Notes under the pieces: generated by a model
What the model saw: the letters and a program-made list of their open reading frames with translations, nothing else
What the model was told of the DNA's origin: nothing
Databases searched by the model: none
Made by a program: the position numbers and the translations under genes
Source of the DNA: Patescibacteria group bacterium
Lineage (GTDB): Bacteria > Patescibacteriota > Patescibacteriia > UBA9934
Reading direction: 5' to 3'
Length of the DNA stretch: 64,000 nucleotides
Assembly: GCA_038064675.1 (NCBI GenBank)
Contig: JBBTSM010000003.1
Coordinates: 191,212 to 255,211 of the forward strand
Part shown: piece after piece, positions 1 through 64,000 of the stretch
Position numbering within the stretch: position 1 is the stretch's first letter
How the letters are laid out: each line of letters starts with the position of its first letter

Positions 1-50
1 AACCAGCGAAGAATGAGTTTCATAAGGGAAGGTTAAAGCGGTTAAGATGG

Positions 51-281
51 TTAATCGGCTTCGCCTTGGTTAAGGCTGCCGTCAAGATCGGCGAATTTCT
101 TTTTGAGCGTCACGACCGTGTTTTCCACGTCGGCAAGCTTCTCCTTGAGCATCTTTGCCAGCTCAAGCCCACGCTCAAACTTCTTCACGCCCTCATCAAG
201 ATCCACGTTCTGCGTCTCGAACCACTCGGTAATGGATTCGAGCTCCTGAAACGCATCGGCGAACGATATTTTTTTCGACAT
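51..281 (-). CDS. xseB: Exodeoxyribonuclease VII small subunit
   Basis: 76-aa helical acidic protein (…FEEALxRLEEIVxxLE-like pattern: FQELESITEWFETQNVDLDEGVKKFERGLELAK); 4 bp downstream of xseA on the same strand. Confidence 0.8.
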   Translation of the reverse strand: MSKKISFADAFQELESITEWFETQNVDLDEGVKKFERGLELAKMLKEKLADVENTVVTLKKKFADLDGSLNQGEAD

Positions 282-284
282 AGG

Positions 285-1562
285 CTACAATAGTGATTCT
301 TGAACGGCACTCATCTCTACTTGCGCACGGATCTCTCCCTCCCCTAATTGTATGGTGAGACGGTCTCCGGGAGCAACATCGCGTGACGATTTGAGAATTT
401 TCCCCGCAGATCGTACCAATGCGTAGCCACGTTTTAATACTTCGCGCGGATCAATACTCTTCAACACACGCTCAAGCTCCGTAATCGATCGTGAACGCTC
501 GCCGATAACCACCTTCATTCGACTGTCGATCGTCTGAACGCGGCGATCGATGTGTTCCACGGTAGCAATAAGGCTTAATCGGAATCGCTCAAATGCGTAG
601 CCGAATCGGCGCGTCACGTCGTTCATGGATTGGAGTAATCGCGCAAGCGAGCGGTCGAAGATACTCAATGCGCGGTCGATGGCGTGTGATCGATCATCGA
701 TTTCGTACTGCAATCGGTCACCAATACGATCAGCGCTCATCGCGACACTCACCGCAATCTCTCGCCGGTCTGGAACCACACGCTCTGCAGCATTGCTCGG
801 CGTTGAGGCGCGAACATCGGCAACAAAGTCGCACAATGATTCATCGCGTTCGTGGCCAACGCCCACCACCACCGGAACCGCACTCTGAAACACTGCACGA
901 ACAACAGCTTCGCTATTAAATGCGTGTAAATCCTCAAGACTCCCTCCCCCGCGAGTCAGAACGATCACTTCAGGTCGGTTCTCGATCGGAAGTGCATTGA
1001 GTTGTGCGAACGCGCCAAGAATTTCTTGCACCGCGTCTTTGCCCTGCACGGTCACGGGAACGTGCATTACCGTTACGCCGCTCCAACGGTTCCGAAGGAT
1101 TCGAAGAAAATCACCGTATGCTGCGGCTTCGCCAGACGTGATGAGTCCGATGCGCTCAGGGAACCGGGGAATTGATCGCTTACGTGCCACTTCGAACATC
1201 CCCTCCAGTCGAAGCTTCTCTTTCAGCGCGAGGTACGCCTTTTGCAGTGCGCCCTCACCGACCAGTTCAATGGCCGTCACGTTCAGCGTAAACTTTCCAA
1301 ATCGTTCAAACACTTTCGATGTTCCCGTTACGTGTACGCGCATACCGCTTTGCAGCGGGACATTCAACGCGAATACCGTCATGAAACACGAAATCTTTGC
1401 TTCCGCTTTTTCGTCCTTTAAATCAAAATTCACCCACTTCCCCTGGCTTACCTTAAACTCGACAACTTCACCTTCAATCACCATGCCCTCATGAGGGATG
1501 GTGCGAAGGGCGTGATTCACGAGCCCAAGATAATCAGAAACTGAAATGACAGCGGGAGCCAT
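285..1562 (-). CDS. xseA: Exodeoxyribonuclease VII large subunit
   Basis: 425 aa; N-terminal OB-fold region (…GEVVEFKVSQGKWVNFDLKDE…) and conserved central catalytic region (…LTRGGGSLEDLHAFNSEAVVRAV…); xseA-xseB operon order. Confidence 0.85.
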   Translation of the reverse strand: MAPAVISVSDYLGLVNHALRTIPHEGMVIEGEVVEFKVSQGKWVNFDLKDEKAEAKISCFMTVFALNVPLQSGMRVHVTGTSKVFERFGKFTLNVTAIELVGEGALQKAYLALKEKLRLEGMFEVARKRSIPRFPERIGLITSGEAAAYGDFLRILRNRWSGVTVMHVPVTVQGKDAVQEILGAFAQLNALPIENRPEVIVLTRGGGSLEDLHAFNSEAVVRAVFQSAVPVVVGVGHERDESLCDFVADVRASTPSNAAERVVPDRREIAVSVAMSADRIGDRLQYEIDDRSHAIDRALSIFDRSLARLLQSMNDVTRRFGYAFERFRLSLIATVEHIDRRVQTIDSRMKVVIGERSRSITELERVLKSIDPREVLKRGYALVRSAGKILKSSRDVAPGDRLTIQLGEGEIRAQVEMSAVQESLL

Positions 1563-1565
1563 AGG

Positions 1566-1919
1566 TTATGGCGTTGGTTCAGTATTCAAAATTTCTAACG
1601 CTTTCTTCGCAACCTCACCGATATCCTCTCCCCCATTTATGGGGGAGTTGGAGGGGGCTTCGGCGGGAGCCTGAACCGGCTCCGGCTCGGTTACTTTTCT
1701 CGCCTCTGCCTGCATCACTACAGGATTCTGTCTCAGAAGGGCATTAAAGCGCTGTGCGGGAGTCATCTCTGTTGAAAACATGGAGCCGCCGGTTGCACGC
1801 TCAAAGATGTACAGTCCAACGCAAACCAACATTACAAGACCAAACAAATATCCGTACCATGGCTTCCATGGCTTCGGCGCTCCTTCCAACGGATTCTTGA
1901 GCAATCGATTCATGATCAT
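1566..1919 (-). CDS. hypothetical small membrane protein
   Basis: 117-aa ORF, single central TM helix (YLFGLVMLVCVGLYIF), Pro/Ala-rich C-terminus; no recognisable family. Confidence 0.4.
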   Translation of the reverse strand: MIMNRLLKNPLEGAPKPWKPWYGYLFGLVMLVCVGLYIFERATGGSMFSTEMTPAQRFNALLRQNPVVMQAEARKVTEPEPVQAPAEAPSNSPINGGEDIGEVAKKALEILNTEPTP

Positions 1920-1944
1920 AGGACTTTGAGAACTTTCTAATTTT

Positions 1945-2048
1945 AGGCTAGTTTCGATGAACGACGAGCAAAGTTTTCGAGATGTACTTCTCGGTACATC
2001 GAGAAAATTTGCGATGGCGTGAGTCGAAAATAGACAAAATTAGGAAGT
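1945..2048 (+). repeat. ~100-bp intergenic repeat element, copy 1 (TTTTAGGCTAGTTTCGATGAAC…GATGTACttctcgGTACATC…GTGAGTCGAAAATAGACAAAAT)
   Basis: Near-identical to copies at 21058-21160 and 30026-30130; contains 7-bp hairpin GATGTAC/GTACATC; lies upstream of minus-strand gene start at 1919. Confidence 0.7.
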
Positions 2049-3428
2049 TCTCTGCTTTGCCCACTGACGAACCACCCATGTCGCGCGTACGTCGTCTTCA
2101 TTGTAGCGCAACACGTCGTTGAGCATCTCGCGATTTCCGGTACGCAACCAGTCCTCGTACCACAATACCGAGTTCAATCCAGACGCGTCGTCGTGCCGCC
2201 AACGAAAGCCGAGGAACTGCGCGATGTCTTTCAATGAATAAAACGACAACGGGAAAATCACCGCCTCGCGCAAACGCTCGAGAACATCCACCGATCGCTC
2301 TGCAAGGTCGTCAACAAATCCTTCTGGCGCGCCGTGACGCTCCGCCATCAGCCGAAATACGTCTTGTTCGTACCATCCATAGTGATACACCGGAATACCC
2401 GGGCGCGACTCCATGAATGCCACGAATGCATCCCACGCCGCCTTTTCCTCGTCCTGCTTTTCTGCAAGGAACGTGTGGAATTCATCGCCTTGGCCGTGCA
2501 CATCGAGCACACCAAAAAGGTAGTGCAAATCACGAAGCGGATCAGCCTCGATATCAACGACGAGTGCGTCGTCAGTTTTTGGGAAGTCGACTTTTCCGAG
2601 GACGACCGGTTTGCCGTCGAGCAGTGCCTTCGCGCCGAGAATGAGGAATTGCAGACGTTCTTGTGTAACACCAGGAACACTGCGAGCAAGGAGATCCGCG
2701 TTCCGCGTTGAGAGCTGTGTAACCGTGGTGATTCCTGCATCGTTCAACGCCGTCACCTCGCTGCGCCAAATGCGGTTCATGCGCGACAAATGATCATTCG
2801 CAATTGTTTCCTTTTTGCATTCATCGAACCACGGGGATTGTTTGCAATCTGATGTGAGGAAATGTGGTTCGCGAATACCTTCGAGAATGCGTTCAATGCC
2901 ATCGAGGGTGAGGCGGAATTTCGTTTGATACTCCTCGAGGACGTAGGCCTCGACGGTTCCATCGGGCCGCATGATGTATCCCTGTTTTGGCTTCATGCCC
3001 TGAATGCCGCGAAGCACCTCGGCGTAAAACGCGCCCTGCACACAGTATTCATCTTTCAAATGACGAGAACGCTTAATGTCGCAGGCAACGTAGTAGTACT
3101 CTCCAAAAGTCGATTTCCCAGAAACGCGTTCGAAAAGATCGGGTTTTGCAACCCAGTGTCCGTGAATAAGCACGCCACCATAAATCGACTGCGCACCCTG
3201 CTTCATGAGCTCAAGCGTTTTCGCGCACGCCTCCTCTTCCGATTCCGCTGAAACTTCAATGGATTTTCGGGTCACCAAAATTGCGCGCTCTTGCTCCTGG
3301 ATCAAGGCGTCGTCTTGCACTCGCGCTCGCATTGCGTCTTCTCGGTGCGGCAATGTTGCGTCGTACCAAATCCACGACGGACACTTGAGATAACGATAAA
3401 AGCTTTGCTTGGTGATGCGTTTGGACAT
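2040..3428 (-). CDS. RecB-like PD-(D/E)xK nuclease with C-terminal RNase H-like (3'-5' exonuclease, DIE motif) domain (COG2251/TM0106-type)
   Basis: 462 aa; N-terminal Cys-containing Cas4/RecB-like region (YRYLKCPSWIWYD…), C-terminal LVVDIEADPL…YHYGWYE exonuclease-like motifs; immediately downstream of an XRE regulator. Confidence 0.55.
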   Translation of the reverse strand: MSKRITKQSFYRYLKCPSWIWYDATLPHREDAMRARVQDDALIQEQERAILVTRKSIEVSAESEEEACAKTLELMKQGAQSIYGGVLIHGHWVAKPDLFERVSGKSTFGEYYYVACDIKRSRHLKDEYCVQGAFYAEVLRGIQGMKPKQGYIMRPDGTVEAYVLEEYQTKFRLTLDGIERILEGIREPHFLTSDCKQSPWFDECKKETIANDHLSRMNRIWRSEVTALNDAGITTVTQLSTRNADLLARSVPGVTQERLQFLILGAKALLDGKPVVLGKVDFPKTDDALVVDIEADPLRDLHYLFGVLDVHGQGDEFHTFLAEKQDEEKAAWDAFVAFMESRPGIPVYHYGWYEQDVFRLMAERHGAPEGFVDDLAERSVDVLERLREAVIFPLSFYSLKDIAQFLGFRWRHDDASGLNSVLWYEDWLRTGNREMLNDVLRYNEDDVRATWVVRQWAKQRTS

Positions 3429-3445
3429 GAGGGCAGTGTACAGGA

Positions 3446-3673
3446 CTACGCCTTGAAGGTGAATAAATCTTCGATTTTCACCCGCAAATACGCCGCGAGC
3501 CGAAATGCGGTGAACAATGAGGGTTGCGCAGTGCCCTTTTCAATAGCGGCAAGCGCCTGACGACCAATGCCGATTTCTTTTGCAAGATCGGTCTGCGAGA
3601 TCGGAATGAGAATACGATACGAATACACGCGGGAAATGAATTTGATTTTCTTTTGAGAAGATGGGGCGTGCAT
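3446..3673 (-). CDS. XRE-family helix-turn-helix transcriptional regulator
   Basis: 75 aa; classic HTH_3 signature (SQTDLAKEIGIGRQALAAIEKGTAQPSLFTAFRLAAYLRVKIEDLF). Confidence 0.7.
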   Translation of the reverse strand: MHAPSSQKKIKFISRVYSYRILIPISQTDLAKEIGIGRQALAAIEKGTAQPSLFTAFRLAAYLRVKIEDLFTFKA

Positions 3674-3785
3674 AGAAGCGATCTGAACCTGATCCTTTAA
3701 AGGGTTGTGAGGGGCTTATGCTGACATGTGCATCATCGGCGATCCCCATATTCCGACCTGAGGTGCCTCGATTTTCGATTTCGCC

Positions 3786-3913
3786 GATGTCGTGTTGACA
3801 CAACATTTCATTCGCGAAAACGCCAATGATTTTCACAATCAGATGTCGTGTCGACACGACATCTACAATATCACAAAACACACACGCCAAGATCGCCGAT
3901 CGTGTCGTGTCAC
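3786..3913. promoter_or_regulatory. Operator-like palindromes in the promoter region of the XRE regulator (GATGTCGTGTCGACACGACATC perfect 22-bp palindrome at 3842-3863; imperfect copies at 3786-3806 and 3896-3913)
   Basis: Three related TGTCGTGT(T/C)GACAC(G/A)ACA dyads spaced ~56 bp apart directly upstream of the minus-strand HTH gene start (3673). Confidence 0.45.
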
Positions 3914-3956
3914 ACCCATCCTGCTCACACCCCATCCCTCCCAACCTATTCCAAGG

Positions 3957-4490
3957 TCAGTTCGAACGCGCCTTATCTCTCTCTTCCGCCCCCAGCGTCA
4001 TTGCACTATTCAATATCATCGCCACAGAGACCGATGATCCCGGTTTCCGTACAATCGTAGACCAGGATGGCTGTCCACCGTCAGCGCCGTTCACCATAAG
4101 CGATTCATTCCAGTCAAGAACATGTTCAACGCCCTTCGGAAAAAGCGCCTCCAAAAATTCTCGTGATCTTCCAATGCCGCGAATATCATGTTTATCCTCA
4201 GAGCGATGAAAGAGAGAGTACATTCCACCGGGTTTCAATTTGGTAAATGCAGCCGCAATAAATGCTCGTTTCGCGTCGTCGTCCAAGGATTCCAACGACC
4301 CGTGGTCTGCAATCGCCGCAAGCGATTCATTCGCAATGAGCTCAAAGTCCGTCGCGGAATATGCATCTAATATCTTTCCTTCTTCTTTTGCTGCCTGAAG
4401 AAGTGTCTCGAGCGTCGAATGCTGCTGCGGAGCTCGCTCCTTACTTGAGGTGTTCTCAAAACTCTCCGTTCCAAATACTGGATCATTCAT
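3957..4490 (-). CDS. hypothetical protein (weak resemblance to C-terminal part of a class I methyltransferase: …KLKPGGMYSLF…)
   Basis: 177-aa ORF with consistent coding strand; no SAM-binding GxGxG motif seen. Confidence 0.35.
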   Translation of the reverse strand: MNDPVFGTESFENTSSKERAPQQHSTLETLLQAAKEEGKILDAYSATDFELIANESLAAIADHGSLESLDDDAKRAFIAAAFTKLKPGGMYSLFHRSEDKHDIRGIGRSREFLEALFPKGVEHVLDWNESLMVNGADGGQPSWSTIVRKPGSSVSVAMILNSAMTLGAEERDKARSN

Positions 4491-4609
4491 ATGTCGCTAC
4501 TGTATCACAACAAAACACGAGGCGAACCTCGTGTTTTGGATATCTTTTATTGCGCGTCTTCAACCATCACTTTTGTTACGATTTGATTTTCCACTGGCCA
4601 ATCGTGCGA

Positions 4610-5089
4610 TTACAAAATTCCCGCAGCACGAACACAGTCAAAATCTTTTTGTACAACCGAGTGCAATGGCGATGGCAATGTATCAAGGGTAAACCAGCCA
4701 ATCTCATCAATCTTGTGCGGTTCACCATTTTTTACCTCGGAAGGATCGACGCGAACGGCGAATGTGAGTGCAACCCAGTGCGTTGGAGTTCCATCGTTGT
4801 CTCTCAAAACATTATGCGTCCCGCACAACGTCACGTCTTTCGCTATTGCGCAGTACTCTTCGAAGACTTCCCGACGAACAGTCTCCTCAAAATTCTCGCC
4901 AAATTCGAGCGCGCCTCCCCCGCAATCCCACCGTCCGTGTTCATCTCGCGCGTTCGTGCTTCGCTTTTGCAGAACAAACTTTCCATCACCATCATGACAT
5001 ACAAAACTACACGCAACGCCAATGCAATCCACGCCACGCTTTAGCCCTATTTTTGTTGCGTCGTCGGTCATATGCGACGATACTATCAC
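4610..5089 (-). CDS. NUDIX hydrolase
   Basis: Nudix box GGGALEFGENFEETVRREVFEEYC (GX5EX7REVXEEXGU pattern). Confidence 0.7.
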   Translation of the reverse strand: MIVSSHMTDDATKIGLKRGVDCIGVACSFVCHDGDGKFVLQKRSTNARDEHGRWDCGGGALEFGENFEETVRREVFEEYCAIAKDVTLCGTHNVLRDNDGTPTHWVALTFAVRVDPSEVKNGEPHKIDEIGWFTLDTLPSPLHSVVQKDFDCVRAAGIL

Positions 5090-5122
5090 AAAGGCGAGGC
5101 ACAGTGGCCTCGCCTTTGCTGT

Positions 5123-5758
5123 TTATTGAATGTCCTCAACCGTCACCTTCGTCATCACTTGGTTCTCTACTGGCCGATCGTGCGCACCGGTTTTGGTTGC
5201 AGCGATTGCGTCTACCACATCCATGCCCGATGTCACTTCCCCAAAAATGCTGTACGCATGTGGCAGCGGAACGTCTTTGTGCATAATAAAGAACTGGCTG
5301 CCATTCGTATTTGGCCCGGCATTTGCCATTGCCACTGTTCCGCGAGTGTAGGTATGGGTATCAGCGAGTTCGTCCGAGAATTTGTATCCCGGGCCACCAG
5401 AACCTGTTCCCGTTGGATCACCGCCTTGAATCATGAAATCGCTAATCACGCGATGAAAAATCAATCCGTCGTAATAACCGTTGCTCGCCAAATACACAAA
5501 GTTCGAAACGGTCTTTGGCGCAGTATCGTCGTACAATTTGAACACGATATCGCCCTGTGCTGTCGTGAGGCGAATCTGCTTATTGTGAATCTGCTCTGCA
5601 GGAAGCACGCCTGGGAATGACCATGTTTTCGTTTCCACAACGGGGGTAGGTGATGAAGAGTCTTGTACCACAGGAGTTGTACCCGATGGAGCCGACGTTG
5701 TGCAACCCGCGCCTAAGAGCCACAAAAACCCAGCGGTGATGATCAAAGAATGTTTCAC
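5123..5758 (-). CDS. Peptidyl-prolyl cis-trans isomerase, cyclophilin type, with lipoprotein-like signal peptide
   Basis: Cyclophilin signature FHRVISDFMIQGGDPTGTGSGGPGY…; N-terminus MKHSLIITAGFLWLLGAGC (lipobox-like). Confidence 0.85.
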   Translation of the reverse strand: MKHSLIITAGFLWLLGAGCTTSAPSGTTPVVQDSSSPTPVVETKTWSFPGVLPAEQIHNKQIRLTTAQGDIVFKLYDDTAPKTVSNFVYLASNGYYDGLIFHRVISDFMIQGGDPTGTGSGGPGYKFSDELADTHTYTRGTVAMANAGPNTNGSQFFIMHKDVPLPHAYSIFGEVTSGMDVVDAIAATKTGAHDRPVENQVMTKVTVEDIQ

Positions 5759-5762
5759 AGAA

Positions 5763-5882
5763 TTACTTTAATTGCGACGTGAGTGTTTGCACCTTCGCTT
5801 GCTGAATGCGAAGCGCGTACACCGACGTGAAGAGTACTGCAGAAAGCGAAAAGACCAAAACAAGCAAAAGCGCCATCAGTTC
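5763..5882 (-). CDS. possible small membrane protein (MELMALLLVLVFSLSAVLFTSVYALRIQQAK…)
   Basis: Short ORF with one TM helix; start uncertain (track ORF extends to 6032). Confidence 0.2.
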   Translation of the reverse strand, partial: ELMALLLVLVFSLSAVLFTSVYALRIQQAKVQTLTSQLK

Positions 5883-6065
5883 CATGCTTCCTGCTGGAAG
5901 TGCGTGGCAGCTTTGGCACAAATTATGATGACGAGCTGGCGCAACCACCGGAACAACGTGCGATGCCGACGAGAACGATCGCGCACGACGAGGTGCTGCA
6001 GCTGGTTTTTTTGATGAGGCGCGTGTTGCCATAAGAAAAAGTTGATGATGGATGCCAAAAGTATA

Positions 6066-6818
6066 TCACTCCCTCGCGCGAAGTTCTTCCCCAGTCGCGC
6101 ATCCCGTTCCGTCTGCCGACACCACCCATTCACCAACCAACGTAAACTCTACGAGAGTATCCACATCATCAACAGGGACAAATAGCGTTCTTACCGAGGA
6201 TGAAAATTCACTGTGATCCCCGGCACCAATGTTCCCACCGCATCCACCATACTCTCCAAAACCTTCCAATCGGACCGGAACACCATCAGGCAATGTATAT
6301 GCAAGCGAAATACCATATCCCCGCGTACTGTTCGGTGCCCTCACCCGAAGAAGAGTGCCAAACGTCGAGAGCATGATCGGTGCAGAAATCTTTGGCGTAA
6401 TACCTAAAGCAAAGTCACCAAGCGTCGACACACGCACAGCTAAAACATCGTCAGTATCCGCGACCACGTCGTACAATCGTTCCCACATGCCAAGCGACAC
6501 ATCAAACCAATACACCGCCGTTGCGTCCAGAGTTCCTGCAGTTGCCGAGCGCTCAAAGGAAAGAATAATCGGCGCATCATGCTGCACGTTGGTTGGCGCA
6601 ACGTGATACACATGGCTCACGAGCGGTATTGCAACCGTCGCCGTATTGTCGACCACCACCGAAAAATCATTCGCGGTTCGCGAAAGCCCAGTAATCGTTA
6701 CCACGCCGTCATCGCTCTTCACCTCTCGTGCTTCCGGCTCCTTTGCCACAATAAACCACACCGTCATTCCCAAAACGATCACTGCAAAAATTCCAAAAAT
6801 TCCTCGAATCGATTTCAT
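6066..6818 (-). CDS. hypothetical N-terminally membrane-anchored protein
   Basis: Likely start MKSIRGIFGIFAVIVLGMTVWFIV (TM/signal) just downstream of metK stop; remainder Thr/Val-rich extracytoplasmic-like. Confidence 0.4.
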   Translation of the reverse strand: MKSIRGIFGIFAVIVLGMTVWFIVAKEPEAREVKSDDGVVTITGLSRTANDFSVVVDNTATVAIPLVSHVYHVAPTNVQHDAPIILSFERSATAGTLDATAVYWFDVSLGMWERLYDVVADTDDVLAVRVSTLGDFALGITPKISAPIMLSTFGTLLRVRAPNSTRGYGISLAYTLPDGVPVRLEGFGEYGGCGGNIGAGDHSEFSSSVRTLFVPVDDVDTLVEFTLVGEWVVSADGTGCATGEELRARE

Positions 6819-6825
6819 GACGTCA

Positions 6826-7860
6826 TTATACAACGTCTTCCCACGGCAAACCGGTTCTGCCGAACATGCCATACGTGGAACACGATGCGTAGATTGGTTT
6901 TCGAAGCTGCAGGCGCTCGACGATGGCTTCTGGACGGAAATCAAAACGCTTCTTTACTTCATCGGTAAGATCGTCGCCGCTGCCCGATCGCGCCGAGAGT
7001 ACCAATGGCTCCGCGATGCCGAGCGCGTACATCGCCGTAATCAACACATTCGATGCGATACCCTCTGTCACCAACGTCTTTGCCGCAAAGCGCGCCATGT
7101 AGGTTCCGGAACGTCCTGGTTTCAACGGATCTTTTCCCGCAAGTCCCATGCCGCCATGTGGCAACAATCCGCCATAAGAATCGGCGAGAACCTTTCGCCC
7201 AGACACGCCAGCGTTCGCACCGAACCCACCTTTGGTAAACGATCCACCAGAGTTCACCAAAATCTTCACGTCATCCATCGACGGCAACGATGGCACGATA
7301 GCTTCTTCGACGATCTGCGACTGCACAATCGACAATTCCATCGTTGGGTCGTGCTCAACAATCACGGTGACGGCGCGAACGCGATCACCGTCGGTAGCGA
7401 GTTGTACTTTTCCGTCTGGTCGCAACCACGAAAACCGCGGATCGCTTTGGCGCAGCATATCAATGCGACGGGCAATCACATTGGCATACACCACACTTCG
7501 CGGCAACATCTCTCGCGTTTCTTTCGTTGCGTATCCATGAACAATCGCCGTGCCCTGCGCGCCACCACGCACCATCGTTCGCGCAGAATCTTCTGTTGGC
7601 TTATCGAGGTTCACGAAAAGCTCAATTGCATCGGTGTATCCCGCGGCCGCGTACACTGCTTTCCCAACCGCAGCAGCATCAAAATCTGCGCGCGAATCCA
7701 CCACACCGCCAAGCATCACCATGCCGTTGCTTCCCAACGCCTGTACATCCATCCGCGTTAACGGATCACGACGCAAATACTCATCGAGGACGGACTCGAC
7801 GATCTGATCGCACACTTTATCTGGATGTCCGGCAAGAGGTGCTTCGACGACTTTGAGCAT
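6826..7860 (-). CDS. metK: S-adenosylmethionine synthetase (short form)
   Basis: MLKVVEAPLAGHPDKVCDQI… (GHPDK motif), GGAQGTAIVHGY, GKDPLKPGRSGTY motifs; true start at ATG 7858-7860 inside longer track ORF. Confidence 0.85.
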   Translation of the reverse strand: MLKVVEAPLAGHPDKVCDQIVESVLDEYLRRDPLTRMDVQALGSNGMVMLGGVVDSRADFDAAAVGKAVYAAAGYTDAIELFVNLDKPTEDSARTMVRGGAQGTAIVHGYATKETREMLPRSVVYANVIARRIDMLRQSDPRFSWLRPDGKVQLATDGDRVRAVTVIVEHDPTMELSIVQSQIVEEAIVPSLPSMDDVKILVNSGGSFTKGGFGANAGVSGRKVLADSYGGLLPHGGMGLAGKDPLKPGRSGTYMARFAAKTLVTEGIASNVLITAMYALGIAEPLVLSARSGSGDDLTDEVKKRFDFRPEAIVERLQLRKPIYASCSTYGMFGRTGLPWEDVV

Positions 7861-7910
7861 AAAAAGAGATACCAAGAGACTACCACAAAACGTTATCCAC
7901 ACCGAGAGCC

Positions 7911-7945
7911 TTGTGTTCGTCTTCTGTTCGGCTATGATACGAACA
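7911..7945 (+). promoter_or_regulatory. lexA promoter (-35 TTGTGT 7911-7916, -10 TATGAT 7933-7938) with candidate LexA operator GTTC-N7-GTTC (7915-7929) and overlapping dyad TGTTCG-N9-CGAACA (7925-7945)
   Basis: Direct repeat GTTCgtcttctGTTC in the spacer; inverted TGTTCG/CGAACA; immediately upstream of lexA ATG 7954. Confidence 0.4.
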
Positions 7946-7953
7946 TAACACGA

Positions 7954-8589
7954 ATGCCTATGTCCATTCTTCCACCACTCACCAAGAAACAACGCGAAGT
8001 CCTCGACTGTATTGAAGGCTTTGTGAAGGACAACGGCTATACGCCATCCTATCGCGAAATCGCTGAACAGCTCGGCCTTTCGTCCCCAGCCACCATTCAC
8101 CAGCACATCAAAACGCTCTGCGAAAAAGGCATCATCAATACCGGCGACAGAGGAGAAGCGCGAAGTATCGAGCTCGTGGAGCCAGAACGCATGTCCCCTC
8201 TCGCCATTATGCTCCCATTGGCCGGGCTTATCACCGCCGGCGAACCCATCGAAGCTGTGGAGCAGAACGAGGCTATGGCCATTCCCGCAGACTTCGTGAT
8301 GGACCCAATGAACTCATACATTCTCAAAGTGAAAGGACGATCAATGATTGAAGATGGCATCTTCGACGGCGACTATGTGGTGGTTGAGCGAAATCCCTCA
8401 CCAAAGAATGGAGACATCGTGGTCGCGCTCCTTGATAACGCCTACGCTACACTCAAGCGCTTCTATCGCGAACGTGATCACATCCGTCTCCAACCCGCCA
8501 ACAGCACCATGCAACCAATCATCGTCAAAGGAGATTTAAACATTCAAGGAATTGTCCGAGCCGTGATGCGACGTTTTTCTACAATCTAA
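7954..8589 (+). CDS. lexA: LexA repressor
   Basis: N-terminal winged HTH (LTKKQREVLDCIEGFVKDNGYTPSYREIAEQLGLSSPATIHQHIKTLCEKG), C-terminal S24 peptidase with Ser (KVKGRSM) and Lys (LKRF) and cleavage-site region (LAGLITAGEPIEA). Confidence 0.85.
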   Translation: MPMSILPPLTKKQREVLDCIEGFVKDNGYTPSYREIAEQLGLSSPATIHQHIKTLCEKGIINTGDRGEARSIELVEPERMSPLAIMLPLAGLITAGEPIEAVEQNEAMAIPADFVMDPMNSYILKVKGRSMIEDGIFDGDYVVVERNPSPKNGDIVVALLDNAYATLKRFYRERDHIRLQPANSTMQPIIVKGDLNIQGIVRAVMRRFSTI

Positions 8590-8774
8590 ACCTTCATCGA
8601 GCAATCTATGAACTCTATCGCGATTCGTCACTACAATGTGACGGCTGCTTATTGCACCTCGCCTTTCAACACCAAGCGCCACGAAGTTGCAAAACAGATT
8701 CGTCAGTTCCTCAATCTTCGCCGATTCCGGAAGCATATTCGCTCATTCGCGCCATTACGTCTTGCGTAACACCT

Positions 8775-9026
8775 ATGCCTGTTCACGAACTCCTCAACGA
8801 ACCCGTCGATGTCCGTGTCGAGTTTGCGGGAAAGCGCGTTCGTCCAACGCACGTGCATTGGGGAAAGAAAACGTATGTCATGAAAAAGGTGAACCTCGTG
8901 CACGGCACAAACGAAGGCGAAAAACGCATCTATTACTTCTCTGTTTCCGACGACACATCGTTTATGAAACTTCGTTTAGACACTGGGGCTTTAGCGTGGA
9001 GCATTGTTGAATTTTATAGCGAATAA
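8775..9026 (+). CDS. hypothetical small protein downstream of lexA (MPVHELLNEPVDVRVEFAGKRVRPTHVHWGKKTYVMKK…)
   Basis: ~84-aa ORF between lexA and dinB on same strand; start uncertain; no family recognised. Confidence 0.3.
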   Translation: MPVHELLNEPVDVRVEFAGKRVRPTHVHWGKKTYVMKKVNLVHGTNEGEKRIYYFSVSDDTSFMKLRLDTGALAWSIVEFYSE

Positions 9027-9189
9027 ATATGAACACCCGTCGGAGGACCGGAAATCGTTTTACCTTTTCGCTCAGCGAAATTCTCTCGTCACACATCCAA
9101 AAAGCCCGCAAACACCGCGCCATCCTCAAACCGCGCACCCAAGCACGACGGTTTGAGAATAATCTTCGTCTACCGTTAGCGCTACTGAA

Positions 9190-9359
9190 TCGGGAGTGAC
9201 GCGAAGCGAACGATTCAACGGGTGGCGCCGAGGGAGGCCCCCGTACGGAGCGCAACGAGCGCCGCACAAACTCGATGCTTACGCAAAGGGTTCACGTGCG
9301 AGCTGAGCACCGTAACGGGGTCCGAGGCGACAGGACCCGTTGATGAGTGAGAGAAGCCT
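9190..9359 (+). promoter_or_regulatory. Candidate structured 5' leader of dinB containing conserved 19-nt motif TCAACGGGTGGCGCCGAGG (9215-9233)
   Basis: Motif identical to 54842-54860; 5' TCAACGGG (9215-9222) can pair with CCCGTTGA (9336-9343), competing with local hairpin GGGGTCC/GGACCC (9317-9338) just before the RBS/ATG. Confidence 0.3.
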
Positions 9360-10631
9360 ATGTCTCGATTGATTCTGCACATTGATTTCAATTCATTCTT
9401 TGCGTCCGTTGAGGCGCAGGCAAATCCTTTTCTTCGTGGAAAGGCGTTTGCGGTTGCCGGCAAAGGCAAAGGGAGAATCGATCGCGAGGCAGGGGCGATC
9501 CAAGGAAAACGAACGTCCATCAGCGAGCTCTCCCATTCACGGTCGGTCGTCACCACCGCGTCGCGCGAAGCCAAAAAACTTGGTGTCAAAACCGCGATGA
9601 CAACGCACGAGGCGCAGCGCATCATCCCAAATCTCCCCATCATTCCCGGCGATCCTCGAAAGTACGCTGAGGTTACACATCGATTCCTCAAAATTCTTCG
9701 AACACACTGCGACGCCGTTGAGCAGTTTAGTGTTGACGAAGCGTTTGCAGATATTACCACCGTTGCCGCAGACAAATTTGGCGCGATTCTTCTTGCGCAA
9801 ATTCTTCGGTCGAAGATCGTCGAAACCATTGGCGAAGCGTGCACAGCGTCCATTGGTATTGGCCCGAATAAAGTTATCGCAAAACTTGCGAGCGAGCTTG
9901 TAAAACCAAATGGATTTACTTACGTCGATCCTTCCGAGGTGGAGTCCTTTGTTGCCGCGCGCGATCTTCGCGACATCTGCGGTATCGGCCCCCGGCTTGG
10001 CAAACGCCTCACCAACCTTGGCATCACCACCATTCTGCATCTTCGTGCAGCGCCGATGGATCGCCTCATCGCCGAATTCGGTCCGCACACCGCGGAGTTT
10101 CTCTGGAACGTTTCGCGCGGGATTGGCGATGATGTGGTTGTCGATTCCGAAGACGATCCAAAGTCCGTCGGTCATTCCTACACATTCCCCCACGGACTTG
10201 AAACCGATCAGGAAGTTCACGACAACCTTCTTGCACTCGCCGACATGGTTGCGCAACGTTTACGAAATCAGAATCTCTTCGCAACCCACGTGAGTCTCTT
10301 TGCGCGATACGAAGACGGCGGCGGATCCGGAACAAGCGCCCAGCTTCCAGAAGCAACCAACGACGGCCTCACACTCTTCGAGCACGGATTCCGATCGCTT
10401 CTTCCTATCATCGATCTCGATCGCGGCATCCGCCTGCTCGGAATCAGCGCAACGCACTTCGCGGAAAAGATTCCCTCCCTCATTCCCGAACACAACGAAC
10501 GCTACGATCGCTGTATTTCCGCCCTCGACCTCATCGCTAAAAAGTTTGGCACCGGCGCCTGGCACAGAGCAAGCACCCTGAATACGGTTTTCCTAGAACG
10601 AGTTAGTGGGTGGCATTATGATCATGAGTAA
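9360..10631 (+). CDS. dinB: DNA polymerase IV (Y-family translesion polymerase)
   Basis: HIDFNSFFASVE… and SVDEAFADIT catalytic motifs; palm/fingers/little-finger layout; adjacent to lexA. Confidence 0.85.
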   Translation: MSRLILHIDFNSFFASVEAQANPFLRGKAFAVAGKGKGRIDREAGAIQGKRTSISELSHSRSVVTTASREAKKLGVKTAMTTHEAQRIIPNLPIIPGDPRKYAEVTHRFLKILRTHCDAVEQFSVDEAFADITTVAADKFGAILLAQILRSKIVETIGEACTASIGIGPNKVIAKLASELVKPNGFTYVDPSEVESFVAARDLRDICGIGPRLGKRLTNLGITTILHLRAAPMDRLIAEFGPHTAEFLWNVSRGIGDDVVVDSEDDPKSVGHSYTFPHGLETDQEVHDNLLALADMVAQRLRNQNLFATHVSLFARYEDGGGSGTSAQLPEATNDGLTLFEHGFRSLLPIIDLDRGIRLLGISATHFAEKIPSLIPEHNERYDRCISALDLIAKKFGTGAWHRASTLNTVFLERVSGWHYDHE

Positions 10632-10636
10632 TCTAA

Positions 10637-10712
10637 TTTAGTCATCCCCGCGTAGGCGGAGATCCATCTTTCAACAACGAACACTCTGGATCCCCGCCTA
10701 CGCGGGGATGAC
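10637..10712. repeat. REP/BIME-like element: two inverted 25-nt palindromic units GTCATCCCCGCGTAGGCGG(A)GATCC … GGATCCCCGCCTACGCGGGGATGAC
   Basis: Each unit is itself a hairpin (ATCCCCGC-CTAC-GCGGGGAT); second copy of the unit at 55017-55045; sits between convergent dinB and PEBP genes (bidirectional terminator-like). Confidence 0.6.
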
Positions 10713-10728
10713 GGCTTCATAAAACGAG

Positions 10729-11187
10729 TTACAGAGAAACGGTCGGCGCGAATCTCCCCATCAGCTCCGCTTTCTCAAGAACATGGTCCGCCATTGCATC
10801 GATGCACTCGACTTTCGTTGCGCCCTCAGAAAGATCGAGAAGTATATCGATCGCATACACCGTAAAGAAATAGCGATGCTCCTTGTCCGGCGGTCGAGGT
10901 CCACCGTATCCAAGCTCACCCCGAGTTCCTTTGCCCCTGATTCCCTCTACGCTCCAATGTTCTGGAATATCGCAAACGTTCGGCGAAAGATTAAACACCA
11001 CCCAATGGTCCCACACCGGAATCCCCACAGCTTCTGGAATATCCGGATCATCCATCGTGAGCACAAGCGACACAGCCTCCTCGGGAACATCCTCAATACG
11101 CAACGGCGGATTCACATTCTCGAAATCCCTGCCATACTTTTTAGGGATCATTTCCCCATTTTCGAAGGCTAAGCTCGTAATCTTCAT
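10729..11187 (-). CDS. PEBP (YbhB/YbcL, Raf kinase inhibitor-like) family protein
   Basis: LTMDDPDIPEAVGIPVWDHWVVFNL… (DPDxP…HW motif). Confidence 0.7.
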   Translation of the reverse strand: MKITSLAFENGEMIPKKYGRDFENVNPPLRIEDVPEEAVSLVLTMDDPDIPEAVGIPVWDHWVVFNLSPNVCDIPEHWSVEGIRGKGTRGELGYGGPRPPDKEHRYFFTVYAIDILLDLSEGATKVECIDAMADHVLEKAELMGRFAPTVSL

Positions 11188-11198
11188 ATGTACACGCC

Positions 11199-11798
11199 TT
11201 ATTTTTTCTCTTTCGAAATGTACTGACCAAGCAATGCATCGGAAATACCCTTCATTCCCGAAACAGAACGTTTCGCGAACGGCGTATTACCAAAGACTTT
11301 TTCAAGATCTTCTGGAGTTCGTGACCTTGCCGCCAGAAGAAACGCTTCGGCTGGATACATTGGAAAATGAACGCCGTAGGCAAACGAGAACAATAATGCC
11401 CTTGGAATGTGATAATTATTCGTAACAATAGCCGCACTCAATTTCGAATACTTCGAATGCTCGGCTATCGCACTCATATTCCCCTCTGTGCTCGGCGCGG
11501 ACACAAGATATTCAACCGCGTCGCTGGAGACTCCGTAGTCGCAAATAAGCATTTGCACAATAGCAAATGCCCTGTTCACGACATCATTTTCACCAATCGT
11601 TTCATCTCCACCAGCTATATACAATTTCTTTGTAAATCCGAGCTCAAGGAGGCACACAAATCCCGCAAGCCTCAATTCGAAGTAATAATTATCTTCGGGA
11701 CTTCCTGAATATTTCGGTTTAAAACCGCTTTTCGTCTCTGCGCGTTCAACATTAAAAGCAAGACCGTAGGCAATATCAAACGTATGTTTCGCGTCCAT
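11199..11798 (-). CDS. DUF218 (YdcF/SanA/ElyC-like) domain protein
   Basis: 199 aa; …KLYIAGGDETIGENDV… consistent with DUF218 core; weak. Confidence 0.45.
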   Translation of the reverse strand: MDAKHTFDIAYGLAFNVERAETKSGFKPKYSGSPEDNYYFELRLAGFVCLLELGFTKKLYIAGGDETIGENDVVNRAFAIVQMLICDYGVSSDAVEYLVSAPSTEGNMSAIAEHSKYSKLSAAIVTNNYHIPRALLFSFAYGVHFPMYPAEAFLLAARSRTPEDLEKVFGNTPFAKRSVSGMKGISDALLGQYISKEKK

Positions 11799-11908
11799 AT
11801 ATATTCACACTACCACCCAAGCCGCTCATCTCCAATCCCTGTATAAAACCAAATCGTTGATTGAATTCATGATCGCCGGGCCAACCTATTGCGACTCTCT
11901 AACATCAT

Positions 11909-12676
11909 TTATTTGATTTGCGCTCGAAAGTCCGCATCATTTTGATGAATAAAACTCCCAATGTCAGCGTTTTCAAGAATGTGATATCCACGCTGAATAT
12001 ACTGATCTTTTACTTTCACCTGACCTCCCGGCGATGCGGCGTTCAGTTCTTGAACGTGCAGAAGACTGTCAGTAGCAAAGGTATACATATACCAATCAGT
12101 CAAACCACCGTCTCTTTCATTTCCACAATATAGCCACAGTTCGGCATCGCTTAAATAGCGCTCAGCGCTCATATGATCAATTGCGCAATACACTCCGGTG
12201 TCAGTAGTTGACGACGCGAATAAACCAAACTGATGTACGGAGAGTCTATTGAAGCTTCTGATGATCTTTTGATCTTCGTATCTCGCCATACCAAAAATGA
12301 GCTCGTCACAATCTCCATCACATCCAAGATATTCCGATGAAATTTGTTCGAGCTTCGGTCTGGCCATGATATAAGCGATAGTGCCGTCCTCAATATCGCG
12401 GCAAAGATATCGAAGTTCAAAGCCAACGTTTATAAAATCCGTATTTCCGAAAAGCGCATCGTAAATAGACTGCATTTCTTCACCACTAGCCTCAACAGAT
12501 GAGGCGCATGGCCCGATCGCGCTCAAAGCGTCTTGAAAGTTCAGAGTGCTTTCACTCGATTCTCGGTAGCGCATCGCTGAGTAGACGCAAACGCCAACGA
12601 GAGCAGTTCCAACAATAATATTCGACTTCCACCGAGCAAAACGAGGCGACGATTTCTTCATAAAATACCACCTCAA
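11909..12676 (-). CDS. hypothetical secreted protein (AT-rich gene)
   Basis: N-terminal signal-like segment (…NIIVGTALVGVCVYSAM), Cys-rich mature part; lower GC than neighbours. Confidence 0.4.
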   Translation of the reverse strand: MRWYFMKKSSPRFARWKSNIIVGTALVGVCVYSAMRYRESSESTLNFQDALSAIGPCASSVEASGEEMQSIYDALFGNTDFINVGFELRYLCRDIEDGTIAYIMARPKLEQISSEYLGCDGDCDELIFGMARYEDQKIIRSFNRLSVHQFGLFASSTTDTGVYCAIDHMSAERYLSDAELWLYCGNERDGGLTDWYMYTFATDSLLHVQELNAASPGGQVKVKDQYIQRGYHILENADIGSFIHQNDADFRAQIK

Positions 12677-13932
12677 ATCTCTTCTTCAATCTCCAACAAC
12701 CGATTGTACTTACACAATCGCTCGGATCGTGATGGGGCGCCGGATTTGATGAATTCGGCGTTGACGGCGACAGCGATGTCGGCAATGGAAGTGTCCGTGG
12801 TTTCGCCGGAGCGATGGGAAATGATCACCTTATAGCCATTTTCTCGAGCAAGTCCGATCGTTTCCATGGTTTCCGAAAGGGTTCCAATTTGATTTGGTTT
12901 GATAAGGATCGCGTTCGCAACGCCGGAGTCGATTCCGCGGTGCAGACGACGCGCATCGGTAACGAAAAGATCGTCACCGATGAGCAACATCTTTTTGCCA
13001 AGACGCTTCGTCATCTCTTCCCAATCTTCCCACGCGTCTTCCGCCAAACCATCCTCAATGCTTATCATTGGGTACTTCTTGCTCCACGCATCGTACAAGT
13101 CGATCATCTGCTTTGCGGTGCACTTTCGTTTGTCCGTGGAAAGCTCGTACTTCTTTGTTTTTTCGTTAAAAAACTCGCTTGCCGCAACATCAATACCGAA
13201 CCCGATTTCCTTTCCAAGTTTATATTTTGCCTTCTTCACCGCCTGCACAAGGTACTCAAGCGCAGACTCTGTTCGGCCAACGTCTGGTGCGTAACCGCCT
13301 TCGTTGCCAACATCTGTATCAAGCCCGTCGGCATGAAGCACATCGCCGAGCATATGGAAGATTTCACTTCCTGCTTGGAGTTTGCGTGAGAATGTGGAGA
13401 ATCCATGAGGAATGATAATGAACTCCTGCATGTCGAGATTCGTGTCTGCGTGCTGTCCGCCGTTGAAGACGTTCAAGAGCGGGGTCGGAAGTTTGAATTT
13501 CGATAGTCCGATATCGTAGGTTTCACGGAGGTACGCATACAACGGCATACGCGCGCGACGCGCGCCGGCGTGTGCAACTGCGAGCGATACGCCGAGAATG
13601 GCATTGGCACCAAGACGCTTTTTATTGTCCGTTCCGTCGATGATACACATCGATTCATCAATTCCTCGCTGGTCTGCAACATCGCGACGGCGAAGTGACG
13701 GACCAATGATGTCGTTCACATTACGCACTGCTCTCCGCACACCAAGCCCGCGGTAGCGCTTTTTGTCGCCATCGCGAAGCTCTACTGCTTCGTGAACGCC
13801 TGTTGATGCACCGCTCGGCACCGCCGCATGTCCACGCGTTCCATCGCGAAGCATTACCGACACATGCACCGTCGGGTTGCCGCGCGAATCTAAAATTTCA
13901 TGCGCGTGAATTGCATCAATGCGTTCAAGCAT
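12673..13932 (-). CDS. eno: Enolase
   Basis: MLERIDAIHAHEILDSRGNPTVHVSV…, SHRSGETTDTSIADIAVA motifs. Confidence 0.95.
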   Translation of the reverse strand: MLERIDAIHAHEILDSRGNPTVHVSVMLRDGTRGHAAVPSGASTGVHEAVELRDGDKKRYRGLGVRRAVRNVNDIIGPSLRRRDVADQRGIDESMCIIDGTDNKKRLGANAILGVSLAVAHAGARRARMPLYAYLRETYDIGLSKFKLPTPLLNVFNGGQHADTNLDMQEFIIIPHGFSTFSRKLQAGSEIFHMLGDVLHADGLDTDVGNEGGYAPDVGRTESALEYLVQAVKKAKYKLGKEIGFGIDVAASEFFNEKTKKYELSTDKRKCTAKQMIDLYDAWSKKYPMISIEDGLAEDAWEDWEEMTKRLGKKMLLIGDDLFVTDARRLHRGIDSGVANAILIKPNQIGTLSETMETIGLARENGYKVIISHRSGETTDTSIADIAVAVNAEFIKSGAPSRSERLCKYNRLLEIEEEI

Positions 13933-13934
13933 AG

Positions 13935-14765
13935 TTAGTTCAGTGCGTACGTAATCGAAACCGTCATTTCAATGTCTTGTGATCCAACTTCCACCGAAGG
14001 TGCAACTGATGCCGACTTTGCGCTATCTGCTGCGAGCATTCCGTAATACGGCATTGGCGATCCTCCCTGGCTTTCGTTGTAGCTCACTACACGACCGAGT
14101 CTGCCACCCATCGATTTCGCGATACTTGCTGCCTGAACCTTCGCCTTTGCGATTGCTTCATCGCGAGCCTCAGCGATGGTTGCGGTTTCGTCATCAACTT
14201 CATATCGAATACTCGAAACTGATGTTGCGCCGTTCTTTGGGCCAACATCGAGCACGCTAGACGTAAGATCGGTATTCCGAATCTTCACCGTGAGCGATTG
14301 TGTCGATTGATAACCAGTGACTACCGCCGGGCTTACGTCGTAGTCGTACACTGCAGACGTATCAAACGACGATGTCTGGATATCTGCATCTGGAATGCCA
14401 ACGGCCTTAATCGCCTCTAGCACCGTGGTCATCGTTGTTGATGCGGCGTTCTGCGCCTCCGTCGCCGTAGCTCCCGTTTTCGTCACCGTCACATCTGTCG
14501 TTGCGATATCTGGAACAACGCTTGCTTTACCAGACGCGCTCACGGAAATCGTTGGCGCAGAAAGATCGCTAAACCCAACGCGCGAATATTCGCGCATAGT
14601 TTTCTTAATTTCCGCACCAGTCCACACAATGCCGTACACAATAAGAATCGCAAGGAGCACCGTGAACAACTTATTCTCATGCCATGATGGCCAGAAACTC
14701 GACCCGTCTTTTTCCCAAGAAGCCATAAAATGGTGGTTAGTTATAAAAAGTATAGCACTTCTCAC
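13935..14765 (-). CDS. SIMPL-domain (DUF541, BP26/OMP28-like) protein
   Basis: N-terminal TM, then ISVSASGKASVVPDIATTDVTVTKTGATATEAQ… typical SIMPL repeat architecture. Confidence 0.55.
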   Translation of the reverse strand: MRSAILFITNHHFMASWEKDGSSFWPSWHENKLFTVLLAILIVYGIVWTGAEIKKTMREYSRVGFSDLSAPTISVSASGKASVVPDIATTDVTVTKTGATATEAQNAASTTMTTVLEAIKAVGIPDADIQTSSFDTSAVYDYDVSPAVVTGYQSTQSLTVKIRNTDLTSSVLDVGPKNGATSVSSIRYEVDDETATIAEARDEAIAKAKVQAASIAKSMGGRLGRVVSYNESQGGSPMPYYGMLAADSAKSASVAPSVEVGSQDIEMTVSITYALN

Positions 14766-15913
14766 TTCGCAAGCACCTCGAGCCCTGGCATCGCTTCCCC
14801 GCCCAAAAATGCGAGCATCGCTCCGCCGCCAGTAGAAACGTGCGTAAAGGAATCGGTGAGATCGAACTCCTCAAGGCATTCAACCGTCTCACCGCCGCCA
14901 ACAACACTCGTTGCCTTCGTATTTCTCGCGATAGCCTTCGCAATAGCGAGCGTTCCCACAAAACCATCTTCGCGTTTTGGAATACCCATCGGCCCGTTCC
15001 ACACAATATGTTTCGCCTTCGCAATCGCCGCGCAGAATGCCTCAACGGTTGAAGGGCCAACATCGGGAACAAGGTTTTTGGTTACCACAAGATCGCACGG
15101 CAAATGGATCTTCTTTCCAAACTTCTTCGCAATAGCCTTCGCGCTCGCAACATCTTTCGCACTCGTGAATTCTGGAACATCTACCGGAAGCGATCCAACA
15201 TCAGCCTTCAGCATCGTGAGCGCCGTTGCGCCGCCAATAAGCATTGCGTCGGCATGCGAACCAAGATGCTTCATCAGTGGAATCTTTGTGGCAATCTTCG
15301 CGCCGCCAAGAATAAGCACAAACGGATGTTTTGGCGTCATCGACAATGCCCGTACTTCGCGGACGACGAGCTCGCCAGCAAAACTTGGAAGATACGACGT
15401 GATCGCCGCGATAGACGCGTGCTTCCGATGACAGACGCTGAAGGCGTCGTTCACATACACGTCACCGAGCGCAGCAAGACGTCTTGCAAAATCGGCGCTA
15501 TTCTTTTCTTCACCTTTATCAAATCGAAGATTTTCCAACATGACGATCGATCCCGGAGCCATGCGGTCGATAACACGCGCAGCCTCGTCGCCAACCGCGT
15601 GCGGAATGAACCGAACCGGATGATCAATGGCGCGAGCCAATGCTCGAGCAACCGGGGCAAGCGACAGTGATTTTACCAACTTTCCTTTTGGATCACCAAG
15701 ATGCGCGATGAGAACAATTCGCGCGCCACGAGACTGAAGCCGAGTGATTTCTGGAAGAATGGACTTCAAACGGTGCCGGCCGTGAATCGAAACACGGCCA
15801 TCGTTCATAGGAACGTTCGCATCAATGCGTAACAGCACTCGGCTGTCGCGAGGAATATCGCGAGCGGTCCACGAAGCAATGTTCTTTACCTTAAGGAGTT
15901 TCGTTTTTGCCAT
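14762..15913 (-). CDS. pgk: Phosphoglycerate kinase
   Basis: RIDANVPM…, IAHLGDPKGK, GGGAMLAFLGGE motifs; start MAKTKLLKV. Confidence 0.9.
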   Translation of the reverse strand: MAKTKLLKVKNIASWTARDIPRDSRVLLRIDANVPMNDGRVSIHGRHRLKSILPEITRLQSRGARIVLIAHLGDPKGKLVKSLSLAPVARALARAIDHPVRFIPHAVGDEAARVIDRMAPGSIVMLENLRFDKGEEKNSADFARRLAALGDVYVNDAFSVCHRKHASIAAITSYLPSFAGELVVREVRALSMTPKHPFVLILGGAKIATKIPLMKHLGSHADAMLIGGATALTMLKADVGSLPVDVPEFTSAKDVASAKAIAKKFGKKIHLPCDLVVTKNLVPDVGPSTVEAFCAAIAKAKHIVWNGPMGIPKREDGFVGTLAIAKAIARNTKATSVVGGGETVECLEEFDLTDSFTHVSTGGGAMLAFLGGEAMPGLEVLAK

Positions 15914-17144
15914 ACACTGCAACGCCCTTTACCACGCGAACGAATGCGTTTCGCCACGGAAGGACAGAAAAGAAATATCGAGCATCGACAAATCGTCGAA
16001 GGATATACGCAGTATACCCCCAAATTGGAACGCCAAGCGCCCTGCCAACGGCGAACTTCCCTCCAAGTGCAATAAGAATGTCCCACGTCTTGTGCTGACG
16101 ATACATCGAGACCGGACGTTTCGTGATCATCGCGACAATATTTTTTGCAACAGTCATCGATTGCTCAACAGCGACTTGTGCAGTTTGTGGATCAGGAAAT
16201 TTCCCCTCTTTCACAAATGCAGCGTCACCGAGAACAAAGATGTCGCGGTATTCCAACGTTCGTAGTGCGTCGTCTACGAATATTCTGCCTTTCGGGTGCT
16301 TCTCGAATGGGAGCGATGCGACAATTTCTGGCATCTGTACTCCCAGCGCCGTAATACAATAGTCGCACGATACGGTCTCAATCTTCTCCGAAGGAATTCC
16401 TTTGACGATATGCTTCAGACCGACAGAATGTTCGGCAACATTCACAAGCGCGGTGTTCATTCGCAGAACAACACCAAGATCGCGAAGACGTGCCTGTGTT
16501 TTCTTTCGAAGAAACGGTGAGAGCATCTTCAATGGCTCGTCTCCGGAATCGATAAGCATCACTTCCACCGATCGAGGATTTAGCGCTCCCCGCTTCTCCA
16601 GTGCTCGAACCGTTGCCGCGCATTCTGCAGCAAATTCTGTTCCGTTCGCCCCTGCGCCAGCAATCACGATGCGTTGCTGTTTCACCGAAGCGCTTTGCAT
16701 GATATTCGAAAGCTCGGTTCGGATCATGAGTGCGTCACTCGTCCGCTTCAAATCCGTAGCGAATTGTTTTGCGCCAGAAATGCCAAAGTCATTCGATACG
16801 CTCCCTACCGCAATAACACAGATATCATACGGAATCGCCGATCCATCAGTGCACACGACGTTTCGTACAATGGGATCAACGGATTGTAGCGCGCTTTTCC
16901 GAAACCGAATTCCCGAAAACTGATCAATCATGATATCTGTTGCGCGAACAAGATCGCCCCGAAGCGAATCCTCGAGCAGCCCCCCAGACGCAACTTCATA
17001 CAGCCACGGTGTGTATACCGACGCAGATGATGGATCGAGAATAGTAATCGCGACACGATGTGAAACCGACGACCGCAGCAACCGGCGCGCCACGCTGAAG
17101 CCACCAAAACCACCACCAACAATGACCACGCGTGTTTGAGTCAT
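15891..17144 (-). CDS. ndh: Type II NADH dehydrogenase (FAD-dependent pyridine nucleotide-disulfide oxidoreductase)
   Basis: N-terminal Rossmann VVIVGGGFGG, second GAGANGTEFAAE dinucleotide motif, LGDAA motif. Confidence 0.75.
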   Translation of the reverse strand: MTQTRVVIVGGGFGGFSVARRLLRSSVSHRVAITILDPSSASVYTPWLYEVASGGLLEDSLRGDLVRATDIMIDQFSGIRFRKSALQSVDPIVRNVVCTDGSAIPYDICVIAVGSVSNDFGISGAKQFATDLKRTSDALMIRTELSNIMQSASVKQQRIVIAGAGANGTEFAAECAATVRALEKRGALNPRSVEVMLIDSGDEPLKMLSPFLRKKTQARLRDLGVVLRMNTALVNVAEHSVGLKHIVKGIPSEKIETVSCDYCITALGVQMPEIVASLPFEKHPKGRIFVDDALRTLEYRDIFVLGDAAFVKEGKFPDPQTAQVAVEQSMTVAKNIVAMITKRPVSMYRQHKTWDILIALGGKFAVGRALGVPIWGYTAYILRRFVDARYFFSVLPWRNAFVRVVKGVAVYGKNETP

Positions 17145-17148
17145 ACGA

Positions 17149-17649
17149 TTATCCGAACAAAAACTTCACCACAGCATTCGGCTTTCGAATGTTTCCAAGC
17201 ACAATTGCATTCAATCCAAACGCATGACCCGCGCCACCAGCAGCAAACAACGCAAGAACCGCACTATAAATGATGTGTTCGTCGATGTAACCCATTGCCG
17301 TATTGCTCACAAAATGCGCAACGTAATACAGCGCCATGAGCACGATGCCAAGAATTGCCGCCGGGCGCACAAGCAATCCAACAATCAGCGCAATTCCAAG
17401 GCAAAGCAATCCCCACTCATTCACAAAATCGATGGCACTATTCCCTGCCAATGAGCGAAACCACTCCGAGAATGGACCCTCTGCTGTTGCAAGATACGTT
17501 GCAGCGCTCCATCCACCTACGGAAATCTTTGACCATCCGGCCGTAAGATACACACCCCCAAGGAGCACTCGAAGTGCAACGTACGCGACGCCAAAGCTCT
17601 TCTCATGCGTGGTCTCTGCAATTTTCCCAAGCTGCGATTGTGTACGCAT
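17149..17649 (-). CDS. DoxX family membrane protein
   Basis: 4-TM protein with LRVLLGGVYLTAGWSKI motif typical of DoxX. Confidence 0.55.
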   Translation of the reverse strand: MRTQSQLGKIAETTHEKSFGVAYVALRVLLGGVYLTAGWSKISVGGWSAATYLATAEGPFSEWFRSLAGNSAIDFVNEWGLLCLGIALIVGLLVRPAAILGIVLMALYYVAHFVSNTAMGYIDEHIIYSAVLALFAAGGAGHAFGLNAIVLGNIRKPNAVVKFLFG

Positions 17650-17650
17650 A

Positions 17651-18652
17651 TTACTTCACCGAGGATAAGCAAAGCTCAACAAGGCTATGCGAGTAGCCCC
17701 ATTCGTTGTCGTACCACGCAACAACCTTCACGAGGTTTCCATCAACGACATTCGTGAGCGAAAGGTCGACGGTTGCGGAATGCGGATCGCCAATAAAATC
17801 CGAGGACACGAGGGGCTCATCCGTTGTTCCAACAATCGGTGCGAAGCGCGGCGTTTTTACCGCCGCAAGAATCGCTGCATTCACCTCTTCAATCGTGACG
17901 CTCTTTTTTAAAAGGAATGTCATGTCTGAAAGCGACACCGTCGGTACCGGAACGCGAATAGACATTCCGTCGAACCGTCCTTTCAACGAAGGGATTGTTA
18001 ATGCAACGGCGATCGCGGCGCCGGTAGATGTTGGCACAATATTTTCTGCTGCCGCACGGCCCTCGCGCATGTCTTTCTTTGGCGAATCCACCAAAGCCTG
18101 CGACGCCGTGTATCCATGCACCGTTGTCATCATCGCCTTTTCGATGCCAAATGCTTCTTCGATAATCGCGGAAACTGGCGCAACGCAATTCGTGGTGCAC
18201 GATGCATTACTGAGAATGCCCGCCTTCTCCCCCTTCAGTTTTTGATCGTTCACGCTCATCACAAACGTTGGAACATTTCCGCCCTTTGCTGGCGCAGAAA
18301 TAATCACACGTTTCGCACCGGCCGCCAGATGCACGCTCGCCTTTTCCTCAGTAACGAACAGTCCAGTCGATTCAATAACAATATCGATACCCAAATCCTT
18401 CCACGGCAACTGCGCGGGATCTTTCTGCGCGAGAAGCTTGATGGTTCTTCCACCAATAATCAGCGAGTCGTCCGTGTGGCTTACATCCACATTCCACGTG
18501 CCGTAATTCGTGTCGTGCTTCAAAAGATACGCAAGCGTTGCTGCGTCGGTAAGGTCGTTGATCGCCACCACATCAAACTCCTTTTTCTCCCAACCCACCT
18601 TAAATACCGTTCGCCCAATCCGCCCAAACCCGTTGATAGCAATGCGAGGCAT
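17651..18652 (-). CDS. gap: Glyceraldehyde-3-phosphate dehydrogenase
   Basis: MPRIAINGFGRIGR… NAD-binding start; catalytic ASCTTNC; start ATG at 18650-18652 inside longer track ORF. Confidence 0.9.
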   Translation of the reverse strand: MPRIAINGFGRIGRTVFKVGWEKKEFDVVAINDLTDAATLAYLLKHDTNYGTWNVDVSHTDDSLIIGGRTIKLLAQKDPAQLPWKDLGIDIVIESTGLFVTEEKASVHLAAGAKRVIISAPAKGGNVPTFVMSVNDQKLKGEKAGILSNASCTTNCVAPVSAIIEEAFGIEKAMMTTVHGYTASQALVDSPKKDMREGRAAAENIVPTSTGAAIAVALTIPSLKGRFDGMSIRVPVPTVSLSDMTFLLKKSVTIEEVNAAILAAVKTPRFAPIVGTTDEPLVSSDFIGDPHSATVDLSLTNVVDGNLVKVVAWYDNEWGYSHSLVELCLSSVK

Positions 18653-18718
18653 AGATGGCGATATTTTAGCACGAAACACAAAACCGAGCCCTGAGGCTCG
18701 GTGATGTGATCGTATAAG

Positions 18719-19223
18719 CTATCTCTCTTCTGGAAGTGATTGATTGTACTCATCGATTGCAGCCTTCGAATTTTCGTCCCCGAATCCATCAATATTTTCA
18801 ATAAATATTGAATCCCCCCTAAAGTGCACTTTCGCGAGAAACTCTCCGAATTGTCCCCGTACTGGAGCCGACCTCTGTGCGGCAGAGAACCACTGTAGAT
18901 CCAAGTGCGCCCAAAGCCTCGAAAGCAGACACAGGGAAGACGCCGCCTCAAGACTCTTACACGCCTTTGGGCGCAAATCATAATGCGCACAGCGCCCAGA
19001 CACTGGATTGAAAAAAACACAGTGACCATGATCTTTTTTTTAAGGCCCCGTCCTCAACAACCTCCGCAGGCATTTTCGCCAACTCAGTCTTTAGCAACGG
19101 CGGCCCCTCGTCTAGGCAGCACACTCCGCAACCGTCGCAGGACACAGGCTTCATCGGCATCGGCATTCTTTCGATCATATATCCGCAATATTGTTGGTTC
19201 ATCGAGAAGTATACTAAAAGCAC
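18719..19223 (-). pseudogene. YkgJ-family (UPF0153, CxxCGxCC … C-x-Y-x-x-RP-x-x-C) cysteine-cluster protein, frameshifted at A8 homopolymer
   Basis: N-terminal half (CDGCGVCC) in ORF 18978-19223 and C-terminal half (HCVFFNPVSGRCAHYDLRPKAC) in ORF 18719-19003, joined only by a ±1 shift at the T8/A8 run 19034-19041. Confidence 0.5.
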
Positions 19224-19261
19224 AAACGAGCCGCGAACGGCTCGTTTGTGTTTTTTTTTCC

Positions 19262-19852
19262 TTATGCCCCGAGCTGCATGCGAACCATGCGACCGATGCG
19301 GAGGTTTTCGCCGATTGAGGTGATGTTCTCTGTGAGAAGTGCCTGAACGGTCTTTTCGTCATCCTTGATGAACTGCTGTTCGAGCAAACAGATGTCTGCA
19401 AAGAACTTGTTCAGTTTGCCGTCGAGAATCTTTTCGATCATTTCCGCTGGCTTGCCTTCCTGCGAGAGCTGCTCGCGATAGACTGCCTTTTCACGGTCGA
19501 TCACGTCTGTTGGAACCTGGTCGCGCGACACGTACTGTGGAGCGCTCGCCGCAATGTGCATCGCGAGATCCTGGCCGAAGGCAATGAACTTCTCATTGCG
19601 AGCCACGAAGTCTGTTTCGCACATCACTTCCACCAACACTGCAAGCTTATCGCCGTGAGCATATGCGAAGACCTTGCCTTCAGCCGTTACGCGATCAGAC
19701 TTCTTTGCTGCCTTTGCTGCACCACTCACGCGCAATGCATCGATCGCCTTTTCCATGTCGCCACCCGCTTCTTCAAGCGCGCGCTTGGCGTCCATCATTC
19801 CCGCACCACTCATCTCGCGAAGCTTCGCGACGTCACCGGCAGAAATTGCCAT
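19262..19852 (-). CDS. tsf: Elongation factor Ts
   Basis: MAISAGDVAKLREMSGAGMMDAKRALEEAGGDMEKAIDALR (UBA-like N-term); downstream of rpsB. Confidence 0.9.
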   Translation of the reverse strand: MAISAGDVAKLREMSGAGMMDAKRALEEAGGDMEKAIDALRVSGAAKAAKKSDRVTAEGKVFAYAHGDKLAVLVEVMCETDFVARNEKFIAFGQDLAMHIAASAPQYVSRDQVPTDVIDREKAVYREQLSQEGKPAEMIEKILDGKLNKFFADICLLEQQFIKDDEKTVQALLTENITSIGENLRIGRMVRMQLGA

Positions 19853-19864
19853 AGTGATATTCAA

Positions 19865-20749
19865 TTATTTCTTGTTTTCTGGTTTACGTACTTCTGGCTT
19901 TGCTTCTGCCTTTGCAACGCCAGCCTTTACTGCGAGCTCTTCCTTTGTTGCATCGTCCAAATCATCCACTGCGGCGCGAGAACTGTCGGTCAATTTTACC
20001 TCATCCTCTGCATTCACGCGAACGATTGCCGCTGCTGCTGCCTTTTCGCTGGCGATTGCGGTTGCACGTGCCTTGCCTTCTTTCACTGCGTCGGCAATAA
20101 GCTTCGTTACCATTTCCAAACTTCCAACCGCGTCGTCGTTTCCTGGAATAACATAACGGATACCACGTGGGTTCACGTTGCTATCTACAAGAGCAACCAT
20201 CGTCACACCCATCGTTGTTGCCTCACGAACTGCAGTCTTCTCATGACGAGCGTCCAAGATAAACAATGCATCTGGAAGCTTGGTGAGCGTGGAAAGTCCA
20301 CCGATCTTTTCCTCGAGCTCCTCGATTTCACGGGAGAATTGGAGCTGTTCAAGCTTAGTGTACTTCTTGAGCTCGCCCTTTGCAGACTTGTCCTTCAGAT
20401 CCAAGTAGTGACGGATCAGGCGCTGGATCTGTGCGAAGTTTGTGAGTGTTCCGCCCAACCAACGGGTGTTGATGTATGGAACGCCAGCGTCCTTTGCGCA
20501 TGCCTCAACAATTGGTTGCGCCTGGCGCTTAGTGCCAACGAAGACAATGACGCCACCACGAGCAGCAGTCTCTGTTGCGAACGTCATTGCGCGCTCCAAT
20601 TGGGTCTGCGTCTTTTCAATATCGATGATGTGCACACCACCGCGCTCGCCAAAGATGAATTGCTTCATCTTTGGGTGCCAGCGGCTGGACTGATGACCGA
20701 AGTGAACACCTGCCTTAAGCATTTCAAGTAACGTAGGCATCTTTGCCAT
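19865..20749 (-). CDS. rpsB: 30S ribosomal protein S2 with Ala/Lys-rich C-terminal extension
   Basis: MAKMPTLLEMLKAGVHFGHQSSRWHPKMKQFIFGERGGVHIIDIEKT; start ATG 20747-20749. Confidence 0.9.
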   Translation of the reverse strand: MAKMPTLLEMLKAGVHFGHQSSRWHPKMKQFIFGERGGVHIIDIEKTQTQLERAMTFATETAARGGVIVFVGTKRQAQPIVEACAKDAGVPYINTRWLGGTLTNFAQIQRLIRHYLDLKDKSAKGELKKYTKLEQLQFSREIEELEEKIGGLSTLTKLPDALFILDARHEKTAVREATTMGVTMVALVDSNVNPRGIRYVIPGNDDAVGSLEMVTKLIADAVKEGKARATAIASEKAAAAAIVRVNAEDEVKLTDSSRAAVDDLDDATKEELAVKAGVAKAEAKPEVRKPENKK

Positions 20750-20821
20750 ATGAATATAGGCGCTTTTCCCATTTGGCCTCTTTTCAGCTTGTCGCATCGG
20801 AAACTCGCTCAACGTACACAT

Positions 20822-20875
20822 GAAGTACGTCTCGCGAGATTTCCTCGCTCCGCACCGAAAATAGTCTCAAATGTG
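20822..20875 (+). repeat. Partial/divergent copy of the ~100-bp intergenic repeat (…GAAGTACGTCTCG…GCACCGAAAATAGTCTCAAATG)
   Basis: Matches the hairpin and tail modules of copies at 43040-43123 and 1945-2048. Confidence 0.45.
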
Positions 20876-20904
20876 CAAAGTGCGTCCTTTTTACCTCAGC
20901 GTTC

Positions 20905-20940
20905 ATATCGTGGGCCCCGTCTACGCAGGGAGGATCCATT
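20905..20940. repeat. Degenerate REP-like unit (GGGCCCCGTCTACGCAGGGAGGATCCATTCG)
   Basis: Shares CCCCG(C/T)CTACGC(G/A)GGG hairpin core and GGA(G)GATCCAT(C/T) flank with 10637-10712. Confidence 0.4.
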
Positions 20941-21057
20941 CGATGATGTATTGAACGCCTGTGAGATGTGATGAATAAGTGCCCGTAGAAGACGGCAGAA
21001 TAGTACTAAACTTTGCTAAAATTCGCAAATGAATCCTACAAAAATTCTGATATTTGT

Positions 21058-21160
21058 GGCGAGTTTCGATGAAGAGCGAGAAAATGTCCCGAAAACGTAC
21101 TTCTCGGTACGTTGAGGGAATTTTCGATGGTCTGAGTCGAAAATCGACCAAATAGCAGGA
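21058..21160 (+). repeat. ~100-bp intergenic repeat element, copy 2
   Basis: GCGAGTTTCGATGAAGAGCGAGAAAATGTCCCGAAAACGTACTTCTCGGTACGTTGAGGGAATTTTCGATGGTCTGAGTCGAAAATCGACCAAAT; upstream of rpsB (minus) start region. Confidence 0.65.
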
Positions 21161-21163
21161 TTT

Positions 21164-22174
21164 TTAGCGAATAAACATGGCGTCTCCAAAGGAAAAGAAT
21201 CGGTATCTGTGATCGATAGCTTCTTTATAGGCAGCGAGGATGTGCTCGCGATCGGCGAAGGCGGAAACGAGCATGAGCAAGGTGGATTTTGGAAGGTGGA
21301 AGTTGGTTATAAGGCCATCGACGATCTGAAATTGGAATCCCGGCGTAATAAACATATTCACTTCCCCGCTGTACGCCGCAAGCTCACCAATCGTTGCAAC
21401 AACGCCCTCAAGAACTCGCACCGTCGTTGTTCCCACCGCAATAACCCGACAACCTTCTGACTTCGCCGATCGAATTCTCTGTGCGGTCAATTCATCGATT
21501 TCCACAAACTCGGCATGCATCACATGATCCTCGATGTGATCAGTTTGCACCGGGCGGAACGTGCCGATCCCCACATGAAGCGTCACTTCCTCGATCTGTA
21601 CGCCTTTCGCCCGTGCTCGATCGATGAGTTCGGGGGTGAAGTGGAGTCCTGCGGTTGGTGCGGCGACTGAACCGGTCGATCTTGCATAGACGGTTTGATA
21701 GCGATCGGGATCCGCGAGCTCGGTCGTGACGTATGGTGGCGTTGGTACTGATCCTGCAGATTCACAAAACGCAAACATCTCCCCCGCTGTCATCGATGAT
21801 TTCAGGGTCACGATTCCGTCTGTTGTTTTATTAGAGACGACCCAGCGGGTCGTCTCTACGGTGATCGCAGATCCGATACCTAATTTTCTGCTCCCGCGAA
21901 TCAATACATCGATTTCACCATCGCGAACCTTGAGGACGAAAACTTCGAAGCCGTCGATCTGAAGACGAGCCTTAAAAACCTTTGAAACATTAAAGACGAG
22001 AACGTCGCCGGCATTCAACTCGTCGAGAATTTCAGCAAATCGATCGCGATGACGGATCTCCCCCGAATTCCGGTCGAGCACCAACAGCCTCGATGCATCC
22101 CGTGGCTCAATAGGAACCTGAGCGATCAGCTCCTCCGGCAAATCGTACGAAAAATCAGCAACAGGCGTTGGCAT
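21164..22174 (-). CDS. queA: S-adenosylmethionine:tRNA ribosyltransferase-isomerase
   Basis: MPTPVADFSYDLPEELIAQVPIEPRDASRLLVL…, GTTTVRVLE motifs. Confidence 0.9.
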   Translation of the reverse strand: MPTPVADFSYDLPEELIAQVPIEPRDASRLLVLDRNSGEIRHRDRFAEILDELNAGDVLVFNVSKVFKARLQIDGFEVFVLKVRDGEIDVLIRGSRKLGIGSAITVETTRWVVSNKTTDGIVTLKSSMTAGEMFAFCESAGSVPTPPYVTTELADPDRYQTVYARSTGSVAAPTAGLHFTPELIDRARAKGVQIEEVTLHVGIGTFRPVQTDHIEDHVMHAEFVEIDELTAQRIRSAKSEGCRVIAVGTTTVRVLEGVVATIGELAAYSGEVNMFITPGFQFQIVDGLITNFHLPKSTLLMLVSAFADREHILAAYKEAIDHRYRFFSFGDAMFIR

Positions 22175-22247
22175 AATGCCGGATATTTTAGGCTAATGCT
22201 TGCGGAAAAGCAATTTTTATGATATAGAATTCTTACCCGAGGTTCAC

Positions 22248-22601
22248 ATGAATACGTTGATGGTTCACGCCATGATCCAGGTGGGTGGTTTCCTGACTCT
22301 CGCTCTGGTGGCGGCATTTTTCATTCAGGCGTTCGAAGTCCTGAAGAGGGTCGTAACGCCCAATCGATTCCTCGCGCTCGCAATCATCACCTCCGTGTTC
22401 CAGGTCCTGACCATCTGGATCCTGAACAATGGAGGATACGACGTTCTGCGCGCCAATCCCAAGGGGGAGGTCCTCATCACGGATATGAAAGTATCAACGG
22501 TGCTGTCCTTGATCTGTGCGTTTTTGGCCGCACTTCACGTGGCGGGGTACGACATGATTCTTTCGTTTCCGGAAATCATTCGGCGGATCAAAAAGCTCTA
22601 G
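22248..22601 (+). CDS. small GC-rich membrane protein (cassette 1)
   Basis: 117 aa, 3 predicted TM helices; own promoter (TTGCGG…TAGAAT at 22196-22242) and GC-hairpin terminator + GTCGTTTTATACACAATTCAC (22625-22669). Confidence 0.45.
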   Translation: MNTLMVHAMIQVGGFLTLALVAAFFIQAFEVLKRVVTPNRFLALAIITSVFQVLTIWILNNGGYDVLRANPKGEVLITDMKVSTVLSLICAFLAALHVAGYDMILSFPEIIRRIKKL

Positions 22602-22742
22602 TGAGACAACTCTCAAAAACGCGCTCGCGCCCAGGACGACCCCTGGGCGCGAAGTCGTTTTATACACAATTCACATCCATTTATAGGCTAATATTTGCAG
22701 AAAAACAATTTTTTCGATAGAATGAGTTTACCTGAGAGATTC

Positions 22743-23087
22743 ATGGATCACATTCCGGTTATCGATACCTTCTTCAGTGTCGTCGCTTATCTGGCCATCT
22801 GCACCCTTCCGTTCGGTGCCGGGTGGATTCTGTGGAGGGAAAGGGCGAAGATGCACGCGCAGGGATGCGTGTACGGAATCACCCAAAACGAGAAGGCGAG
22901 CATCGTCATCGCCTTCCTGGGGGCAGTCCTCGGCTGCATGGGATTCATCATCAGCCAGAACTCTGCCGAGTTGGCGAAGTACTGCGGATTCTCATTCATC
23001 GGCAGCACCGTCATGCTCATCATCGGAGGATTCGTGAGCGCGCTCTACTATCGGGGGAGAGACGAGGAGCTCCGGTCCCGGTACTGA
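22743..23087 (+). CDS. small GC-rich membrane protein (cassette 2)
   Basis: 114 aa, 3 TM helices; promoter TTGCAG-17-TAGAAT (22699-22736); terminator + identical 21-mer GTCGTTTTATACACAATTCAC (23110-23153). Confidence 0.45.
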   Translation: MDHIPVIDTFFSVVAYLAICTLPFGAGWILWRERAKMHAQGCVYGITQNEKASIVIAFLGAVLGCMGFIISQNSAELAKYCGFSFIGSTVMLIIGGFVSALYYRGRDEELRSRY

Positions 23088-23154
23088 AACCACGCCGACG
23101 CCGCCCTACGCAGGGTGGCGTCGCGGTCGTTTTATACACAATTCACCGCCAATC

Positions 23155-23183
23155 TTTGACAAAAAACCCTTATTCCGATACTA
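23155..23183 (+). promoter_or_regulatory. sigma70-type promoter of rpmE (TTGACA-17-TACTAT) with ~170-nt leader
   Basis: Consensus -35 TTGACA at 23155-23160, -10 TACTAT 23178-23183. Confidence 0.45.
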
Positions 23184-23358
23184 TTTCCGCACTTATTCGG
23201 CTGTATACAAAGCAGCCTAACAAGAACCTTCCCATTTGGCCGATTTTCGACTCACGCCATCGGAAACTTTCTCACCGTACCGTTAAGTACGCCTCGAAAA
23301 TTTTCCTCGTCGTTCATCGAAACTCGTCACAAATGAAAAGGTTCTTACCAAAACCCTT

Positions 23359-23670
23359 ATGAAGGCGACAATCCATCCAAACTATTTCGATGCAACGATT
23401 ACCTGTGCGTGTGGTGCCACGTATAAGGTTGGTTCGAGCTTGGAAAAGATCGACATCGAATTGTGCAGTGCTTGCCACCCATTCTTCACCGGTAAGCAGA
23501 AAATCTTGGACACCGCTCGTCGCGTGGAAAAGTTCACCGCGAAGGACGGCAAAAAGGCAGCAACCGTCAAGACTGCAAAGGACAAGGCCGCAGAACGTGC
23601 CGCTCGTGCATCTGCAAAGGCTGCAAAGAAAGCAAACAGCGATACCTCGATCAAATCCGTTTCACGTTAG
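23359..23670 (+). CDS. rpmE: 50S ribosomal protein L31 with Lys/Ala-rich C-terminal extension
   Basis: MKATIHPNY…[13 protein letters not shown] (L31 CxxC…HPF(Y/F)TG). Confidence 0.85.
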
Positions 23671-23727
23671 GTTTTCACCGAAAGCACTCCGTCGTACGAT
23701 GGGGTGTTTTCGTTTATACTGGAATCT

Positions 23728-24822
23728 ATGGCACTCGAATTTGAAAAGGTCATCGCGGACAAACGCGCGGAAAAAGAAACCATCGAAGCTGAGCTCATGA
23801 GCGCAGCCACACTTGGCAATCCCAAAAAGCTTCGCGAAGTGAATGCGCAGTATCAACAGATCACCCGAATCCTCGATATCGCAATGATCTACGAGATTGC
23901 CGCACGCAACCTTGCCGAAGCACAGGCAACAGCAAATGATGCCGATCCAGAGATTCGTCAGATGGCCGAACAAGAAATCGCCGCAATCTTGCCGATGATG
24001 CCAAAACTCGAGCTCGACCTTGAGCTTGCGTTGATTCCTGCCGATCCAATCGATGGCCATGATGCCATCATGGAAATCCGCGCCGGTACTGGTGGTGACG
24101 AAGCTGCGCTTTTTGCCGCCGATTTGTACCGCATGTATACCCGCTTTGCTGAACGCAACAGCTGGAAGGCCATTATCATCTCGCAAAGTCAGAACGATCT
24201 TGGCGGCTTCCGCGAAGTGATCGTGGAAATTCATGGCGACGGCGCATACGGAACCATGAGACTCGAAAGTGGCGTGCACCGTGTTCAGCGCGTGCCGTCC
24301 ACCGAAAAGGCTGGCCGCATTCATACATCTACCGCCACGGTTGCCGTGCTTCCAAAGATTGAACAGGAAGAATTCGACATAAACCCAAAAGATCTCACTA
24401 TCGAAGCAACCACATCGCAGGGCGCCGGTGGTCAGTCCGTGAACACTACATACAGCGCCGTGCGCATGGTGCACATTCCAACAGGAATCACCGTGTACTG
24501 TCAGGACGAACGATCGTTCAGTCAAAACAAAGAACGTGCCATGGGCGTGATGCGTTCCCGCGTCTTTACCTTTGAAGCAGAAAAGAAACGCGCCGCACTC
24601 GACGCTGAGCGTCGCAGTCAAATTGGTGGCGCAGAGCGTTCGGAAAAAATCCGCACATACAACTTCCCACAAGATCGGATCACCGATCACCGCGTCAAAC
24701 AATCGTGGCACGGTATTCCTGCAATTCTCGACGGCAACATCACCGACATCCTGACCACGCTCAAAATGGCAGCGCGCGACGCAAAGTTCGGCGAGCTTAC
24801 TGCCGACGAGGACGACGAATAA
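23728..24822 (+). CDS. prfA: Peptide chain release factor 1
   Basis: GGQ motif (…[25 protein letters not shown]…), PxT-type tripeptide (PST), RF-1 domain; followed by prmC. Confidence 0.9.
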
Positions 24823-24825
24823 CGT

Positions 24826-25722
24826 ATGAACGGCGCCATGACGATTTTTGAAATCCTTGCATGGGCCGGCGATGCGCTGAAAGCTGCCGACGCTACACGC
24901 GTAGTGAAGCAAAATCCCCGCCTTGATGCGCAAGTCCTTTTGTCGTACGTCCTTGGTGTAAACAGCGCGTATCTTTTTACGCATGGCGACGAAGCAATGA
25001 AATCCGACGCCGCGGAAACATTTCAACGCCTTGTTGCTCGACGTGCACGACACGAACCCGTCGCATACCTCACCCAAACCAAAGCATTCTTCGGGCGCGA
25101 TTTCTTCGTGAATCAACACGTATTGATTCCGCGACCAGACACGGAGGTATTGGTCGAGGCCGCGCTCAGCGTGATCGATTTCCAATCAACGATCGTGGAC
25201 ATCGGCACTGGTAGCGGCGCGATCGCCATTTCTCTGGAACTCGAAACCCATCGCCCAACATTCGCCACTGAAATAGATCGCGACACAAAATCCGTCGCCG
25301 AACACAACGCACGGAATCTTGGATCGAATGTTGTCTTCCTCGAGGGTTCGCTCTTCGAACCATTCGCTGTGCTCGAGCCTACAGCCGATCATCTCGTTAT
25401 TACTGCGAATCTTCCGTATCTCACTCCGTGGCAATGGAACGATCTCGACGCCGACGTGAAAGACTACGAGCCACGGCTTGCACTCGTTGGCGGCGCTGAC
25501 GGCCTAGCGCTCTACGACGAACTCTGCAATCAAATCCGCACCTACCTCCACGAAGCGTCGCGCAAAGGCAATCGCATCGCAGTGAATCTCTTCATCGAAA
25601 TCGATCCATCACAACGCCAAACCGCACCAGCACTTCTCGCGACACATTTCCCCGAAGCAAAGATTGAGATCATCAAAGACATGAGCAGCCGAGAGCGTGT
25701 TGTTCACGCTATTCTGCACTAA
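24826..25722 (+). CDS. prmC: Release factor glutamine N5-methyltransferase (HemK/PrmC)
   Basis: SAM MTase motif DIGTGSGAIAISL and (N/D)PPY-like ITANLPYL; gene order prfA-prmC. Confidence 0.8.
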   Translation: MNGAMTIFEILAWAGDALKAADATRVVKQNPRLDAQVLLSYVLGVNSAYLFTHGDEAMKSDAAETFQRLVARRARHEPVAYLTQTKAFFGRDFFVNQHVLIPRPDTEVLVEAALSVIDFQSTIVDIGTGSGAIAISLELETHRPTFATEIDRDTKSVAEHNARNLGSNVVFLEGSLFEPFAVLEPTADHLVITANLPYLTPWQWNDLDADVKDYEPRLALVGGADGLALYDELCNQIRTYLHEASRKGNRIAVNLFIEIDPSQRQTAPALLATHFPEAKIEIIKDMSSRERVVHAILH

Positions 25723-26836
25723 CCGTCGCAAACGGCATCGAAACCTGACCGAGATCTTCGACAACTTCAATCCACGTCTTCCCAGCGTTCATGGTGACTT
25801 CTTTTCCAGTATCGTCATAGAACCGCATGCGCGATGATGCTGAAGTTTTTTTCCATGTCCACGGAACGTTGTTTTGCGTTCCATTTTGCAAAAGCATCAT
25901 CGGCCCTTCGCCGATTGTTCGCACGGTTCGTCTACCCTTATCATCGCCAGGAATCGTTCCAATATTTGTTGCGATGACGACGACGTTATTCGCGACATAC
26001 GTATTTCCGCCTTGCGATCGGCGATACACATTCGTGGCCGGATCATAAGTCCAATCAATATCGTATCCGCTTCCCCATTCAATATGCGTCGTGTCCGCGG
26101 CCGATGATTCCGATGCGCCATCGGTAAATATCCATGCATCGTACGACGGTGAATCGGCGGCATATTTCTCATCGATCTCAGAAATTGCACTCTTCAAAAG
26201 GCTTGTGTTGGTATATACGTTGTGTGGAGCATATCGCGTCAACTCATCGCGATAGTAATATTCACTCTGAAAGAATTGATTCAAATCAAGCGTGCCGCTC
26301 ATTGCAATATCGTCGAGTGCCTCTGGCGATCCGCCAACGTGTCCGTAAATCCCCTGGAACTCTGCGTTCCAATCAAGATAATACGGGCGAGCAGAGCGTA
26401 CCGGCCCGATCTTCGCTACAGACTGATCGTCGGAAAAGAACGCGATGAATCGTGGAATATTCCCTTCAACCGGAGCTTCGATCACAAGGAATGCCTGATC
26501 GAGGCCCGACAACGGCCATGCATCTGCAGAGTTCTCGATCATAATCCCAAAGACTTGTGGCAATGCCGTGAGCGGAGCAGAGAGCAACGCACCCGTTAAC
26601 GGATGACGCGGCGCAGCAGTGATCGCCGATGGAACAATACGCTCCTGCAGTCCGCGATCGTAAAACAACGATCCCGGAATCGTCATGAGCGCAGAAATGA
26701 TCCCGGAAAGAAGGAATAATCCGCCAGCAAGAATGAAGAGATTTTTCGGCGTGCCTTCTCGTTTCCACAGTCGCAACGCACGATCGCGAATCCGGCGAAA
26801 CACGCTCGATGTTTTCTTAGCCATAAGAGTTTTCAT
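25709..26836 (-). CDS. DUF3048 (YerB-like) domain protein, membrane-anchored
   Basis: …MIENSADAWPLSGLDQAFLVIEAPVEGNIPRFIAFFSD…IGPVRSARPYY… characteristic DUF3048 core; N-terminal TM. Confidence 0.6.
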   Translation of the reverse strand: MKTLMAKKTSSVFRRIRDRALRLWKREGTPKNLFILAGGLFLLSGIISALMTIPGSLFYDRGLQERIVPSAITAAPRHPLTGALLSAPLTALPQVFGIMIENSADAWPLSGLDQAFLVIEAPVEGNIPRFIAFFSDDQSVAKIGPVRSARPYYLDWNAEFQGIYGHVGGSPEALDDIAMSGTLDLNQFFQSEYYYRDELTRYAPHNVYTNTSLLKSAISEIDEKYAADSPSYDAWIFTDGASESSAADTTHIEWGSGYDIDWTYDPATNVYRRSQGGNTYVANNVVVIATNIGTIPGDDKGRRTVRTIGEGPMMLLQNGTQNNVPWTWKKTSASSRMRFYDDTGKEVTMNAGKTWIEVVEDLGQVSMPFATVSAE

Positions 26837-26880
26837 GATACCAAAAACGCCCCGTCATTGCGACGGGGCGTTTCATGAAA

Positions 26881-27546
26881 TTATTTCTTTTCTGTCTTCT
26901 TTGCTGCTTCTGCCTCCTCTTCTGGAGTAAGCTTCTTTTCCTTAAGGACTTCCACCTTTGAAACGTCGGTATCAACAACTTCGTTCAACGATGCAAGCTC
27001 TTCCTCGGAACGTGGCGGTTGAACAGATGCGATAGCAACTTCGCCGTCGGTGGTGATTCCCACACCTTCTGGAGCGACGATGTCGGACACGCGGATCACG
27101 TCCTCAAACGTTGCAAGCTTTGAAACGTCGATGCTGATTTCGTGCACAAGCGCGTTTGGAAGGGAGACCACTTCCACTTCTTCAAGGGACTGCAAGAGGG
27201 TTCCGCCAAGCTCTTTCACTGCTGGAGCCAAGCCCACAAGCACCAAAGGAATCTTTGCTTCAATCTTGCGGTTTGGATCCACGGCGCGGAAGTCGATGTG
27301 CGTCACGAAATCATTCAACGCATTGCGCTGGATTTCGCCAATAAGCACCTGGAACATTTTTCCGTCCACAGCGAGGTCGACAACTGTGCTGGAACCAGCG
27401 GCAGCGTAGACTTTTAAAAATGCGTTGCGGTCAACCTGGACGTTTGTTGGTTCGGTGCCAAAGCCGTAAACGACTGCTGGGACGGTTCCTTCAGCACGAA
27501 GTGCTTCAGTTGCGCGGCCTCGAAGTTCGCGAAGGGTGGCATTCAT
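26881..27546 (-). CDS. rplY: 50S ribosomal protein L25 / general stress protein Ctc
   Basis: MNATLRELRGRATEALRAEGTVPAVVYGFGTEPTNVQVD…; acidic C-terminal tail. Confidence 0.8.
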   Translation of the reverse strand: MNATLRELRGRATEALRAEGTVPAVVYGFGTEPTNVQVDRNAFLKVYAAAGSSTVVDLAVDGKMFQVLIGEIQRNALNDFVTHIDFRAVDPNRKIEAKIPLVLVGLAPAVKELGGTLLQSLEEVEVVSLPNALVHEISIDVSKLATFEDVIRVSDIVAPEGVGITTDGEVAIASVQPPRSEEELASLNEVVDTDVSKVEVLKEKKLTPEEEAEAAKKTEKK

Positions 27547-27633
27547 TGTTGCGTGTTTCTGCATAGATGGCGGGTATTTCATCGAATCTTAGCCTTTTTG
27601 TCAAACTGGTTATACAGAACGTGCGGTTTTCCC

Positions 27634-27939
27634 CTATTTCGTCATTTTTTCCAGGGCAAGGTGCACGGAAAGCACATCGTCGAGGGAAATCCGCTTTCGG
27701 TCCATAAACCGCAAAGCATCTTGAGCATCGCAGTCCGTAAAGATACCAACACATGAGATATTCTGTTCAGAACGCTCTATGGTGTAAAACATCGCCCGCA
27801 AACACTGAAGACATGTGGCGTGAAGCGTTTCGCGCCGCCCGTCCTTCTTGAGGGTACGCAAACGCTCACCATCGTACGCAACAGCGCAGAACGGGCATCG
27901 AGTCACCGGGTCAAACAAGGCTCGATCGTTCGCGTTCAT
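27634..27939 (-). CDS. hypothetical small protein with two Cys pairs (CPFC…CLQC; zinc-ribbon-like)
   Basis: 101-aa ORF overlapping stop/start with neighbours on same strand. Confidence 0.35.
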   Translation of the reverse strand: MNANDRALFDPVTRCPFCAVAYDGERLRTLKKDGRRETLHATCLQCLRAMFYTIERSEQNISCVGIFTDCDAQDALRFMDRKRISLDDVLSVHLALEKMTK

Positions 27940-29060
27940 AGGAGAATATCGTTAAAACGGTCACCCGGACGCAGCCGAATTGCCACTGACTGCACTAAGC
28001 CAAGGAAAACCAAGGAGAGCAAAAGCGCGCTTCCTCCGTAGCTTACCAGGGGAAGAGCAACTCCCGTGGCTGGCATCAGCGACAAATTCGCACCAACATG
28101 CACCGTTACCTCGATAATCATAACAGAAAAGGTTCCGATGCACAGGTAGGCTCCAAAGGTGTCGCGCGCCATCCTACTAATCGTCAGCATTCGCCACAAC
28201 AGCACCACAAAGGCCAGAAAAAGCAGGAGTACCCCGACAAACCCAAGTTCCTCGGCGATCACCGCAAACACAAAGTCGGTCTGACTTTCTGGCAAAAATC
28301 GGAGCTGGCTCTGACTTCCATCGCCCAAGCCCCTCCCCCAAAATCCACCGGAACCGATAGCGATCTTTGCCTGAATAACGTTATACCCTCGGAATAACGG
28401 ATCTCTTGAAGGATCAAGGAACGTCATAATCCGATCTTTTTGATACGCCTGAAACACAAACATCCAACCAATCGCCACAATAAGCGCAACGCTTCCGAGC
28501 AACACAAACACCTGCGACGGCCGGATGCCTGCAAATAACACCATCACCGCCCATGTTCCCACAAGAAGCGCGGCACCTCCCAAGTCTGGTTGAAGCATGA
28601 GAAGCCCAACGGGAATTGCAATGAATCCCCCGCTCATAAACAAATCCCTCCATCCAAAACGACGTTTTGCGCGTTCACTGAAATAGAGTGCAAGCATCAT
28701 CATGAGCGCCACTTTCATCAACTCAACCGGCTGGAACGCAAATCCGCCCAACACAAACCATCCCGTAGATCCGTTCAGTGTTCGCCCAAGAAACAGCACC
28801 AACACCAGCATCACCACACCCGCAACATAAAAACCGCGAGCGTAGTGACGAATCGCGTGATAGTTCGTAGCCGCAAGGATGGCACACGCCACCAAACCAA
28901 TACCCAACGCAATCGCTTGCTTCTGCAAAAAAACGTTTGCCGAACCACGAGAAAGCTCAACGGAAAAAATTGCCGCAAAGCCAAAGGCAATCAACACTGC
29001 CGCAGCAATCATGAGCAGCACGTCTCCCTTTCGAAATGCCGTGAGCGGAGCAAAGGCCAT
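27936..29060 (-). CDS. SEDS-family peptidoglycan glycosyltransferase (RodA/FtsW)
   Basis: 10-TM layout; conserved …QPDLGGALL…, RFLPESQTDFVFAVIAEELGFVG, LPLVSYGGSALL motifs. Confidence 0.85.
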   Translation of the reverse strand: MAFAPLTAFRKGDVLLMIAAAVLIAFGFAAIFSVELSRGSANVFLQKQAIALGIGLVACAILAATNYHAIRHYARGFYVAGVVMLVLVLFLGRTLNGSTGWFVLGGFAFQPVELMKVALMMMLALYFSERAKRRFGWRDLFMSGGFIAIPVGLLMLQPDLGGAALLVGTWAVMVLFAGIRPSQVFVLLGSVALIVAIGWMFVFQAYQKDRIMTFLDPSRDPLFRGYNVIQAKIAIGSGGFWGRGLGDGSQSQLRFLPESQTDFVFAVIAEELGFVGVLLLFLAFVVLLWRMLTISRMARDTFGAYLCIGTFSVMIIEVTVHVGANLSLMPATGVALPLVSYGGSALLLSLVFLGLVQSVAIRLRPGDRFNDILL

Positions 29061-29069
29061 GACACCACA

Positions 29070-29987
29070 CTACTTCAACAAATCCCTCGGATCAATTCCC
29101 TGATTGCCTTGTGGCGACATGTAGCTTGATTCATCAAAGAAATTCACGTTCGGCGCAACAGTCGCTGTGGCGGTGAGTGGAATTTCGCCGTACCATCGCA
29201 CTTCAGAATTTCGGACTTCTCCCGCGGTAAATTGCGACAACGTTGCTTGTGATACCCCAACCACCGCACCGGCACGTTCGAGAATCACGTTGAATTGCGG
29301 TTCCCAATAACTGTACGGCGACGCGTTAGTGACGGTAAATGTTGTACGGCCAATCTTGTCGTTCGCTAATGCGATGTCAGCAGCGTACGTTGGGGCGGTA
29401 ATCAAAAAGTTCCCGTGTTCTGTAAGCCACTCCGGAACATCCGGAGCATCGTGATGATTCACCCGATGCCACACAATATTCTCAAGAGTAATTGATGGGG
29501 ACGATGGGCGACTGTCGGCTTTTGCTCCAAGAGAAAGCAGGTATTTATCTTCCCCTGGCATAACAAAACCGTCTTCGGTTCGTGAGACTGTCCCCCCAGC
29601 CGAAAAACTATAGGTAAACGTTGCGTACCAATCCGCATTCGGATTCTTGACGGTCGCATAAAAATCGTAGCTCGTCGCGGTTCCCTGAACGACCTTTGCT
29701 GATCCAAGAGTGAGTTGCTGCGCGTCGCTTCCCTTTGCAATGGCGTGCATTGCTGCGACGTTATCGTCAAAGCCCGCAGCCGACCGAAGCTCCGTAAAAG
29801 AATCAGAAACAACGTAACCAATAATGACAAACGCAAAAAATGCAAGCATTGCAACGTCGGCAATAATCGCGAGCGCAAAACCGACGCGCATCAATTTTGG
29901 ACGCGCCTCAACAATACGAATATCGCGTCTATTCTGCGCCTCGATTGCTTGAAGTTCCGGAGAAAGAATCGGATTAGCCACAGACAA
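29070..29987 (-). CDS. hypothetical N-terminally membrane-anchored protein
   Basis: 305 aa; TM at ~30-55, rest beta-rich extracytoplasmic-like; immediately downstream of SEDS gene. Confidence 0.4.
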   Translation of the reverse strand: MSVANPILSPELQAIEAQNRRDIRIVEARPKLMRVGFALAIIADVAMLAFFAFVIIGYVVSDSFTELRSAAGFDDNVAAMHAIAKGSDAQQLTLGSAKVVQGTATSYDFYATVKNPNADWYATFTYSFSAGGTVSRTEDGFVMPGEDKYLLSLGAKADSRPSSPSITLENIVWHRVNHHDAPDVPEWLTEHGNFLITAPTYAADIALANDKIGRTTFTVTNASPYSYWEPQFNVILERAGAVVGVSQATLSQFTAGEVRNSEVRWYGEIPLTATATVAPNVNFFDESSYMSPQGNQGIDPRDLLK

Positions 29988-30025
29988 AAGAATATCTTCT
30001 GACTTGATGAGGAATTTCTTATTTT

Positions 30026-30130
30026 AGACTAGTTTCGATGAACAGCGAGCAAAGTTTCCGAGGTGTACCTCTCGGTACATCGAGGAAATTTGCGATGATG
30101 TGAGTCGAAAATAGACAAAATAAGGAATTC
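30026..30130 (+). repeat. ~100-bp intergenic repeat element, copy 3
   Basis: TTTTAGACTAGTTTCGATGAACAGCGAGCAAAGTTTCCGAGGTGTACCTCTCGGTACATCGAGGAAATTTGCGATGATGTGAGTCGAAAATAGACAAAATAAGGAATTC; in divergent region between 29987 gene and gyrB. Confidence 0.7.
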
Positions 30131-30153
30131 CTCTTCTGTCAACAGGATTATAA

Positions 30154-32217
<2,064 letters not shown>

Positions 32218-32363
32218 CGCGAAAAGTACTCTCACTAAAAAAGCACCGAAATTCGGTGCTTTTTGATTTTAAATACACAGAAACCCTTGCAAAAGGGTAA
32301 TTTCTGTGTTATGATTTCTTGTCCGGATGCACCGGCGAATCACAAAGATAAGGAGAAACGCAC

Positions 32364-32918
32364 ATGTTGCGCACGACAGGAAACACCGAGCCTCTCGAAA
32401 CCCCCAACGACGAGAAGCCGTTCGTCACGGTCGCTCTCGTGGTGACCATCGGCCACAACGCCCCGCCGTGCGTCCTCCGGGCGCTCGGCAAGGCGAGCCG
32501 CACGATCCTCTCGGCCGCGACGGTGGTGCCCCCGGACCAGGAGTGGGACTGGACGCCGGAGACGATGGACGAGATCGTCCTCGTTGCCAACGCCATCGTG
32601 AATGACCTCCTCACCACCCACTTCATCCTGCCCGAGCTCTCGCTGCCCCAGGACGACGAGGAGGGCGGCCCGAACATCTGGAACACGGACGTGCGCCGCG
32701 AGTTCGCGGTCGAGGTGAACCCGGAAGACCACGACGAGTTCTTCGTCCGGACGGCGATCCGGCTCGAGACCGCGGGCGGAAACCGAACGAGGCACCCCGA
32801 GCGCGCGACGTACGCGGCGGTCGTGCCCCCGGATCCGGACAGCGATCTCCCCGCGTGCATCACGTTCCACGGCAAGATCACCCGCGCGACGCACATCCCG
32901 GCCATCCGGCTGGAGTAA
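32364..32918 (+). CDS. GC-rich acidic hypothetical protein (orphan cassette)
   Basis: 184 aa, GC3 very high vs neighbours; own promoter TTGCAA-17-TATGAT (32290-32320) and RBS AAGGAGA; terminator GGCGGCCCCACCAGGCCGCCGC at 32937-32958. Confidence 0.45.
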   Translation: MLRTTGNTEPLETPNDEKPFVTVALVVTIGHNAPPCVLRALGKASRTILSAATVVPPDQEWDWTPETMDEIVLVANAIVNDLLTTHFILPELSLPQDDEEGGPNIWNTDVRREFAVEVNPEDHDEFFVRTAIRLETAGGNRTRHPERATYAAVVPPDPDSDLPACITFHGKITRATHIPAIRLE

Positions 32919-33054
32919 TCGCGCACCAACGACGCCAGCGGCGGCCCCACCAGGCCGCCGCGTTCGTTTTCCACCGACCCCCTTGCTCCCCCATCCAATT
33001 CGGTGTATATTCTCCCCATCAGCCGAAAGGCTTTTTTTGATACAATATTTCCGT

Positions 33055-33258
33055 ATGCAACGCATTCTCAACAATCCAGCGGTAAAGTACTTCCGTGAAG
33101 CACGGATGGAACTGGAAAAGGTTTCTTGGCCAACACGAAAGGAAACCATCATGTACTCCACCATTGTTCTCGTCCTTAGTCTCGCTACCGCCGCATTCAT
33201 TGGCGTGCTCGACCTTGGCTTGAGCAAGGGCCTCGAGTTCCTTATTTCCAAAGTCTAA
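33055..33258 (+). CDS. secE: Preprotein translocase subunit SecE
   Basis: 67 aa; …FREARMELEKVSWPTRKETIMYSTIVLVLSLATAAFIGVLD… single TM; immediately upstream of nusG. Confidence 0.75.
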   Translation: MQRILNNPAVKYFREARMELEKVSWPTRKETIMYSTIVLVLSLATAAFIGVLDLGLSKGLEFLISKV

Positions 33259-33260
33259 GT

Positions 33261-33806
33261 ATGGCAAAACAAACCGCCAATTACGGCCGACGTTGGTACG
33301 TTATTCACACGTACTCTGGATACGAAGAAAGCGTGGTAGAAGCGCTCACTCAGCGTATGAGCACCATGGACATGGAGGAGAAGATTTTCAACATTCTCGT
33401 TCCAAAGGAAAAGAAGATTAAGATCAAGAACGGTGCACGTAAGGTTATCGAAGAAAAGATTTTCCCAGGCTATGTGCTCGTGGAAATGATCGTAACTGAC
33501 GACTCTTGGTACGTGGTGCGCAACACACCAAACGTTACGGGCTTCATCGGAACGGGAAATACTCCAACTCCGATCCCACAAGAACAGGTGGACGATCTCA
33601 TGAAGCGCGTGGGTGTCGCAGAACCAGAATTCAAGATCGACGTGGAAAAAGGCTCACTCGTTGCCATCACCGACGGTCCGTTCAAGGGCCAGCAAGGAAA
33701 GGTGGACGACGTGGACATGTCCCGCGGAAAGGTCAAAGTCATGGTCTCCATGTTCGGCCGCGAAACCCCGCTCGAACTCGACTTCCTCCAGGTCAAAAAA
33801 GTGTAA
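33261..33806 (+). CDS. nusG: Transcription termination/antitermination factor NusG
   Basis: RWYVIHTYSGYEESV… NGN domain and C-terminal KOW (…GSLVAITDGPFKGQQGKVDDVD…). Confidence 0.9.
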   Translation: MAKQTANYGRRWYVIHTYSGYEESVVEALTQRMSTMDMEEKIFNILVPKEKKIKIKNGARKVIEEKIFPGYVLVEMIVTDDSWYVVRNTPNVTGFIGTGNTPTPIPQEQVDDLMKRVGVAEPEFKIDVEKGSLVAITDGPFKGQQGKVDDVDMSRGKVKVMVSMFGRETPLELDFLQVKKV

Positions 33807-33811
33807 ACCAA

Positions 33812-33845
33812 AAATCACTCCGAGCAATCGGAGTGATTTTTGTTT
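33812..33845 (+). terminator. nusG terminator, prototype of a repeated hairpin family AAAAATCACTCCGAGCAATCGGAGTGATTTTT
   Basis: Perfect 12-bp stem + U tract; near-identical copies at 35279-35312 and 36776-36812. Confidence 0.6.
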
Positions 33846-33897
33846 CATTTAACTGTACACATATAAATGGAAATACTGATAAAACGACCAAAGATCG

Positions 33898-34335
33898 TTA
33901 ATTAAACAAGGCTGAGCGAAGCCGAACCGCACGCTCCAAGATTCGCTTGCCAACGTTGCCCCAGTCAACATATTTATCCCAGTCATTTAGGTCTATACGT
34001 TTGATTTTTGTAACACTACCGCTCGGATCACTCTCAAAGTCGGCAACAGGCTCAACGGTACAGAGCGAACGTAGCTGGAACACAAAGCTCCCGTCTGAAC
34101 GAATAACTTTTTGGTATCCAATCGGACGATGCCCGAGAACTCGCATGTTCGATTCTTCTTTTACCTCACGTATCAACGCGTCATCAACGGTTTCGCCGGG
34201 CTCAATCTTTCCACCCAATAAACTCCAACGCCCCTGCTTTTCGTGCCATCCAACAACAATTTTATCCCCGTAAAAAACAAACACCATAGTGCTGATTGAT
34301 TTGTTCGACCGGTAGATCCGCGAAAGAATCAGCAT
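33898..34335 (-). CDS. NUDIX hydrolase
   Basis: Nudix box GGKIEPGETVDDALIREVKEESN. Confidence 0.7.
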   Translation of the reverse strand: MLILSRIYRSNKSISTMVFVFYGDKIVVGWHEKQGRWSLLGGKIEPGETVDDALIREVKEESNMRVLGHRPIGYQKVIRSDGSFVFQLRSLCTVEPVADFESDPSGSVTKIKRIDLNDWDKYVDWGNVGKRILERAVRLRSALFN

Positions 34336-34496
34336 CCCGATAGATAACCTCGAAATCAGTATTTCCGTCAGTGAATCGTTCTCTGAGCTCCATATGAAAG
34401 GAATTATAGACCTCGTGATGGTGGAATGGCTACGATCTGCATTTTTGCGGTCAAGATGTCGTCAGCAACGGTTTCCACGATGTTTTTTGTTTTGAG

Positions 34497-35267
34497 ATGA
34501 TACAATCGGCAAATATGATAAAGAGCGAAAAACTGGAAGCACAAGAATCGATTCTCGATACGCTCAAAAAAGAAGGAATGCTCTCTTTTGACGTCAAGCT
34601 GACACCCGAAGAAAAAGTCTGCATTCATGATGTCCGCATTGAACACAATGTCTCTGATCTCAATCACTACGGGAATATCGATGAAGTTCTTGTAAAGAAT
34701 CTACGAACATACCTAAACCAGCTAGGAGCTAACGCGGAAGAAGTCACAAAAACTATAGCCGAGCTTATTACAAGACTCGCAGAGGTCATGCGAAAAACTT
34801 TCAATAAAAGTTCTGTCTGGCTTGCCGTCCGCACATCGTTGCCGAATACCGATTGGGACGTTCCACGTTGGCACAGAGATGGCGGATTTTTGAATGATGA
34901 CAACGGAAATCTTGTCACCGAAGAATTCAAACTCGTCTTTACGCTCAAGGGAGCACCGACGCGTTTTGCAGAAGTCATCGACATACAAAAATTCGAAGAA
35001 TATGAACGGGAAGAAATACTCAATAACGAACACGATGGGTTAGAAGGTTACGAGGAACGAGCCCTGGCCATACGACGAAAACTTGAAGAAACCGTTCGAG
35101 AAATTCCTGTCGGGAAAAAAGGATTCGCCACAATCTATCGCGTAGACGGAACACACGGAAAAATTCATTCCGAGCCCGAAATCACCGAGCCCCGAATTTT
35201 CATATCAATCATCACCGGGTCTCAATCCCAAATCGAAGAGCTTCAGCGTCGTTTTTCATCCTATTAA
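34497..35267 (+). CDS. hypothetical protein, possible cupin/Fe(II)-2OG oxygenase-like (HxD…H: RWHRDGG … GTHGKIHSEPE); AT-rich
   Basis: 256 aa; putative facial-triad spacing only; composition differs from core genes. Confidence 0.35.
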   Translation: MIQSANMIKSEKLEAQESILDTLKKEGMLSFDVKLTPEEKVCIHDVRIEHNVSDLNHYGNIDEVLVKNLRTYLNQLGANAEEVTKTIAELITRLAEVMRKTFNKSSVWLAVRTSLPNTDWDVPRWHRDGGFLNDDNGNLVTEEFKLVFTLKGAPTRFAEVIDIQKFEEYEREEILNNEHDGLEGYEERALAIRRKLEETVREIPVGKKGFATIYRVDGTHGKIHSEPEITEPRIFISIITGSQSQIEELQRRFSSY

Positions 35268-35278
35268 TAATGACATTA

Positions 35279-35312
35279 CAAAAATCACCCCGAACAATCG
35301 GGGTGATTTTTT
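35279..35312 (+). terminator. copy of nusG-type terminator hairpin (AAAAATCACCCCGAACAATCGGGGTGATTTTTT)
   Basis: Sequence family match to 33812-33845. Confidence 0.55.
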
Positions 35313-35416
35313 ATTGACTTTTTCTGATTTTTATGCCATATTTCCCTGTTGATTCTTTCACAAGGAGCCCCTGTCGATATCTCAAGTCGATAGAGGTCCC
35401 TTGTGTAGGAGTCTCC

Positions 35417-35671
35417 ATGTCATCAGTGCGCACCGCGGCTCTCCTCGTCGCAATCAGCGCCCTCACATTCGCCCTCTCCGGCGCTCTGACCCTGTGCGTC
35501 AAGAGCACCATCACGATCTGGTGGCCGATCGGATGGACCATCTTCTATGTGGTGCTGACCGTGGCAGCTCGGCGCCGGAAGGACCTTTGGCAGAACTTCT
35601 CGATGAAGGCGGGCTGTGCAGCCCTGATCTCCATGAGCCTGGGAATGCTTGCCGCCCTGCTGTGGCCCTAG
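35417..35671 (+). CDS. small GC-rich 2-TM membrane protein (module 1, partner of M41-like peptidase)
   Basis: 85 aa; RBS AGGAG 5 nt upstream; followed by GC hairpin CGGCGTCGGCTCTTCCCGGGGCCGACGCCG. Confidence 0.45.
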   Translation: MSSVRTAALLVAISALTFALSGALTLCVKSTITIWWPIGWTIFYVVLTVAARRRKDLWQNFSMKAGCAALISMSLGMLAALLWP

Positions 35672-35803
35672 ACTAGACGAAGCGGACGTTCAACTCCGCA
35701 ACGACGCTCGGCGTCGGCTCTTCCCGGGGCCGACGCCGTTCACGTTTTCATTGCTTTTTTGGTTCTTTTTGGCTAATGTCCTTCTGCTCCAAACGGAGGA
35801 AGC

Positions 35804-36295
35804 GTGATCGACGACATCAATGAAATCTCACGAACCATCGTGCATGAAGCTGGCCACGCCACTGTAGGCGTCTTGCTATTCCCCGACGAAATCGTCTGGG
35901 TCAGCGCCATCCCCAATCCATCGTCACTGGGACGGGCACTTACTACGGTTACACTAGAAATGGTCGTTCGTTACCCGACTGAACGGTTCATCGACTATCT
36001 CGCGTTCCTTTTTGCGGGACGAGCGGCCGAAGAAAATCGGTTCAGCAACTACAAGGACTGGATGTCCCGGCATGATGAACAGAGTGCTCACGAAGCGCTC
36101 CACCAATATCGGGCCATGCATCCAAAACTCCTCCACAATGACCAGGATCTCACCACTCAGGCACGCCAGCGTGCTCACGAGATTCTCGTCAGAGAACAAT
36201 CTCTCTTCCACACGCTCACGTCGGGCCTCGTCCGCTACGACCAGTTCGGTCAGGAATGGCTCCTCTACAACTATTACCTCTTCGCCACGACGTAG
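35804..36295 (+). CDS. standalone FtsH-type M41 zinc-metallopeptidase domain protein (no AAA ATPase, no TM)
   Basis: HEAGHA zinc motif (IVHEAGHATVGVLL), IP…LG…, and GRAAEE motif (LFAGRAAEENRF) aligned as in FtsH protease domain; GTG start with GGAGGA RBS. Confidence 0.6.
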   Translation: MIDDINEISRTIVHEAGHATVGVLLFPDEIVWVSAIPNPSSLGRALTTVTLEMVVRYPTERFIDYLAFLFAGRAAEENRFSNYKDWMSRHDEQSAHEALHQYRAMHPKLLHNDQDLTTQARQRAHEILVREQSLFHTLTSGLVRYDQFGQEWLLYNYYLFATT

Positions 36296-36332
36296 CGCCG
36301 ACCCTCCCCAGGGTCGGCTCTTCCGTTTTATT
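36283..36332 (+). repeat. 50-bp duplicated 3' flank ACGACGTAGCGCCGACCCTCCCCAGGGTCGGCTCTTCCGTTTTATTG (copy 1)
   Basis: Near-identical to 37379-37430; includes terminator hairpin GCCGACCCTCCCCAGGGTCGGC. Confidence 0.6.
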
Positions 36333-36378
36333 GTCTTTAACGATCTTTCCGGTTATTGTCATTTCTATATCGCCTCTT

Positions 36379-36774
36379 ATGACGCTCTCCTCAAAAATCG
36401 AAACAGGTATTGTGCTCGTCTCCGGAGCGCTGCTCCTCCTTCTCCTTGCCGGCATAGCCAATAATATCCTCCTTGCACGGGAAGGGCTTTTCGACGCCGG
36501 GTACCATCATCAAACAATAGCGCACAACGGTCCAAGAAATGGAGATATCGATTTATGGAGTGAAGAGAAACCATACCTCTGCTCATATTTCAAAATGCAC
36601 AGCGACGGCGCGATCGGCTTTCACTGCACAACCGGCGAGTACCTAAAGCAGGAAATCCTGAACCTTCCAAACATCCTCGTCTTTTTCCTCTTCGGCTTAC
36701 CACTCCTTGTGATCTTCACCGGCACTAGTCTTGTGCTCATTTCCGAAATCAAGGCGGAAAAGACCCTGGTGTAA
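36379..36774 (+). CDS. small 2-TM membrane protein (module 2)
   Basis: 131 aa; N- and C-terminal TM helices; promoter TTGTCT-17-TATTGT at 36330-36358. Confidence 0.45.
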   Translation: MTLSSKIETGIVLVSGALLLLLLAGIANNILLAREGLFDAGYHHQTIAHNGPRNGDIDLWSEEKPYLCSYFKMHSDGAIGFHCTTGEYLKQEILNLPNILVFFLFGLPLLVIFTGTSLVLISEIKAEKTLV

Positions 36775-36775
36775 A

Positions 36776-36812
36776 CAAAAAATCACTCCGAGCGCAACCG
36801 GAGTGATTTTTT
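36776..36812 (+). terminator. copy of nusG-type terminator hairpin (AAAAAATCACTCCGAGCGCAACCGGAGTGATTTTTTG)
   Basis: Sequence family match to 33812-33845. Confidence 0.55.
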
Positions 36813-36866
36813 GTTGCATTTTTTATAATCAATCGATAACCTTTCTTTGCTTTGGGAGTGAATACA

Positions 36867-37367
36867 ATGCCGAACGCAACTTGGCGTACGTTAACCCAAG
36901 GGATTCCCCGAAATCAGACAACCGCTCACGCAGCCGTTCATGAGGCCGGCCACGCCACTCTGGCAACGATTCTCTTTCCGGCGACGATTGAATACGCGAC
37001 GATCATCGAAGCAGGAGGAGTAATGGGCAGCGTCAAGTACTCCTGTACCAACGCATCCATCTGCTCGCGACAAGAAAGCATGAACGTCCTCGCCGTTGCG
37101 ATGGCGGGACGGGCGGCGGAAGAAATCGAGTTCGGGTACTCTATCGACCTCGGAAGCTTCTTTGATTACGGCGTTGTCCGAAACCATCTGTGTAGTCGCA
37201 ACGCAAATGGTCGCAGACTTCACGAATCAAAAGACTTCCTCATCGATGTAGCGCTCAAGCGCGCGCACGAAATTTTGGTCAAAGAACGAGAGCTCTTTCA
37301 CCAGATCATCGCCGGCTTGATTCGGGAAAATCGCCTCGATCGCGCAGCGCTTCTTGCGCTTCAGTGA
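36867..37367 (+). CDS. standalone FtsH-type M41 zinc-metallopeptidase domain protein, paralog 2
   Basis: AVHEAGHATLATIL … MAGRAAEEIEFG; GGGAG RBS 7 nt upstream of ATG. Confidence 0.6.
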   Translation: MPNATWRTLTQGIPRNQTTAHAAVHEAGHATLATILFPATIEYATIIEAGGVMGSVKYSCTNASICSRQESMNVLAVAMAGRAAEEIEFGYSIDLGSFFDYGVVRNHLCSRNANGRRLHESKDFLIDVALKRAHEILVKERELFHQIIAGLIRENRLDRAALLALQ

Positions 37368-37378
37368 GCAATACAAAA

Positions 37379-37430
37379 CGACGACGTAGCGCCGATCCTC
37401 CCCAGGGTCGGCTCTTCCGTTTTATTGACT
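37379..37430 (+). repeat. 50-bp duplicated 3' flank (copy 2)
   Basis: ACGACGACGTAGCGCCGATCCTCCCCAGGGTCGGCTCTTCCGTTTTATTG. Confidence 0.6.
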
Positions 37431-37554
37431 ATTTCCGCCAATCCTGGCACAATCTTGTCACTAAATAACGATGTAGTTGCTCGAAGATTTACCGAGAGGA
37501 AATCGAGGGAATCTACTATAAATTCATCGAATTCAATATTCGAGGTCGTACACT

Positions 37555-37980
37555 ATGGCAAAGAAGATCAAGGCAGTTATCAAAGTGCAATCAATCGGAG
37601 GTCGGGCAACACCAGCACCTCCACTCGGACCAGCGCTCGGTGCGCAGGGTGTGAACATTCAGCAGTTCGTGCAGGAATTTAACGCAGCAACACAGGACAG
37701 AATGGGAGAGACAGTTCCAGCAATCATCACCATTTATGAAGACCGCACATTCAGCTTCATCCTGAAGACTGCTCCAGCGAGCGATCTTGTGAAAAAAATC
37801 ACGGGAATCGAAAAGGGATCCGGAAAGCCACTCACTGAAAAGGTGGGAAAGATCACCCAGGCTCAGTTGCGCGAAGTTGCGATGAAGAAAATGCCAGACT
37901 TGAATACGACCAATGTAGAGGCTGCGATGAAAATCATCGCTGGCACCTGTCGTCAAATGGGAGTCGATGTCATTGCTTAA
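37555..37980 (+). CDS. rplK: 50S ribosomal protein L11
   Basis: [43 protein letters not shown]…. Confidence 0.95.
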
Positions 37981-38034
37981 ATTAATATCGTGGGAGATCG
38001 GATTCCGATCGTTACTACCACTAACCAAAACACT

Positions 38035-38721
38035 ATGATCGGCAAGCGAATGGCTACAGCAAAGCAGATGATTGATAAGAAGAAACAGTACGCCGTAAAG
38101 GACGCTGTTGCACTTTTGAAAGAAACCGCAAAGGCAAAGTTCGACGAAACGGTTGAGTTGCACTTCGCGCTTGGAGTAGATCCAAAGCAGGGCGACCAGC
38201 AGATCCGCGGAACCGTTACCTTGCCACATGGCACCGGCAAGACGAAGCGCGTTATTGCCTTCGTGGACGCAAACAACGAAGCGGCTGCAAAGGCAGCAGG
38301 CGCAGACATCATCGGAACCGAAGAAGTACTCGAAACGATTATCCGCACTGGAAAAATTGACTTCGACGTTGCCGTCGCTGTTCCAAGCATGATGCCAAAG
38401 CTTGCCAAGGCCGCAAAGATTCTTGGACCTCGCGGTTTGATGCCTAACCCAAAGACCGACACCGTTGGTCCAAACATTGGGAAGATCATCGAAGAGCAGA
38501 AGGGTGGAAAGGTCGCATTTAAGAACGATAATACCGCCAACGTGCACATGATTGTTGGAAAGGTGTCGTTCAGCGCAGAAAACTTGGTTAACAACCTCGC
38601 GGTCGCCATCGAAGCAATTCGCAAGGTGAAGCCAGCGTCGTCAAAGGGCATCTATATGAAGTCTGTCACCATGACTTCAACCATGGGCCCAGCGATCAAG
38701 CTCGACCAAGCATCGGTCTAA
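38035..38721 (+). CDS. rplA: 50S ribosomal protein L1
   Basis: …KFDETVELHFALGVDPKQGDQQIRGTVTLPHGTGK…; start uncertain (38035 or 38050). Confidence 0.9.
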   Translation: MIGKRMATAKQMIDKKKQYAVKDAVALLKETAKAKFDETVELHFALGVDPKQGDQQIRGTVTLPHGTGKTKRVIAFVDANNEAAAKAAGADIIGTEEVLETIIRTGKIDFDVAVAVPSMMPKLAKAAKILGPRGLMPNPKTDTVGPNIGKIIEEQKGGKVAFKNDNTANVHMIVGKVSFSAENLVNNLAVAIEAIRKVKPASSKGIYMKSVTMTSTMGPAIKLDQASV

Positions 38722-38832
38722 CCTCACTCTCCCAATCCCAAAAATCCCCTCGATTCGAAAGAATCCGAGGGGATTTTGTTTGTACACAGCTGTGGATTCA
38801 TCAAACGCCAATCACTGCTAAACTCGTGACAT

Positions 38833-39423
38833 ATGTCGTCCCAATCCTATGATCCATTCGGGCCAGGATCAAACGTAGAAAAGCGGTGTGTCCAGGATCA
38901 GGAGAAGCTTCGTGTCCTTGTTCAGAGCCTCAAGGCACTCGGAATGAAGATCGTTCTTACTCAGGGCGTTTACGACCTCATTCATGAGGGTCATGCCGCG
39001 TACCTCGAAAAGGCAAAATCCCTCGGAGATATTCTTATCGTTGGCGTGGACTCCGATGAGCTGACGAAGATCCGCAAAGGGCCAAGGCGGCCGATCGTGC
39101 CGCAGGCCGAGCGCATCAACATGCTCCTTCATTTGCGTCACGTTGATCTTGTAACAATCAAAGAAGCACATCACGGCATTGGCGATATTATTTCGATCGT
39201 GAAGCCAGATGTGATGGTATTCTCGTCGTCCACAAAAGAAGTTGGTCCAGAAGATCTTGAAATATACAAACAGCACTGCGGAGAAATCGTCGTCCTTCCG
39301 CCACAAGCCACCACAACTACCACAGCTCGCGTACGCAATCTCACCATCGAGGGCGTTGAAGATCTGGCGAAGGAAGTGAATACACTCATGACCAATTTCG
39401 TGACCAAAATTCGCGAAGGCTAA
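38833..39423 (+). CDS. HIGH-motif cytidylyltransferase-like nucleotidyltransferase (RfaE-II/TagD-like fold)
   Basis: IVLTQGVYDLIHEGHAAYLEKAKSLGDILIVGVDSD (HxGH motif). Confidence 0.6.
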   Translation: MSSQSYDPFGPGSNVEKRCVQDQEKLRVLVQSLKALGMKIVLTQGVYDLIHEGHAAYLEKAKSLGDILIVGVDSDELTKIRKGPRRPIVPQAERINMLLHLRHVDLVTIKEAHHGIGDIISIVKPDVMVFSSSTKEVGPEDLEIYKQHCGEIVVLPPQATTTTTARVRNLTIEGVEDLAKEVNTLMTNFVTKIREG

Positions 39424-39424
39424 T

Positions 39425-40246
39425 ATGCTCATCGCGTTCGTTCCGGTTCTCCACAAAGGCTACATCAACCTTTTTAAAAAATACCCCGACACGCTGGGCA
39501 TTCTTGGCGCTGACGTTATCGCCGACTTCACCGCGCTCACTCGCGACTGCCGCATGGTCGAGCCTGAAGCGATGAAACTCGCGATCGAGAGCCTCAAAAT
39601 CTTTTCGTCTGTTCGTGTACTCTCGAAATCGGATCTCGCAGAAATCGCTCAATCAATGTTGCCGATCGTCATGCCAGATGAAGACGTTTCGCGCGAAATC
39701 GCAAAACAGCATTTCGCCGATCGCACAGTATTCGAATCGATATTTCTCCGATGGGACGGCATGAGAACGTTACGCGAGAATATTGCTGCCCCGGATCGAA
39801 AGATCTCTTCAGATGACTTCGCGAGGTCGATGATCCGTCTGGCAACCGCCGAAGCAACAAAGAGCAGTGACTGGTGGCGACAGGTTGGAACAGCAATCGT
39901 TAAAGACGGCGTTGTTATCGCGCTCAGTCACAACAGGCACCTCCCCACCGATTATCATCTCGACGTCGAAGGCGATCCGCGAACGAATTTCGATGCCGGC
40001 GTTCGAATCGATCTCTCAACCGCGATCCATTCAGAAGCGCTCGCGGTCGCGCAAAGCGCAAAAGCAGGCACACCACTCAATGGCGCCGACGCTTTCGTCA
40101 CTACATTCCCCTGCCCCAACTGCGCACGCTTGCTTGCCGAAGCAGGAATCAAGACCGTGTACTACAACAAAGGATATTCACTGCTTGATGCGGAGGAGAT
40201 TCTGAAGGCGTACGGGATTGAAATCGTGCTCGTCGAAATGAACTGA
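39425..40246 (+). CDS. dCMP (deoxycytidylate) deaminase with ~130-aa N-terminal extension
   Basis: C-terminal CDA fold: HSEALAV (HxE) … TTFPCPNCARLLAEAGIKTVYY (PCxxC); start overlaps stop of upstream gene (TAATATG). Confidence 0.7.
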   Translation: MLIAFVPVLHKGYINLFKKYPDTLGILGADVIADFTALTRDCRMVEPEAMKLAIESLKIFSSVRVLSKSDLAEIAQSMLPIVMPDEDVSREIAKQHFADRTVFESIFLRWDGMRTLRENIAAPDRKISSDDFARSMIRLATAEATKSSDWWRQVGTAIVKDGVVIALSHNRHLPTDYHLDVEGDPRTNFDAGVRIDLSTAIHSEALAVAQSAKAGTPLNGADAFVTTFPCPNCARLLAEAGIKTVYYNKGYSLLDAEEILKAYGIEIVLVEMN

Positions 40247-40247
40247 A

Positions 40248-40274
40248 GGGGTCAGGTCTTGAATCTATGCATTT
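40248..40274. repeat. 27-bp perfect inverted repeat, left arm GGGGTCAGGTCTTGAATCTATGCATTT
   Basis: Exact reverse complement present ~515 bp away (40789-40816); flanks HIT gene. Confidence 0.75.
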
Positions 40275-40316
40275 CTTCTTTTATGAAAAATATGGCTCTT
40301 GCATATTTCAATCCAG

Positions 40317-40760
40317 CTAACCCAAGCGCGTGAATACTCCAATTTTTGGATCATAACTCGGATCATCTGGATCGGATTGCAAAAGCTGACAGTGCAAATG
40401 AGAAACCGTCGACCCGGTAAATCGCATGTCACCAAACCGCATAAACATCGACCCAGCAGACATTTTGAAAATCGCCGTCTGTTCTTTAAGAATTTCTCCG
40501 AGCTCGATCCAAGCTTCTGAAGAAATTTGCGATATATGCTCAATATGCGTTCGGTGAATAAGGAGTTTGTGATGTTTTGTCGGTTTGTAAGGAAACTGAT
40601 TATCCGTGATAATCCAAAACATTCGCTGTTCCATCGGCTTCGTATGAATCCTGTTAAGATGCTGAGGACAAAAAGGGCAAATCTTCTGCTCAGTAATTTC
40701 AGCAATCACTTTATCGTATCCTCCTGGACGAGCATTTTGTTGATTAACGAAGTCATTCAT
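40317..40760 (-). CDS. HIT-superfamily protein, GalT/Ap4A-phosphorylase-like branch (H-x-H-x-Q)
   Basis: CPFCP zinc motif, …FPYKPTKHHKLLIHRTH…, STVSHLHCQLL triad variant. Confidence 0.55.
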   Translation of the reverse strand: MNDFVNQQNARPGGYDKVIAEITEQKICPFCPQHLNRIHTKPMEQRMFWIITDNQFPYKPTKHHKLLIHRTHIEHISQISSEAWIELGEILKEQTAIFKMSAGSMFMRFGDMRFTGSTVSHLHCQLLQSDPDDPSYDPKIGVFTRLG

Positions 40761-40788
40761 ACTTCAAAACGACCTAAAACTTTCTTCA

Positions 40789-40816
40789 AAATGCATAGAT
40801 TCAAGACCTGACCCCA
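40789..40816. repeat. 27-bp perfect inverted repeat, right arm AAATGCATAGATTCAAGACCTGACCCC
   Basis: Reverse complement of 40248-40274. Confidence 0.75.
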
Positions 40817-40821
40817 TCAGT

Positions 40822-42222
40822 TTACACCGGCGTCGGAATAATCATCGCCTCGTGCGGTTCGTAGTCGGCGACCGTGAAATGTTCTGGACGAAAGTCGAGA
40901 AGATCGGTGACGGTGGAGTCCATGTACATCGTTGGGAACGTACGAGGCTCGCGGTCGAGGAGTTGTTTGACGTGTTCAAACTGGCTTTCGTAAATGTGTG
41001 CGTCGGAAATAGTGTACACGAGCTCCTTTGGGGTGTAGCCCGTTGCTTGAGCGATCATCATCGTGAATGCGGCGTATTGGATGATGTTAAAAACGACGCC
41101 AACCGGAACGTCGCCACTGCGTTGGAAGTGATGAACCGAAAGCTGTTTTGTTTCTGGGAACACGAGGATGTGCAAATAGCCGTGGCATGGTGCGACGACG
41201 ACTTTGCGCGGAGAGATTCCTGAATGTTGCAGTGTGTACTGCGGAATCCACGGCGAAATAATGTGCGTGCGCAAATTTGGTCGCTCCTTGATTTGCTTCA
41301 CGACGTGCTCAATTTGATTGAACGGCTCGCCTTCACTTGTTGGAAACGCGGTCCATGCCGGGCCATAGCTTCCTGGACCAAGATCGCCTTCCGGCAAGCC
41401 GAAAATATCACAACGCTCTTTCGTCACCCATTTTTTCCACCACGCACAACCAAACGCCTTCAATTCTTCCTGCGTTCGCGCGCCGTGAAGGAACGCGAAG
41501 TGCTCACCGAGCGCACCAACCATGAAGCGTCCGCCGAGGTCGCGCTCCGTAATCATTGGGAATCCGTTCGCCAAATCGAAATGCATCTGCGCGCCAAGGA
41601 TCATGCGGGATCCTTCGCCTTGAATTGGCTTTACATCAACACCTTCTTCGAGAATTTTCTTGAGCAAATGATGATACTGCCAATCGATAGTACGTTCGAT
41701 AACCGGCTTCATGAACGATCGCTGCACGCGGTAGTGCAGAAGAACACTTCGTGCGTTCAGCTTTCGCGTATCGACGAGTTCGAGATTCACACGAGCAAAT
41801 TTTTCACCAAGTGGAACACCGTTACCGAACAAGAATGGCTCGAGAGTTAAAAAGACTTCATCGACGAGGCCGGCATCCAAAAACTGTCCGTACACCGAAG
41901 CTCCCCCACCAAGCGCTATTGTTTCAATGCCTTCGCCGATCAACCGCTTCACCAAAACCGCCGGAGAATCATTCGTGAATTCAACACCCTCGATCGGAGC
42001 CGCCGCTTCCGGATTCTTCGTTAATACAATCACCCGCCGGTCCTTCAAACCCTTCCCAATCGTGGCAAACGTCGTGCGGCCCATCACGACCACGCCAGCT
42101 TCCTTCGTCTTTTCCACAAAAAACTGCGTATCCTCCGCACTCGTCCAATCCAACGAGGATTGATCCACTTTTTCCGCAATTTTCCCATCCGCGCTCATGG
42201 CGGCAATCAGCCAGATTTTCAT
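40822..42222 (-). CDS. thyA: Bifunctional dihydrofolate reductase-like (RibD_C/DHFR family) – thymidylate synthase fusion
   Basis: N-terminal IAAMSADGKIA… DHFR-like reductase domain; C-terminal ThyA with DLGPGSYGPAW, VVAPCHGY (catalytic Cys), QRSGDVPVGVVFNIIQYA, DAHIY motifs. Confidence 0.85.
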   Translation of the reverse strand: MKIWLIAAMSADGKIAEKVDQSSLDWTSAEDTQFFVEKTKEAGVVVMGRTTFATIGKGLKDRRVIVLTKNPEAAAPIEGVEFTNDSPAVLVKRLIGEGIETIALGGGASVYGQFLDAGLVDEVFLTLEPFLFGNGVPLGEKFARVNLELVDTRKLNARSVLLHYRVQRSFMKPVIERTIDWQYHHLLKKILEEGVDVKPIQGEGSRMILGAQMHFDLANGFPMITERDLGGRFMVGALGEHFAFLHGARTQEELKAFGCAWWKKWVTKERCDIFGLPEGDLGPGSYGPAWTAFPTSEGEPFNQIEHVVKQIKERPNLRTHIISPWIPQYTLQHSGISPRKVVVAPCHGYLHILVFPETKQLSVHHFQRSGDVPVGVVFNIIQYAAFTMMIAQATGYTPKELVYTISDAHIYESQFEHVKQLLDREPRTFPTMYMDSTVTDLLDFRPEHFTVADYEPHEAMIIPTPV

Positions 42223-42382
42223 AGTTGTTCCGATGGTATCAGCCTAGCCCGCGTGGGTCGACGAACCATGTGGATACCCATCGCAATTCCAATAATTCTT
42301 CAAAATATCCAGAAATCGAAAAGGTGGAGCCGCGTTGGCCCCACCCCTCGTAGCGTCACCGTCCCGAACCAGCCCTCCGCAG

Positions 42383-42835
42383 CTACACCTTCGGCGCGTC
42401 GCGGTCCCCGATCGGGAAGTTGAACGTGGACGCGTGAAGCGAACCGTCCGAGAGCGTGACGATCTGGGGAACGATCATGTGGATGTGCGGATGCTGCATG
42501 ATCTGTCCGCTGTAGAGTCGATCACCCTCGCGGATGCAGATCCCGTACCCCTTGAGCCCGAAGCGTTCGATCAGTTCGTCACGCAAGTGCACGAACGCAG
42601 CGAAACCCGCCGCGGTGATCCTCTCCGTGCTGTGGTCAATAGGCGTGAAAAGGATCTGATACAGGGGCTGAATGAACAGCGCGTCCGTACGCGGGCGCTC
42701 ATTGGGGACCGCGATCCACCCTCCGTACGATGCGAGCGCATTGTCGCGCCAGCTCTGCTGACAGAAGCGGCAGCCGTCCCGCCGCACCTGTTCTTCATAG
42801 ACCCGTTCGGGCTTAACAACCTCAGTCATGTACAA
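42383..42835 (-). CDS. HIT-family protein (canonical H-x-H-x-H), GC-rich orphan gene
   Basis: CRFC zinc motif, QHPHIHMIVPQ histidine triad; high GC; terminator GGTGGGGCC…GGCTCCACC + TTTTCGATTTCTGG downstream (minus). Confidence 0.7.
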   Translation of the reverse strand: MYMTEVVKPERVYEEQVRRDGCRFCQQSWRDNALASYGGWIAVPNERPRTDALFIQPLYQILFTPIDHSTERITAAGFAAFVHLRDELIERFGLKGYGICIREGDRLYSGQIMQHPHIHMIVPQIVTLSDGSLHASTFNFPIGDRDAPKV

Positions 42836-43039
42836 CTCCGTGTGCCATGAAACACTACATTGCTACCCAATGTTTGGTCAAAAAGAAACATCACGCGGCC
42901 AAGCATGGCAACCGCGTGATATCTTTTTGCGACGACGTTTTCTCGTCATCACGCTTCGCACTGTACACGGAAAAAATGGAGGGTCAACGAAATTATGTGG
43001 ATAACGAAAAGAATTTATCATTTCGCCCATTTTCGGCTT

Positions 43040-43123
43040 GCTTCCTCAACGTGATCGACGACGTACCGAGAAGTACGTCTTGACGCTCACGTCTTCGTTG
43101 CGCACCGAAACTGGTCTGAAATG
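43040..43123 (+). repeat. divergent copy of the ~100-bp intergenic repeat (…CGTACCGAGAAGTACGTCTTGACGCTCACGTCTTCGTTGCGCACCGAAACTGGTCTGAAATG)
   Basis: Hairpin module inverted relative to copy 1, tail module GCACCGAAA…TCTGAAATG conserved. Confidence 0.5.
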
Positions 43124-43195
43124 AAAAAATTCTTGCTAAGATCGGTGGATAAACACTCGATAATCAATCCGCGATCAAGTACGATCGATGCGCTT

Positions 43196-43621
43196 ATGGA
43201 AATTTCTATCCGTCGACTGAACTCTGATGTTCCCTTTCCAGAATATAAAACTCCTGGCGCATGTGCGTTTGATATTGCGGTTATCGAAGGGAAAATACTC
43301 GCACCAAATGAACGCGCAATTTTTCCAACCGGACTTGTCGTGAAAGTTCCGGAAGGTCATGTTCTTATTCTTGCTTCACGATCGAGCAATGCAAAAAAAG
43401 GCATTACGCTCAGCAATGGCATCGGTATCATCGATGGCGACTATTGTGGACCGAACGATGAACTTCACATCGCGCTCCACAATATCGGAAATGACGCATA
43501 CACCGTCGAAGCTGGCGAACGCATTGCGCAAGGAATGTTCATTCCCATTACTCGCGCACAATTCGTCGAACCGGCTGATTGGTCCGCTATCGATCGCGGT
43601 GGGTTCGGAACAACGGGATAA
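43196..43621 (+). CDS. dut: dUTP pyrophosphatase
   Basis: …LILASRSSNAKKGITLSNGIGIIDGDYCGPNDEL… (RSS…KG and GxIDxDY(R/C)G motifs); start MEISIRRL inside longer track ORF. Confidence 0.85.
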   Translation: MEISIRRLNSDVPFPEYKTPGACAFDIAVIEGKILAPNERAIFPTGLVVKVPEGHVLILASRSSNAKKGITLSNGIGIIDGDYCGPNDELHIALHNIGNDAYTVEAGERIAQGMFIPITRAQFVEPADWSAIDRGGFGTTG

Positions 43622-43673
43622 TCCTGATATACTGATCGTATCAATATCTCTTTAAGAGGAAGCCCGCCCTCCT

Positions 43674-44561
43674 ATGGCAAAGCTCATCACCATCGGCTCA
43701 CTCATCGATCGCACCGTTGAACACTTCCGCCTCCATTTCAAAGAACTCATCGGTATTAGCTTGTGGATTGTGGTCGCGGCGATGCCATTCCTGTTCTCTG
43801 GATACCTCGCACCGTTTGGCGTGGACGAACTCACACCGAAAGGCGAAGTCGTCACGTACATGATCGTCAACGTCCTTGGTGTCGTTACCACCACACTCGC
43901 AAGCTTGTGGATTGGCATTTGTCTTATTTTCACCATCGATGCACGAGCACAAGGAAAAAATCCAGATCATGTCGTGCTCGGGAAGCGCTCGTGGAAATTC
44001 ATGCTGTCGTTCTTTGTACTTTCTGCAGTAATCGCTATTGGTCTCAGCGTCGCATCTGCGCTCTTCATCGTTCCTGGCATTCTCGTCACGATGTTCAACC
44101 AGCTTCCGGGCACTGCCGGAACTGTCCTTGGTGCCGTGGGAATTCTTTTGCTCTTTGCTGGCATTATCATGGCGATGTACACACTCATCCGCTACAGTGT
44201 TGAGCTGGCATTTGCGCAATACCATCTTCTCCTCGACAACGAAGCAACGGCTTTTTCCTTCAAGACGTTACGACGAGCAGTCAACGCATCACGCGCGTCG
44301 GTGAAAGGTGCATGGTGGCCAATCGCGCTTCGTCTCTTTGTCCCAAATGCGATCATTTCTCTTATCGTTGTTGGATTCACCATGACAACGAACCTTGCCA
44401 CAACCGTCATGATTTCCTTTGCGGCTGCAGCACTGTCGCCGCTCGCCATTACGCTTATTTCCGTCGCCCTCACCTTGAGCGTATTCATTATCAATGCCCT
44501 GGTGATGCCGCTCTACAGCCTGACGACCTACTACCTCTATGACAGCGTCAGCAAGCGATAA
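43674..44561 (+). CDS. polytopic membrane protein, hypothetical
   Basis: 295 aa, ~6-7 TM helices; same architecture as next gene (probable paralog). Confidence 0.5.
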   Translation: MAKLITIGSLIDRTVEHFRLHFKELIGISLWIVVAAMPFLFSGYLAPFGVDELTPKGEVVTYMIVNVLGVVTTTLASLWIGICLIFTIDARAQGKNPDHVVLGKRSWKFMLSFFVLSAVIAIGLSVASALFIVPGILVTMFNQLPGTAGTVLGAVGILLLFAGIIMAMYTLIRYSVELAFAQYHLLLDNEATAFSFKTLRRAVNASRASVKGAWWPIALRLFVPNAIISLIVVGFTMTTNLATTVMISFAAAALSPLAITLISVALTLSVFIINALVMPLYSLTTYYLYDSVSKR

Positions 44562-45318
44562 TACTCCAGAAGAAAAGGATGAAAAGCCGAACGTCGCAGA
44601 GCTTCCAAGCGTTTTCGACATCCTGCTTTACAGCCTCACGCTTGCCAAACGATATGCCGGTGACGTGTACGGCTTTACTGCATACCTTCTTTTCCCGCTG
44701 ATTCTTTCGTTTGGTGTTCGTGGAATTTCTGGAAACCTTGGAATCGTTGCAGAAAGCATGGTGAATGTTCTCTCGCTTGCACTGTCGTGTTGGGCCGCGG
44801 CTGCAATCAGCACATTAATCAGTCTTAAAACCGCGCATCCAAAAAAGGATCACGACCCCAGGAGTATCGGACAGCACGCCGCGAGCGTCCTGGGTACGCT
44901 TCTTCTCGCGTCGCTTCTTTCCGGAATCATTCAAGCGGCGGGATACTTTCTCCTTATTGTTCCAGGAGTTATCGCCTCCATACTTTTTGCATTCACCCTT
45001 GAGGAAGTTGTGCTTCGCGGCCATGGGCCAATTTCCGCACTTGCGGCGTCCAAAGCTCGTGTACAGCATCAACTCGCTGCTATTGGCTGGAGGCTCCTTG
45101 CAATCGTGTTCGCGTTCTTTCTGGTGTATTTCATCCTCGGCGCAGCGGTTATCCTCGTTGGGTCCTTCGCGACCGGAATCAGCCCAACAGCGCTCGCTCT
45201 CAACGGTGTTCCGTTGTGGGTTGACGCTATTCTCGTTGTGCTCCAAATTGCTCTTTTGCCACCGGTCATCATCGCCCATACGGTGCTTTACCTCTCCACC
45301 TCTCCGACTGTAGACTAG
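44539..45318 (+). CDS. polytopic membrane protein, hypothetical (paralog of upstream gene)
   Basis: 259 aa, ~6 TM helices; overlaps upstream gene by 23 nt. Confidence 0.5.
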   Translation: MTASASDNTPEEKDEKPNVAELPSVFDILLYSLTLAKRYAGDVYGFTAYLLFPLILSFGVRGISGNLGIVAESMVNVLSLALSCWAAAAISTLISLKTAHPKKDHDPRSIGQHAASVLGTLLLASLLSGIIQAAGYFLLIVPGVIASILFAFTLEEVVLRGHGPISALAASKARVQHQLAAIGWRLLAIVFAFFLVYFILGAAVILVGSFATGISPTALALNGVPLWVDAILVVLQIALLPPVIIAHTVLYLSTSPTVD

Positions 45319-45324
45319 GGCGGT

Positions 45325-46800
45325 ATGCGTCTCCAACCCGTTATCGGCCTAGAAACCCACGTTGAGCTCAGCACCAGAACCAAGATGTTTTGCGGCTGCA
45401 ATGCTCACGACGAAGGCGCGCTCCCCAACACGCACGTTTGCCCCGTCTGCACCGGCCATCCGGGCACGCTTCCGGTTCCAAATGCTGCAGCACTGCGCTA
45501 CGCCGTTCTTCTTGGGCTTGCGCTCAACGGCACCATCACTGAACATTCCAAATTCGATCGGAAACACTATTTCTACCCCGACCTTCCAAAGGCGTACCAA
45601 ATTTCACAGTTCGATCTCCCCGTCATGCAGAACGGCGAACTCGTCATCGACGTTCCCGGCGAAGGCGCGGTACGCATCGGCATTGAGCGCATGCATCTGG
45701 AGGAAGACTCGGCGAAAAATATCCACGGCGACGACGGAAAAACATACGTGGACTTTAATCGCTCCAGTGTGCCGTTGTGCGAGATCGTCACGAAGCCAGA
45801 CTTCCGCAATTCCACACAAGCGAAGGCGTATGTTCAGGAAATGCGCCTACTTGTCCGAGTACTCGGCATTTCTGAAGGCGATCTTGAACGCGGACATCTG
45901 CGTTGTGACGTGAACGTTTCGTTGCGTGAAGTCGACGAAAACGGTTTACCGATCGGCCCAATGAATCCAAAGACGGAAATTAAAAACATCAATTCCTTCC
46001 GCGCTATTGAACGTGCGATTGATTACGAAATTGCGCGCCAGACCGCACTGTGGGACGCCGGAACGCCGCCGATGATTACGACGACGCGCGGCTGGAATGA
46101 CACTACACAAACCACCGATGCGCAGCGCACCAAAGAAGACTCCGCGGATTATCGCTATTTCCCCGAACCAGACATTCCGCCACTCGATCTGCGCGAATTC
46201 GTTGTGGACATCCAACGAAATCTTCCAGAACTCCCCCGAGCCAAACGCGCTCGATTCGTCGATGAATACGGATTCAAACCCGATATCGCAAAACAGATTG
46301 TTGACGACACTGCACTCGCGAATTTTACTGAAGCAACCATGAGCGAGCTTCGATCCGAACTCGGACCGTCAAACACCACCGATCTCGCAAAACTCGTCAG
46401 CGGATGGATTCTTACAAAGTTTGGAAGTGTTCTTGCAAACGAAGGCCGAGCAATCACCGACGCAAAAACAACGCCGGAACGATTCGCAGAATTCCTCGCG
46501 CTCATCGCGAACGGAAAACTCACCGCGCAAAAAGGCCTTGAGGTGCTTGCGCAAATGGAATTCCGCAGCCTTGAAGTCTCCGAAGCAATGGAAGTCGTCG
46601 GTGCATTATCCATCGACGATTCGTCCGTGATCGATTCCATCATCGCAGAGGTCCTTGAGAAGAAGGCAGCCGAGGTTGCACGCTACAAACATGGCGAAGA
46701 AAAACTCTTCCCGTTCCTTCTCGGCCAGGTTATGAAGGCAGCAAAGGGGAATGTAGATCCTGCAACAGCAACAGAGGCATTGAAGAAAGCGCTTTCGTAG
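45325..46800 (+). CDS. gatB: Asp-tRNA(Asn)/Glu-tRNA(Gln) amidotransferase subunit B
   Basis: MRLQPVIGLETHVELSTRTKMFCGCNAH… and GatB/YqeY C-terminal domain. Confidence 0.95.
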   Translation: MRLQPVIGLETHVELSTRTKMFCGCNAHDEGALPNTHVCPVCTGHPGTLPVPNAAALRYAVLLGLALNGTITEHSKFDRKHYFYPDLPKAYQISQFDLPVMQNGELVIDVPGEGAVRIGIERMHLEEDSAKNIHGDDGKTYVDFNRSSVPLCEIVTKPDFRNSTQAKAYVQEMRLLVRVLGISEGDLERGHLRCDVNVSLREVDENGLPIGPMNPKTEIKNINSFRAIERAIDYEIARQTALWDAGTPPMITTTRGWNDTTQTTDAQRTKEDSADYRYFPEPDIPPLDLREFVVDIQRNLPELPRAKRARFVDEYGFKPDIAKQIVDDTALANFTEATMSELRSELGPSNTTDLAKLVSGWILTKFGSVLANEGRAITDAKTTPERFAEFLALIANGKLTAQKGLEVLAQMEFRSLEVSEAMEVVGALSIDDSSVIDSIIAEVLEKKAAEVARYKHGEEKLFPFLLGQVMKAAKGNVDPATATEALKKALS

Positions 46801-46845
46801 GCAAAAAGAACGGTCAATTATGACCGTTCTTTTGTTTGGAATGAT

Positions 46846-47499
46846 TTACTTTGCTGCAATTGCTTCGTTACGATCTGCGTCTGCAGCTTCTTGATTACGC
46901 CGAGCATTAGTGAGTTTTGCGGTTTCGCGATCAATTTCCCGCATATTTGCCTGAATCTCTCTCTTCCTTAGAAAGGCAAAGAATCCCAGCCCATCGAGCT
47001 CTTTCTGAAGAGCGCTTCTCTGATTTCTCAGGACGTCTTTCGGGGATTCTGTTTCGGGTTCACCGATGACGTCTTGATGCGTATTTTCACTGCCCATTGC
47101 CTCACTGCTCAGCATCCCAAGATCGTCGCGATATCGCTCAACTCGAGCAATATTTTCCTCAACCTGCCGCAAACGTTCAGCTCTATCTTCAAGAGGAACG
47201 CCAGGTTCGCTCCGTTGAATTGCCATCCGATCATCGCGAAGCTTTCCCAACGAATCGTTCAATGACCGCAACTCCACAAGAAGATCTTGACGCGTTGGAT
47301 TGCCGCCGAGCTTGAGCAGAATCGCCGTTCGGCGCGCTTTGGCTTGCGCAATGTCCTCCGTGCCCGCAACGATCTTCTTTGGCACTGGTTCGATCTGTGC
47401 CTCTTGTACCACCTTGGGAACACCCTTTTGGATTTCTGGAACCTCCGGAGCTACTCCTTCTCGCAATATTCGATAACCGTCCACCATACACTCAAGCAT
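46846..47499 (-). CDS. hypothetical coiled-coil protein
   Basis: 217 aa, highly charged heptad-like C-terminal two-thirds; followed by bidirectional terminator 46803-46838. Confidence 0.4.
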   Translation of the reverse strand: MLECMVDGYRILREGVAPEVPEIQKGVPKVVQEAQIEPVPKKIVAGTEDIAQAKARRTAILLKLGGNPTRQDLLVELRSLNDSLGKLRDDRMAIQRSEPGVPLEDRAERLRQVEENIARVERYRDDLGMLSSEAMGSENTHQDVIGEPETESPKDVLRNQRSALQKELDGLGFFAFLRKREIQANMREIDRETAKLTNARRNQEAADADRNEAIAAK

Positions 47500-48497
47500 T
47501 AGCGCTTGAAAAAATTATCCGATATTTTCACCGCTTCGTACACAGAAGTTACCCACAGAATTCGCGAATCTCTTTGAAACCAGGTCTCCTGGCGTTTTGC
47601 GTAATGATGACTGTCGTATTTAATGCGAAGAACCGCGTCGCGGAGCTGCTCCTTCTTTTGGAAGAAATCCACAATCTGCCGGTACCCAATTCCCGTCATT
47701 CCCGGGCAATCGTCGCCATACAGATCACGAAGTTTACGAACCTCATCCACGAGGCCTTTACCGATCATTTCGTCCACACGGAGGTCGATGTCGGCATAAA
47801 GTTGCTCACGAGGCTTTGTGACACCGATCTGAAGCGCGTCGTAGATCGGATCTGCGAATTCCTGACGATCCGCGAGCGTCTTTCCGGTTGTTCTGAGAAT
47901 CTCGAGCGCGCGAACTAAGCGACGACGGTTGCGATCGTCAATTGTGGACGCGGCGTCAGGATCACGCGACGCAATTTCCTCGAGCAACTCGTTGTCCGTC
48001 ATCGATTCCAGTTCCGACCGAAGCGCAGCGTCCGGCTCGGTGTTGGCGTAATTCGGCCGGTCGATGATGGCACGAATGTACATTCCTGTTCCGCCAACGA
48101 GAATTGGCACGTGGCCACGTTCAAGGATCTCGGTGATTTTCTTGTCGGCGTATTCCTGGAACTGTGAAACCGTAAACACTTCATCGGGATTCACCAGATC
48201 GATTCCCCAATGCGGAACCCCTTCGACGAGACGAGGTCGGGCAGCGAAAAGGGAGTCGATTCCGAGCGCCGAATCGCCCTCATCGACAGCCCCCCTCCGA
48301 CTCCCCCCATAAATGGGGGGAGAGACGTCATCCGCCTCCGGCTTCGCCGTGCCGATATCCATCCCTTTGTAGACCGTGCGGCTGTCTGCACAGATCACTT
48401 CCCCATCAAAACGCTTTGCCAAGGCAATGCCAGTCCCGGTTTTTCCGGAACACGTCGGACCAACAACGGCAAGGATTTTCGGCAGTTTTCGCTCCAT
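47499..48497 (-). CDS. miaA: tRNA dimethylallyltransferase (with ~35-aa insertion after P-loop)
   Basis: P-loop GPTCSGKTG, …DSRTVYKGMDIGTAKP…, VPHWGIDL…; insertion EADDVSPPIYGGSRRGAVDEGDSALGIDSLFAARPRL. Confidence 0.85.
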   Translation of the reverse strand: MERKLPKILAVVGPTCSGKTGTGIALAKRFDGEVICADSRTVYKGMDIGTAKPEADDVSPPIYGGSRRGAVDEGDSALGIDSLFAARPRLVEGVPHWGIDLVNPDEVFTVSQFQEYADKKITEILERGHVPILVGGTGMYIRAIIDRPNYANTEPDAALRSELESMTDNELLEEIASRDPDAASTIDDRNRRRLVRALEILRTTGKTLADRQEFADPIYDALQIGVTKPREQLYADIDLRVDEMIGKGLVDEVRKLRDLYGDDCPGMTGIGYRQIVDFFQKKEQLRDAVLRIKYDSHHYAKRQETWFQRDSRILWVTSVYEAVKISDNFFKR

Positions 48498-48614
48498 ATT
48501 GCCCAATCCTATCATCTTTCTTCCGGACGATCTACGCACGGCTACACCCTACTCTCTACTCCCTACACCCTTGTACTGTATACTTTTTTGTGCTAACCTC
48601 AGCTGTTTCTCGCC

Positions 48615-49250
48615 GTGCCAATGGACGACGAGATTTCCCCGACCCGATCACCTAGGAGAACTCCCGTGCCCACCCCTCGTTTGGCTTTCGATTCCCCTTT
48701 CAACGACCCGACCCAACGCAACAGCGGCTCGCACTCCCTGTTCACCGTCATGGATGGTGGCCGCAGCCGTGCCGAAGGCCCACCGGCGATCGTCGTCGCA
48801 GAGACCCCGGCGCCCGAACCGGCGACAAGCGTCAAACTCGATCCGCCGGTGGCCACAGTCACCAACTGGTCTCCGCGCTGGTGGCGGATGCTCGTCATCC
48901 TCACCCTGCAGTACGGTCGGTGGTCGATCATCGGCTGGCCGCTCTACACAATCTTCTGCGCCTGGCGTTCCTACGACGTCAAGTGCGCGCTCGACGCCCT
49001 CACGCTCCGCTACGGGCGCGGCGACGTGGGCTTCGACATCGGGCTGAAGATCTCCGAGATCCTCAAGCACGGTACGAGCATCGAGGACCTGTGTGTCATC
49101 GAGAACGCGACGCGTAGCAGCCGGTTCCGCCCGTTTGGCCTCGAAGCGACATTCGCCGACGAGACCATGAACGGGGCATCCCTGCTCCACCACTTGAACT
49201 GGGCGTGCGGGCTCGTCCGCTCGCCCATCTCGCCCACCATCAACCCGTGA
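48615..49250 (+). CDS. GC-rich hypothetical protein (orphan cassette) with central hydrophobic segment
   Basis: 211 aa; Pro-rich N-term; terminator GATGCCTCGCCGC…GGCGAGGCATCG + GTGTTTTTATACACAG (49262-49312). Confidence 0.4.
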   Translation: MPMDDEISPTRSPRRTPVPTPRLAFDSPFNDPTQRNSGSHSLFTVMDGGRSRAEGPPAIVVAETPAPEPATSVKLDPPVATVTNWSPRWWRMLVILTLQYGRWSIIGWPLYTIFCAWRSYDVKCALDALTLRYGRGDVGFDIGLKISEILKHGTSIEDLCVIENATRSSRFRPFGLEATFADETMNGASLLHHLNWACGLVRSPISPTINP

Positions 49251-49379
49251 CGCCAACGTGACCACGACGCGATGCCTCGCCGCTCTCTGAGCTGGCGAGG
49301 CATCGGTGTTTTTATACACAGCCGCAACAATTTCATATCAAAACAAGGTACAATAGTCGTATATTCTTCTTCTTTGACT

Positions 49380-51302
49380 ATGAATAAAATGCTTGAAGGT
49401 TCGTCATCTTTCGACATTCCAGAACCAAAACACGTGAAGCCTCACGCGCTTCACGAAGAAGACGTTGCTGAGCGCAAAGCGGCGAAGGTCCGGAAATCAA
49501 AAGAAATGCTTGGGGAAGAGGCATTGAAGCTTGATACAACGATTAATGGAATCGACATCCAAGTTCGCTTCAGCCCAGCACAAAAAGAGTATGTTCTCTC
49601 ATTCCCTGGCGCAAAAGGAAATGCTCTTGAAATTGGGAACTCTGCAGCGAACGCTCGCGAAATCTTCGGCAGAGCCGTTGGTCTTGCAGCCGGACAAAAA
49701 GGCGTCGCAGGCGTTCCGAACATTATAGAAAGACTTCAAACCCTCGCACTTGAGCTTCAAGCCGAACCCGAAGAAGGTGTACTTGTCGAAGAAGCGCCAG
49801 CGGTGCCTGCAGCGGCTGTAGAGGCCGAGATAGAAGCACCGGCGCGAGCGCCAGAAAACGAACCAACTCCTGGCATGAAGGAGATTCTCGCCGAAGAACG
49901 TACACGTAAGATGCAGGAAGGCGACGAGTTACTCAATCGCGAGAACGCCACAGAACGCGGTGCAAGAATTCTTCAGGAACGCTTCTTCGCAATCGATGAA
50001 TCACTTATTACCCAAGACGTTGCACTTGCGGCTCGCGAGCGTGCAGTGCAGTCAAGACTTGGAAAGTTTTTTGCAGGTGCTGTTGGCCTTGCCGCGAATG
50101 CATGGGACTCCACAAAAGCGCTCACAAAAGGCCTCGTTGTTGAAGGCGGTGGAGCAGTGGTTGACGTGTTCAAGCCAACAGAAACTGGTGCAATGCGTCG
50201 GTTTATGAACTTTGTCTTTGATGACGCAATGATCGGAACCGCCATTAGTTTCTTCACCAACAAAGAAGGCGCCTACAATCAGGCTAAACTAGAAGGCCTC
50301 GAGGAGCGTCTTCGCGAAAAGACCGCACACGAAGAGGAAGTCGCTCGTGTCACAAAGGAAAAAGCTGAAGCGATCGCGGCATTGAATACAGAAAAGTACG
50401 GCACTGCAACGCCTGGAATTGCGCAACGTTTCTCTGTGTGGCGTGAAGAGCGGGATCAGAAGAAGGAACTCGCACGCTTAAGCAAAGCAGAAACCAAGGC
50501 TGCACAAGAAGCCGCACAAAAGGAGGCAGCCATCGAACTCGCACAGGCGTTCGCAGCGCGCGGAGGCGATGTATTCAGCCAAGAAGAAGCTGAAACCATC
50601 GGCATGAAGCTACTCGAAAATGAGGAGATCGCGAACGGTGTCAAAGGAATGGCAAAGGGCATATTCGGAGGACCACTGGAAATCGTCCGCGGTAATCTTC
50701 TGATGCTTCGTCTTATTTCAAAGATCTTCACTACCGAGCGATTCGTTGCAACGAACCTCGTTGGCTCCCGAATCGATAAGGCGCTCCGATCAAGTGAGGA
50801 ACAGACAGAATTTGAAGCATCCCAAATCGCTCTTAAAGAGACCGATGACGAACGTGTTGTTGGATGGTTCACTCGAAACATCGTACAAGGAACCGTTGCT
50901 GGAGTACGAGCTCTCGGATCCGCGTTTTCTACCATTGGATCACTTCAGAACGGCGGAAAAGAAATTGATCACGACGCAGAACCAAAGGAGACTTCGCTCG
51001 CAGAACGACTGCTCTCAAATGTGTTCCGGTTGAAAGACCGACACGCGCTCAAAAATGCAGAAATTCAAGTACAAACTGTAGAAAGCAGCATCAAAGCAAA
51101 ATGGCGCATGCGAAAGGCGTACGAAGGTCTAATGTTCGCCGTGAATGCTGCACGTGCAGGCAGAATTAACGACGAGATGCTCAGAAACAATCCAGAGCTC
51201 GTAGCAAACTTGCGTAAGGCGCTACAAAATCTTGAGGAATCAGAACTTGAAGAGATCACCGAAGGAATTGAACTGCTCGACGATGTCGAACAGTCCGCTT
51301 AA
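49380..51302 (+). CDS. large hypothetical protein (~640 aa), Ala/Glu-rich coiled-coil segments
   Basis: Start MNKMLEGSSSFDIPEPK (ATG 49380); no recognisable enzymatic motif. Confidence 0.45.
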   Translation: MNKMLEGSSSFDIPEPKHVKPHALHEEDVAERKAAKVRKSKEMLGEEALKLDTTINGIDIQVRFSPAQKEYVLSFPGAKGNALEIGNSAANAREIFGRAVGLAAGQKGVAGVPNIIERLQTLALELQAEPEEGVLVEEAPAVPAAAVEAEIEAPARAPENEPTPGMKEILAEERTRKMQEGDELLNRENATERGARILQERFFAIDESLITQDVALAARERAVQSRLGKFFAGAVGLAANAWDSTKALTKGLVVEGGGAVVDVFKPTETGAMRRFMNFVFDDAMIGTAISFFTNKEGAYNQAKLEGLEERLREKTAHEEEVARVTKEKAEAIAALNTEKYGTATPGIAQRFSVWREERDQKKELARLSKAETKAAQEAAQKEAAIELAQAFAARGGDVFSQEEAETIGMKLLENEEIANGVKGMAKGIFGGPLEIVRGNLLMLRLISKIFTTERFVATNLVGSRIDKALRSSEEQTEFEASQIALKETDDERVVGWFTRNIVQGTVAGVRALGSAFSTIGSLQNGGKEIDHDAEPKETSLAERLLSNVFRLKDRHALKNAEIQVQTVESSIKAKWRMRKAYEGLMFAVNAARAGRINDEMLRNNPELVANLRKALQNLEESELEEITEGIELLDDVEQSA

Positions 51303-51312
51303 TATCTTTCCT

Positions 51313-51666
51313 ATGTCTCTCCAAACCATCATCAGCAGCTCACCACTCAGCGACGCAGATAAGAAGGCTCTTCTCAACCGATTGCAGGCAGAGGGCGCAA
51401 CGCCCGACGTCGTTGGATCAATCAAGGAGGCTTTGCAGGAATACATCGACGCAGGGTTCAAGACTCTCGGGGTAGAGGCCGACCCAAACAATCCAAGCGT
51501 CATTAGCGCGCAACAGCATTTCGACGAAGAAGTCGCTTCTGCTGAAGCGGAGTACAACGAAGACGTCGAAAATGCCACCATCGACGCCGCAGTTGCCCAG
51601 GCACAAACAAATAAGGCTATCGAGGCACTAGAAGCAGACACCATCAAAGCAAAGATCGCAGCGTAG
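51313..51666 (+). CDS. hypothetical acidic protein (117 aa)
   Basis: MSLQTIISSSPLSDADKKALLNRLQAEGATPDVVGSIKEALQEYIDAGF…; follows large hypothetical gene. Confidence 0.4.
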   Translation: MSLQTIISSSPLSDADKKALLNRLQAEGATPDVVGSIKEALQEYIDAGFKTLGVEADPNNPSVISAQQHFDEEVASAEAEYNEDVENATIDAAVAQAQTNKAIEALEADTIKAKIAA

Positions 51667-51678
51667 GATACAAAAAAA

Positions 51679-51717
51679 CACACGGCGCCGAATCGGCGCC
51701 GTGTGTTTTTTTATTTC
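51679..51717. terminator. bidirectional rho-independent terminator (CACACGGCGCCGAATCGGCGCCGTGTG + T-run)
   Basis: Perfect GC stem flanked by A- and T-runs between convergent genes. Confidence 0.6.
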
Positions 51718-53460
51718 TTATACTGGCAATTTCCCTGCTTCGACCGCACGATTCACGATCTCGCTCTGCGAAATCACAAGGGCCTCGTCGCTTCCAAACA
51801 CCTTCACCTGAATATCTCCCCCATCGCGCTCCTTTGCGCCGACCACGATAGTCCACGGTACTTTGTTCATCGCGGCATCGCGAATCTTCTTCCCTACCTT
51901 CTCCGGTGCGTCGTCGAGCATGACACGCACACCAGCAGCTTCGAGAATCATCTTCATCGCTTTTGCGGTGTCGATGAATTCATCAGCGACGGTTGCAATA
52001 CGAACCTGCTCTGGCGCAAGCCACATTGGAAAGGCGCCGGCGAAGTGCTCAATCATCACACCAATGAATCGCTCCAACGATCCGAGAATCGCACGGTGAA
52101 TCATCACCGGGCGCTGTTTTATGTTTTCAGAATCCGTGTATTCAAGCTCGAATCGCTCTGGAAGATTAAAGTCGAGCTGAATTGTCGCAAGCTGCCATTC
52201 GCGACCAATCGCGTCCGTCGCAATGAAGTCGATCTTTGGCCCGTAGAATGCCGCCTCACCAACGCCAAAGAAGTATTCCTGGTTCATGTCGGCGAGCAAC
52301 TCCTTCAGCGTTCCTACAGCCTTCTCCCAAACCTCAGCGCCACCAAGATACGCTTCTGGCTTCGCAGGATCATTAACGGACAAACGAGCCTTGAGCGGCA
52401 TCTGAAACGCCTCGTAGAACTTCGTAATGATGTTTGCGATTGCGCGAGCCTCGTCCTTTACCTGATCGAGTCGGCAGAACACGTGAGCATCGTCTTGCGT
52501 GATCGATCGAACACGAGACAGACCCTGAAGCTGACCGGTGTTCTCGTCACGATATACCGTGGTCACTTCACTATAGCGAAGTGGGAGATCGCGATAGCTT
52601 CGACCGCGTGATGCGAAGATCTGCGTGTGGTGCGGGCAGTTCATTGGCTTCAACACGAATGCATCGTCCGTCTTTTTGCTCGACACATGAAAAATGTCGT
52701 CCGCAAACTTATCCCAATGTCCGCTCGTCTTGTACAGATCGCTCTTTGCCATGTGCGGAATGGTCACTTTGGTGTATCCGTACGGCTTCATGAGCGCCCA
52801 GACGAATGCCACGAGCTGCTCACGAAGCACGGTGCCGCGAGGAGTGAACAATGGAAGGCCTGGTCCAACCAGTGGAGAAAACGCAAAGAGATCGAGCTCA
52901 ACACCGAGCTTCCGGTGATCGCGCTTCTTCGCCTCTTCCAACATCGCCAAATGCGCATCACGCTCCGCCTTTGTCGCGAAAGCAATTCCGTAAATACGAG
53001 TGAGCATGTCGTTGTGCTCGTCGCCGCGCCAATACGCGCCAGCAAGCTTCGTGAGTGAGAAACACTGCGGATCGAGCGCAGCGATGCCGTCGGCATGTCC
53101 ACCGCGACAAAGATCGGAGTAGTTTCCTGATGTGTAGAGCGTCAGCGTCTGCCCGTCACCAGCAAACTCGTCGATGAGTTCAACCTTATACTTATTGTCT
53201 GCAAACATTGATCGCGCCTCAACAGCCGTCATCTCCTTACGATCGAATCGACTCCAATCTGGCATCAGCTCACGCATCTTTGCTTCAATCTTTGGAAGAT
53301 CTTCTTCCGAGATTGGTGTAGAGAATGCAAAGTCGTAATAAAAACCGTCATCGATCGCTGGTCCGATGGTACGTTTTGCGTCGGGATAAAGCTCGAGCAC
53401 CGCTGCGGCAAGCAAATGCGCCAACGAATGACGAAGATGCTGCAAATCTTCTGGGTTCAT
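51718..53460 (-). CDS. thrS: Threonyl-tRNA synthetase (lacking N-terminal TGS domain)
   Basis: …LRHSLAHLLAAAV… second additional domain, class II motifs (HRAILGSLERFIGVMIEHFAGAFPMWLAP), anticodon-binding domain. Confidence 0.95.
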   Translation of the reverse strand: MNPEDLQHLRHSLAHLLAAAVLELYPDAKRTIGPAIDDGFYYDFAFSTPISEEDLPKIEAKMRELMPDWSRFDRKEMTAVEARSMFADNKYKVELIDEFAGDGQTLTLYTSGNYSDLCRGGHADGIAALDPQCFSLTKLAGAYWRGDEHNDMLTRIYGIAFATKAERDAHLAMLEEAKKRDHRKLGVELDLFAFSPLVGPGLPLFTPRGTVLREQLVAFVWALMKPYGYTKVTIPHMAKSDLYKTSGHWDKFADDIFHVSSKKTDDAFVLKPMNCPHHTQIFASRGRSYRDLPLRYSEVTTVYRDENTGQLQGLSRVRSITQDDAHVFCRLDQVKDEARAIANIITKFYEAFQMPLKARLSVNDPAKPEAYLGGAEVWEKAVGTLKELLADMNQEYFFGVGEAAFYGPKIDFIATDAIGREWQLATIQLDFNLPERFELEYTDSENIKQRPVMIHRAILGSLERFIGVMIEHFAGAFPMWLAPEQVRIATVADEFIDTAKAMKMILEAAGVRVMLDDAPEKVGKKIRDAAMNKVPWTIVVGAKERDGGDIQVKVFGSDEALVISQSEIVNRAVEAGKLPV

Positions 53461-53660
53461 AACAGAAAGTTACGTGAATAAAAAATACCCGACCAAGACA
53501 CAACGTCTACAGTCGGGGTCGATGATCCATCGACGGTTCCACCCGAATTCCCTTCTTCGCGAAGGGCGCTCACTCAATTTGTATTCGACTCGCGGGTTGG
53601 TAGTCCGGTCGTTGCCGATAAAAACACTATAGAACGAACCGAAACCAGACGCAAGTGGAC
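53461..53660 (-). promoter_or_regulatory. T-box riboswitch-like leader of thrS
   Basis: On minus strand: GAAUUCGGGUGGAACCGUCG (T-box consensus AAUUAGGGUGGNACCGCG) at 53534-53550, followed by terminator CCCGAC…GUCGGG + U7 (53481-53522) ending 20 nt before thrS ATG. Confidence 0.5.
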
Positions 53661-54811
53661 TACTCCGTAATGACAATCTTGATGTGATCCTTCAGCGTTG
53701 GCACGCGTTCAAGCCAGAACGGGGTAAAGTTTACGGATGCGTCTTTGACGGCGTCGGAGGCTCGGAGAAGCGTGAGGACTTCGTTTGGCGCACGGCCAAC
53801 AAAACGGTCTTTGTTCAACACGGCAGAATCTTCCGAAATGATCGCCTTCCCTTCAAGATACACACCGAGTGTTGCTGTGCCCTTCTTTGCATCGGCGCTC
53901 TTCACCGACATCTGCACCGAATCCGTGGACACATTCTCTGCGGCATATCCTTCCGGAACGCGATCATACAGCTGCGAAAGCGCGTATTTCTTTACCGCAT
54001 CCTGATCGTAATACACCGCCGTTACGTCCATCGCGAGGGTAACAGTAAAACTCCCAACATCAGCACCAACTGCGGCGCTCGCACCCTGGGACGTAACGTT
54101 TGATGAATATGATTCCCCACTAAACACATTCCGATCCACACCTGCCGACATGGTGGCTTTCGCCTTCTCCAACAGCGATGTTGAAACAGACGACACCGCG
54201 TCGTCGATATCTTTCTGCGTCAGCACACGCTTATACGACACGCCGCCCTTCATGGATTCCACGCTCACGGCATAAATCGTTTTCTGCATGGATTCTGGCA
54301 GACCAGGAATCGTAAACTGCGTTGGACCAATCTCGCCAGAGAGACCGGTCTTATCCGCGTGAGCGATCACATCCACCTGACCTTTTGATGGAACGTTCAC
54401 GGCGGAATCGATTCTAAAGAGTACACCGTCCTTCGAAAGCAGCCGCGTTGTTGCGACGAGTGCTTGCGATGCCGCAGATTCGTTGATAATCGTTACCGTT
54501 CCACCAGCCTTTTCTTCTACGGCCGTTCCTCCATCCGTTGGCAACGTAATAACTTCCTGCGTATCAAACGATTGCTTGGAAACAACCCCGCTCAACTCAC
54601 CATCGTTCGCTGGATTCGCAACCGCCTGCACTTCCGTGTCCACCGAAATCACTCGTGGATTTGCGATAATCGTAATCGTCGCTCGTGAAATTGATAAGTA
54701 CAACACCGCCAACAACAGGAAGAATGTCATGAACACAAATGCCACCGCGATTCGCTGATACACCTTCAGCGAACGCGACAGTGGCTGTGCCCCGCGAGTT
54801 TCACGTGCCAT
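53660..54811 (-). CDS. hypothetical N-terminally membrane-anchored protein (383 aa)
   Basis: TM helix IAVAFVFMTFFLLLAVLYLSI; Ser/Thr/Val-rich extracytoplasmic-like body. Confidence 0.45.
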   Translation of the reverse strand: MARETRGAQPLSRSLKVYQRIAVAFVFMTFFLLLAVLYLSISRATITIIANPRVISVDTEVQAVANPANDGELSGVVSKQSFDTQEVITLPTDGGTAVEEKAGGTVTIINESAASQALVATTRLLSKDGVLFRIDSAVNVPSKGQVDVIAHADKTGLSGEIGPTQFTIPGLPESMQKTIYAVSVESMKGGVSYKRVLTQKDIDDAVSSVSTSLLEKAKATMSAGVDRNVFSGESYSSNVTSQGASAAVGADVGSFTVTLAMDVTAVYYDQDAVKKYALSQLYDRVPEGYAAENVSTDSVQMSVKSADAKKGTATLGVYLEGKAIISEDSAVLNKDRFVGRAPNEVLTLLRASDAVKDASVNFTPFWLERVPTLKDHIKIVITE

Positions 54812-54841
54812 ATGCGGAAATTATAACACGAAGTGACGGAG

Positions 54842-54860
54842 TCAACGGGTGGCGCCGAGG
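54842..54860 (+). other. second copy of 19-nt motif TCAACGGGTGGCGCCGAGG (preceded by AGTGACGGAG as at 9197-9214)
   Basis: Exact 19/19 identity with 9215-9233; located between dnaE 3' end and upstream gene start. Confidence 0.4.
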
Positions 54861-55016
54861 ATATCGCAAGTGCCAGTGGCGAGGGCGCATGTTTCGCAAC
54901 GAGCAGCATGTCGTCCAGCCACGGTCGAACGAAGTGAGACGTCGTGGCGTAGCGATCGTTGCGCACAGTGAAGAAACATGTACCCGAGCCACCAGCTTGC
55001 GATGAAGATACAGGTC

Positions 55017-55045
55017 TGGATCCCCGCCTACGCGGGGATGACTCA
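55017..55045. repeat. REP-like palindromic unit CTGGATCCCCGCCTACGCGGGGATGACTC
   Basis: Identical to the right unit at 10684-10712; 3' of dnaE; spuriously translated as …WIPAYAGMT… / …DPRLRGDD… in track ORFs. Confidence 0.6.
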
Positions 55046-55073
55046 GAGTTCAAAGACAACGGCGATTCGACAG

Positions 55074-58000
55074 TTACACCTTCACATTCTCCTCCCCCAC
55101 CACTTCCCTCACCTTTTTTACGACCTCAAGCGAGAGCTCCACGGAATACTCCGTGGTGACTTTTCGCATTTCACCGCCGGATTCCACCAGAAGGAACACG
55201 CGAGCACGGCCAGGATGGGCACGGAAAATTTCACGAAGCCGCGCAATCATGTCGTGCGTTGGATTTTGCGGAACGGTGATCGACAATCCTTCGGAAAGCG
55301 ATCCCGCTGGCGCGGCGACCGGAGGCGGAGCATCCATCATCATCGGAATATCTGACGCATTCGAATCCGTCCATCCGCCACGCGCGAGCATCGATGTCAG
55401 CGACGGGATCTCCGATTCAGTAAAAGCAATTACACCGTCCACCAACACCGAATATTCCACCGTTTCCGATTCCTCCCGCTTACGATGCGATACCTTCCCC
55501 ATAATGAGCAGCATCGCCTCCGGATTCAGCGACATGCGAGCAGAGACGTAGATCTTTGGGAAAACGACCGATTCGATACTACCGGACGGATCTTCGATTC
55601 GGACGAATGCCATCGGTTCGTTTTTCTTCTTCGTAAAAATCTGCTTAATGTTACTTGCGACGCCGGCAATCTTCACCATCGCGCCGTCCTCATACGTCGG
55701 AATCGCGCTCGCTTTCACGATGTACGGCGAGAATTGATCGTAAAACAACCCCGCTGGATGTGATGAGACATACAGCCCAAGAAGCTCTTTCTCCCATGTG
55801 AGCAACAAGCTCGTTGGAATCGTCGGAACACTTCTGAACTCGATCTTCTGCTCCACAATCGACGTACTCAACCCAAACAACGACGTTTGGTTGCGTGCCA
55901 GTTCGTGCTGAACGTGCTTGTTGTACAGAACGAGGGTATCGAGGTTGCCCACGAGCTGTGAACGGTCGCCGAAGCGGTCGAGCGCACCGGCTTTCGTGAG
56001 CGCCTCGAGTGTTTTGCGGTTAAACGCGCTCGTCTTTACGCGGCCTAAAACATCAGCGAGATCCGCATACGGACCGCCTCGCTTTCGTTCGCGAACAATT
56101 TCTTCGGCGACTTCTTGTCCAACGTTCTTAATCGCAGATAATCCCCAACGCACATTCTTCGTATCCTTCACCACCGCAAAGCCAGCGAATGATTCGTTGA
56201 TGTCTGGCGCAAGCACCGTCAGCCCCATGCGTCGGCACTCCTCAACTTCGATAGTGATGCGGTCAATAATTCCTGAATCGGAATTCATCAACGCAGCCAT
56301 AAACTCCCCCGGATAATGCGCCTTCAAATACGCCGTGCGATACGCAATCATCGCATAGCATGCCGCATGAGATTTGTTGAAACCGTACGCAGCGAAATCT
56401 TCCAGTTTCTGGAACACCTTCATCGCAACATCGGGCTTTACGCCATTTTTCACGGAGCCGTCCACGAACTTTACCTTCATCTTCTCCATCAGCTCCGCAA
56501 TTTTCTTTCCCATGGCCTTACGGAGCGTGTCAGCTTCGCCTCCGGTAAAGCCCGCCATATCCTTTGCGACTTGCATCACCTGCTCCTGATACACCGGAAT
56601 ACCGTACGTTTCCCGGAACGAGTTCTCCATGAGTGGATGCTCATACACCACTTTTTCCGTTCCGTGCTTTCGGCGAATAAAACTTTCAATGAACTGCATC
56701 GGCCCCGGGCGATACAACGACACCATGGCGATAATATCCTCGAACGCGCTTGGCTTGAGCTCTTTAATATATCGCTTCATGCCGTCGGATTCCAACTGGA
56801 ACACGCCGGTAGTGTCGCCACGGCCAAGAAGCTCGAACGTCATCACATCGTCCAACGGCGCATTATCAAGGTCAACCACCACACCATGTACCGCGCGAAT
56901 AATATCGAGCGCGTCTTCGATGACTGTTAAGTTGGAAAGGCCAAGGAAGTCCATTTTCACGAGACCAACGGCCTCTGCGGAGTTCAGCGAATACTGTGTG
57001 ATGAGCGCCATGTCCTCCTTCTGGCCTTGCTGCAACGGAACACGCTGCACCAATGGCTTATCGCCAATCACAATACCGCACGCGTGCTGCGAAGCATGAC
57101 GAGGATTACCCTCAATCTTCATGGCAAGATCGATCACGCGGCGCACCATGGGGTTACCGTTGTACATCTGCTGCAAATCTGGCGTTTCCACAATCGCAAC
57201 CTTGAGCGGCGTGTGCTTTCCTTGAATCGGCGGTGGAACAACCTTCGCAATAACGTCGGCCTCTTGGAACGACAATCCAAGCACACGAGCCGCATCGCGA
57301 ACCGCAGCACGAGGCATGAGTGTTCCAAACGTCACAATACCTGCCACGTGATCCGCGCCGTATCGTTTCGTCACGTATTCCAACACTTTTCCGCGACCAC
57401 GATCGGCAAAGTCCGTATCAATATCCGGCATCGATACGCGATCCGGATTGAGAAAACGCTCAAAGAGCAAGTTGTATCGCAATGGCTCGATGTCCGTAAT
57501 ACGAAGTGCGTATGCAACGATGCTTCCGGCAGCCGATCCACGACCAGGCCCCACGAGCACCCCGTTATCTTTTGCCCACGTAATGTAGTCTTGAACGATT
57601 AAAAAGTACGACGAGAATCCCATCTTCACGATGGTGGCATATTCAAACTCAAATCGTTCCATGACGTTCGCGGGAATTGGATCGGCGTACCGGTCTTTCA
57701 ATCCTTGAATACACAACTCGTGCATCACATCGTTGTCCGTCTTCCCTTCTGGCAACGGATAAATCGGCAAAAAGTTCTTTCCCAATTCCATTGTGTAACT
57801 GACGCGATCCGCGATGCGCCGCGTGTTCTCGAGCGCTTCCGGGACATCGGCAAACGCCGCCATAATCTCATCCGGGGTTCCGAAGGAAAGATCAACGTCA
57901 TCCGTGGATGTACGACGAAAATCCTCAAGCGTACGACTGCGCTGAATACACAACTGCGCTTCGTATCCCTCGCGGTCGTCCGAGTTGAGATAGAACACGT

Positions 58001-58625
58001 TCTTGGTGGCGATCAGTGGAACATCAAGCTTTGCCGAAAGCGCTCGGAACGCATCGTTGATATCCACCTGCCGCGGCATGTCCGGATGATGAATGAGCTC
58101 GAGAAAGAAATTCCCCGCCCCAAAAATATCTTGATACTCACGAATAAGCGTTTCTGCCTTTTCGTGCTCGCCACCAAGATACGCGTGCGCGATTTCACCA
58201 CTGACACTTCCGGAAAGCGCGATGAGACCCTTCGAGTGAGCCCGAAGAAACGCCTTATCGACACGTGGTTTGTAGTAAAAACCTTCGAGGAATGCAGCAG
58301 AAACAATCGCAAGCAAATTTCGATATCCCTCTTCGTTTTCCACGATAAGGACGAGACGATACGGGCGGTCGTCGAGACGAGGCCTACGGTCCGTCATGCC
58401 GTGCTGTGCCACGAAGATATCCGCACCAATAATCGGCTTAATTTCCGCGTCCTTGCACGCCTTATAAAACTCCACCGCGCCGTACAGGTTTCCGTTGTCC
58501 GTTAACGCCAGTGCCGTCATTCCCATGCTTTTTGCACGCGCAACAAGCGCCTTGGGCTTTGGCAGCGCCTCAAGGAGCGAATAATGCGAATGGACGTGCA
58601 AATAGACGAAATCTTTCGGGTCCAT
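55074..58625 (-). CDS. dnaE: DNA polymerase III alpha subunit
   Basis: PHP domain start MDPKDFVYLHVHSHYSLLEA…; polymerase core, OB fold; true start at ATG 58623-58625 (track ORF extends 240 codons further with no homology). Confidence 0.95.
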   Translation of the reverse strand: MDPKDFVYLHVHSHYSLLEALPKPKALVARAKSMGMTALALTDNGNLYGAVEFYKACKDAEIKPIIGADIFVAQHGMTDRRPRLDDRPYRLVLIVENEEGYRNLLAIVSAAFLEGFYYKPRVDKAFLRAHSKGLIALSGSVSGEIAHAYLGGEHEKAETLIREYQDIFGAGNFFLELIHHPDMPRQVDINDAFRALSAKLDVPLIATKNVFYLNSDDREGYEAQLCIQRSRTLEDFRRTSTDDVDLSFGTPDEIMAAFADVPEALENTRRIADRVSYTMELGKNFLPIYPLPEGKTDNDVMHELCIQGLKDRYADPIPANVMERFEFEYATIVKMGFSSYFLIVQDYITWAKDNGVLVGPGRGSAAGSIVAYALRITDIEPLRYNLLFERFLNPDRVSMPDIDTDFADRGRGKVLEYVTKRYGADHVAGIVTFGTLMPRAAVRDAARVLGLSFQEADVIAKVVPPPIQGKHTPLKVAIVETPDLQQMYNGNPMVRRVIDLAMKIEGNPRHASQHACGIVIGDKPLVQRVPLQQGQKEDMALITQYSLNSAEAVGLVKMDFLGLSNLTVIEDALDIIRAVHGVVVDLDNAPLDDVMTFELLGRGDTTGVFQLESDGMKRYIKELKPSAFEDIIAMVSLYRPGPMQFIESFIRRKHGTEKVVYEHPLMENSFRETYGIPVYQEQVMQVAKDMAGFTGGEADTLRKAMGKKIAELMEKMKVKFVDGSVKNGVKPDVAMKVFQKLEDFAAYGFNKSHAACYAMIAYRTAYLKAHYPGEFMAALMNSDSGIIDRITIEVEECRRMGLTVLAPDINESFAGFAVVKDTKNVRWGLSAIKNVGQEVAEEIVRERKRGGPYADLADVLGRVKTSAFNRKTLEALTKAGALDRFGDRSQLVGNLDTLVLYNKHVQHELARNQTSLFGLSTSIVEQKIEFRSVPTIPTSLLLTWEKELLGLYVSSHPAGLFYDQFSPYIVKASAIPTYEDGAMVKIAGVASNIKQIFTKKKNEPMAFVRIEDPSGSIESVVFPKIYVSARMSLNPEAMLLIMGKVSHRKREESETVEYSVLVDGVIAFTESEIPSLTSMLARGGWTDSNASDIPMMMDAPPPVAAPAGSLSEGLSITVPQNPTHDMIARLREIFRAHPGRARVFLLVESGGEMRKVTTEYSVELSLEVVKKVREVVGEENVKV

Positions 58626-58823
58626 GGGCGTAGAGTAACAGACCACGCGTGTTTGAGCGTTGTGGACAGGTTTCGGCCTAGACGAAATCTCGTTTTTCTG
58701 CGAATATAAGCCACGCAACCTAGGTACTTCATGCACGTTCCCCGTCCCCTTCCCATCACTCGTTCTCTCTTCCACTTCCTGGCCCGGAAGCCCCGCATCA
58801 ACGATATCCTTCGCCACCGCGAG

Positions 58824-59237
58824 ATGACGATGAAGCTCGCCGAGAGCATCGCCCTCCACGGCGCGATGGCTGCGGTGTTCGTGTGGCTCGTCACAAACGT
58901 ATTCCTCGGCTTCGGGCCAGCGCTCCCCTTCGTCACCTTCCTGGCGTTCGCTTCGTGGGCAGCCCTCTACCTGAAGGCCCAGAACCCGGTGATGAGCACG
59001 CTTCTCTGGGGCGGCAAGATCTACATCTTCAACGGCTTCGGCGGCTACAACTTCACCACCGAAATCGGGGTCGTCGAAAACAAGGAGATTTTGGTAGCCG
59101 TGGAAGTCTGCGTTCCTGGGGTGTTCTTCTTTCTCCCCGATCGCCGCTCCGAGCTCCGGCCGTTCAAGCCGCACTCGCAATATGTTGAGATCGCGTGGAC
59201 CGCCGAAGCCGTCGCCGACGCGATGCGGGCAGAGTGA
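58824..59237 (+). CDS. GC-rich small membrane protein (orphan cassette) in dnaE upstream region
   Basis: 137 aa, 2-3 TM helices; terminator GGCCCCGTGAGAGCCGCCGAAAGGTGGTGACTCCGGGGC + TTTGCCGTTTCGTGTTACC. Confidence 0.4.
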   Translation: MTMKLAESIALHGAMAAVFVWLVTNVFLGFGPALPFVTFLAFASWAALYLKAQNPVMSTLLWGGKIYIFNGFGGYNFTTEIGVVENKEILVAVEVCVPGVFFFLPDRRSELRPFKPHSQYVEIAWTAEAVADAMRAE

Positions 59238-59328
59238 GCCAACTGTTCCACACAACACGAGGCCCCGTGAGAGCCGCCGAAAGGTGGTGACTCCGGGGCT
59301 TTGCCGTTTCGTGTTACCATTTCTGCAT

Positions 59329-59589
59329 ATGGATTCTAAAGACATTCTCTACATGGTGCTTGCGTTTTGCGCGCTGTGGTTTACGGCGTTCCTCTGTTTT
59401 GCGCTCTACCAGGTGGCACGATTCATGAAACGAATGCAGGAACTCTCCGCACACCTTCGAGAAAAGGCAGATGAGGTACTCAACAGCATCAACACCATCC
59501 GCATGAAAATTGAAGGCCACGTGAACGCCATCACCAGCATCGGCGACGGGATTCGGAAAATCATGGACGCGTTAAGGAATCGAGAGTAG
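59329..59589 (+). CDS. small membrane-anchored coiled-coil protein
   Basis: 87 aa; N-terminal TM (LYMVLAFCALWFTAFLCFALY) then helical region; strong terminator 59592-59630. Confidence 0.4.
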   Translation: MDSKDILYMVLAFCALWFTAFLCFALYQVARFMKRMQELSAHLREKADEVLNSINTIRMKIEGHVNAITSIGDGIRKIMDALRNRE

Positions 59590-59630
59590 TAAAAAACCGC
59601 CCGCTGGATTTCGCAGTGGGCGTTTTTTAT

Positions 59631-59900
59631 TTACGCGATGAGCATGGTGTGGCGCTCCAGGCGACCGATTCGCATGTTGTGCTCGTCGATTTGCGGGAGA
59701 ATCGAGGAACCGATGAAGTCGGTGACTTCGCCGATAATACGCTCTTCTGCGACAGCGATACGGCCGACCACATCAGCGATGATACGCTTTTCAGACGCAA
59801 CAATGAGATCGAGCATTTCTTCTCGCATTTCAAGTTTAAATGTCGCGTTATTCTCACGGAACATGTCACGAAGAACCTGAATATCATTTTTGCTAAGCAT
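59631..59900 (-). CDS. hypothetical small protein (89 aa)
   Basis: Convergent with 59329 gene; no family recognised. Confidence 0.3.
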   Translation of the reverse strand: MLSKNDIQVLRDMFRENNATFKLEMREEMLDLIVASEKRIIADVVGRIAVAEERIIGEVTDFIGSSILPQIDEHNMRIGRLERHTMLIA

Positions 59901-59960
59901 AGATGATGTTAAGAATTATTCGTGGGGATTTTTAGTGGGGATATTTCGATACTATCACAT

Positions 59961-61463
59961 CTATGCAAGCCGCTCCAACGCACGGGTCAGGGCAGAAATG
60001 ATTTTCTCGACTTCAATCACCGTCTCGGTTCCGGCACTCACACGAAGGAACGGTTCTGTGGTTCCAGTGGCACGTAATGCCGTGAGATACACGCGAGTTT
60101 TTGATAATCCAAAACTGCTTCCGGCAATAAGCTCGACCCCACGATTTCGAGCCTCTTCAACCGCGTATTCAAGAAATCTCATGTACGTTGCAGCCTTGCG
60201 ATATCGCTCTTTTAAAACGATAACGAAGAAGGCTCCGTGGAAGTCTCGATCTTTCATCCAAGAATATGCCGGATGGCTCGGAAGTCCGGGGTACACCACG
60301 CGCTCGAGCGCGGTTCGGCGATCCGATCCTGTGTGAACATCGAACGCTGTCGCAATCATCGTCGTGTTTCGATGATGCCGACGCAATCGCCTCTCGAGCA
60401 CTGATCGGTTCGGCCACGGGAGTGAAAGCACCGACGCATCCACAAGATTCGTTCCGATATGCATGCGTCGTCCAAACAACGGGAATGGCGACATCGCGGT
60501 TCGCCACATGATTCCCCCACTCACCCGATCCATTCCGTATTGATGGAATTTCAAAAGGCTTTCAAACACGATGATGTGGAGCTTGATATTCAGCAACGGA
60601 ACATCCTTCAGAATCTGATGCGTTACAGACGTTCCGGTCGCGTCGATGACGAGCGTTAATGGAGCATCTAAAACCTGAACGATCCGCGGAATAAGCGCGC
60701 TCAAATCCGGTACCGCCATGGTTACTGCGTTACACATCGTGTCCAAGAAAAGAACCGACGGCTTATGAACACGAATCGCCTCGAGAATCGCTTCGGCATT
60801 CATCTCATCAACGAAAATGACTCGGCCGGGAAAATACAGCTGTGCGATCTGAATATTTTCAAAGTAGCTCGACGCGCCGATCAATACCGGACCCTTGCAC
60901 GTTGGGTCGTCGAGCAACGTCGCGACGATCGTGGTAAATGCCGCCATTCCGCTTGCTGTTACAAATGCGAATGGCGTCAGTCGCAACGGCGAATCGACGT
61001 ACTCTTTCACGAATGCCTGCTCGTATCGTAGTTCATCCCAATGCTGATCGCGCTTATAGTCGTTAATCGTACCGGTGATCGTCCCCGTCTCTAAACCCGC
61101 CTGCGAGTGCTTCGCCGCTAAAAATGATGGCGACTGCCAGCCGGACGCCGCAAGCAATGCGCCGCTGATGCCCTGCAGACTTCTTACCGTATCAGCGACA
61201 CGATCGCGAACACGCAAACACTCCAATAATCGATCCTCGTCGTGAACATTCAACAGTCCACGGAGATCATTTGCGCATTCCGTGTACACCAATAGCAAAG
61301 ATTTTTCCTGATCAAGAAGCGTCGCCGATGTCTCCGGAAGAATGTGCTTCCGGCGCTTGGACCGAAGCGCCGCAATACGTTCTGATCGGTCCTCAATGAT
61401 CCACAAAAGCTCGGCGCAGTCGTCGTGAAGGTCTGCAAACGATTGAGCGACAGAATCAGCCAT
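59961..61463 (-). CDS. PLP-dependent enzyme of the Cys/Met metabolism family (cystathionine gamma-synthase/beta-lyase-like) with N-terminal extension
   Basis: …VFESLLKFHQYGMDRVSGGIM… (PLP-lysine region), …DTMCNAVTMAVPDL…; ~130 extra N-terminal residues. Confidence 0.6.
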   Translation of the reverse strand: MADSVAQSFADLHDDCAELLWIIEDRSERIAALRSKRRKHILPETSATLLDQEKSLLLVYTECANDLRGLLNVHDEDRLLECLRVRDRVADTVRSLQGISGALLAASGWQSPSFLAAKHSQAGLETGTITGTINDYKRDQHWDELRYEQAFVKEYVDSPLRLTPFAFVTASGMAAFTTIVATLLDDPTCKGPVLIGASSYFENIQIAQLYFPGRVIFVDEMNAEAILEAIRVHKPSVLFLDTMCNAVTMAVPDLSALIPRIVQVLDAPLTLVIDATGTSVTHQILKDVPLLNIKLHIIVFESLLKFHQYGMDRVSGGIMWRTAMSPFPLFGRRMHIGTNLVDASVLSLPWPNRSVLERRLRRHHRNTTMIATAFDVHTGSDRRTALERVVYPGLPSHPAYSWMKDRDFHGAFFVIVLKERYRKAATYMRFLEYAVEEARNRGVELIAGSSFGLSKTRVYLTALRATGTTEPFLRVSAGTETVIEVEKIISALTRALERLA

Positions 61464-61503
61464 ACAATGCAGGCATGCTACCAGAACATGTTAAACTCTT
61501 TCT

Positions 61504-62397
61504 ATGTTTTTATCCCTTTTCTCTAAAAAGTCCCCAAAACTCGATGCAATCGAGCTTCTTGGGAATGCACCAGGAAAAACCCTCCTCATTACCGCGGGCA
61601 TGGATGGGGACGAATACGTCGGCATTGCCGCGGCACACGAGATAGCTCGCCGATTCTCGGCGCGACCATTTTCCGGGAAGTTGATCCTCATTCCCATCGT
61701 GAACATGCCAGGGTTCATGAACGAGTCGAGTCATAATCCCATCGATGGAAAGTTTCCTAAAATGCTCTTCCCCGGAAATGCGAACGGATCATCCACCGAA
61801 CAGATCGTCGCGTCGCTCGCGCCACACGCATTCGCGACGGATTGCTGGCTTGATCTGCACAGTGGAGCGATGACCGAGGGACTCAACCCATTCCTTTGGT
61901 TTCATCGAACAGGAAAAGCCGACGTAGACGTGCAAATCGAGCGATTTGTTTCTGCAAACATCGCCGATCGCGTTCTCATCGAATCGTGTCCGATGGGAAC
62001 CAAGGCTGCACAGCTCGCGAAACGCGGCTGCATGTATGTTGTTGCGGAATCCGGAGCCCGCGGAAATCGCGACGGAATCGATCTCGAACGACATATTCGA
62101 TGGGCTGAGGCGATGATGTCGCTCCTCGGCATGATCGATACGCCGATCGCGCAGATCGCAACGCCGATCGTCGTCATGAATCAGATTCGATACGTCGTCG
62201 CACCGCATGATGGCATTTGGGATCCGTCAGTATTCGCAACCGAAACGATCAAGAAGAACGATGTTATCGGCATCGCGCGATCAATAAAGGGCGGCAAACC
62301 AAAAACGATAGCTGCGCCGGTGGCGGGCTATCGTTTATGGTGGAAGGAAACCATGCGGATGAAAAAAGGCGACGTGCTGTGTGCGATTGGTTTTTAG
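61504..62397 (+). CDS. Succinylglutamate desuccinylase/aspartoacylase (AstE/AspA) family zinc deacylase
   Basis: …LLITAGMDGDEYVGIAAAHEI… and …DLHSGAMTEG… motifs typical of AstE_AspA. Confidence 0.55.
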   Translation: MFLSLFSKKSPKLDAIELLGNAPGKTLLITAGMDGDEYVGIAAAHEIARRFSARPFSGKLILIPIVNMPGFMNESSHNPIDGKFPKMLFPGNANGSSTEQIVASLAPHAFATDCWLDLHSGAMTEGLNPFLWFHRTGKADVDVQIERFVSANIADRVLIESCPMGTKAAQLAKRGCMYVVAESGARGNRDGIDLERHIRWAEAMMSLLGMIDTPIAQIATPIVVMNQIRYVVAPHDGIWDPSVFATETIKKNDVIGIARSIKGGKPKTIAAPVAGYRLWWKETMRMKKGDVLCAIGF

Positions 62398-64000
62398 CCA
62401 CGAATCACACCATCTACGCGCAATGCCAGTTCGCGAACCACCGTCGTCATGACATCGTCCACTTCCTGACTGGTTAACGTTCGGTCTGGCGCCATCAATG
62501 TTACGCCAACGGTAACACTCTTTTTTCCGGAAGGAATACCTTCGCCACGATAGAGTTCTACCACACGGCAGTCGGTAATAAGATCTTTTGCGCCCCGAAC
62601 GACAGAAGAAATCTTTTCAAATTCCGTTTTTTCGTCTACGAGCACCGCGATGTCGCGAGTAACGACTGGGAACGCTGGAAGCGCCTGGTAATGATGCGCG
62701 TGCTTCATTGCTGGGAATAACGCCTCAAGATCCATTTCCACAAGGAATACCGGACGATGAATACCAAAGGAGTTCTGAAAATCGTCCGCAATCTGGCCGA
62801 GCGTACCAACAGAAACTCCATCGAACGTAATCGTCACCGTACGGCCGTCGTGCCAATGGTCGTTCTTCGATGCACGGTCGAACGTAAGCGTGATACCCGA
62901 TTTCGCCGCAAAATATTCCACCACACCACGAAGCCGCATGAATGTCTTTTCCGCGTCGGTCACTCCATATTCACCAAAGACCACCGTCATGCGCTCTTCG
63001 GGAACGCCGCCCTCTCGCGGAATATACACGCGTGCAAGCTCAAAGACATTCGCCGTGTTGGTGAAGGCCTGGTTTCGTTCGATTGCGCGCAACATCGACG
63101 GCACAAGCGTTGGTCGCATGTGCGTGATATCTGTTGAAAGCGGGTTGTACAGTGCAAGTGCATCCTTTGGACTTACGCCGTACATCTCAAGATCAGCGAC
63201 GCTCACCATGGAATTACTGAAGAATTCCGAGAACCCTGCTCCAGCCAAAAACTTCTTGGCCCACATCGCCCAGTCGAGCGATGCGTCGTCGAATCCTGCT
63301 GGCGGACGAGATGCTGGCAACACCGCTGGCATGTTGTGGTACCCATACATACGCGCAACTTCTTCCGTGAAATCGACCTCACCTTCAATGTCGTCCTCGC
63401 GCCAATATGGAACGGTAGCGCGGTATTGCTTCCCAGATTTTTCGAGCGCGGATCCGAGGCTCTCCAAAATCTTCGCGACAGTTTTATCCGGAATCTCGAT
63501 ACCAATACGCTGACGGATCCTTTCAAAATCGATCACGAATGCCTTCGGTTCGTACGGTGAAACGCGCTCATCAATCACCTCGCTCGCAATCTCTCCACCA
63601 CAAATCTCTTGGGTTAATGCGATCGCACGAGCAAGGGCGATTTCCGGCATCTGCACCGAAAGACCCTTCTCAAACAGTGTCTGTGCGTCGGAAGAAATAT
63701 TCAGCGCACGAGCAGTACGACGCAGTGCAACGGCTTCAAAGCTCGACGCGACAAACACCAATGTGTTCGTTTCTTTCGTTATACCCGTATGCTCACCACC
63801 CATGATTCCAGCAATGTCGAGAGGCTTCTTTGCATCTGCAATCACCAAGTGCCCATCAAGGTCGTACGTGGCTCCATTGAGGGCGAGAATATTCTCCCCC
63901 TTCTTTCCAAGACGAACATGCAATTCGGCGCCTTCAATCGCCCGATAATCAAATGCGTGCAGTGGCTGCGCGTATTCCAACATGACGTAATTCGTAATAT
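62394..64000 (-). CDS. pheT: Phenylalanyl-tRNA synthetase beta subunit (3' portion; gene continues beyond window end)
   Basis: …NYVMLEYAQPLHAFDYRAIEG…, B3/B4, B5 and C-terminal anticodon-binding-like domains; reading frame open to position 64000. Confidence 0.9.
   Translation of the reverse strand, partial: ITNYVMLEYAQPLHAFDYRAIEGAELHVRLGKKGENILALNGATYDLDGHLVIADAKKPLDIAGIMGGEHTGITKETNTLVFVASSFEAVALRRTARALNISSDAQTLFEKGLSVQMPEIALARAIALTQEICGGEIASEVIDERVSPYEPKAFVIDFERIRQRIGIEIPDKTVAKILESLGSALEKSGKQYRATVPYWREDDIEGEVDFTEEVARMYGYHNMPAVLPASRPPAGFDDASLDWAMWAKKFLAGAGFSEFFSNSMVSVADLEMYGVSPKDALALYNPLSTDITHMRPTLVPSMLRAIERNQAFTNTANVFELARVYIPREGGVPEERMTVVFGEYGVTDAEKTFMRLRGVVEYFAAKSGITLTFDRASKNDHWHDGRTVTITFDGVSVGTLGQIADDFQNSFGIHRPVFLVEMDLEALFPAMKHAHHYQALPAFPVVTRDIAVLVDEKTEFEKISSVVRGAKDLITDCRVVELYRGEGIPSGKKSVTVGVTLMAPDRTLTSQEVDDVMTTVVRELALRVDGVIRG

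Follow-up and report, generated by a model that had tools for sequence, protein, structure and literature searches.

A ~125-bp palindromic repeat of Candidatus Uhrbacteria, maintained as a covarying hairpin and probably mobile

Six copies of a palindromic repeat of ~125 bp were found in the window, i.e., the whole 64-kb stretch of DNA that was analysed, which belongs to a groundwater Candidatus Uhrbacteria (CPR) genome. They represent a family of Candidatus Uhrbacteria that has not been described before and that is confined to one clade of these bacteria. We consider it fairly probable that this family is a non-autonomous mobile repeat, which is transcribed along with its neighbours and which purifying selection retains.

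From 112 family members, a covariance model was derived, and the window was searched with it, filters off. Exactly six matches were obtained, all of full length (~125 nt; E 1e-22 to 1e-38), and the next-best matches were generic hairpins (E>0.01); the repeat, which had been proposed in an earlier note on this DNA, thus exists far beyond chance. Three copies lie on each strand, with a density of about one per 11 kb (six in 64 kb). These copies, and a promoter adjoining one of them, are as follows:

1928-2052, minus strand: copy c1, full length (covariance model 145 bits, E 9e-38)
20759-20884, plus strand: copy c5, diverged subfamily (covariance model 106 bits, E 9e-27)
21040-21165, minus strand: copy c2 (covariance model 125 bits, E 5e-32)
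23156-23184, plus strand: sigma-70-type promoter TTGACA-17-TACTAT (promoter/terminator scan, 10 of 12 consensus positions)
23222-23346, plus strand: copy c4, also supported by inverted repeats (covariance model 139 bits, E 5e-36)
30009-30133, minus strand: copy c3 (covariance model 143 bits, E 3e-37)
43009-43134, plus strand: copy c6, most diverged subfamily (covariance model 90 bits, E 2e-22)

Five of these copies had been listed in the earlier note and are real; the sixth, at 23222-23346 directly upstream of rpmE, had been overlooked. The copies at 20.8 kb and 43 kb, described there as partial or divergent and attributed to the wrong neighbouring genes, are actually complete and come from diverged subfamilies. 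The 1.9-kb and 30-kb copies do have the apical stem GATGTAC/GTACATC and the tail GTGAGTCGAAAATAGACAAAAT. The supposed link to cassette promoters through a TTTTAG(G/A)CTA motif did not hold, as only one extra 10-mer was present (at 22186; not significant) and the second proposed site reads TTATAGGCTA. The strain-variable "cassettes" between queA and rpmE were rejected as gene-calling artefacts, the DNA being 100% identical.

An RNase_H_2-family gene (2040-3428) and a 117-aa ORF (1566-1919) flank copy c1; the TAA stop of the former falls within the outer arm of the repeat, and the ATG of the latter lies 9 nt beyond the outer arm. This copy is 88% identical to c3 across 130 nt, and orthologous copies are present in loci L015 and L071. 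The left end of c5 is within a few nt of where rpsB starts (codon at 20750-20752, minus strand; the true start is at about 20752, according to an S2 Pfam match from 20752). As c5 points away from rpsB, the leader of this gene contains it in complementary orientation. Copy c2, ~290 nt from rpsB, overlaps the queA stop codon (21164-21166; QueA Pfam match) with its outer arm and converges on c5, ~155 nt away, the two forming an inverted pair. Copy c4 ends 12 nt before the rpmE (L31) ATG at 23359 (L31 Pfam match); the promoter at 23156-23184, which follows a terminator at 23096-23123, fires into c4 and rpmE, placing c4 in the rpmE 5' UTR. A 303-aa ORF (29070-29981/29987, minus strand) and gyrB (plus strand, start ~30214) diverge from each other, and copy c3, in the spacer that separates them, is oriented toward the ORF (GyrB Pfam match; gene calls of L100). 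Finally, c6, whose nearest relative is L063:1860-1994 (81% identity), lies upstream of, and faces, a plus-strand dUTPase gene (dUTPase Pfam match; ORF start 43121, homology-based start ~43190). It had previously been assigned to a minus-strand "HIT" ORF (42383-42835), for which no Pfam HIT match was found.

To define the distribution of the family, a pattern scan covered 185,579 species genomes and returned 99 loci, of which 94 were from Uhrbacteria/CPR assemblies; the other five were without the repeat by nhmmer. The 94 loci, sampled as 8-kb blocks around copies, hold 134 copies in 0.76 Mb from 21 other Uhrbacteria assemblies (the window's own strain not being counted), with at least 43 copies in a single assembly. 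Almost all copies outside the window's strain are intergenic (131 out of 134). One pattern match on a viral contig was attributed to chance, since the covariance model does not match it. A QueA-based search of metagenomes for orthologous loci gave only relatives of 40-61% identity, and the long ones that were tested lacked the repeat. Rfam 15 gave zero matches in the window at gathering score and zero at E<=1 in two loci with eight copies, and no earlier description of such a repeat family in CPR was found in the full-text literature. Several contigs end inside copies, which makes the repeat a practical cause of assembly breaks.

The repeat is an inverted repeat over its whole length and forms a single hairpin rod, interrupted by three internal loops and closed by the apical loop C-N-N-K-A-A. 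A conserved 105-nt core, with several positions invariant across 112 copies, is enclosed by an outer stem of ~10 bp (consensus tAGRACTTCC / GAAAGTYCTa), whose length is fixed and whose sequence is free: it measured 9-11 bp in 68 out of 114 copies, regardless of sequence. The termini are the most variable part of the repeat, and the outermost 10 bp differ between copies yet stay complementary. Overall, 94.2% of 4693 cells were paired, versus 78% in shuffles and 31-44% when partner columns were slid. Compensatory double changes were found in 33 of the 42 pairs, a number reached by none of 500 shuffles, and such changes arose in place between orthologous copies, as between c1 and its counterparts in L015 and L071. 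Folding of the repeat as RNA, suggested in the earlier note as a check, supported the hairpin in all six window copies (z-scores -4 to -10); for c1, the energy was -41.8 kcal/mol (z -8.1), and -55.8 kcal/mol for its complement.

Each arm also holds its own small palindrome (TTTYCGA-loop-TCGRAAA), with 86-91% pairing in local folding. A "clover" fold with one local hairpin per arm is possible, but covariation was observed only in the long rod. G:U wobble pairs are nearly absent (<1% of cells), and the question of RNA versus DNA, as well as the identity of the folding strand, is therefore only weakly resolved. The complement strand folds better and carries consensus G:U pairs, and sporadic mismatches favour it as the folding strand (22 versus 12 pairs), which is suggestive but not decisive. 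We also considered insertion into pre-existing terminator loops as the source of the variable, complementary outer arms, and some tRNA-adjacent copies (L056, L082) do resemble such insertions. This origin is not favoured, because stem length is constant, compensatory changes are stepwise in orthologous copies, and no T-tract follows the stem.

Orthologous copies were 97-99% identical, whereas flanking third codon positions were 56-65% identical (0.98/0.65, 0.99/0.59, and 0.97/0.56, respectively). Further orthologous copies had identities of 0.71-0.83, versus 0.44-0.54 at third codon positions, and orthologous spacers without the repeat were mostly 0.57-0.74 identical. As judged from these alignments, the comparison shows the inserted copies to be under strong constraint, on sequence and base pairing alike. 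Such strong purifying selection is unusual among selfish repeats, and its strength means that host function, rather than mobility, could be primary.

Occupancy of the sites is variable: more than 20 orthologous spacers were filled in some genomes and empty in others, the empty ones being only 1-13 nt long. In assembly CALRGY01, 12 copies at least 95% identical were found at 12 unrelated loci, and the sequences thus point to a recent burst of the repeat in this lineage. Copies were placed in very short intergenic spacers of housekeeping genes and beside tRNA genes, and their flanking genes are unrelated (copies occupy leaders and intercistronic spacers of ribosomal-protein, chaperone, recA, pnp, and tRNA genes, among others). 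The description of the element as MITE-like was consequently supported in substance, as the repeat is short, non-coding, and dispersed, is inverted over its whole length, and shows variable occupancy and a burst. A composite transposon was rejected: between inverted copies separated by 1.1-1.5 kb lie genes such as rplKA, rplJL, rnc-nusB, and recA rather than transposases.

With respect to neighbouring genes, 58 copies were in tandem-sense, 31 in tandem-antisense, 22 in divergent, and 8 in convergent contexts. The claim that copies always lie upstream of gene starts in one orientation therefore failed family-wide: the bias is ~2:1 (58:31 in tandem contexts, p=0.006; 23:6 in tight operon spacers, p=0.002), and three window copies are on the plus strand. 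The rarer orientation is the one whose RNA hairpin is more stable, by 6-19 kcal/mol, and selection seems to disfavour it where operons are tight. Orientation also follows GC skew (77:39), as is known for single-strand transposition. A replication origin at gyrB, considered for a strand-bias test in the window, was discarded because GC skew is uniformly negative across it. Moreover, the left end of the repeat adjoins tRNA genes in 22 out of 25 cases, and often stop codons too, a preference that is not explained by the reading favoured here. In one instance, three tRNAs were enclosed between two inverted copies.

To locate promoters, 120 copies with their flanks were scanned for the sigma-70 consensus. 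Almost no -35/-10 pairs were detected inside the repeat, where bins held 0-5 weak matches, and the strong matches fell just outside it, pointing inward. The repeat is downstream of a recognisable promoter in the rpmE, rplJ, and hrcA leaders at least; the promoter reads through the repeat in the rplJ leader of L052, and TTGACA-17-TATACT, together with a CIRCE operator, precedes it at hrcA in L087. Other copies were found to follow a stop codon and precede a canonical terminator, or to come straight after a tRNA CCA end. This arrangement suggests that the repeat is co-transcribed with its neighbours and is not their promoter. A shared promoter or operator module, driving or co-regulating the downstream gene, had been proposed; many copies do end 13-34 nt ahead of a start codon, the right end (TAAAAT/CAAAT) resembles a -10 box, and Correia elements are known to carry promoters (PMC3184786). 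We nevertheless regard it as very improbable, given that strong promoters lie upstream and read through, that 31 tandem copies are reversed and 8 lie between convergent genes, and that the -10-like box pairs and covaries with the left arm (columns 21/122). No function was common to the neighbouring genes, and a regulon was not found when both neighbouring proteins of every copy were clustered, which yielded only small clusters with mixed positions. A duplicated intrinsic, possibly bidirectional, transcription terminator would account for a long stable hairpin directly after stop codons and tRNA 3' ends, and a few copies have A-rich and T-rich flanks (e.g., L056). It is hardly credible, since the stem is not followed by a U-tract (mean of 2.4-2.9 T in the next 8 nt), canonical hairpin-plus-T-run terminators adjoin copies in L028, L025, L057, L063, and L005, copies occur inside the 5' UTRs of essential operons, and just 8 out of 119 copies lie between convergent genes.

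Two further explanations were weighed. A classical MITE, derived by deletion from an insertion sequence of IS630/Tc1-like (or another DDE) type and moved by cut-and-paste, with TA duplication, by a transposase that binds the terminal inverted repeats, is in our view rather unlikely. The young copies of CALRGY01 are all flanked by TA...TA (TAGGAC...GTCCTA), and the size, whole-length inverted repeat, intergenic site, co-transcription, and occupancy polymorphism match those of Correia, ERIC, and RUP elements (PMC3184786). This TA is inseparable from the TAG...CTA termini and no longer direct repeat was present; filled/empty pairs, which came from genomes too diverged to decide, gave neither a clean target-site duplication nor an excision footprint. 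However, many copies lack TA. The terminal 10 bp are free in sequence and keep only length and complementarity, a freedom hardly to be expected if a transposase recognised the tips by their sequence; in inverted repeats recognised by transposases, the termini are not the most variable part, the opposite of the situation here. No transposase, half-element, or longer element with the same ends was found in the 0.76 Mb, no autonomous insertion sequence with the same ends was seen in the 0.82 Mb sampled around copies, and these loci held no multi-copy proteins. Moreover, orthologous copies are conserved far above neutral expectation. This conservation (97-99% identity versus 56-65% at synonymous sites), together with the invariant core positions, the strict covariation, the placement at stop codons, tRNA CCA ends, and 5' UTRs, and the three tRNAs between inverted copies, would fit a primarily host-encoded structured RNA or DNA module, such as an RNase III-type processing or stability hairpin or a protein binding site marking gene and tRNA boundaries, with dispersal being secondary. 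We consider this explanation improbable: most sites are not common to the genomes, the empty orthologous spacers work with 1-13 nt, both orientations are found, and no Rfam family matches. In addition, the burst of near-identical copies at unrelated loci requires a copying mechanism.

For a non-autonomous mobile repeat, the reading that we favour, the repeat would be transcribed within neighbouring mRNAs and pre-tRNAs, forming a long RNA hairpin. It may spread as REPINs do, in the form of a single strand that is folded, through a putative single-copy, host-encoded enzyme acting in trans. The hairpin might be kept for propagation, or might have acquired a role in transcripts, marking boundaries or aiding processing or stability. 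Weighing against this reading are the failure to find a mobilising enzyme in the loci sampled, the variable termini, the strength of the selection, and the lack of a clean target-site duplication or excision footprint in the diverged pairs. A bolder and doubtful idea, to which we give some limited credence, is that a minimal CPR genome has domesticated the repeat as a gene-boundary module with sequence specificity (e.g., a universal processing or insulation signal in polycistronic mRNAs and pre-tRNAs), or that it serves as substrate for a hairpin-mobilising enzyme not yet described. Each of these would account for the structural-RNA-like conservation, an outer stem defined by length and not by sequence, and the use of the same end at tRNA genes and stop codons. 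CPR/Patescibacteria genomes, of roughly 1 Mb, are generally regarded as streamlined and repeat-poor. As purely selfish DNA, the repeat would be the first family of its kind that we could find for the CPR radiation; if the host uses the hairpin, it offers a compact, tractable handle on RNA processing and genome organisation in organisms not yet culturable alone. The covariance model is directly usable for annotation.

Among known systems, integron attC sites (e.g., the 123-126-bp repeats of Vibrio cholerae) are close to the repeat in length, are likewise imperfect palindromes, and work as single strands in folded form, and the succession of gene stop, element, short spacer, and next start resembles cassette arrays. 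The Uhrbacteria repeat differs in that the core sites RYYYAAC / GTTRRRY are absent (its ends being TAGRACTTCC...GAAAGTYCTA), without arrays or a nearby integrase, and its copies are flanked by tRNAs and core housekeeping genes that are spread across all contigs. In Correia elements, the 26-bp terminal repeats are conserved, TA is duplicated, outward promoters are functional, and an IHF site is present, whereas the repeat described here has variable termini, no detectable promoter, and no IHF-like site that we could see. Correia (CREE/NEMIS, Neisseria) and RUP (Streptococcus pneumoniae) elements are nonetheless similar to it in being non-autonomous, 100-160 bp long with inverted ends, inserted beside genes, co-transcribed, and folded into RNA hairpins (PMC3184786). 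The ERIC/IRU elements of Enterobacteriaceae (127-bp imperfect palindromes) are alike in length and layout: they are of nearly equal length, palindromic throughout, present in transcribed intergenic regions in either orientation, and have TA at both ends. Orientation-dependent effects of ERIC on mRNA have been reported (PMC3184786). The Uhrbacteria family is distinguished from them by the host phylum, by a far higher copy density (one per ~11 kb in the window), and by the variable outer stem, which belongs to this family only.

REPINs, which are REP doublets forming hairpins, are mobilised by RAYT transposases, and a RAYT is a single-copy Y1 HUH transposase gene that is usually flanked by repeats. 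The differences lie in the architecture, the host, and the enzyme. REPINs have invariant 16-mers at their ends and a variable spacer, whereas the Uhrbacteria repeat is conserved inside with variable tips; its local "clover" hairpins show no covariation, and it resides in a CPR bacterium, whose genome is roughly 1 Mb in size. No RAYT/Y1 gene was found using approximate queries, as tblastn with Y1-transposase (IS200 TnpA) and E. coli RAYT sequences yielded, across the 0.82 Mb sampled around copies, no match under E=0.05; a glycosyltransferase scored best. The GTAG/CGTC tag was likewise absent, the position before TAG holding ~0.1 bit and GTAG occurring in a minority of copies. The likenesses are as follows: both are hairpins of ~100 nt made of two inverted arms, each with a small palindrome, present as tens to hundreds of intergenic copies without coding capacity, persisting for long in a lineage without an associated multi-copy transposase, and oriented according to the replication strand. 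In both, compensatory changes keep the hairpin, a published feature of REPINs (Bertels & Rainey 2011, PMC3116915). Overall, by analogy with these systems, the family is best read as one of non-autonomous mobile hairpin repeats that probably resemble REPIN, ERIC, and Correia elements.

A covariance model of 112 family members, run on the 64 kb without filters, returned exactly six matches to the element (E values from 1e-22 to 1e-38), with no other match below E = 0.01 in the window. Each copy scored 90-145 bits in one orientation versus 28-61 bits in the other, and all six could be aligned over their full length once each was oriented toward the gene it faced. Rfam gave no gathering-score match in the window, and none at E ≤ 1 on two loci with eight copies.

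Copies of the element in the window (covariance-model matches)
1924-2056, minus strand, copy c1
20755-20888, plus strand, copy c5
21036-21169, minus strand, copy c2
23218-23350, plus strand, copy c4
30005-30137, minus strand, copy c3
43005-43138, plus strand, copy c6

The similar copies that the earlier note placed at about 1.9, 21.1 and 30.0 kb are present; its list lacked the full 23.2-kb copy, and opposite-orientation copies also occur (repeat search, inverted pairs I1-I3). Genes adjoining the copies encode QueA, ribosomal proteins S2 and L31, GyrB, dUTPase and an RNase_H_2-family protein. Since rpsB truly begins near 20752, the 20.8-kb copy adjoins its start and points away from it, while the 21.1-kb copy overlaps the queA stop codon. 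At 43 kb, the copy previously tied to a minus-strand ORF actually faces dut on the plus strand. The window also encodes the ExoVII large subunit, NusG, DnaE and a dihydrofolate reductase-thymidylate synthase fusion (466-aa ORF, 40822-42222, minus strand; reductase N-terminal, synthase C-terminal), a fusion better known in protists and plants than in bacteria.

Other repeats were observed in the window. Three related terminator-like hairpins lie about 1.5 kb apart (33809-33850, 35279-35320 and 36779-36820; AAAAATCACTCCGAGCAATCGGAGTGATTTTT), two of them 83% identical and the third 64%, and together make up another, second family of small repeats. A further hairpin repeat, G+C-rich and 28 nt long (TCTGGATCCCCGCCTACGCGGGGATGAC), recurs unchanged at 10640-10712 and 55015-55043, 44 kb apart, with an inverted doublet at one site and a degenerate copy in the rpsB leader (20908-20935), between two copies of the element. 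A hairpin-containing 50-nt direct repeat, 96% identical, occurs at 36287-36336 and 37381-37430, 1.1 kb apart; and 34-nt inverted repeats, 97% complementary (40241-40274 and 40789-40822), flank a 147-aa ORF with only a weak DcpS_C/HIT-like match.

Beyond the window, a scan of one genome per GTDB species with an exact pattern of two conserved blocks yielded 99 loci, 94 of them from 21 Candidatus Uhrbacteria/Patescibacteria assemblies; some of these carry the wrong label, "uncultured Gammaproteobacteria", yet match the others at 50-95% amino-acid identity. The five remaining loci (Pyrinomonadaceae, Anaerolineaceae, Eubacteriales and a proteobacterium) lacked a profile match and were attributed to chance, and the element was absent from the single matching viral contig. 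A profile search of the 8-kb blocks around pattern matches (L-numbers below) found 148 copies, or 134 without duplicates of the window's own strain; the assembly CALRGY01 carries at least 43. The QueA protein of the window is encoded on Hainich groundwater contigs (well H41), and the element was absent from the distant metagenome queA loci examined. Some public contigs stop within a copy (L103:3650-3714, L104:2629-2693, L041:1999-2060); the repeat therefore breaks short-read assemblies of these genomes.

Conservation of the flanks reached background 9-10 nt beyond the 105-nt core, which sets the unit at about 125 nt (consensus taGaACtTcCtCATTTgGtCtATTTTCGACTCAcatCaTCGgAAAcTtgcTCAACGTACCatgAAGTACGtCTCgcgAgcTTTcCTCGatcTTCATCGAAACTaGcCtcAAATGagAAAGTcCTa). 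The earlier note had proposed RNA folding, and this gave one long hairpin with compensatory changes, predicted by RNAalifold as a single rod. On the 42-pair structure, 94.2% of cells were paired, versus 78.0 ± 0.3% in shuffles and 31-44% with slid partners, and changes on both sides affected 33 of the 42 pairs (742 cells versus 208 ± 20 in shuffles). Among copies, the outermost 10 bp or so are free in sequence with complementarity kept (for example AAAACACCG/CGGTGTTTT and GTTAACGAAT/ATTCGTTAAC), and the outer stem measures 9-11 bp in 68 of 114 copies. Each arm contains a small palindrome, TTTYCGA-loop-TCGRAAA; a "clover" fold built from these may form, but it showed no compensatory change, and variable positions followed their long-range partners.

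Wobble pairs were scarce (36 G:T and 87 A:C versus 3952 Watson-Crick cells). The more stable predicted fold is that of the strand complementary to the gene-facing orientation, with -53.5 versus -36.0 kcal/mol for the alignment consensus and -52 to -59 versus -36 to -46 kcal/mol for the window copies, and three consensus G:U pairs fall on this complement strand. Strand-specific folding is suggestive rather than established, because sporadic mismatches favour the complement strand by just 22 pairs versus 12. Two variants were also observed: a mini-copy of about 60 nt upstream of ftsZ (L006:3653-3693), in which an internal deletion joins the left and right arms directly and the hairpin still forms; and a recurrent left-arm TAGTCC in place of TAGGAC, seen in many copies (e.g. 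L005, L033, L069, L077, L081, L044), which creates an AGTCCT direct repeat at both ends and two stem mismatches. The latter is found in several genomes and, within the young CALRGY01 subfamily, in 4 of 12 copies.

Copies had been described as always lying upstream of gene starts in one orientation. A bias of this kind exists, with both flanking genes in the element's direction for 58 copies and against it for 31 (p = 0.006), rising to 23:6 (p = 0.002) in tight tandem spacers (≤40 nt beyond the element itself); uniformity does not, given these 31 antisense copies, 22 between divergent and 8 between convergent genes. The left end, in the element's own orientation, often adjoins the preceding gene (gap to the core 6-14 nt in 38 of 68), whose stop codon is the left arm's own TAG in 10 cases, and the right end usually lies 13-34 nt from the next start codon. 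Twenty-five copies are no more than 60 nt from a tRNA gene, most of them 0-9 nt from its CCA or 5' end, and their number is roughly that expected from the density of tRNA genes; 22 of the 25 have the left end toward the tRNA (p = 1.6e-4). Three tRNA genes (Pro, L040:143-798; Ile, L058:1955-2289; Val, L082:2379-2718) each sit between two inverted copies, within 0-7 nt, with left ends tRNA-ward. Orientation also follows the sign of local GC skew (77:39, p = 5e-4), which predicts it about as well as gene direction. The simplest explanation for the shortage of the stabler orientation in tight operon spacers is that selection acts against a very stable hairpin in polycistronic mRNA. Within the window (1-64000), GC skew is negative throughout (-0.07 to -0.12 per 8 kb) despite several gene-orientation switches; this places the whole window on a single replichore, with no origin in it even though gyrB is at 30.2 kb.

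The suggestion of a shared promoter or regulatory module was not borne out: a sigma-70 consensus scan of 120 copies and their flanks found almost nothing inside the element, and strong matches just outside, directed inward.

Promoters reading into the element
Window 23156-23184: TTGACA-17-TACTAT, preceded by a terminator and followed by copy c4, then rpmE
L087: TTGACA-17-TATACT, overlapping a textbook CIRCE operator, followed by the element, then hrcA-grpE-dnaK
L052: TTGACA-17-TACTAT, followed by the element, then the rplJL leader

Three promoters read through an oppositely oriented element, toward tRNA-Val in L082 and L030 and likewise in L020, and some copies lie between a stop codon and a canonical terminator. 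Inward promoters and this placement put the element, as predicted from these signals, within transcripts. The same placement argues against a terminator role, as do the mere 2.4-2.9 T, on average, in the 8 nt past the stem. A tandem pair of small membrane-protein genes (about 22248-22601 and 22727-23087), each with a strong terminator after it (22625-22652 and 23096-23123), shares a repeated promoter region of about 45 nt (22186-22240 and 22683-22730; TAGGCTAAT..TTGC.GAAAA.CAATTTTT..ATAGAAT). An element motif had been said to head both promoters; the shared 10-mer occurs once only and is not significant.

The idea of a MITE-like element fared better, the element being a non-coding palindrome with dispersed copies, occupancy polymorphism and a recent burst. 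By gene calls from a codon-usage model trained on the loci, 131 of the 134 copies are intergenic; no neighbour gene recurs among them, neighbour clusters being small and mixed. More than 20 copies have an element-free orthologous spacer in another assembly, often of just 1-13 nt. Twelve of the CALRGY01 copies, which are at least 95% identical, occupy twelve unrelated loci, where they follow stop codons, precede or follow canonical terminators, and sit beside tRNA genes. All have TAG...CTA ends (the final A missing in one), with no flanking direct repeat beyond a possible TA as candidate target duplication.

Once inserted, the element is conserved far above flanking third codon positions at sites occupied in two assemblies: 0.98 versus 0.65 identity for L094/L006, 0.99 versus 0.59 for L015/L071, 0.97 versus 0.56 for L068/L096, and 0.71-0.83 versus 0.44-0.54 for seven more distant orthologous pairs. 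Orthologous spacers without the element are mostly 0.57-0.74 identical. Compensatory replacement also occurs in place, the c1 outer arm GAGAACTTCC...GAAAGTTCTC reading GAGAACGCTC...GAGCGTTCTC in L015 and L071. Identity above third positions and in-place compensation argue that the inserted element is not in neutral decay, and with purifying selection apparently this strong, a host function is a real possibility. Two element-free "intergenic" stretches, of 259 nt (L063:408-666/L096:3362-3620) and 298 nt (L030:1644-1941/L089:2492-2790), are 90-95% identical between assemblies, versus 51-69% at third codon positions; they are probably RNA genes or small genes that lack annotation.

Mobilisation as a classical DDE-type MITE is less favoured: the tips are variable with a fixed outer stem length, orientation is linked to GC skew, and the sampled loci contain no protein, and hence no transposase, in multiple copies within a genome. 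Paired copies, considered as a transposase-bearing unit, enclose rplKA, rplJL, rnc-nusB or recA instead. A tblastn search of the sampled loci with approximate Y1-transposase sequences gave no match, a provisional result. The variable tips, fixed stem length, lack of a multi-copy transposase and GC-skew link favour a REPIN-like mode, in which the element would spread as a folded single strand.

A short non-coding palindrome, numerous intergenic copies, polymorphic occupancy, a recent burst and predicted co-transcription together point to an element of a known class, the non-autonomous palindromic repeats. Full-text literature searches returned nothing relevant on MITEs, REPs, repeats or hairpins in CPR, Patescibacteria or Uhrbacteria, and our results point to an addition to that class. 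The element also comes close to the ERIC, Correia and RUP MITEs, with their lengths of 100-160 bp, TA ends, RNA hairpins and effects on mRNA stability (PMC3184786). The nearest functional analogues would be REPINs, in which two REP-like palindromes, inverted relative to each other, form a hairpin; REPINs show compensatory changes and persist for long, and their mobiliser is single-copy (PMC3116915); the element likewise forms a hairpin with compensatory changes, the hairpin being the sole defining REPIN feature confirmed here.

Follow-up and report, generated by a model that had tools for sequence, protein, structure and literature searches.

The 64-kb stretch of DNA analysed here (the window) carries, by Pfam gene calls, lexA, dinB (9360–10631), a PEBP gene (minus strand), thrS and dnaE (55074–59345, minus strand). 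The real start of lexA lies near 7954–7960, and the gene is followed by an 83-aa open reading frame (orf83, 8775–9026) and a 56-aa one (orf56, 9029–9199). Differences in orf56 among relatives are synonymous, indicating that the 56-aa frame is a real gene. The 83-aa frame and the basic 56-aa frame belong to no Pfam family and in relatives always stand between lexA and dinB.

Two places in this region share the 19-mer TCAACGGGTGGCGCCGAGG, which occurs exactly twice in the window, at 9215–9233 (+) beside dinB and at 54842–54860 (+) beside dnaE. An earlier note on this DNA had reported the identical pair, and it is not a chance match: shuffled sequences average 0.02 matches and 0 of 100 shuffles reached two. 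No further copy with up to three mismatches is found within the 64-kb window. Homology between the sites spans 35 nt at 86% identity (9199–9233 versus 54826–54860). The AGTGACG that the note had placed before each 19-mer is present at both sites, but it stands out of register (offset −19 at one, −10 at the other) and thus lies outside the shared homology.

The dinB copy (9200–9359) fills the entire 160-nt spacer between orf56 and dinB. It is a 129-nt rod hairpin in which two arms of ~46 nt are inverted around a variable spacer and closed by TCAACGGGT/ACCCGTTGA, and it consists of the following parts:

9200–9214, plus strand: 5′ flank module CGCGAAGCGAACGAT, starting directly after the orf56 TGA stop (9197–9199)
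9215–9233, plus strand: the 19-mer, start of the 5′ arm and of the closing helix P1
9215–9260, plus strand: 5′ conserved arm of a type-1 rod, 45/46 nt identical to the orthologous copy at locus L005 (flanking genes 80–87%)
9261–9296, plus strand: variable apical spacer of subfamily 1b, still a hairpin, with an AU/GC compensatory pair at its base; 63–79% identical between orthologous copies
9297–9343, plus strand: 3′ conserved arm, 47/47 nt identical to L005, holding a local hairpin (9314–9341) and CCCGTTGA (9336–9343)
9344–9359, plus strand: purine-rich 3′ flank module TGAGTGAGAGAAGCCT, abutting the dinB ATG at 9360

Both of the competing pairings that the earlier note had proposed for this copy exist. 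In the predicted structure, CCCGTTGA, 16 nt before the ATG, pairs with the start of the 19-mer (9215–9222) at probabilities of 0.66–1.0, and pair probabilities in the outer helix of the rod are near 1. The local GGGGTCC/GGACCC hairpin, in which AACGGGGTCC (9314–9323) pairs with GGACCCGTT (9333–9341), is the self-fold of the 3′ arm; this arm alone forms a 9-bp hairpin of −15.2 kcal/mol, and the weakly palindromic 5′ arm alone forms a stem of 5–8 bp with a large loop (−15.7 kcal/mol). Two competing pairings thus arise because two palindromic arms stand in inverted orientation. They are not evenly matched, the rod (−63.5 kcal/mol) being favoured by about 25 kcal/mol over the three local hairpins summed (−38 kcal/mol). 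The fold of the whole element has a z score of −3.7, and within the lexA–orf83–orf56–dinB mRNA, if co-transcribed, it would be expected to form a very stable hairpin.

After the dnaE stop (55074, minus strand), 262 nt of spacer precede the next minus-strand gene, which encodes 383 aa. The second copy sits in this spacer and is antisense to both bordering genes. It is built differently:

54826–54860, plus strand: solo type-1 5′ end made up of the 5′ flank module and the 19-mer; the ATG (54811) of the minus-strand 383-aa gene is 31 nt away
54863–55003, plus strand: type-2 rod hairpin ATCGCAAG...CTTGCGAT, recognised by its fold energy and by homologous rods at loci L013, L017, L024 and L029
55018–55042, plus strand: REP-like hairpin GGATCCCCGC-CTAC-GCGGGGATGAC, one of 20 copies (window and loci L001–L036)

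Folding energies of the type-2 rod are −98 kcal/mol (z −5.0) for the plus strand and −88 kcal/mol (z −3.9) for the minus strand. No CCCGTTGA partner is present at this site, so the alternative pairing is possible for the dinB copy only. We considered and rejected orthology of this copy with those at L001 and L010, which stand between a gene for a malic enzyme of 382 aa and uvrD.

Several features of the genes around the dnaE-side repeat deserve record. The 383-aa gene belongs to no Pfam family. By eye, an extended −10 box, TGTTATAAT, lies ~9 nt upstream of its ATG (window 54812–54830), so near the start codon that a leaderless or nearly leaderless mRNA is implied; this putative promoter is located between repeat and gene, outside the repeat. 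DnaE itself is 1423 aa long, and its first recognised domain, PHP, begins at residue 249, behind an N-terminal extension of ~250 residues.

A wider motif search, proposed in the earlier note, placed the 19-mer in a family. Scanning one genome per species for exact matches returned 26, of which 19 fell in three MAGs: two labelled Candidatus Uhrbacteria (CALRCK01 with 10 copies, CALRHV01 with 6) and one labelled Gammaproteobacteria (CAYROW01 with 3). The other seven were lone matches in unrelated taxa, with dissimilar surrounding sequence and no element, and are compatible with chance; by our own calculation, about four lone matches are expected by chance in 596 Gb. A metagenome scan added three more genuine copies, all on contigs from well H41 of the Hainich aquifer, the source of the window itself; the window's DinB protein is also encoded in the H41 metagenome. 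The 22 further genuine copies (19 + 3) were found via exact 19-mer matches only. CAYROW01 (loci L016, L022 and L025), labelled 'uncultured Gammaproteobacteria', shares the repeat family with the Uhrbacteria MAGs; its taxonomic label is probably wrong, or the bin mixed.

Alignment of all copies defines a type-1 unit of ~129 nt, of which the 19-mer is the first 19 nt, and repeat length ranges from 130 to 200 bases across the family. The type-1 consensus reads TCAACGGGTGGCGCCGAGGGAGGYCCCCGTACGGAGCGCAACGAGC, a variable region of ~36 nt and GYGCGAGCTGAGCACCGTAACGGGGTCCGAGGCGACAGGACCCGTTGA, with short, purine-rich flank modules resembling GCGAAGCGAACGAT before it and GATGAGTGAGNGAAG after it. Upstream of the 19-mer, a GCGNAGCGARYGAW-like sequence stands in nearly all copies; directly after the rod, a GATGAGTGAGNGAAG-like sequence stands in most; and the 25-nt hairpin GGATCCCCGCCTACGCGGGGATGAC comes after most units. 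The terminal inverted repeats TCAACGGGT/ACCCGTTGA are perfect over 9 nt and continue imperfectly through the arms.

RNAalifold on 15 type-1 copies yielded a single rod composed of the helices TCAACGGGT/ACCCGTTGA, CGCC/GGYG, GGG/UCC, CCCC/GGGG, GUACGG/CCGUAAC and GCAC/GUGC, with 97.5% of cells paired on the consensus. Covariation, one of the checks suggested in the earlier note, gave a divided answer. Compensatory changes occur at four pairs: L012 has them at three adjacent pairs, and an AU/GC switch divides two subfamilies. Most rod pairs are invariant, however, and the outer helix, which the note had proposed, contains no double change. G-U pairs are commoner in the consensus helices than A-C mismatches, a mild argument for folding of the motif strand. 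Folding energies of single copies range from −50 to −72 kcal/mol. A strand-specific RNA fold was rejected, minimum free energy being equal on both strands (mean difference 0.01 kcal/mol, 8/16 each way), as is expected of a DNA palindrome. The further copies and some compensatory variation support the claim that the motif is part of an element that is conserved and has a strong structure.

Other identities for the element were tried and set aside. An Rfam scan, which the note had also recommended, gave 0 matches in the window at the gathering score (Rfam 15), and relaxing the E-value to 10 for both spacers returned noise only. A hammerhead ribozyme was considered, as UUGAUGAG after the rod resembles the core by eye; neither stem II nor GAAA is present, and Rfam gives no match. 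Protein coding is excluded by internal indels of 17 and 28 nt, and an origin of phage or plasmid type was discarded, with no match in a phage collection or among viral contigs.

We traced DinB relatives to their contigs for comparison of the dinB leader. The gene order metK / lexA–orf83–orf56–dinB / PEBP is conserved among them, and only the window and L005 (DinB 93% identical) have the element in this leader; the 5′ flank module is also found in L005. At L035, whose DinB is likewise 93% identical, the spacer reads TGA-GCGAAGCG-TT-ATG and keeps an 8-nt remnant of the flank module, which is most simply read as a deletion scar. Loci L036 (DinB 85%), L037 (79%), L038 (77%) and L039 (67%) have no element and spacers of 5–35 nt, and the empty site of L037 lacks the 5′ flank module. 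A site of the opposite kind is found elsewhere in the window:

1563–1565, no strand: empty site, with xseA and the gene upstream of it 3 nt apart

The syntenic xseA site in the MAG TrH-25oct19-208 (L006) carries a repeat insertion of ~270 nt. Besides these gains and losses, three pairs of orthologous copies are retained (window/L005, L002/L008 and L001/L010), with arms identical at 92/93, 88/93 and 87/93 positions (94–99%), compared with 80–87% for the coding flanks and 63–79% for the spacer. Comparisons of filled and empty sites revealed no clear target-site duplication, the flank modules blurring the boundaries, and the only direct repeat around an insert is the GACAGG at a 28-nt insert in L016 and L018. 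At empty dinB sites, the gap between orf56 and dinB is only 5–10 nt, a spacing that suggests translational coupling, which repeat insertion would have broken.

The family is a mosaic of modules, as nested and chimeric units indicate. The junction of 19-mer and type-2 rod seen at dnaE recurs, occurring at at least three non-orthologous loci (L013/L024, L017 and the window). At L029 a type-2 rod stands without the 19-mer; at L032 the tip of a type-2-like stem holds a complete type-1 unit; and at L025 type-1 ends surround a type-2-like core. Non-orthologous copies have the 17-nt and 28-nt internal inserts in common, and orthologous copies can differ there, a pattern that points to copying or gene conversion of whole units. 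The 28-nt insert occupies the same position in the 3′ arm of two non-orthologous copies from two genomes (L016 and L018); it contains a perfect 26-nt palindrome, GTCACGTCAGTCGCGACTGACGTGAC, with GACAGG on either side, and looks like a still smaller nested insertion with duplication.

The REP-like 25-nt hairpin, a clear palindrome with GTAG in its loop on the other strand, constitutes a second repeat family, with three of its 20 copies in the window and 17 in loci L001–L036. It typically lies directly 3′ of a rod in the same orientation. Its positions in the window are:

10641–10665, minus strand: REP-like hairpin
10688–10712, plus strand: REP-like hairpin
10641–10712, no strand: inverted doublet formed by these two, in the spacer between the convergent dinB and PEBP genes
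55018–55042, plus strand: REP-like hairpin of the dnaE side

The doublet is conserved in L005; L036 has a single hairpin, and L035 and L038 have none. The copy at L013:7289 has a compensatory C>A/G>T change in its stem.

Copies of the family occupy ~20 distinct loci and lie in intergenic spacers, which may be tandem, convergent or divergent, with the element sense or antisense. Neighbouring genes include folD/uvrA, malic enzyme/uvrD, ABC-F, ksgA, atpD, a TrmB-like regulator, secF, glycosyltransferases, a methyltransferase and dnaA (347 nt away), and xseA adjoins a copy in a genome syntenic with the window. Given this variety of neighbours and orientations, the link to DNA-polymerase and DNA-damage genes drawn in the earlier note is not supported. 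Six of the ~20 loci do touch a replication or repair gene (dinB, dnaE, uvrA, uvrD, xseA and dnaA), compared with ~2 expected by our own rough estimate (5–6% of genes in the class). This count is post hoc, however, and falls to 4/18 without the two window loci; we therefore rejected functional enrichment for repair genes as not robust. The position beside two polymerase genes is largely coincidental, and we advise against annotating the motif as a regulatory site for polymerase or SOS genes.

A separate candidate for SOS control is found upstream of lexA, at 7915–7945, where GTTCG-N6-GTTCG overlaps TGTTCG-N9-CGAACA around the −10 box. The arrangement is conserved in six orthologous lexA promoters and unique in the window; this direct repeat and inverted repeat over the −10 box make a candidate LexA operator for this CPR lineage. 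The lexA promoter (7905–7960) is almost invariant in six relatives, with TTGCGT, GTTCG-N6-GTTCG, TATGAT and CGAACA, and has a very short leader. An SOS box within the repeat was rejected, as neither the element nor the uvrA, uvrD and dnaA loci contain the candidate operator. Promoter and terminator consensus scans in or beside either window copy returned nothing.

Orientation relative to replication was assessed from GC skew. The window has negative skew throughout, irrespective of gene orientation and including the plus-strand lexA–dinB operon, indicating that the skew reflects replication. Among type-1 copies of the three MAGs and the window, 16/16 have the motif on the C-rich strand (skew zero or below), whereas the three Hainich type-1 copies and 4/5 type-2 or chimeric copies lie on the G-rich strand. 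Counted as independent loci, and from local skew only, the bias is ~13/16, which we regard as suggestive of orientation relative to replication.

Searches for a mobilising enzyme were limited in reach. A crude tblastn with an IS608-like TnpA query found no Y1 transposase in ~330 kb (window and loci), no transposase appeared among the Pfam-scanned flanking genes, and no parent autonomous IS emerged, the 22 genuine exact-19-mer matches all being short with no ORF between their ends. A 147-aa gene between 34-nt inverted repeats (40241–40822) was considered as a Y1 transposase and rejected, being HIT-like at best. The sequence ATGAC stands before several units (L002, L013, L023 and the type-2 rod of L029) and forms the right-hand end of the REP-like hairpin; many copies differ.

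In our interpretation, to which we assign a probability of about 0.75, the 19-mer is the conserved 5′ end of a family of mosaic palindromic repeats that are interspersed, restricted to one lineage and similar in kind to REPIN, BIME and MITE elements. On our best reading, the family is a previously undescribed mobile-type repeat confined to a narrow clade of groundwater Uhrbacteria. Its units would be non-autonomous elements of DNA that enter short spacers at gene boundaries as copies and can be lost from them again, and the conserved arms are probably recognised, as hairpins, by an enzyme acting in trans. Among type-1 copies, the bias towards the C-rich strand, that of lagging-strand sequence, hints at a replication-linked mechanism acting on single-stranded DNA, of the HUH/Y1 kind used by RAYT or IS200/IS605.

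The closest parallel is with REPINs, described together with RAYT transposases by Bertels & Rainey (PMC3337134, PMC3116915): a REPIN is a REP doublet that forms a hairpin from conserved inverted units and a variable hairpin spacer (PMC3337134). The Uhrbacteria repeats are likewise extragenic, multi-copy, lineage-restricted and vertically persistent within the lineage, and they form a long hairpin from conserved inverted units whose spacer is less conserved; the single arms are predicted to form small hairpins too, that of the 5′ arm with a large loop, and the REP-like 25-mer also occurs as an inverted doublet (10641–10712). They differ in their longer arms (~46 nt), weakly palindromic on the 5′ side, and in copy number, at least 10 per genome and not hundreds. 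Hybrid and nested units, common here, were not reported among the REPINs of SBW25 (PMC3337134). Further differences are that no RAYT gene was found (crude probe, ~330 kb) and that the host is a CPR bacterium.

BIMEs of enterobacteria combine a short REP-type palindrome with other motifs in intergenic regions, often at gene 3′ ends or between convergent genes, and binding of IHF, gyrase or Pol I is known for them. The present family shares this mosaic construction, a REP-type palindrome recurring with other conserved motifs in varying order and orientation in intergenic spacers; its sequences are unrelated, and its rod modules are much longer than BIME linker motifs. Hairpin MITEs (Correia/NEMIS, ERIC, RUP and RPE) are 100–200 nt long, have terminal inverted repeats and insert at gene boundaries. 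Unit length, insertion at gene boundaries, rod-like folding, terminal inverted repeats, subfamilies with internal indels and presence or absence between relatives are common ground; the Uhrbacteria repeats depart from MITEs in having no evident target-site duplication, no parent IS found with the same ends, and arms more conserved than those of decaying MITEs would be. Palindrome-associated elements derived from IS200/IS605 move as single strands by 'peel and paste'. Hairpin ends and the lack of an obvious duplication are shared with these, and the suggestive orientation bias relative to the replication strands and the ATGAC left of several, though not all, units would be further resemblances; the long-range inverted symmetry seen here is absent from IS200/IS605 ends, and no TnpA was found (crude probe, ~330 kb).

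CPR (Patescibacteria) genomes are ~1 Mb in size, tightly packed and usually called poor in repeats and mobile DNA, and in the literature searched we came upon no account of repeat families of the REP, REPIN or MITE type in CPR bacteria. This family splits operons, including the lexA–dinB SOS operon, and close relatives differ in its gain and loss. It could be useful as a marker for typing strains, be a source of assembly breaks and offer a possible entry to unknown DNA- or RNA-handling enzymes.

Conservation of the arms above that of neighbouring genes could also reflect a host function, as an RNA or as a protein-binding site, instead of selfish spread. On a doubtful but compatible variant of a mobile origin, the elements would be structured sequences co-opted from repeats to serve the host as terminators, 3′-end protectors or RNase processing sites, by analogy with roles proposed for REP and BIME sequences. 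The very stable hairpins, the helices kept by compensatory changes (including that in the REP-like copy at L013:7289), the excess of G-U pairs over A-C mismatches and the fact that nearly all copies abut at least one gene 3′ end all fit such a role. The last of these loses force, however, as ~75% of spacers abut a 3′ end by chance; moreover, no U-tract follows the element in either orientation, orientation relative to transcription is mixed, and sites are dispensable between close relatives. Just as tentatively, the repeats may be more than selfish DNA: a maintained, replication-oriented REPIN-like population in an ultra-small CPR genome, whose near-invariant arms are read by a single domesticated HUH-type enzyme or another host protein, with a cellular role at gene boundaries, for instance in mRNA 3′-end formation or protection or through an effect on repair and replication genes. 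If true, this would explain why the arms evolve more slowly than adjacent coding sequence.

Far less probable is the proposal of the earlier note that the element is a cis-regulatory RNA leader or switch for dinB and polymerase genes, working through alternative pairings. The dinB copy does lie in sense orientation 16 nt upstream of the ATG, GGACCCGTTGA has two mutually exclusive pairings, and the fold is stable (z −3.7). Yet the dinB leader lacks the element in five related genomes, four with empty spacers and L035 with the scar only, and these empty orthologous sites largely refute the leader reading. A conserved position in sense orientation upstream of orthologous genes is not found: the dnaE copy is antisense, downstream of its gene and without the 3′ partner, and ~18 other loci have unrelated genes in any orientation. 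The energetic preference for the rod over the local hairpins and the lack of an Rfam match weigh in the same direction.

We consider it similarly improbable that the units are oriented DNA sites for a chromosome-handling protein acting in replication, segregation or recombination. Type-1 orientation tracks the GC skew of replication, whatever the direction of the genes, the arms hardly vary in sequence, and the six loci beside replication or repair genes might seem to agree; but two copies per 64 kb are far too sparse, and the units too long, in comparison with known polar motifs, the bias does not extend to type-2 and Hainich copies, and sites are gained and lost between relatives. The sequence GCTGGTGG, found on the strand complementary to the type-2 arm, was considered as a Chi-like or polar motif and rejected, since a k-mer skew scan of the window gave it no support and did not point to the motif. 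Finally, a chance repeat or assembly artefact can practically be dismissed, as no shuffle reached two matches and the element recurs in independent assemblies from different studies.

Two further features of the window lie apart from the rods. One is an unrelated repeat family, the third in the window, of ~130 nt and in four copies:

1927–2056: third-family copy
21051–21165: third-family copy
23222–23345: third-family copy, inverted
30008–30137: third-family copy

Its invariant blocks include AGTTTCGATGAA, GTAC..CGGTAC and TGAGTCGAAAAT, and Rfam has no match to it. One copy is directly upstream of gyrB, another lies between an RNase_H_2-like gene and the xseA operon, and the family is also conserved in L006. 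The other feature is the segment at 40241–40822, between a dCMP-deaminase gene and a fused folA–thyA gene, where 34-nt inverted repeats (97% complementary) surround ~510 nt of AT-rich sequence with the 147-aa ORF, whose similarity is weak and HIT/DcpS-like; the segment is possibly an inserted cassette.

Follow-up and report, generated by a model that had tools for sequence, protein, structure and literature searches.

Between the core genes queA and rpmE, two adjacent DNA units have conserved ends around dissimilar small genes, which raises the question of whether this locus is an array of mobile gene cassettes. The window, i.e., the whole stretch of DNA analyzed here (64 kb), comes from a population of Candidatus Uhrbacteria (CPR/Patescibacteria), an uncultured groundwater bacterium. 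The left conserved flank is queA (S-adenosylmethionine:tRNA ribosyltransferase-isomerase; 21164..22174, minus strand), an open reading frame for which the identical gene matches Pfam Queuosine_synth. The right conserved flank is rpmE (ribosomal protein L31; 23359..23670, plus strand), followed by prfA and prmC. The two genes are transcribed divergently and the islet lies between them. The first gene of the islet, ORF1, was present on seven Hainich groundwater contigs, each 99.7-100% identical to the window. Strain-level structural variation was considered for these contigs and rejected, the apparent 121-aa alternative gene being merely a different start call.

An earlier note on this DNA had described a cassette-like layout in which a conserved head and tail enclose unlike cargo, and we recovered this layout from a 21-mer, the alignment of the heads and the absence of a BLASTP alignment between the products. 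The units lie in direct tandem at 22185-22674 and 22680-23146, with ORFs starting at 22248 and 22743; the second unit had been placed from 22686, which we corrected to 22680. Head 1 (22185..22247, plus strand), the promoter and leader of ORF1, was delimited by alignment with head 2, with the rpmE promoter and with the empty site of a related locus (L014). It comprises a -35 box TTGCGG at 22200-22205, a 17-nt spacer, an extended -10 element TGATATAGA at 22220-22228, with TAGAAT at 22225-22230, and a Shine-Dalgarno GAGG at 22239-22242. Head 2 (22680..22742, plus strand), the promoter and leader of ORF2, was defined by a promoter scan and by alignments, and has a -35 box TTGCAG at 22695-22700 (TTTGCA at 22694-22699 according to the scan tool), a -10 box TAGAAT at 22718-22723 and a Shine-Dalgarno GAGAG at 22734-22738. 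The scan flagged the promoter of unit 2 (9/12 matches) and left unit 1 unflagged, where the -35 box, read by eye, agrees with the consensus at 3/6 positions. A promoter-like head of predicted activity precedes each ORF, in agreement with the proposal that each unit has its own promoter.

The two heads (sequence TAGGCTAATNNTTGCRGAAAANCAA) align without gaps up to the ATG, with 76% identity over 58 nt (blastn E 5e-6), and the head motif TTTWTAGGCTAAT had 4 matches in the window at up to 2 mismatches, compared to 1.06 expected. Both heads can also be aligned to the rpmE promoter, and to the only promoter that the empty L014 site contains. The rpmE promoter region (23141..23184, plus strand) bounds the islet on its conserved right side, and the promoter scan found 10/12 consensus matches in it (-35 TTGACA at 23156-23161, -10 TACTAT at 23179-23184). 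On these alignments, the heads are paralogues of the divergent queA/rpmE promoter of the same locus. They contain a palindromic -35 pair, TTGC-N6-GCAA, which in L008 is altered at both half-sites, from TTGC..GCAA to TTGT..ACAA. The minus strand of head 1 reads TTGCTT (22213-22208), 17 nt and then TAAAAT (22190-22185), 10 nt ahead of the ATG of queA. Judged by their consensus elements, the heads are probably bidirectional sigma-70-type promoters with a Shine-Dalgarno sequence. A structured RNA or riboswitch in the heads was rejected (fold z -0.6 for head 1 and -0.3 for head 2, no Rfam match). We also rejected an antisense RNA of the type I toxin-antitoxin kind: the promoter-like site on the minus strand of head 2 has no conserved counterpart in the second heads of L008 and L106 and therefore gives no evidence for one, and no Rfam match was found.

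The tails likewise agreed with what had been described, a GC hairpin preceding both copies of an identical 21-mer. The window contains exactly two copies of this 21-mer, GTCGTTTTATACACAATTCAC, located at 22654-22674 and 23126-23146 (both on the plus strand); at a tolerance of up to 3 mismatches, the chance expectation was 0.01 matches and 0/100 shuffles reached 2. Copy 1 consists of the U-tract GTCGTTTT and of ATACACAATTCAC. The hairpins, located by a terminator scan and by folding, are of type T1 in unit 1 (22625..22652, 11-13 bp stem; -34.4 kcal/mol, z -7.8) and of type T2 in unit 2 (23096..23123, plus strand, 12-bp stem; -27.5 kcal/mol, z -4.4). The T1 hairpin, with an A-tract upstream and a U-tract downstream, was called on both strands and is a predicted bidirectional terminator. 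In both tails, perfect GC stems of 11-13 bp with loops of 4-6 nt precede GTCGTTTT, and the stem sequences differ between units; the U-tract is short (UCGUUUUAU). Stems of type T1 also follow L008_A, L008_B, L106_A, L107_A and L019_A, with a compensatory change from CCAGG/CCTGG to CCCGG/CCGGG among the copies, and stems of type T2 follow L010_A, L110_A, L106_b and L109_A. A 25-mer, ATTCACCGCCAATCTTTGACAAAAA, lies at 23141-23165 upstream of the rpmE promoter and is identical in 9 related genomes. The last 6 nt of the second 21-mer copy (ATTCAC, 23141-23146) open this element, so that for these 6 nt the 21-mer belongs to a conserved flanking regulatory element, a partial match to the conserved flanking gene that the earlier note had named as refuting its reading. 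By prediction, each tail is an ordinary Rho-independent terminator that leads into the first bases of the conserved element ahead of the rpmE promoter.

Between these ends, ORF1 (22248..22601, plus strand; a GC3 of 0.72 against a GC2 of 0.33 favours the frame) and ORF2 (22743..23087, plus strand; GC3 0.79) encode orphan proteins of 117 aa and 114 aa, each with three predicted hydrophobic transmembrane helices, which bears out the description of two different three-helix proteins of about 115 aa. A Shine-Dalgarno sequence (GAGG/GAGAG) lies 4-5 nt upstream of each. Searching for relatives of ORF1 among 5.8e9 proteins returned self matches only, and a full HMMER search of 1.84e9 representatives returned itself and one spurious match; this match, P0003, was rejected as a remote homologue because it is a 15-fold tandem-repeat artefact. 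The protein search with ORF2, annotated in NCBI as 'hypothetical protein AAB473_03325, Patescibacteria group bacterium', also gave self matches only, and its AlphaFold single-sequence model contains three helices at low confidence (pLDDT 62.6). Pfam and PHROGs gave nothing on the cargo, and neither did BLASTP of ORF1 and ORF2 against the ORFs of relatives, nor a search for an origin in other frames or genes, made by tblastx and blastn with the window and 97 loci as targets.

The two proteins are alike in length, topology and codon bias. Comparing them directly, we observed no BLASTP alignment at E<=100 and nothing between the coding parts by blastn at word size 7. Helix 3 shares the pattern STV..I..F..AL...G.D (9/20 identical, z 3.4, p 0.01), and a nucleotide register test gave p 0.54 with a signal mostly in codon position 2, which therefore reflects helix placement. 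As the coding parts have no significant similarity, a duplication can be proposed rather than demonstrated, and the two genes may share a common ancestor.

Comparing 25 queA-rpmE loci from about 15 related lineages, we found queA and rpmE on either side of the spacer in all related loci, with a spacer length of 104-1184 nt. The spacer was empty, or contained RHH antitoxin genes only, one unit, two units, a unit with RHH/RelE genes or a 205-aa gene. These results confirm that the content between the boundaries is variable, with 0, 1 or 2 units or other genes among relatives. In L106, one unit is truncated by a deletion that starts in the promoter spacer and ends within codon 57 of a gene like L110_A, and mini-ORFs of 33 aa and 41 aa occur in L106 and L107.

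For a few cargo ORFs, homology between genomes could be demonstrated, with identities of only about 28-38%. L019_A and L106_A share 38% identity over 71 aa (z 10.9) and 28% over the full length, whereas L31 is 88% identical, and L008_B carries their motif P-x-[ST]-[IV]-W-[SF]-G-[KQ]...GW; L110_A matches L106_b. A profile of this first family (L019_A, L106_A, L008_B) gave no score above decoys against the other cargo. Among 45 cargo pairs, 10 exceeded a shuffle null at p<0.05, compared to about 2 expected, and in a gapless N-terminal test the two best of the 45 were ORF1 of the window with L008_A (p 0.0005) and ORF2 with L008_B (p 0.006).

The ends behave otherwise. At fourfold degenerate sites of the flanking genes, identity between the window and its closest relatives was only 0.48-0.62, whereas most relatives differ from the window by 0-3 mismatches in the 28-nt head core. 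As judged from the conservation of this core and of the 25-mer against that background, from the compensatory change in the T1 stems and from the paired change of both half-sites of the head palindrome in L008, the unit ends are under selection. Gene conversion at the ends is patchy, as read from the tails: those of the window share the identical 21-mer and have different hairpins, while those of L008 are identical over a 39-nt hairpin region and differ 3' of the hairpin, and the 21-mer reads ATA in the window compared to ACC and CCC in the orthologous tails of L008 and L010. Elsewhere in the window, two M41-like paralogues with 36% protein identity are trailed by terminator-promoter 50-mers identical at 48/50 positions. 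The sampled relatives are all diverged, with flanks at most 90% identical, and none of the pairs is near enough to catch divergence or replacement under way; L106, L107 and L109 have an identical L31 protein and flanks only 78-90% identical.

Overall, we favour, with moderate confidence, a locus-specific hypervariable islet of autonomous monocistronic units, in which the ends are kept and the coding parts either diverge or turn over very fast, with no site-specific recombinase involved. Each unit would be a copy of the bidirectional promoter of the locus joined to an ORF of about 115 codons and a Rho-independent terminator, and its product would be a small three-helix inner-membrane protein. 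The ends would stay alike because the regulatory DNA is under purifying selection and is occasionally homogenised by short gene-conversion patches. The coding parts, restricted to lineages, would change so extremely fast that paralogues and orthologues drop below detection. The number and content of the units would change when repeated promoter and terminator modules recombine, homologously or unequally, with gain, loss, truncation and conversion as outcomes; we infer that such recombination drives their turnover. The cargo may be either diverged paralogues or captured DNA, and at a guess, its proteins could act from within the membrane in conflict or in interactions between cells.

The codon use of the cargo bears on its origin and, being foreign to the host, counts against this reading. 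A shared GC3 makes the small membrane ORFs of the locus one class: it was 0.68-0.86, atypical of the host, in 12/12 of them, and 0.40-0.61 in the RHH genes and the 205-aa gene of the same spacer. Codon preferences were ATC 87%, TTC 91% and CTC+CTG 83%, compared to 47%, 40% and 46% in host membrane proteins. Translational selection was ruled out as the cause by a cargo CAI of 0.59-0.60, compared to 0.68-0.81 for a highly expressed reference set. A locus-wide GC-biased conversion is weakened as the cause by the lower GC3 of the RHH and 205-aa genes. A native gene that diverges fast would be expected to approach the composition of the host or become AT-rich, so either some unexplained force or repeated import has to be assumed. 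Orphans elsewhere usually match the GC of their host (PMC11293555), in contrast to the uniform, host-atypical GC3 of this cargo. This strong and unexplained signature hints at a common origin of the small membrane ORFs or at a special evolutionary regime.

Repeated import would fit a recombinase-independent exchange of cassettes, in which unrelated cargo of external or pan-genomic origin is brought in and the heads and tails serve as homology arms for replacing or stacking units. We consider this exchange unlikely, although several observations are consistent with it: the host-alien codon use of 12/12 cargo ORFs that translational selection does not explain, the lack of any relative of ORF1 and ORF2 in protein searches, and homology breakpoints that lie no more than about 20 nt from the start and stop codons. 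Moreover, a family-1 gene is unit 1 in L106 and unit 2 in L008, and the junction in the window joins a full tail to a full head, with the tail still carrying the ATTCAC usually found next to the rpmE promoter. Competence machinery is common among CPR bacteria, many of which have ComEC, DprA and type IV pili (PMC6744442), and this was also counted in its favour. However, no donor, second locus or identical cargo between genomes was found in the collections searched, and the known cargo homologues are deeply diverged and at the same locus, as vertical descent predicts. A constraint on regulatory DNA alone would place breakpoints at the ORF ends just as well, and the RHH genes of the same spacer have neither T1/T2 tails nor the GC3 signature. 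A further form of this idea, improbable in our view, takes heads and tails as homology adaptors of recombinase-free cassettes, with small membrane-protein genes swapped, stacked or deleted among Uhrbacteria populations by natural transformation and homologous recombination at modules of about 30-60 nt. The uniform high GC3 would then be the footprint of GC-biased conversion, and the locus a dedicated site of surface or membrane-protein diversification in an episymbiotic CPR lineage.

Genes for small membrane-perturbing toxins, abortive-infection effectors or their immunity partners, a kind that gathers in defence and toxin-antitoxin hotspots, would be compatible with the hypervariable islet, and we give this function a low probability. 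Residues 46-114 of ORF2 match PADLOC models of PycTM (three models), a CBASS 4TM-effector and an RT-associated SLATT (E 3.8e-4 to 1.4e-2), where 0/10 composition-matched decoys match at E<=1. RHH/RelE toxin-antitoxin genes occur in the same spacer of relatives, and tandem units of ~500 bp with their own promoter and terminator recall the type I toxin repeats of E. coli. On the other hand, the other 11 cargo proteins have no PADLOC match, there is no sensor, cyclase or antitoxin partner at the locus, and 114-117 aa with three helices exceeds the size of type I toxins.

Very unlikely, in our opinion, is a de novo birth of the genes, with duplicated promoter-terminator scaffolds ahead of a ribosomal protein gene as a nursery for small hydrophobic ORFs from spacer DNA. 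The ORFs are indeed orphan, short and hydrophobic between a ready-made promoter and terminator, mini-ORFs are present in L106 and L107, and a native origin has been argued for many prokaryotic orphans (PMC11293555). However, strong three-base periodicity and a GC3 of 0.7-0.86 are unlike young ORFs from AT-biased non-coding DNA, and de novo candidates have lower GC and CAI (PMC11293555). In addition, the mini-ORF of L106 is what a deletion left of a longer gene rather than a gene in the making, and about 350 nt of new DNA per unit has no visible source.

As for the resemblance to integrons or shufflons suggested earlier, site-specific recombination has next to no credibility here, sharing only the general layout of tandem units with conserved boundaries and dissimilar ORFs: there is no integrase, invertase, other tyrosine or serine recombinase or transposase among the 37 window ORFs scanned, nor an integrase or invertase beside the locus in the 25 related loci; the boundaries are perfect GC hairpins with a U-tract and differing stems, without an attC-like site or a GTTRRRY core at either one; the repeats stand in direct orientation, every unit starts with a promoter-like head of its own, and the further copies of the 21-mer and head that had been anticipated were absent from the window, genome, metagenome and viral collections, other than at this single locus and its orthologues in relatives.

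The apparent mobile-cassette array is best read as two orphan genes, probably self-expressed, with common regulatory ends, a modest result on its own. Conserved promoters and terminators around hyper-diverged small ORFs can mimic cassette boundaries, which is a trap for scans working from sequence only. The queA-rpmE spacer offers a compact, delimited hotspot of CPR in which gain, loss, truncation and patchy conversion can be traced over about 15 lineages. If recombination does diversify membrane proteins in this episymbiont, this would bear on cell-surface variation in CPR.

Among known systems, integron cassettes (IntI, attI, attC) resemble the islet in forming an array of dissimilar single ORFs with conserved boundaries. 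The difference is that here a promoter and a terminator form the boundaries, the units, unlike the promoterless integron cassettes, are predicted to be self-expressed and occur at one locus, and neither an integrase in the window nor an attC was found; an attC is an imperfect palindrome with extrahelical bases and the GTTRRRY core, while the stems here are perfect and lack the core. Shufflons have inverted sites and an Rci-type recombinase, compared to direct repeats and no recombinase in the window. The E. coli repeats ldr/rdl (LDR) and ibs/sib consist of tandem ~500-bp units with their own promoter and terminator that encode small hydrophobic proteins. Their ORFs are conserved between repeats and under 60 aa, and each unit has a cis-antisense RNA. 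The likeness extends to the tandem intergenic units of ~500 bp, their promoter and terminator and their hydrophobic products, whereas conserved ORFs below 60 aa and a cis-antisense RNA are absent here. The two-helix SLATT/PycTM effectors (CBASS, Pycsar, retron-like) show weak profile similarity to helices 2-3 and the C-terminal tail of ORF2 only, below Pfam detection and, in this case, without a sensor or signalling enzyme. Tandem duplicates with concerted ends share the direct units of equal size and architecture with ends homogenised in patches, for which the M41-like paralogues of the same window are a proven parallel; the difference is the lack of significant similarity between the coding parts of ORF1 and ORF2. 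Finally, chromosomal hotspots, or flexible genomic islets between core genes, hold lineage-specific orphan genes. The islet described here likewise has a fixed place between queA and rpmE and a content that differs in every sampled lineage, its genes are short, lack annotation and have a narrow taxonomic range, and the site also harbours toxin-antitoxin genes. It differs from such hotspots in being tiny (0.1-1.2 kb) and in being built from repeated copies of the flanks' own bidirectional promoter and two types of terminator.

We re-read the region and found two tandem units, each with a common head (promoter and leader) and tail (terminator hairpin and 21-mer) around dissimilar ORFs, as the earlier note had described. 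The observation holds, and the resemblance to cassettes is accounted for: instead of recombination sites, the conserved boundaries appear to be Rho-independent terminators and a duplicated promoter of housekeeping genes. To the left of the units is queA (21164-22174, minus strand) and to their right rpmE-prfA-prmC (from 23359, plus strand). ORF1 (22248-22601, 117 aa) and ORF2 (22743-23087, 114 aa) are each preceded by a Shine-Dalgarno sequence at a distance of 4-5 nt and encode three hydrophobic helices, and three-base periodicity supports the annotated frames. No similarity between them was detected by BLASTP or blastn. Up to the start codon, the two heads (22185-22247; 22680-22742) form a gap-free alignment with 76% identity over 58 nt. 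Within the window, the 21-mer GTCGTTTTATACACAATTCAC occurs only at 22654 and 23126 (up to 3 mismatches allowed; 0.01 copies expected by chance), each time 3' of a strong GC hairpin (z = -7.8 and -4.4 against shuffles). Both hairpins were scored as intrinsic terminators, the first one on both strands, and their stem sequences are not the same. Hainich groundwater assemblies contained identical copies of the units and no structural variants of them. By QueA, Candidatus Uhrbacteria MAGs come nearest (78-86% identity), and NCBI records ORF2 as a hypothetical protein from a Patescibacteria MAG.

Both heads carry -35 and -10 elements 17 nt apart; a promoter scan flagged unit 2, and unit 1 has a weak -35 with an extended -10. 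Fold z-scores revealed no RNA structure in the heads. The -35 sits within the palindrome TTGC-N6-GCAA, whose opposite strand reads TTGCTT, 17 nt, TAAAAT and then 10 nt to the queA start, so that head 1 would most simply be a bidirectional promoter. The heads can also be aligned to two other promoters, that of rpmE, which lies 3' of unit 2, and the only one in the empty queA-rpmE spacer of the relative L014 (GTTTTGGCTAACCTTTGACAAAAA). The tail consists of a terminator U-tract and about 13 nt, and its final six bases, ATTCAC, begin a 25-mer, ATTCACCGCCAATCTTTGACAAAAA, identical in nine genomes. Between the compared genomes, four-fold degenerate sites in the flanking genes show an identity of only 0.48-0.62, so the conserved ends place head and tail under purifying selection as regulatory DNA. 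A compensatory double change was observed at one stem position of T1, one of two terminator stem types, and the head palindrome of the two-unit locus L008 is altered symmetrically to TTGT..ACAA.

The head motif ATTTTAGGCTAAT (22185-22197) matches 12 of 13 bases at the inner end of one copy of a MITE-like repeat (1940-1952, ATTTTAGGCTAGT), which could be chance (about 0.08 expected by our own estimate) or a relic. This repeat of about 135 nt, with terminal inverted repeats of about 17 nt, occurs six times in 64 kb, with five of the copies good and one degenerate: 1927-2056(-), 20766-20890(+), 21040-21160(-), 23214-23352(+), 30008-30137(-) and ~43030-43110(-). The copies lie mostly in leaders of housekeeping genes (rpmE, rpsB, gyrB), and the rpmE leader of L114 carries one too. 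The repeat has no Rfam match. The closest relatives lack it in their rpmE leader, so it has moved recently.

Relatives were collected via QueA, an L31 alignment and L31 homologues, and the queA-rpmE spacer was read at 25 loci, which represent about 15 lineages. Its shortest form measures 104 nt and its longest 1184 nt. The spacer is empty in L014/L104/L105 and L111-113, holds an RHH antitoxin gene only in L018, L098 and L099-103, and a 205-aa soluble gene in L114/115. One small membrane-protein unit is present in L010, L107 and L110 and at least one in L019; L009 and L109 combine one unit with RHH and RelE-like genes; the window, L008 and L106 have two, the second unit of L106 (L106_b) being truncated. 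At occupied sites, the head stays beside queA and the 25-mer beside rpmE. T1 lies 3' of window unit 1, both L008 units, L106_A, L107 and L019, and the other stem type, T2, 3' of window unit 2, L010, L110, L106_b and L109. Taken together, these varied states, kept edges and recurring stems make the site a hypervariable islet with conserved regulatory edges. Its content differs among relatives, but nothing indicates a dedicated mobile-element mechanism. The RHH (CopG-type) genes have palindromic operators (L009 7430-7780, L109 1303-1810, L018 3686-3790, L098, L099-L103) and are accompanied by RelE/ParE-like remnants in the L009 and L109 spacers, which makes the site a general point of entry for small genes of a selfish or defensive kind.

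With moderate confidence, we read the locus as an islet whose paralogues diverge fast and are maintained by selection and gene conversion. In the window tails the 21-mer is identical and the hairpin is not; the L008 tails are identical across 39 nt of the hairpin and differ 3' thereof. The window tails also have a common ATA state, against the orthologous ACC (L008) and CCC (L010). This mosaic fits better with short-patch gene conversion between old repeats than with a recent whole-unit duplication. The empty-site promoter resembles a head/rpmE-promoter hybrid, which could be the expected residue of a deletion between two copies or, equally, the ancestral state. A proven analogue exists inside the same window, between nusG and rplK, where two M41-peptidase-like paralogues with only 36% protein identity are each followed by a terminator-plus-promoter 50-mer (36287 and 37381; 48/50 identical).

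Regulatory modules are also re-used in the nusG-rplK interval (33806-37555), where a second islet of accessory genes precedes a ribosomal protein gene. A second terminator, also labelled 'T1', is used there three times (33810, 35283 and 36779), and its copies at 33801-33825 and 36769-36793 have a common last codon and stop, GTGTAA. The cargo comprises a minus-strand gene (33898-34335), a 256-aa gene, 84-aa and 131-aa membrane proteins and the M41-like pair, which are stand-alone HEAGH proteins. Just upstream of a secE-like ORF and nusG, 32300-33250 has 62% GC and long open frames on both strands, including a 184-aa plus-strand ORF with no Pfam match.

ORF1 and ORF2 gave self matches only among 5.8e9 proteins, and a full HMMER scan of 1.84e9 representatives with ORF1 contributed one repeat artefact and nothing else new. 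The cargo (the coding parts between head and tail) had no Pfam, PHROGs, tblastx or viral-scan match, and BLAST similarity is lacking in most pairwise comparisons of the locus's 12 small membrane ORFs. Published work describes CPR genomes as rich in uncharacterised membrane proteins and small, fast-evolving proteins as eluding homology detection. L019_A and L106_A are homologous (38% over 71 aa, z 10.9; only 28% overall), and L31 is 88% identical between the two genomes despite this weak cargo identity; L008_B carries the motif of this pair, and L106_b is what a deletion left of an L110_A-like gene. Such weakly matching homologues show that cargo can be inherited and that, between only modestly distant genomes, it diverges until barely detectable. 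Using window-shuffled nulls, 10 of 45 cargo pairs reached p<0.05 versus about 2 expected. In a gapless N-terminal test, the positional pairs from the two closest two-unit genomes, W_ORF1/L008_A (p 0.0005) and W_ORF2/L008_B (p 0.006), were the top two of 45; their nucleotide-level signal is mostly in codon position 2 and may therefore reflect helix placement. Helix 3 matches at 9/20 positions between ORF1 and ORF2 (p 0.01), and homology of the two is plausible.

A rival explanation, which we regard as unlikely, is that truly unrelated cargo is exchanged without a recombinase; competence machinery is widely encoded in CPR genomes (PMC6744442). Its main support is codon bias. GC3 is 0.68-0.86 in 12/12 membrane ORFs of the locus compared to 0.52-0.64 in host genes, a range that includes the host polytopic membrane proteins, and ATC and TTC reach 87% and 91% in cargo versus 47% and 40% in host membrane proteins. 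This bias speaks either for one external source shared by the cargo or for a force that acts on genes of this class. Codon usage of highly expressed genes was rejected as its origin (CAI only 0.59-0.60), as was a property of the locus (GC3 0.40-0.61 in the RHH genes and the 205-aa gene at the same site). De novo birth or site-specific recombination takes the small probability left by these two readings; PMC11293555 discusses how orphan genes originate in prokaryotes. Three more ORFs without Pfam match have a GC3 of 0.79-0.83 (35417-35671, 42383-42829(-) and 48621-49250; genome genes near 0.55); 3' of the last one lie a terminator and GTTTTTATACACA, a sequence similar to the 21-mer. What merits following in the finding is the common codon signature and the compact, traceable hotspot.

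The likeness to integrons or shufflons proposed in the earlier note breaks down at each defining feature open to testing. Neither the 37 window ORFs scanned nor the surroundings of any related locus yielded a recombinase, and the units have no attC-like site; the repeats are direct and the units self-expressed. No further copy of the 21-mer or head appeared in the window or in genome and metagenome contig collections. The analogy with type I toxin repeats fails on size and ORF conservation, and their conserved antisense promoter is absent. ORF2 shows weak similarity to PycTM/4TM/SLATT membrane effectors, not seen for composition-matched decoys; with no Pfam match and no partner gene, this likeness is no more than a lead. 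The locus is best described as a small chromosomal hotspot that carries lineage-restricted orphan genes in tandem transcription units, their regulatory ends being in concerted evolution.
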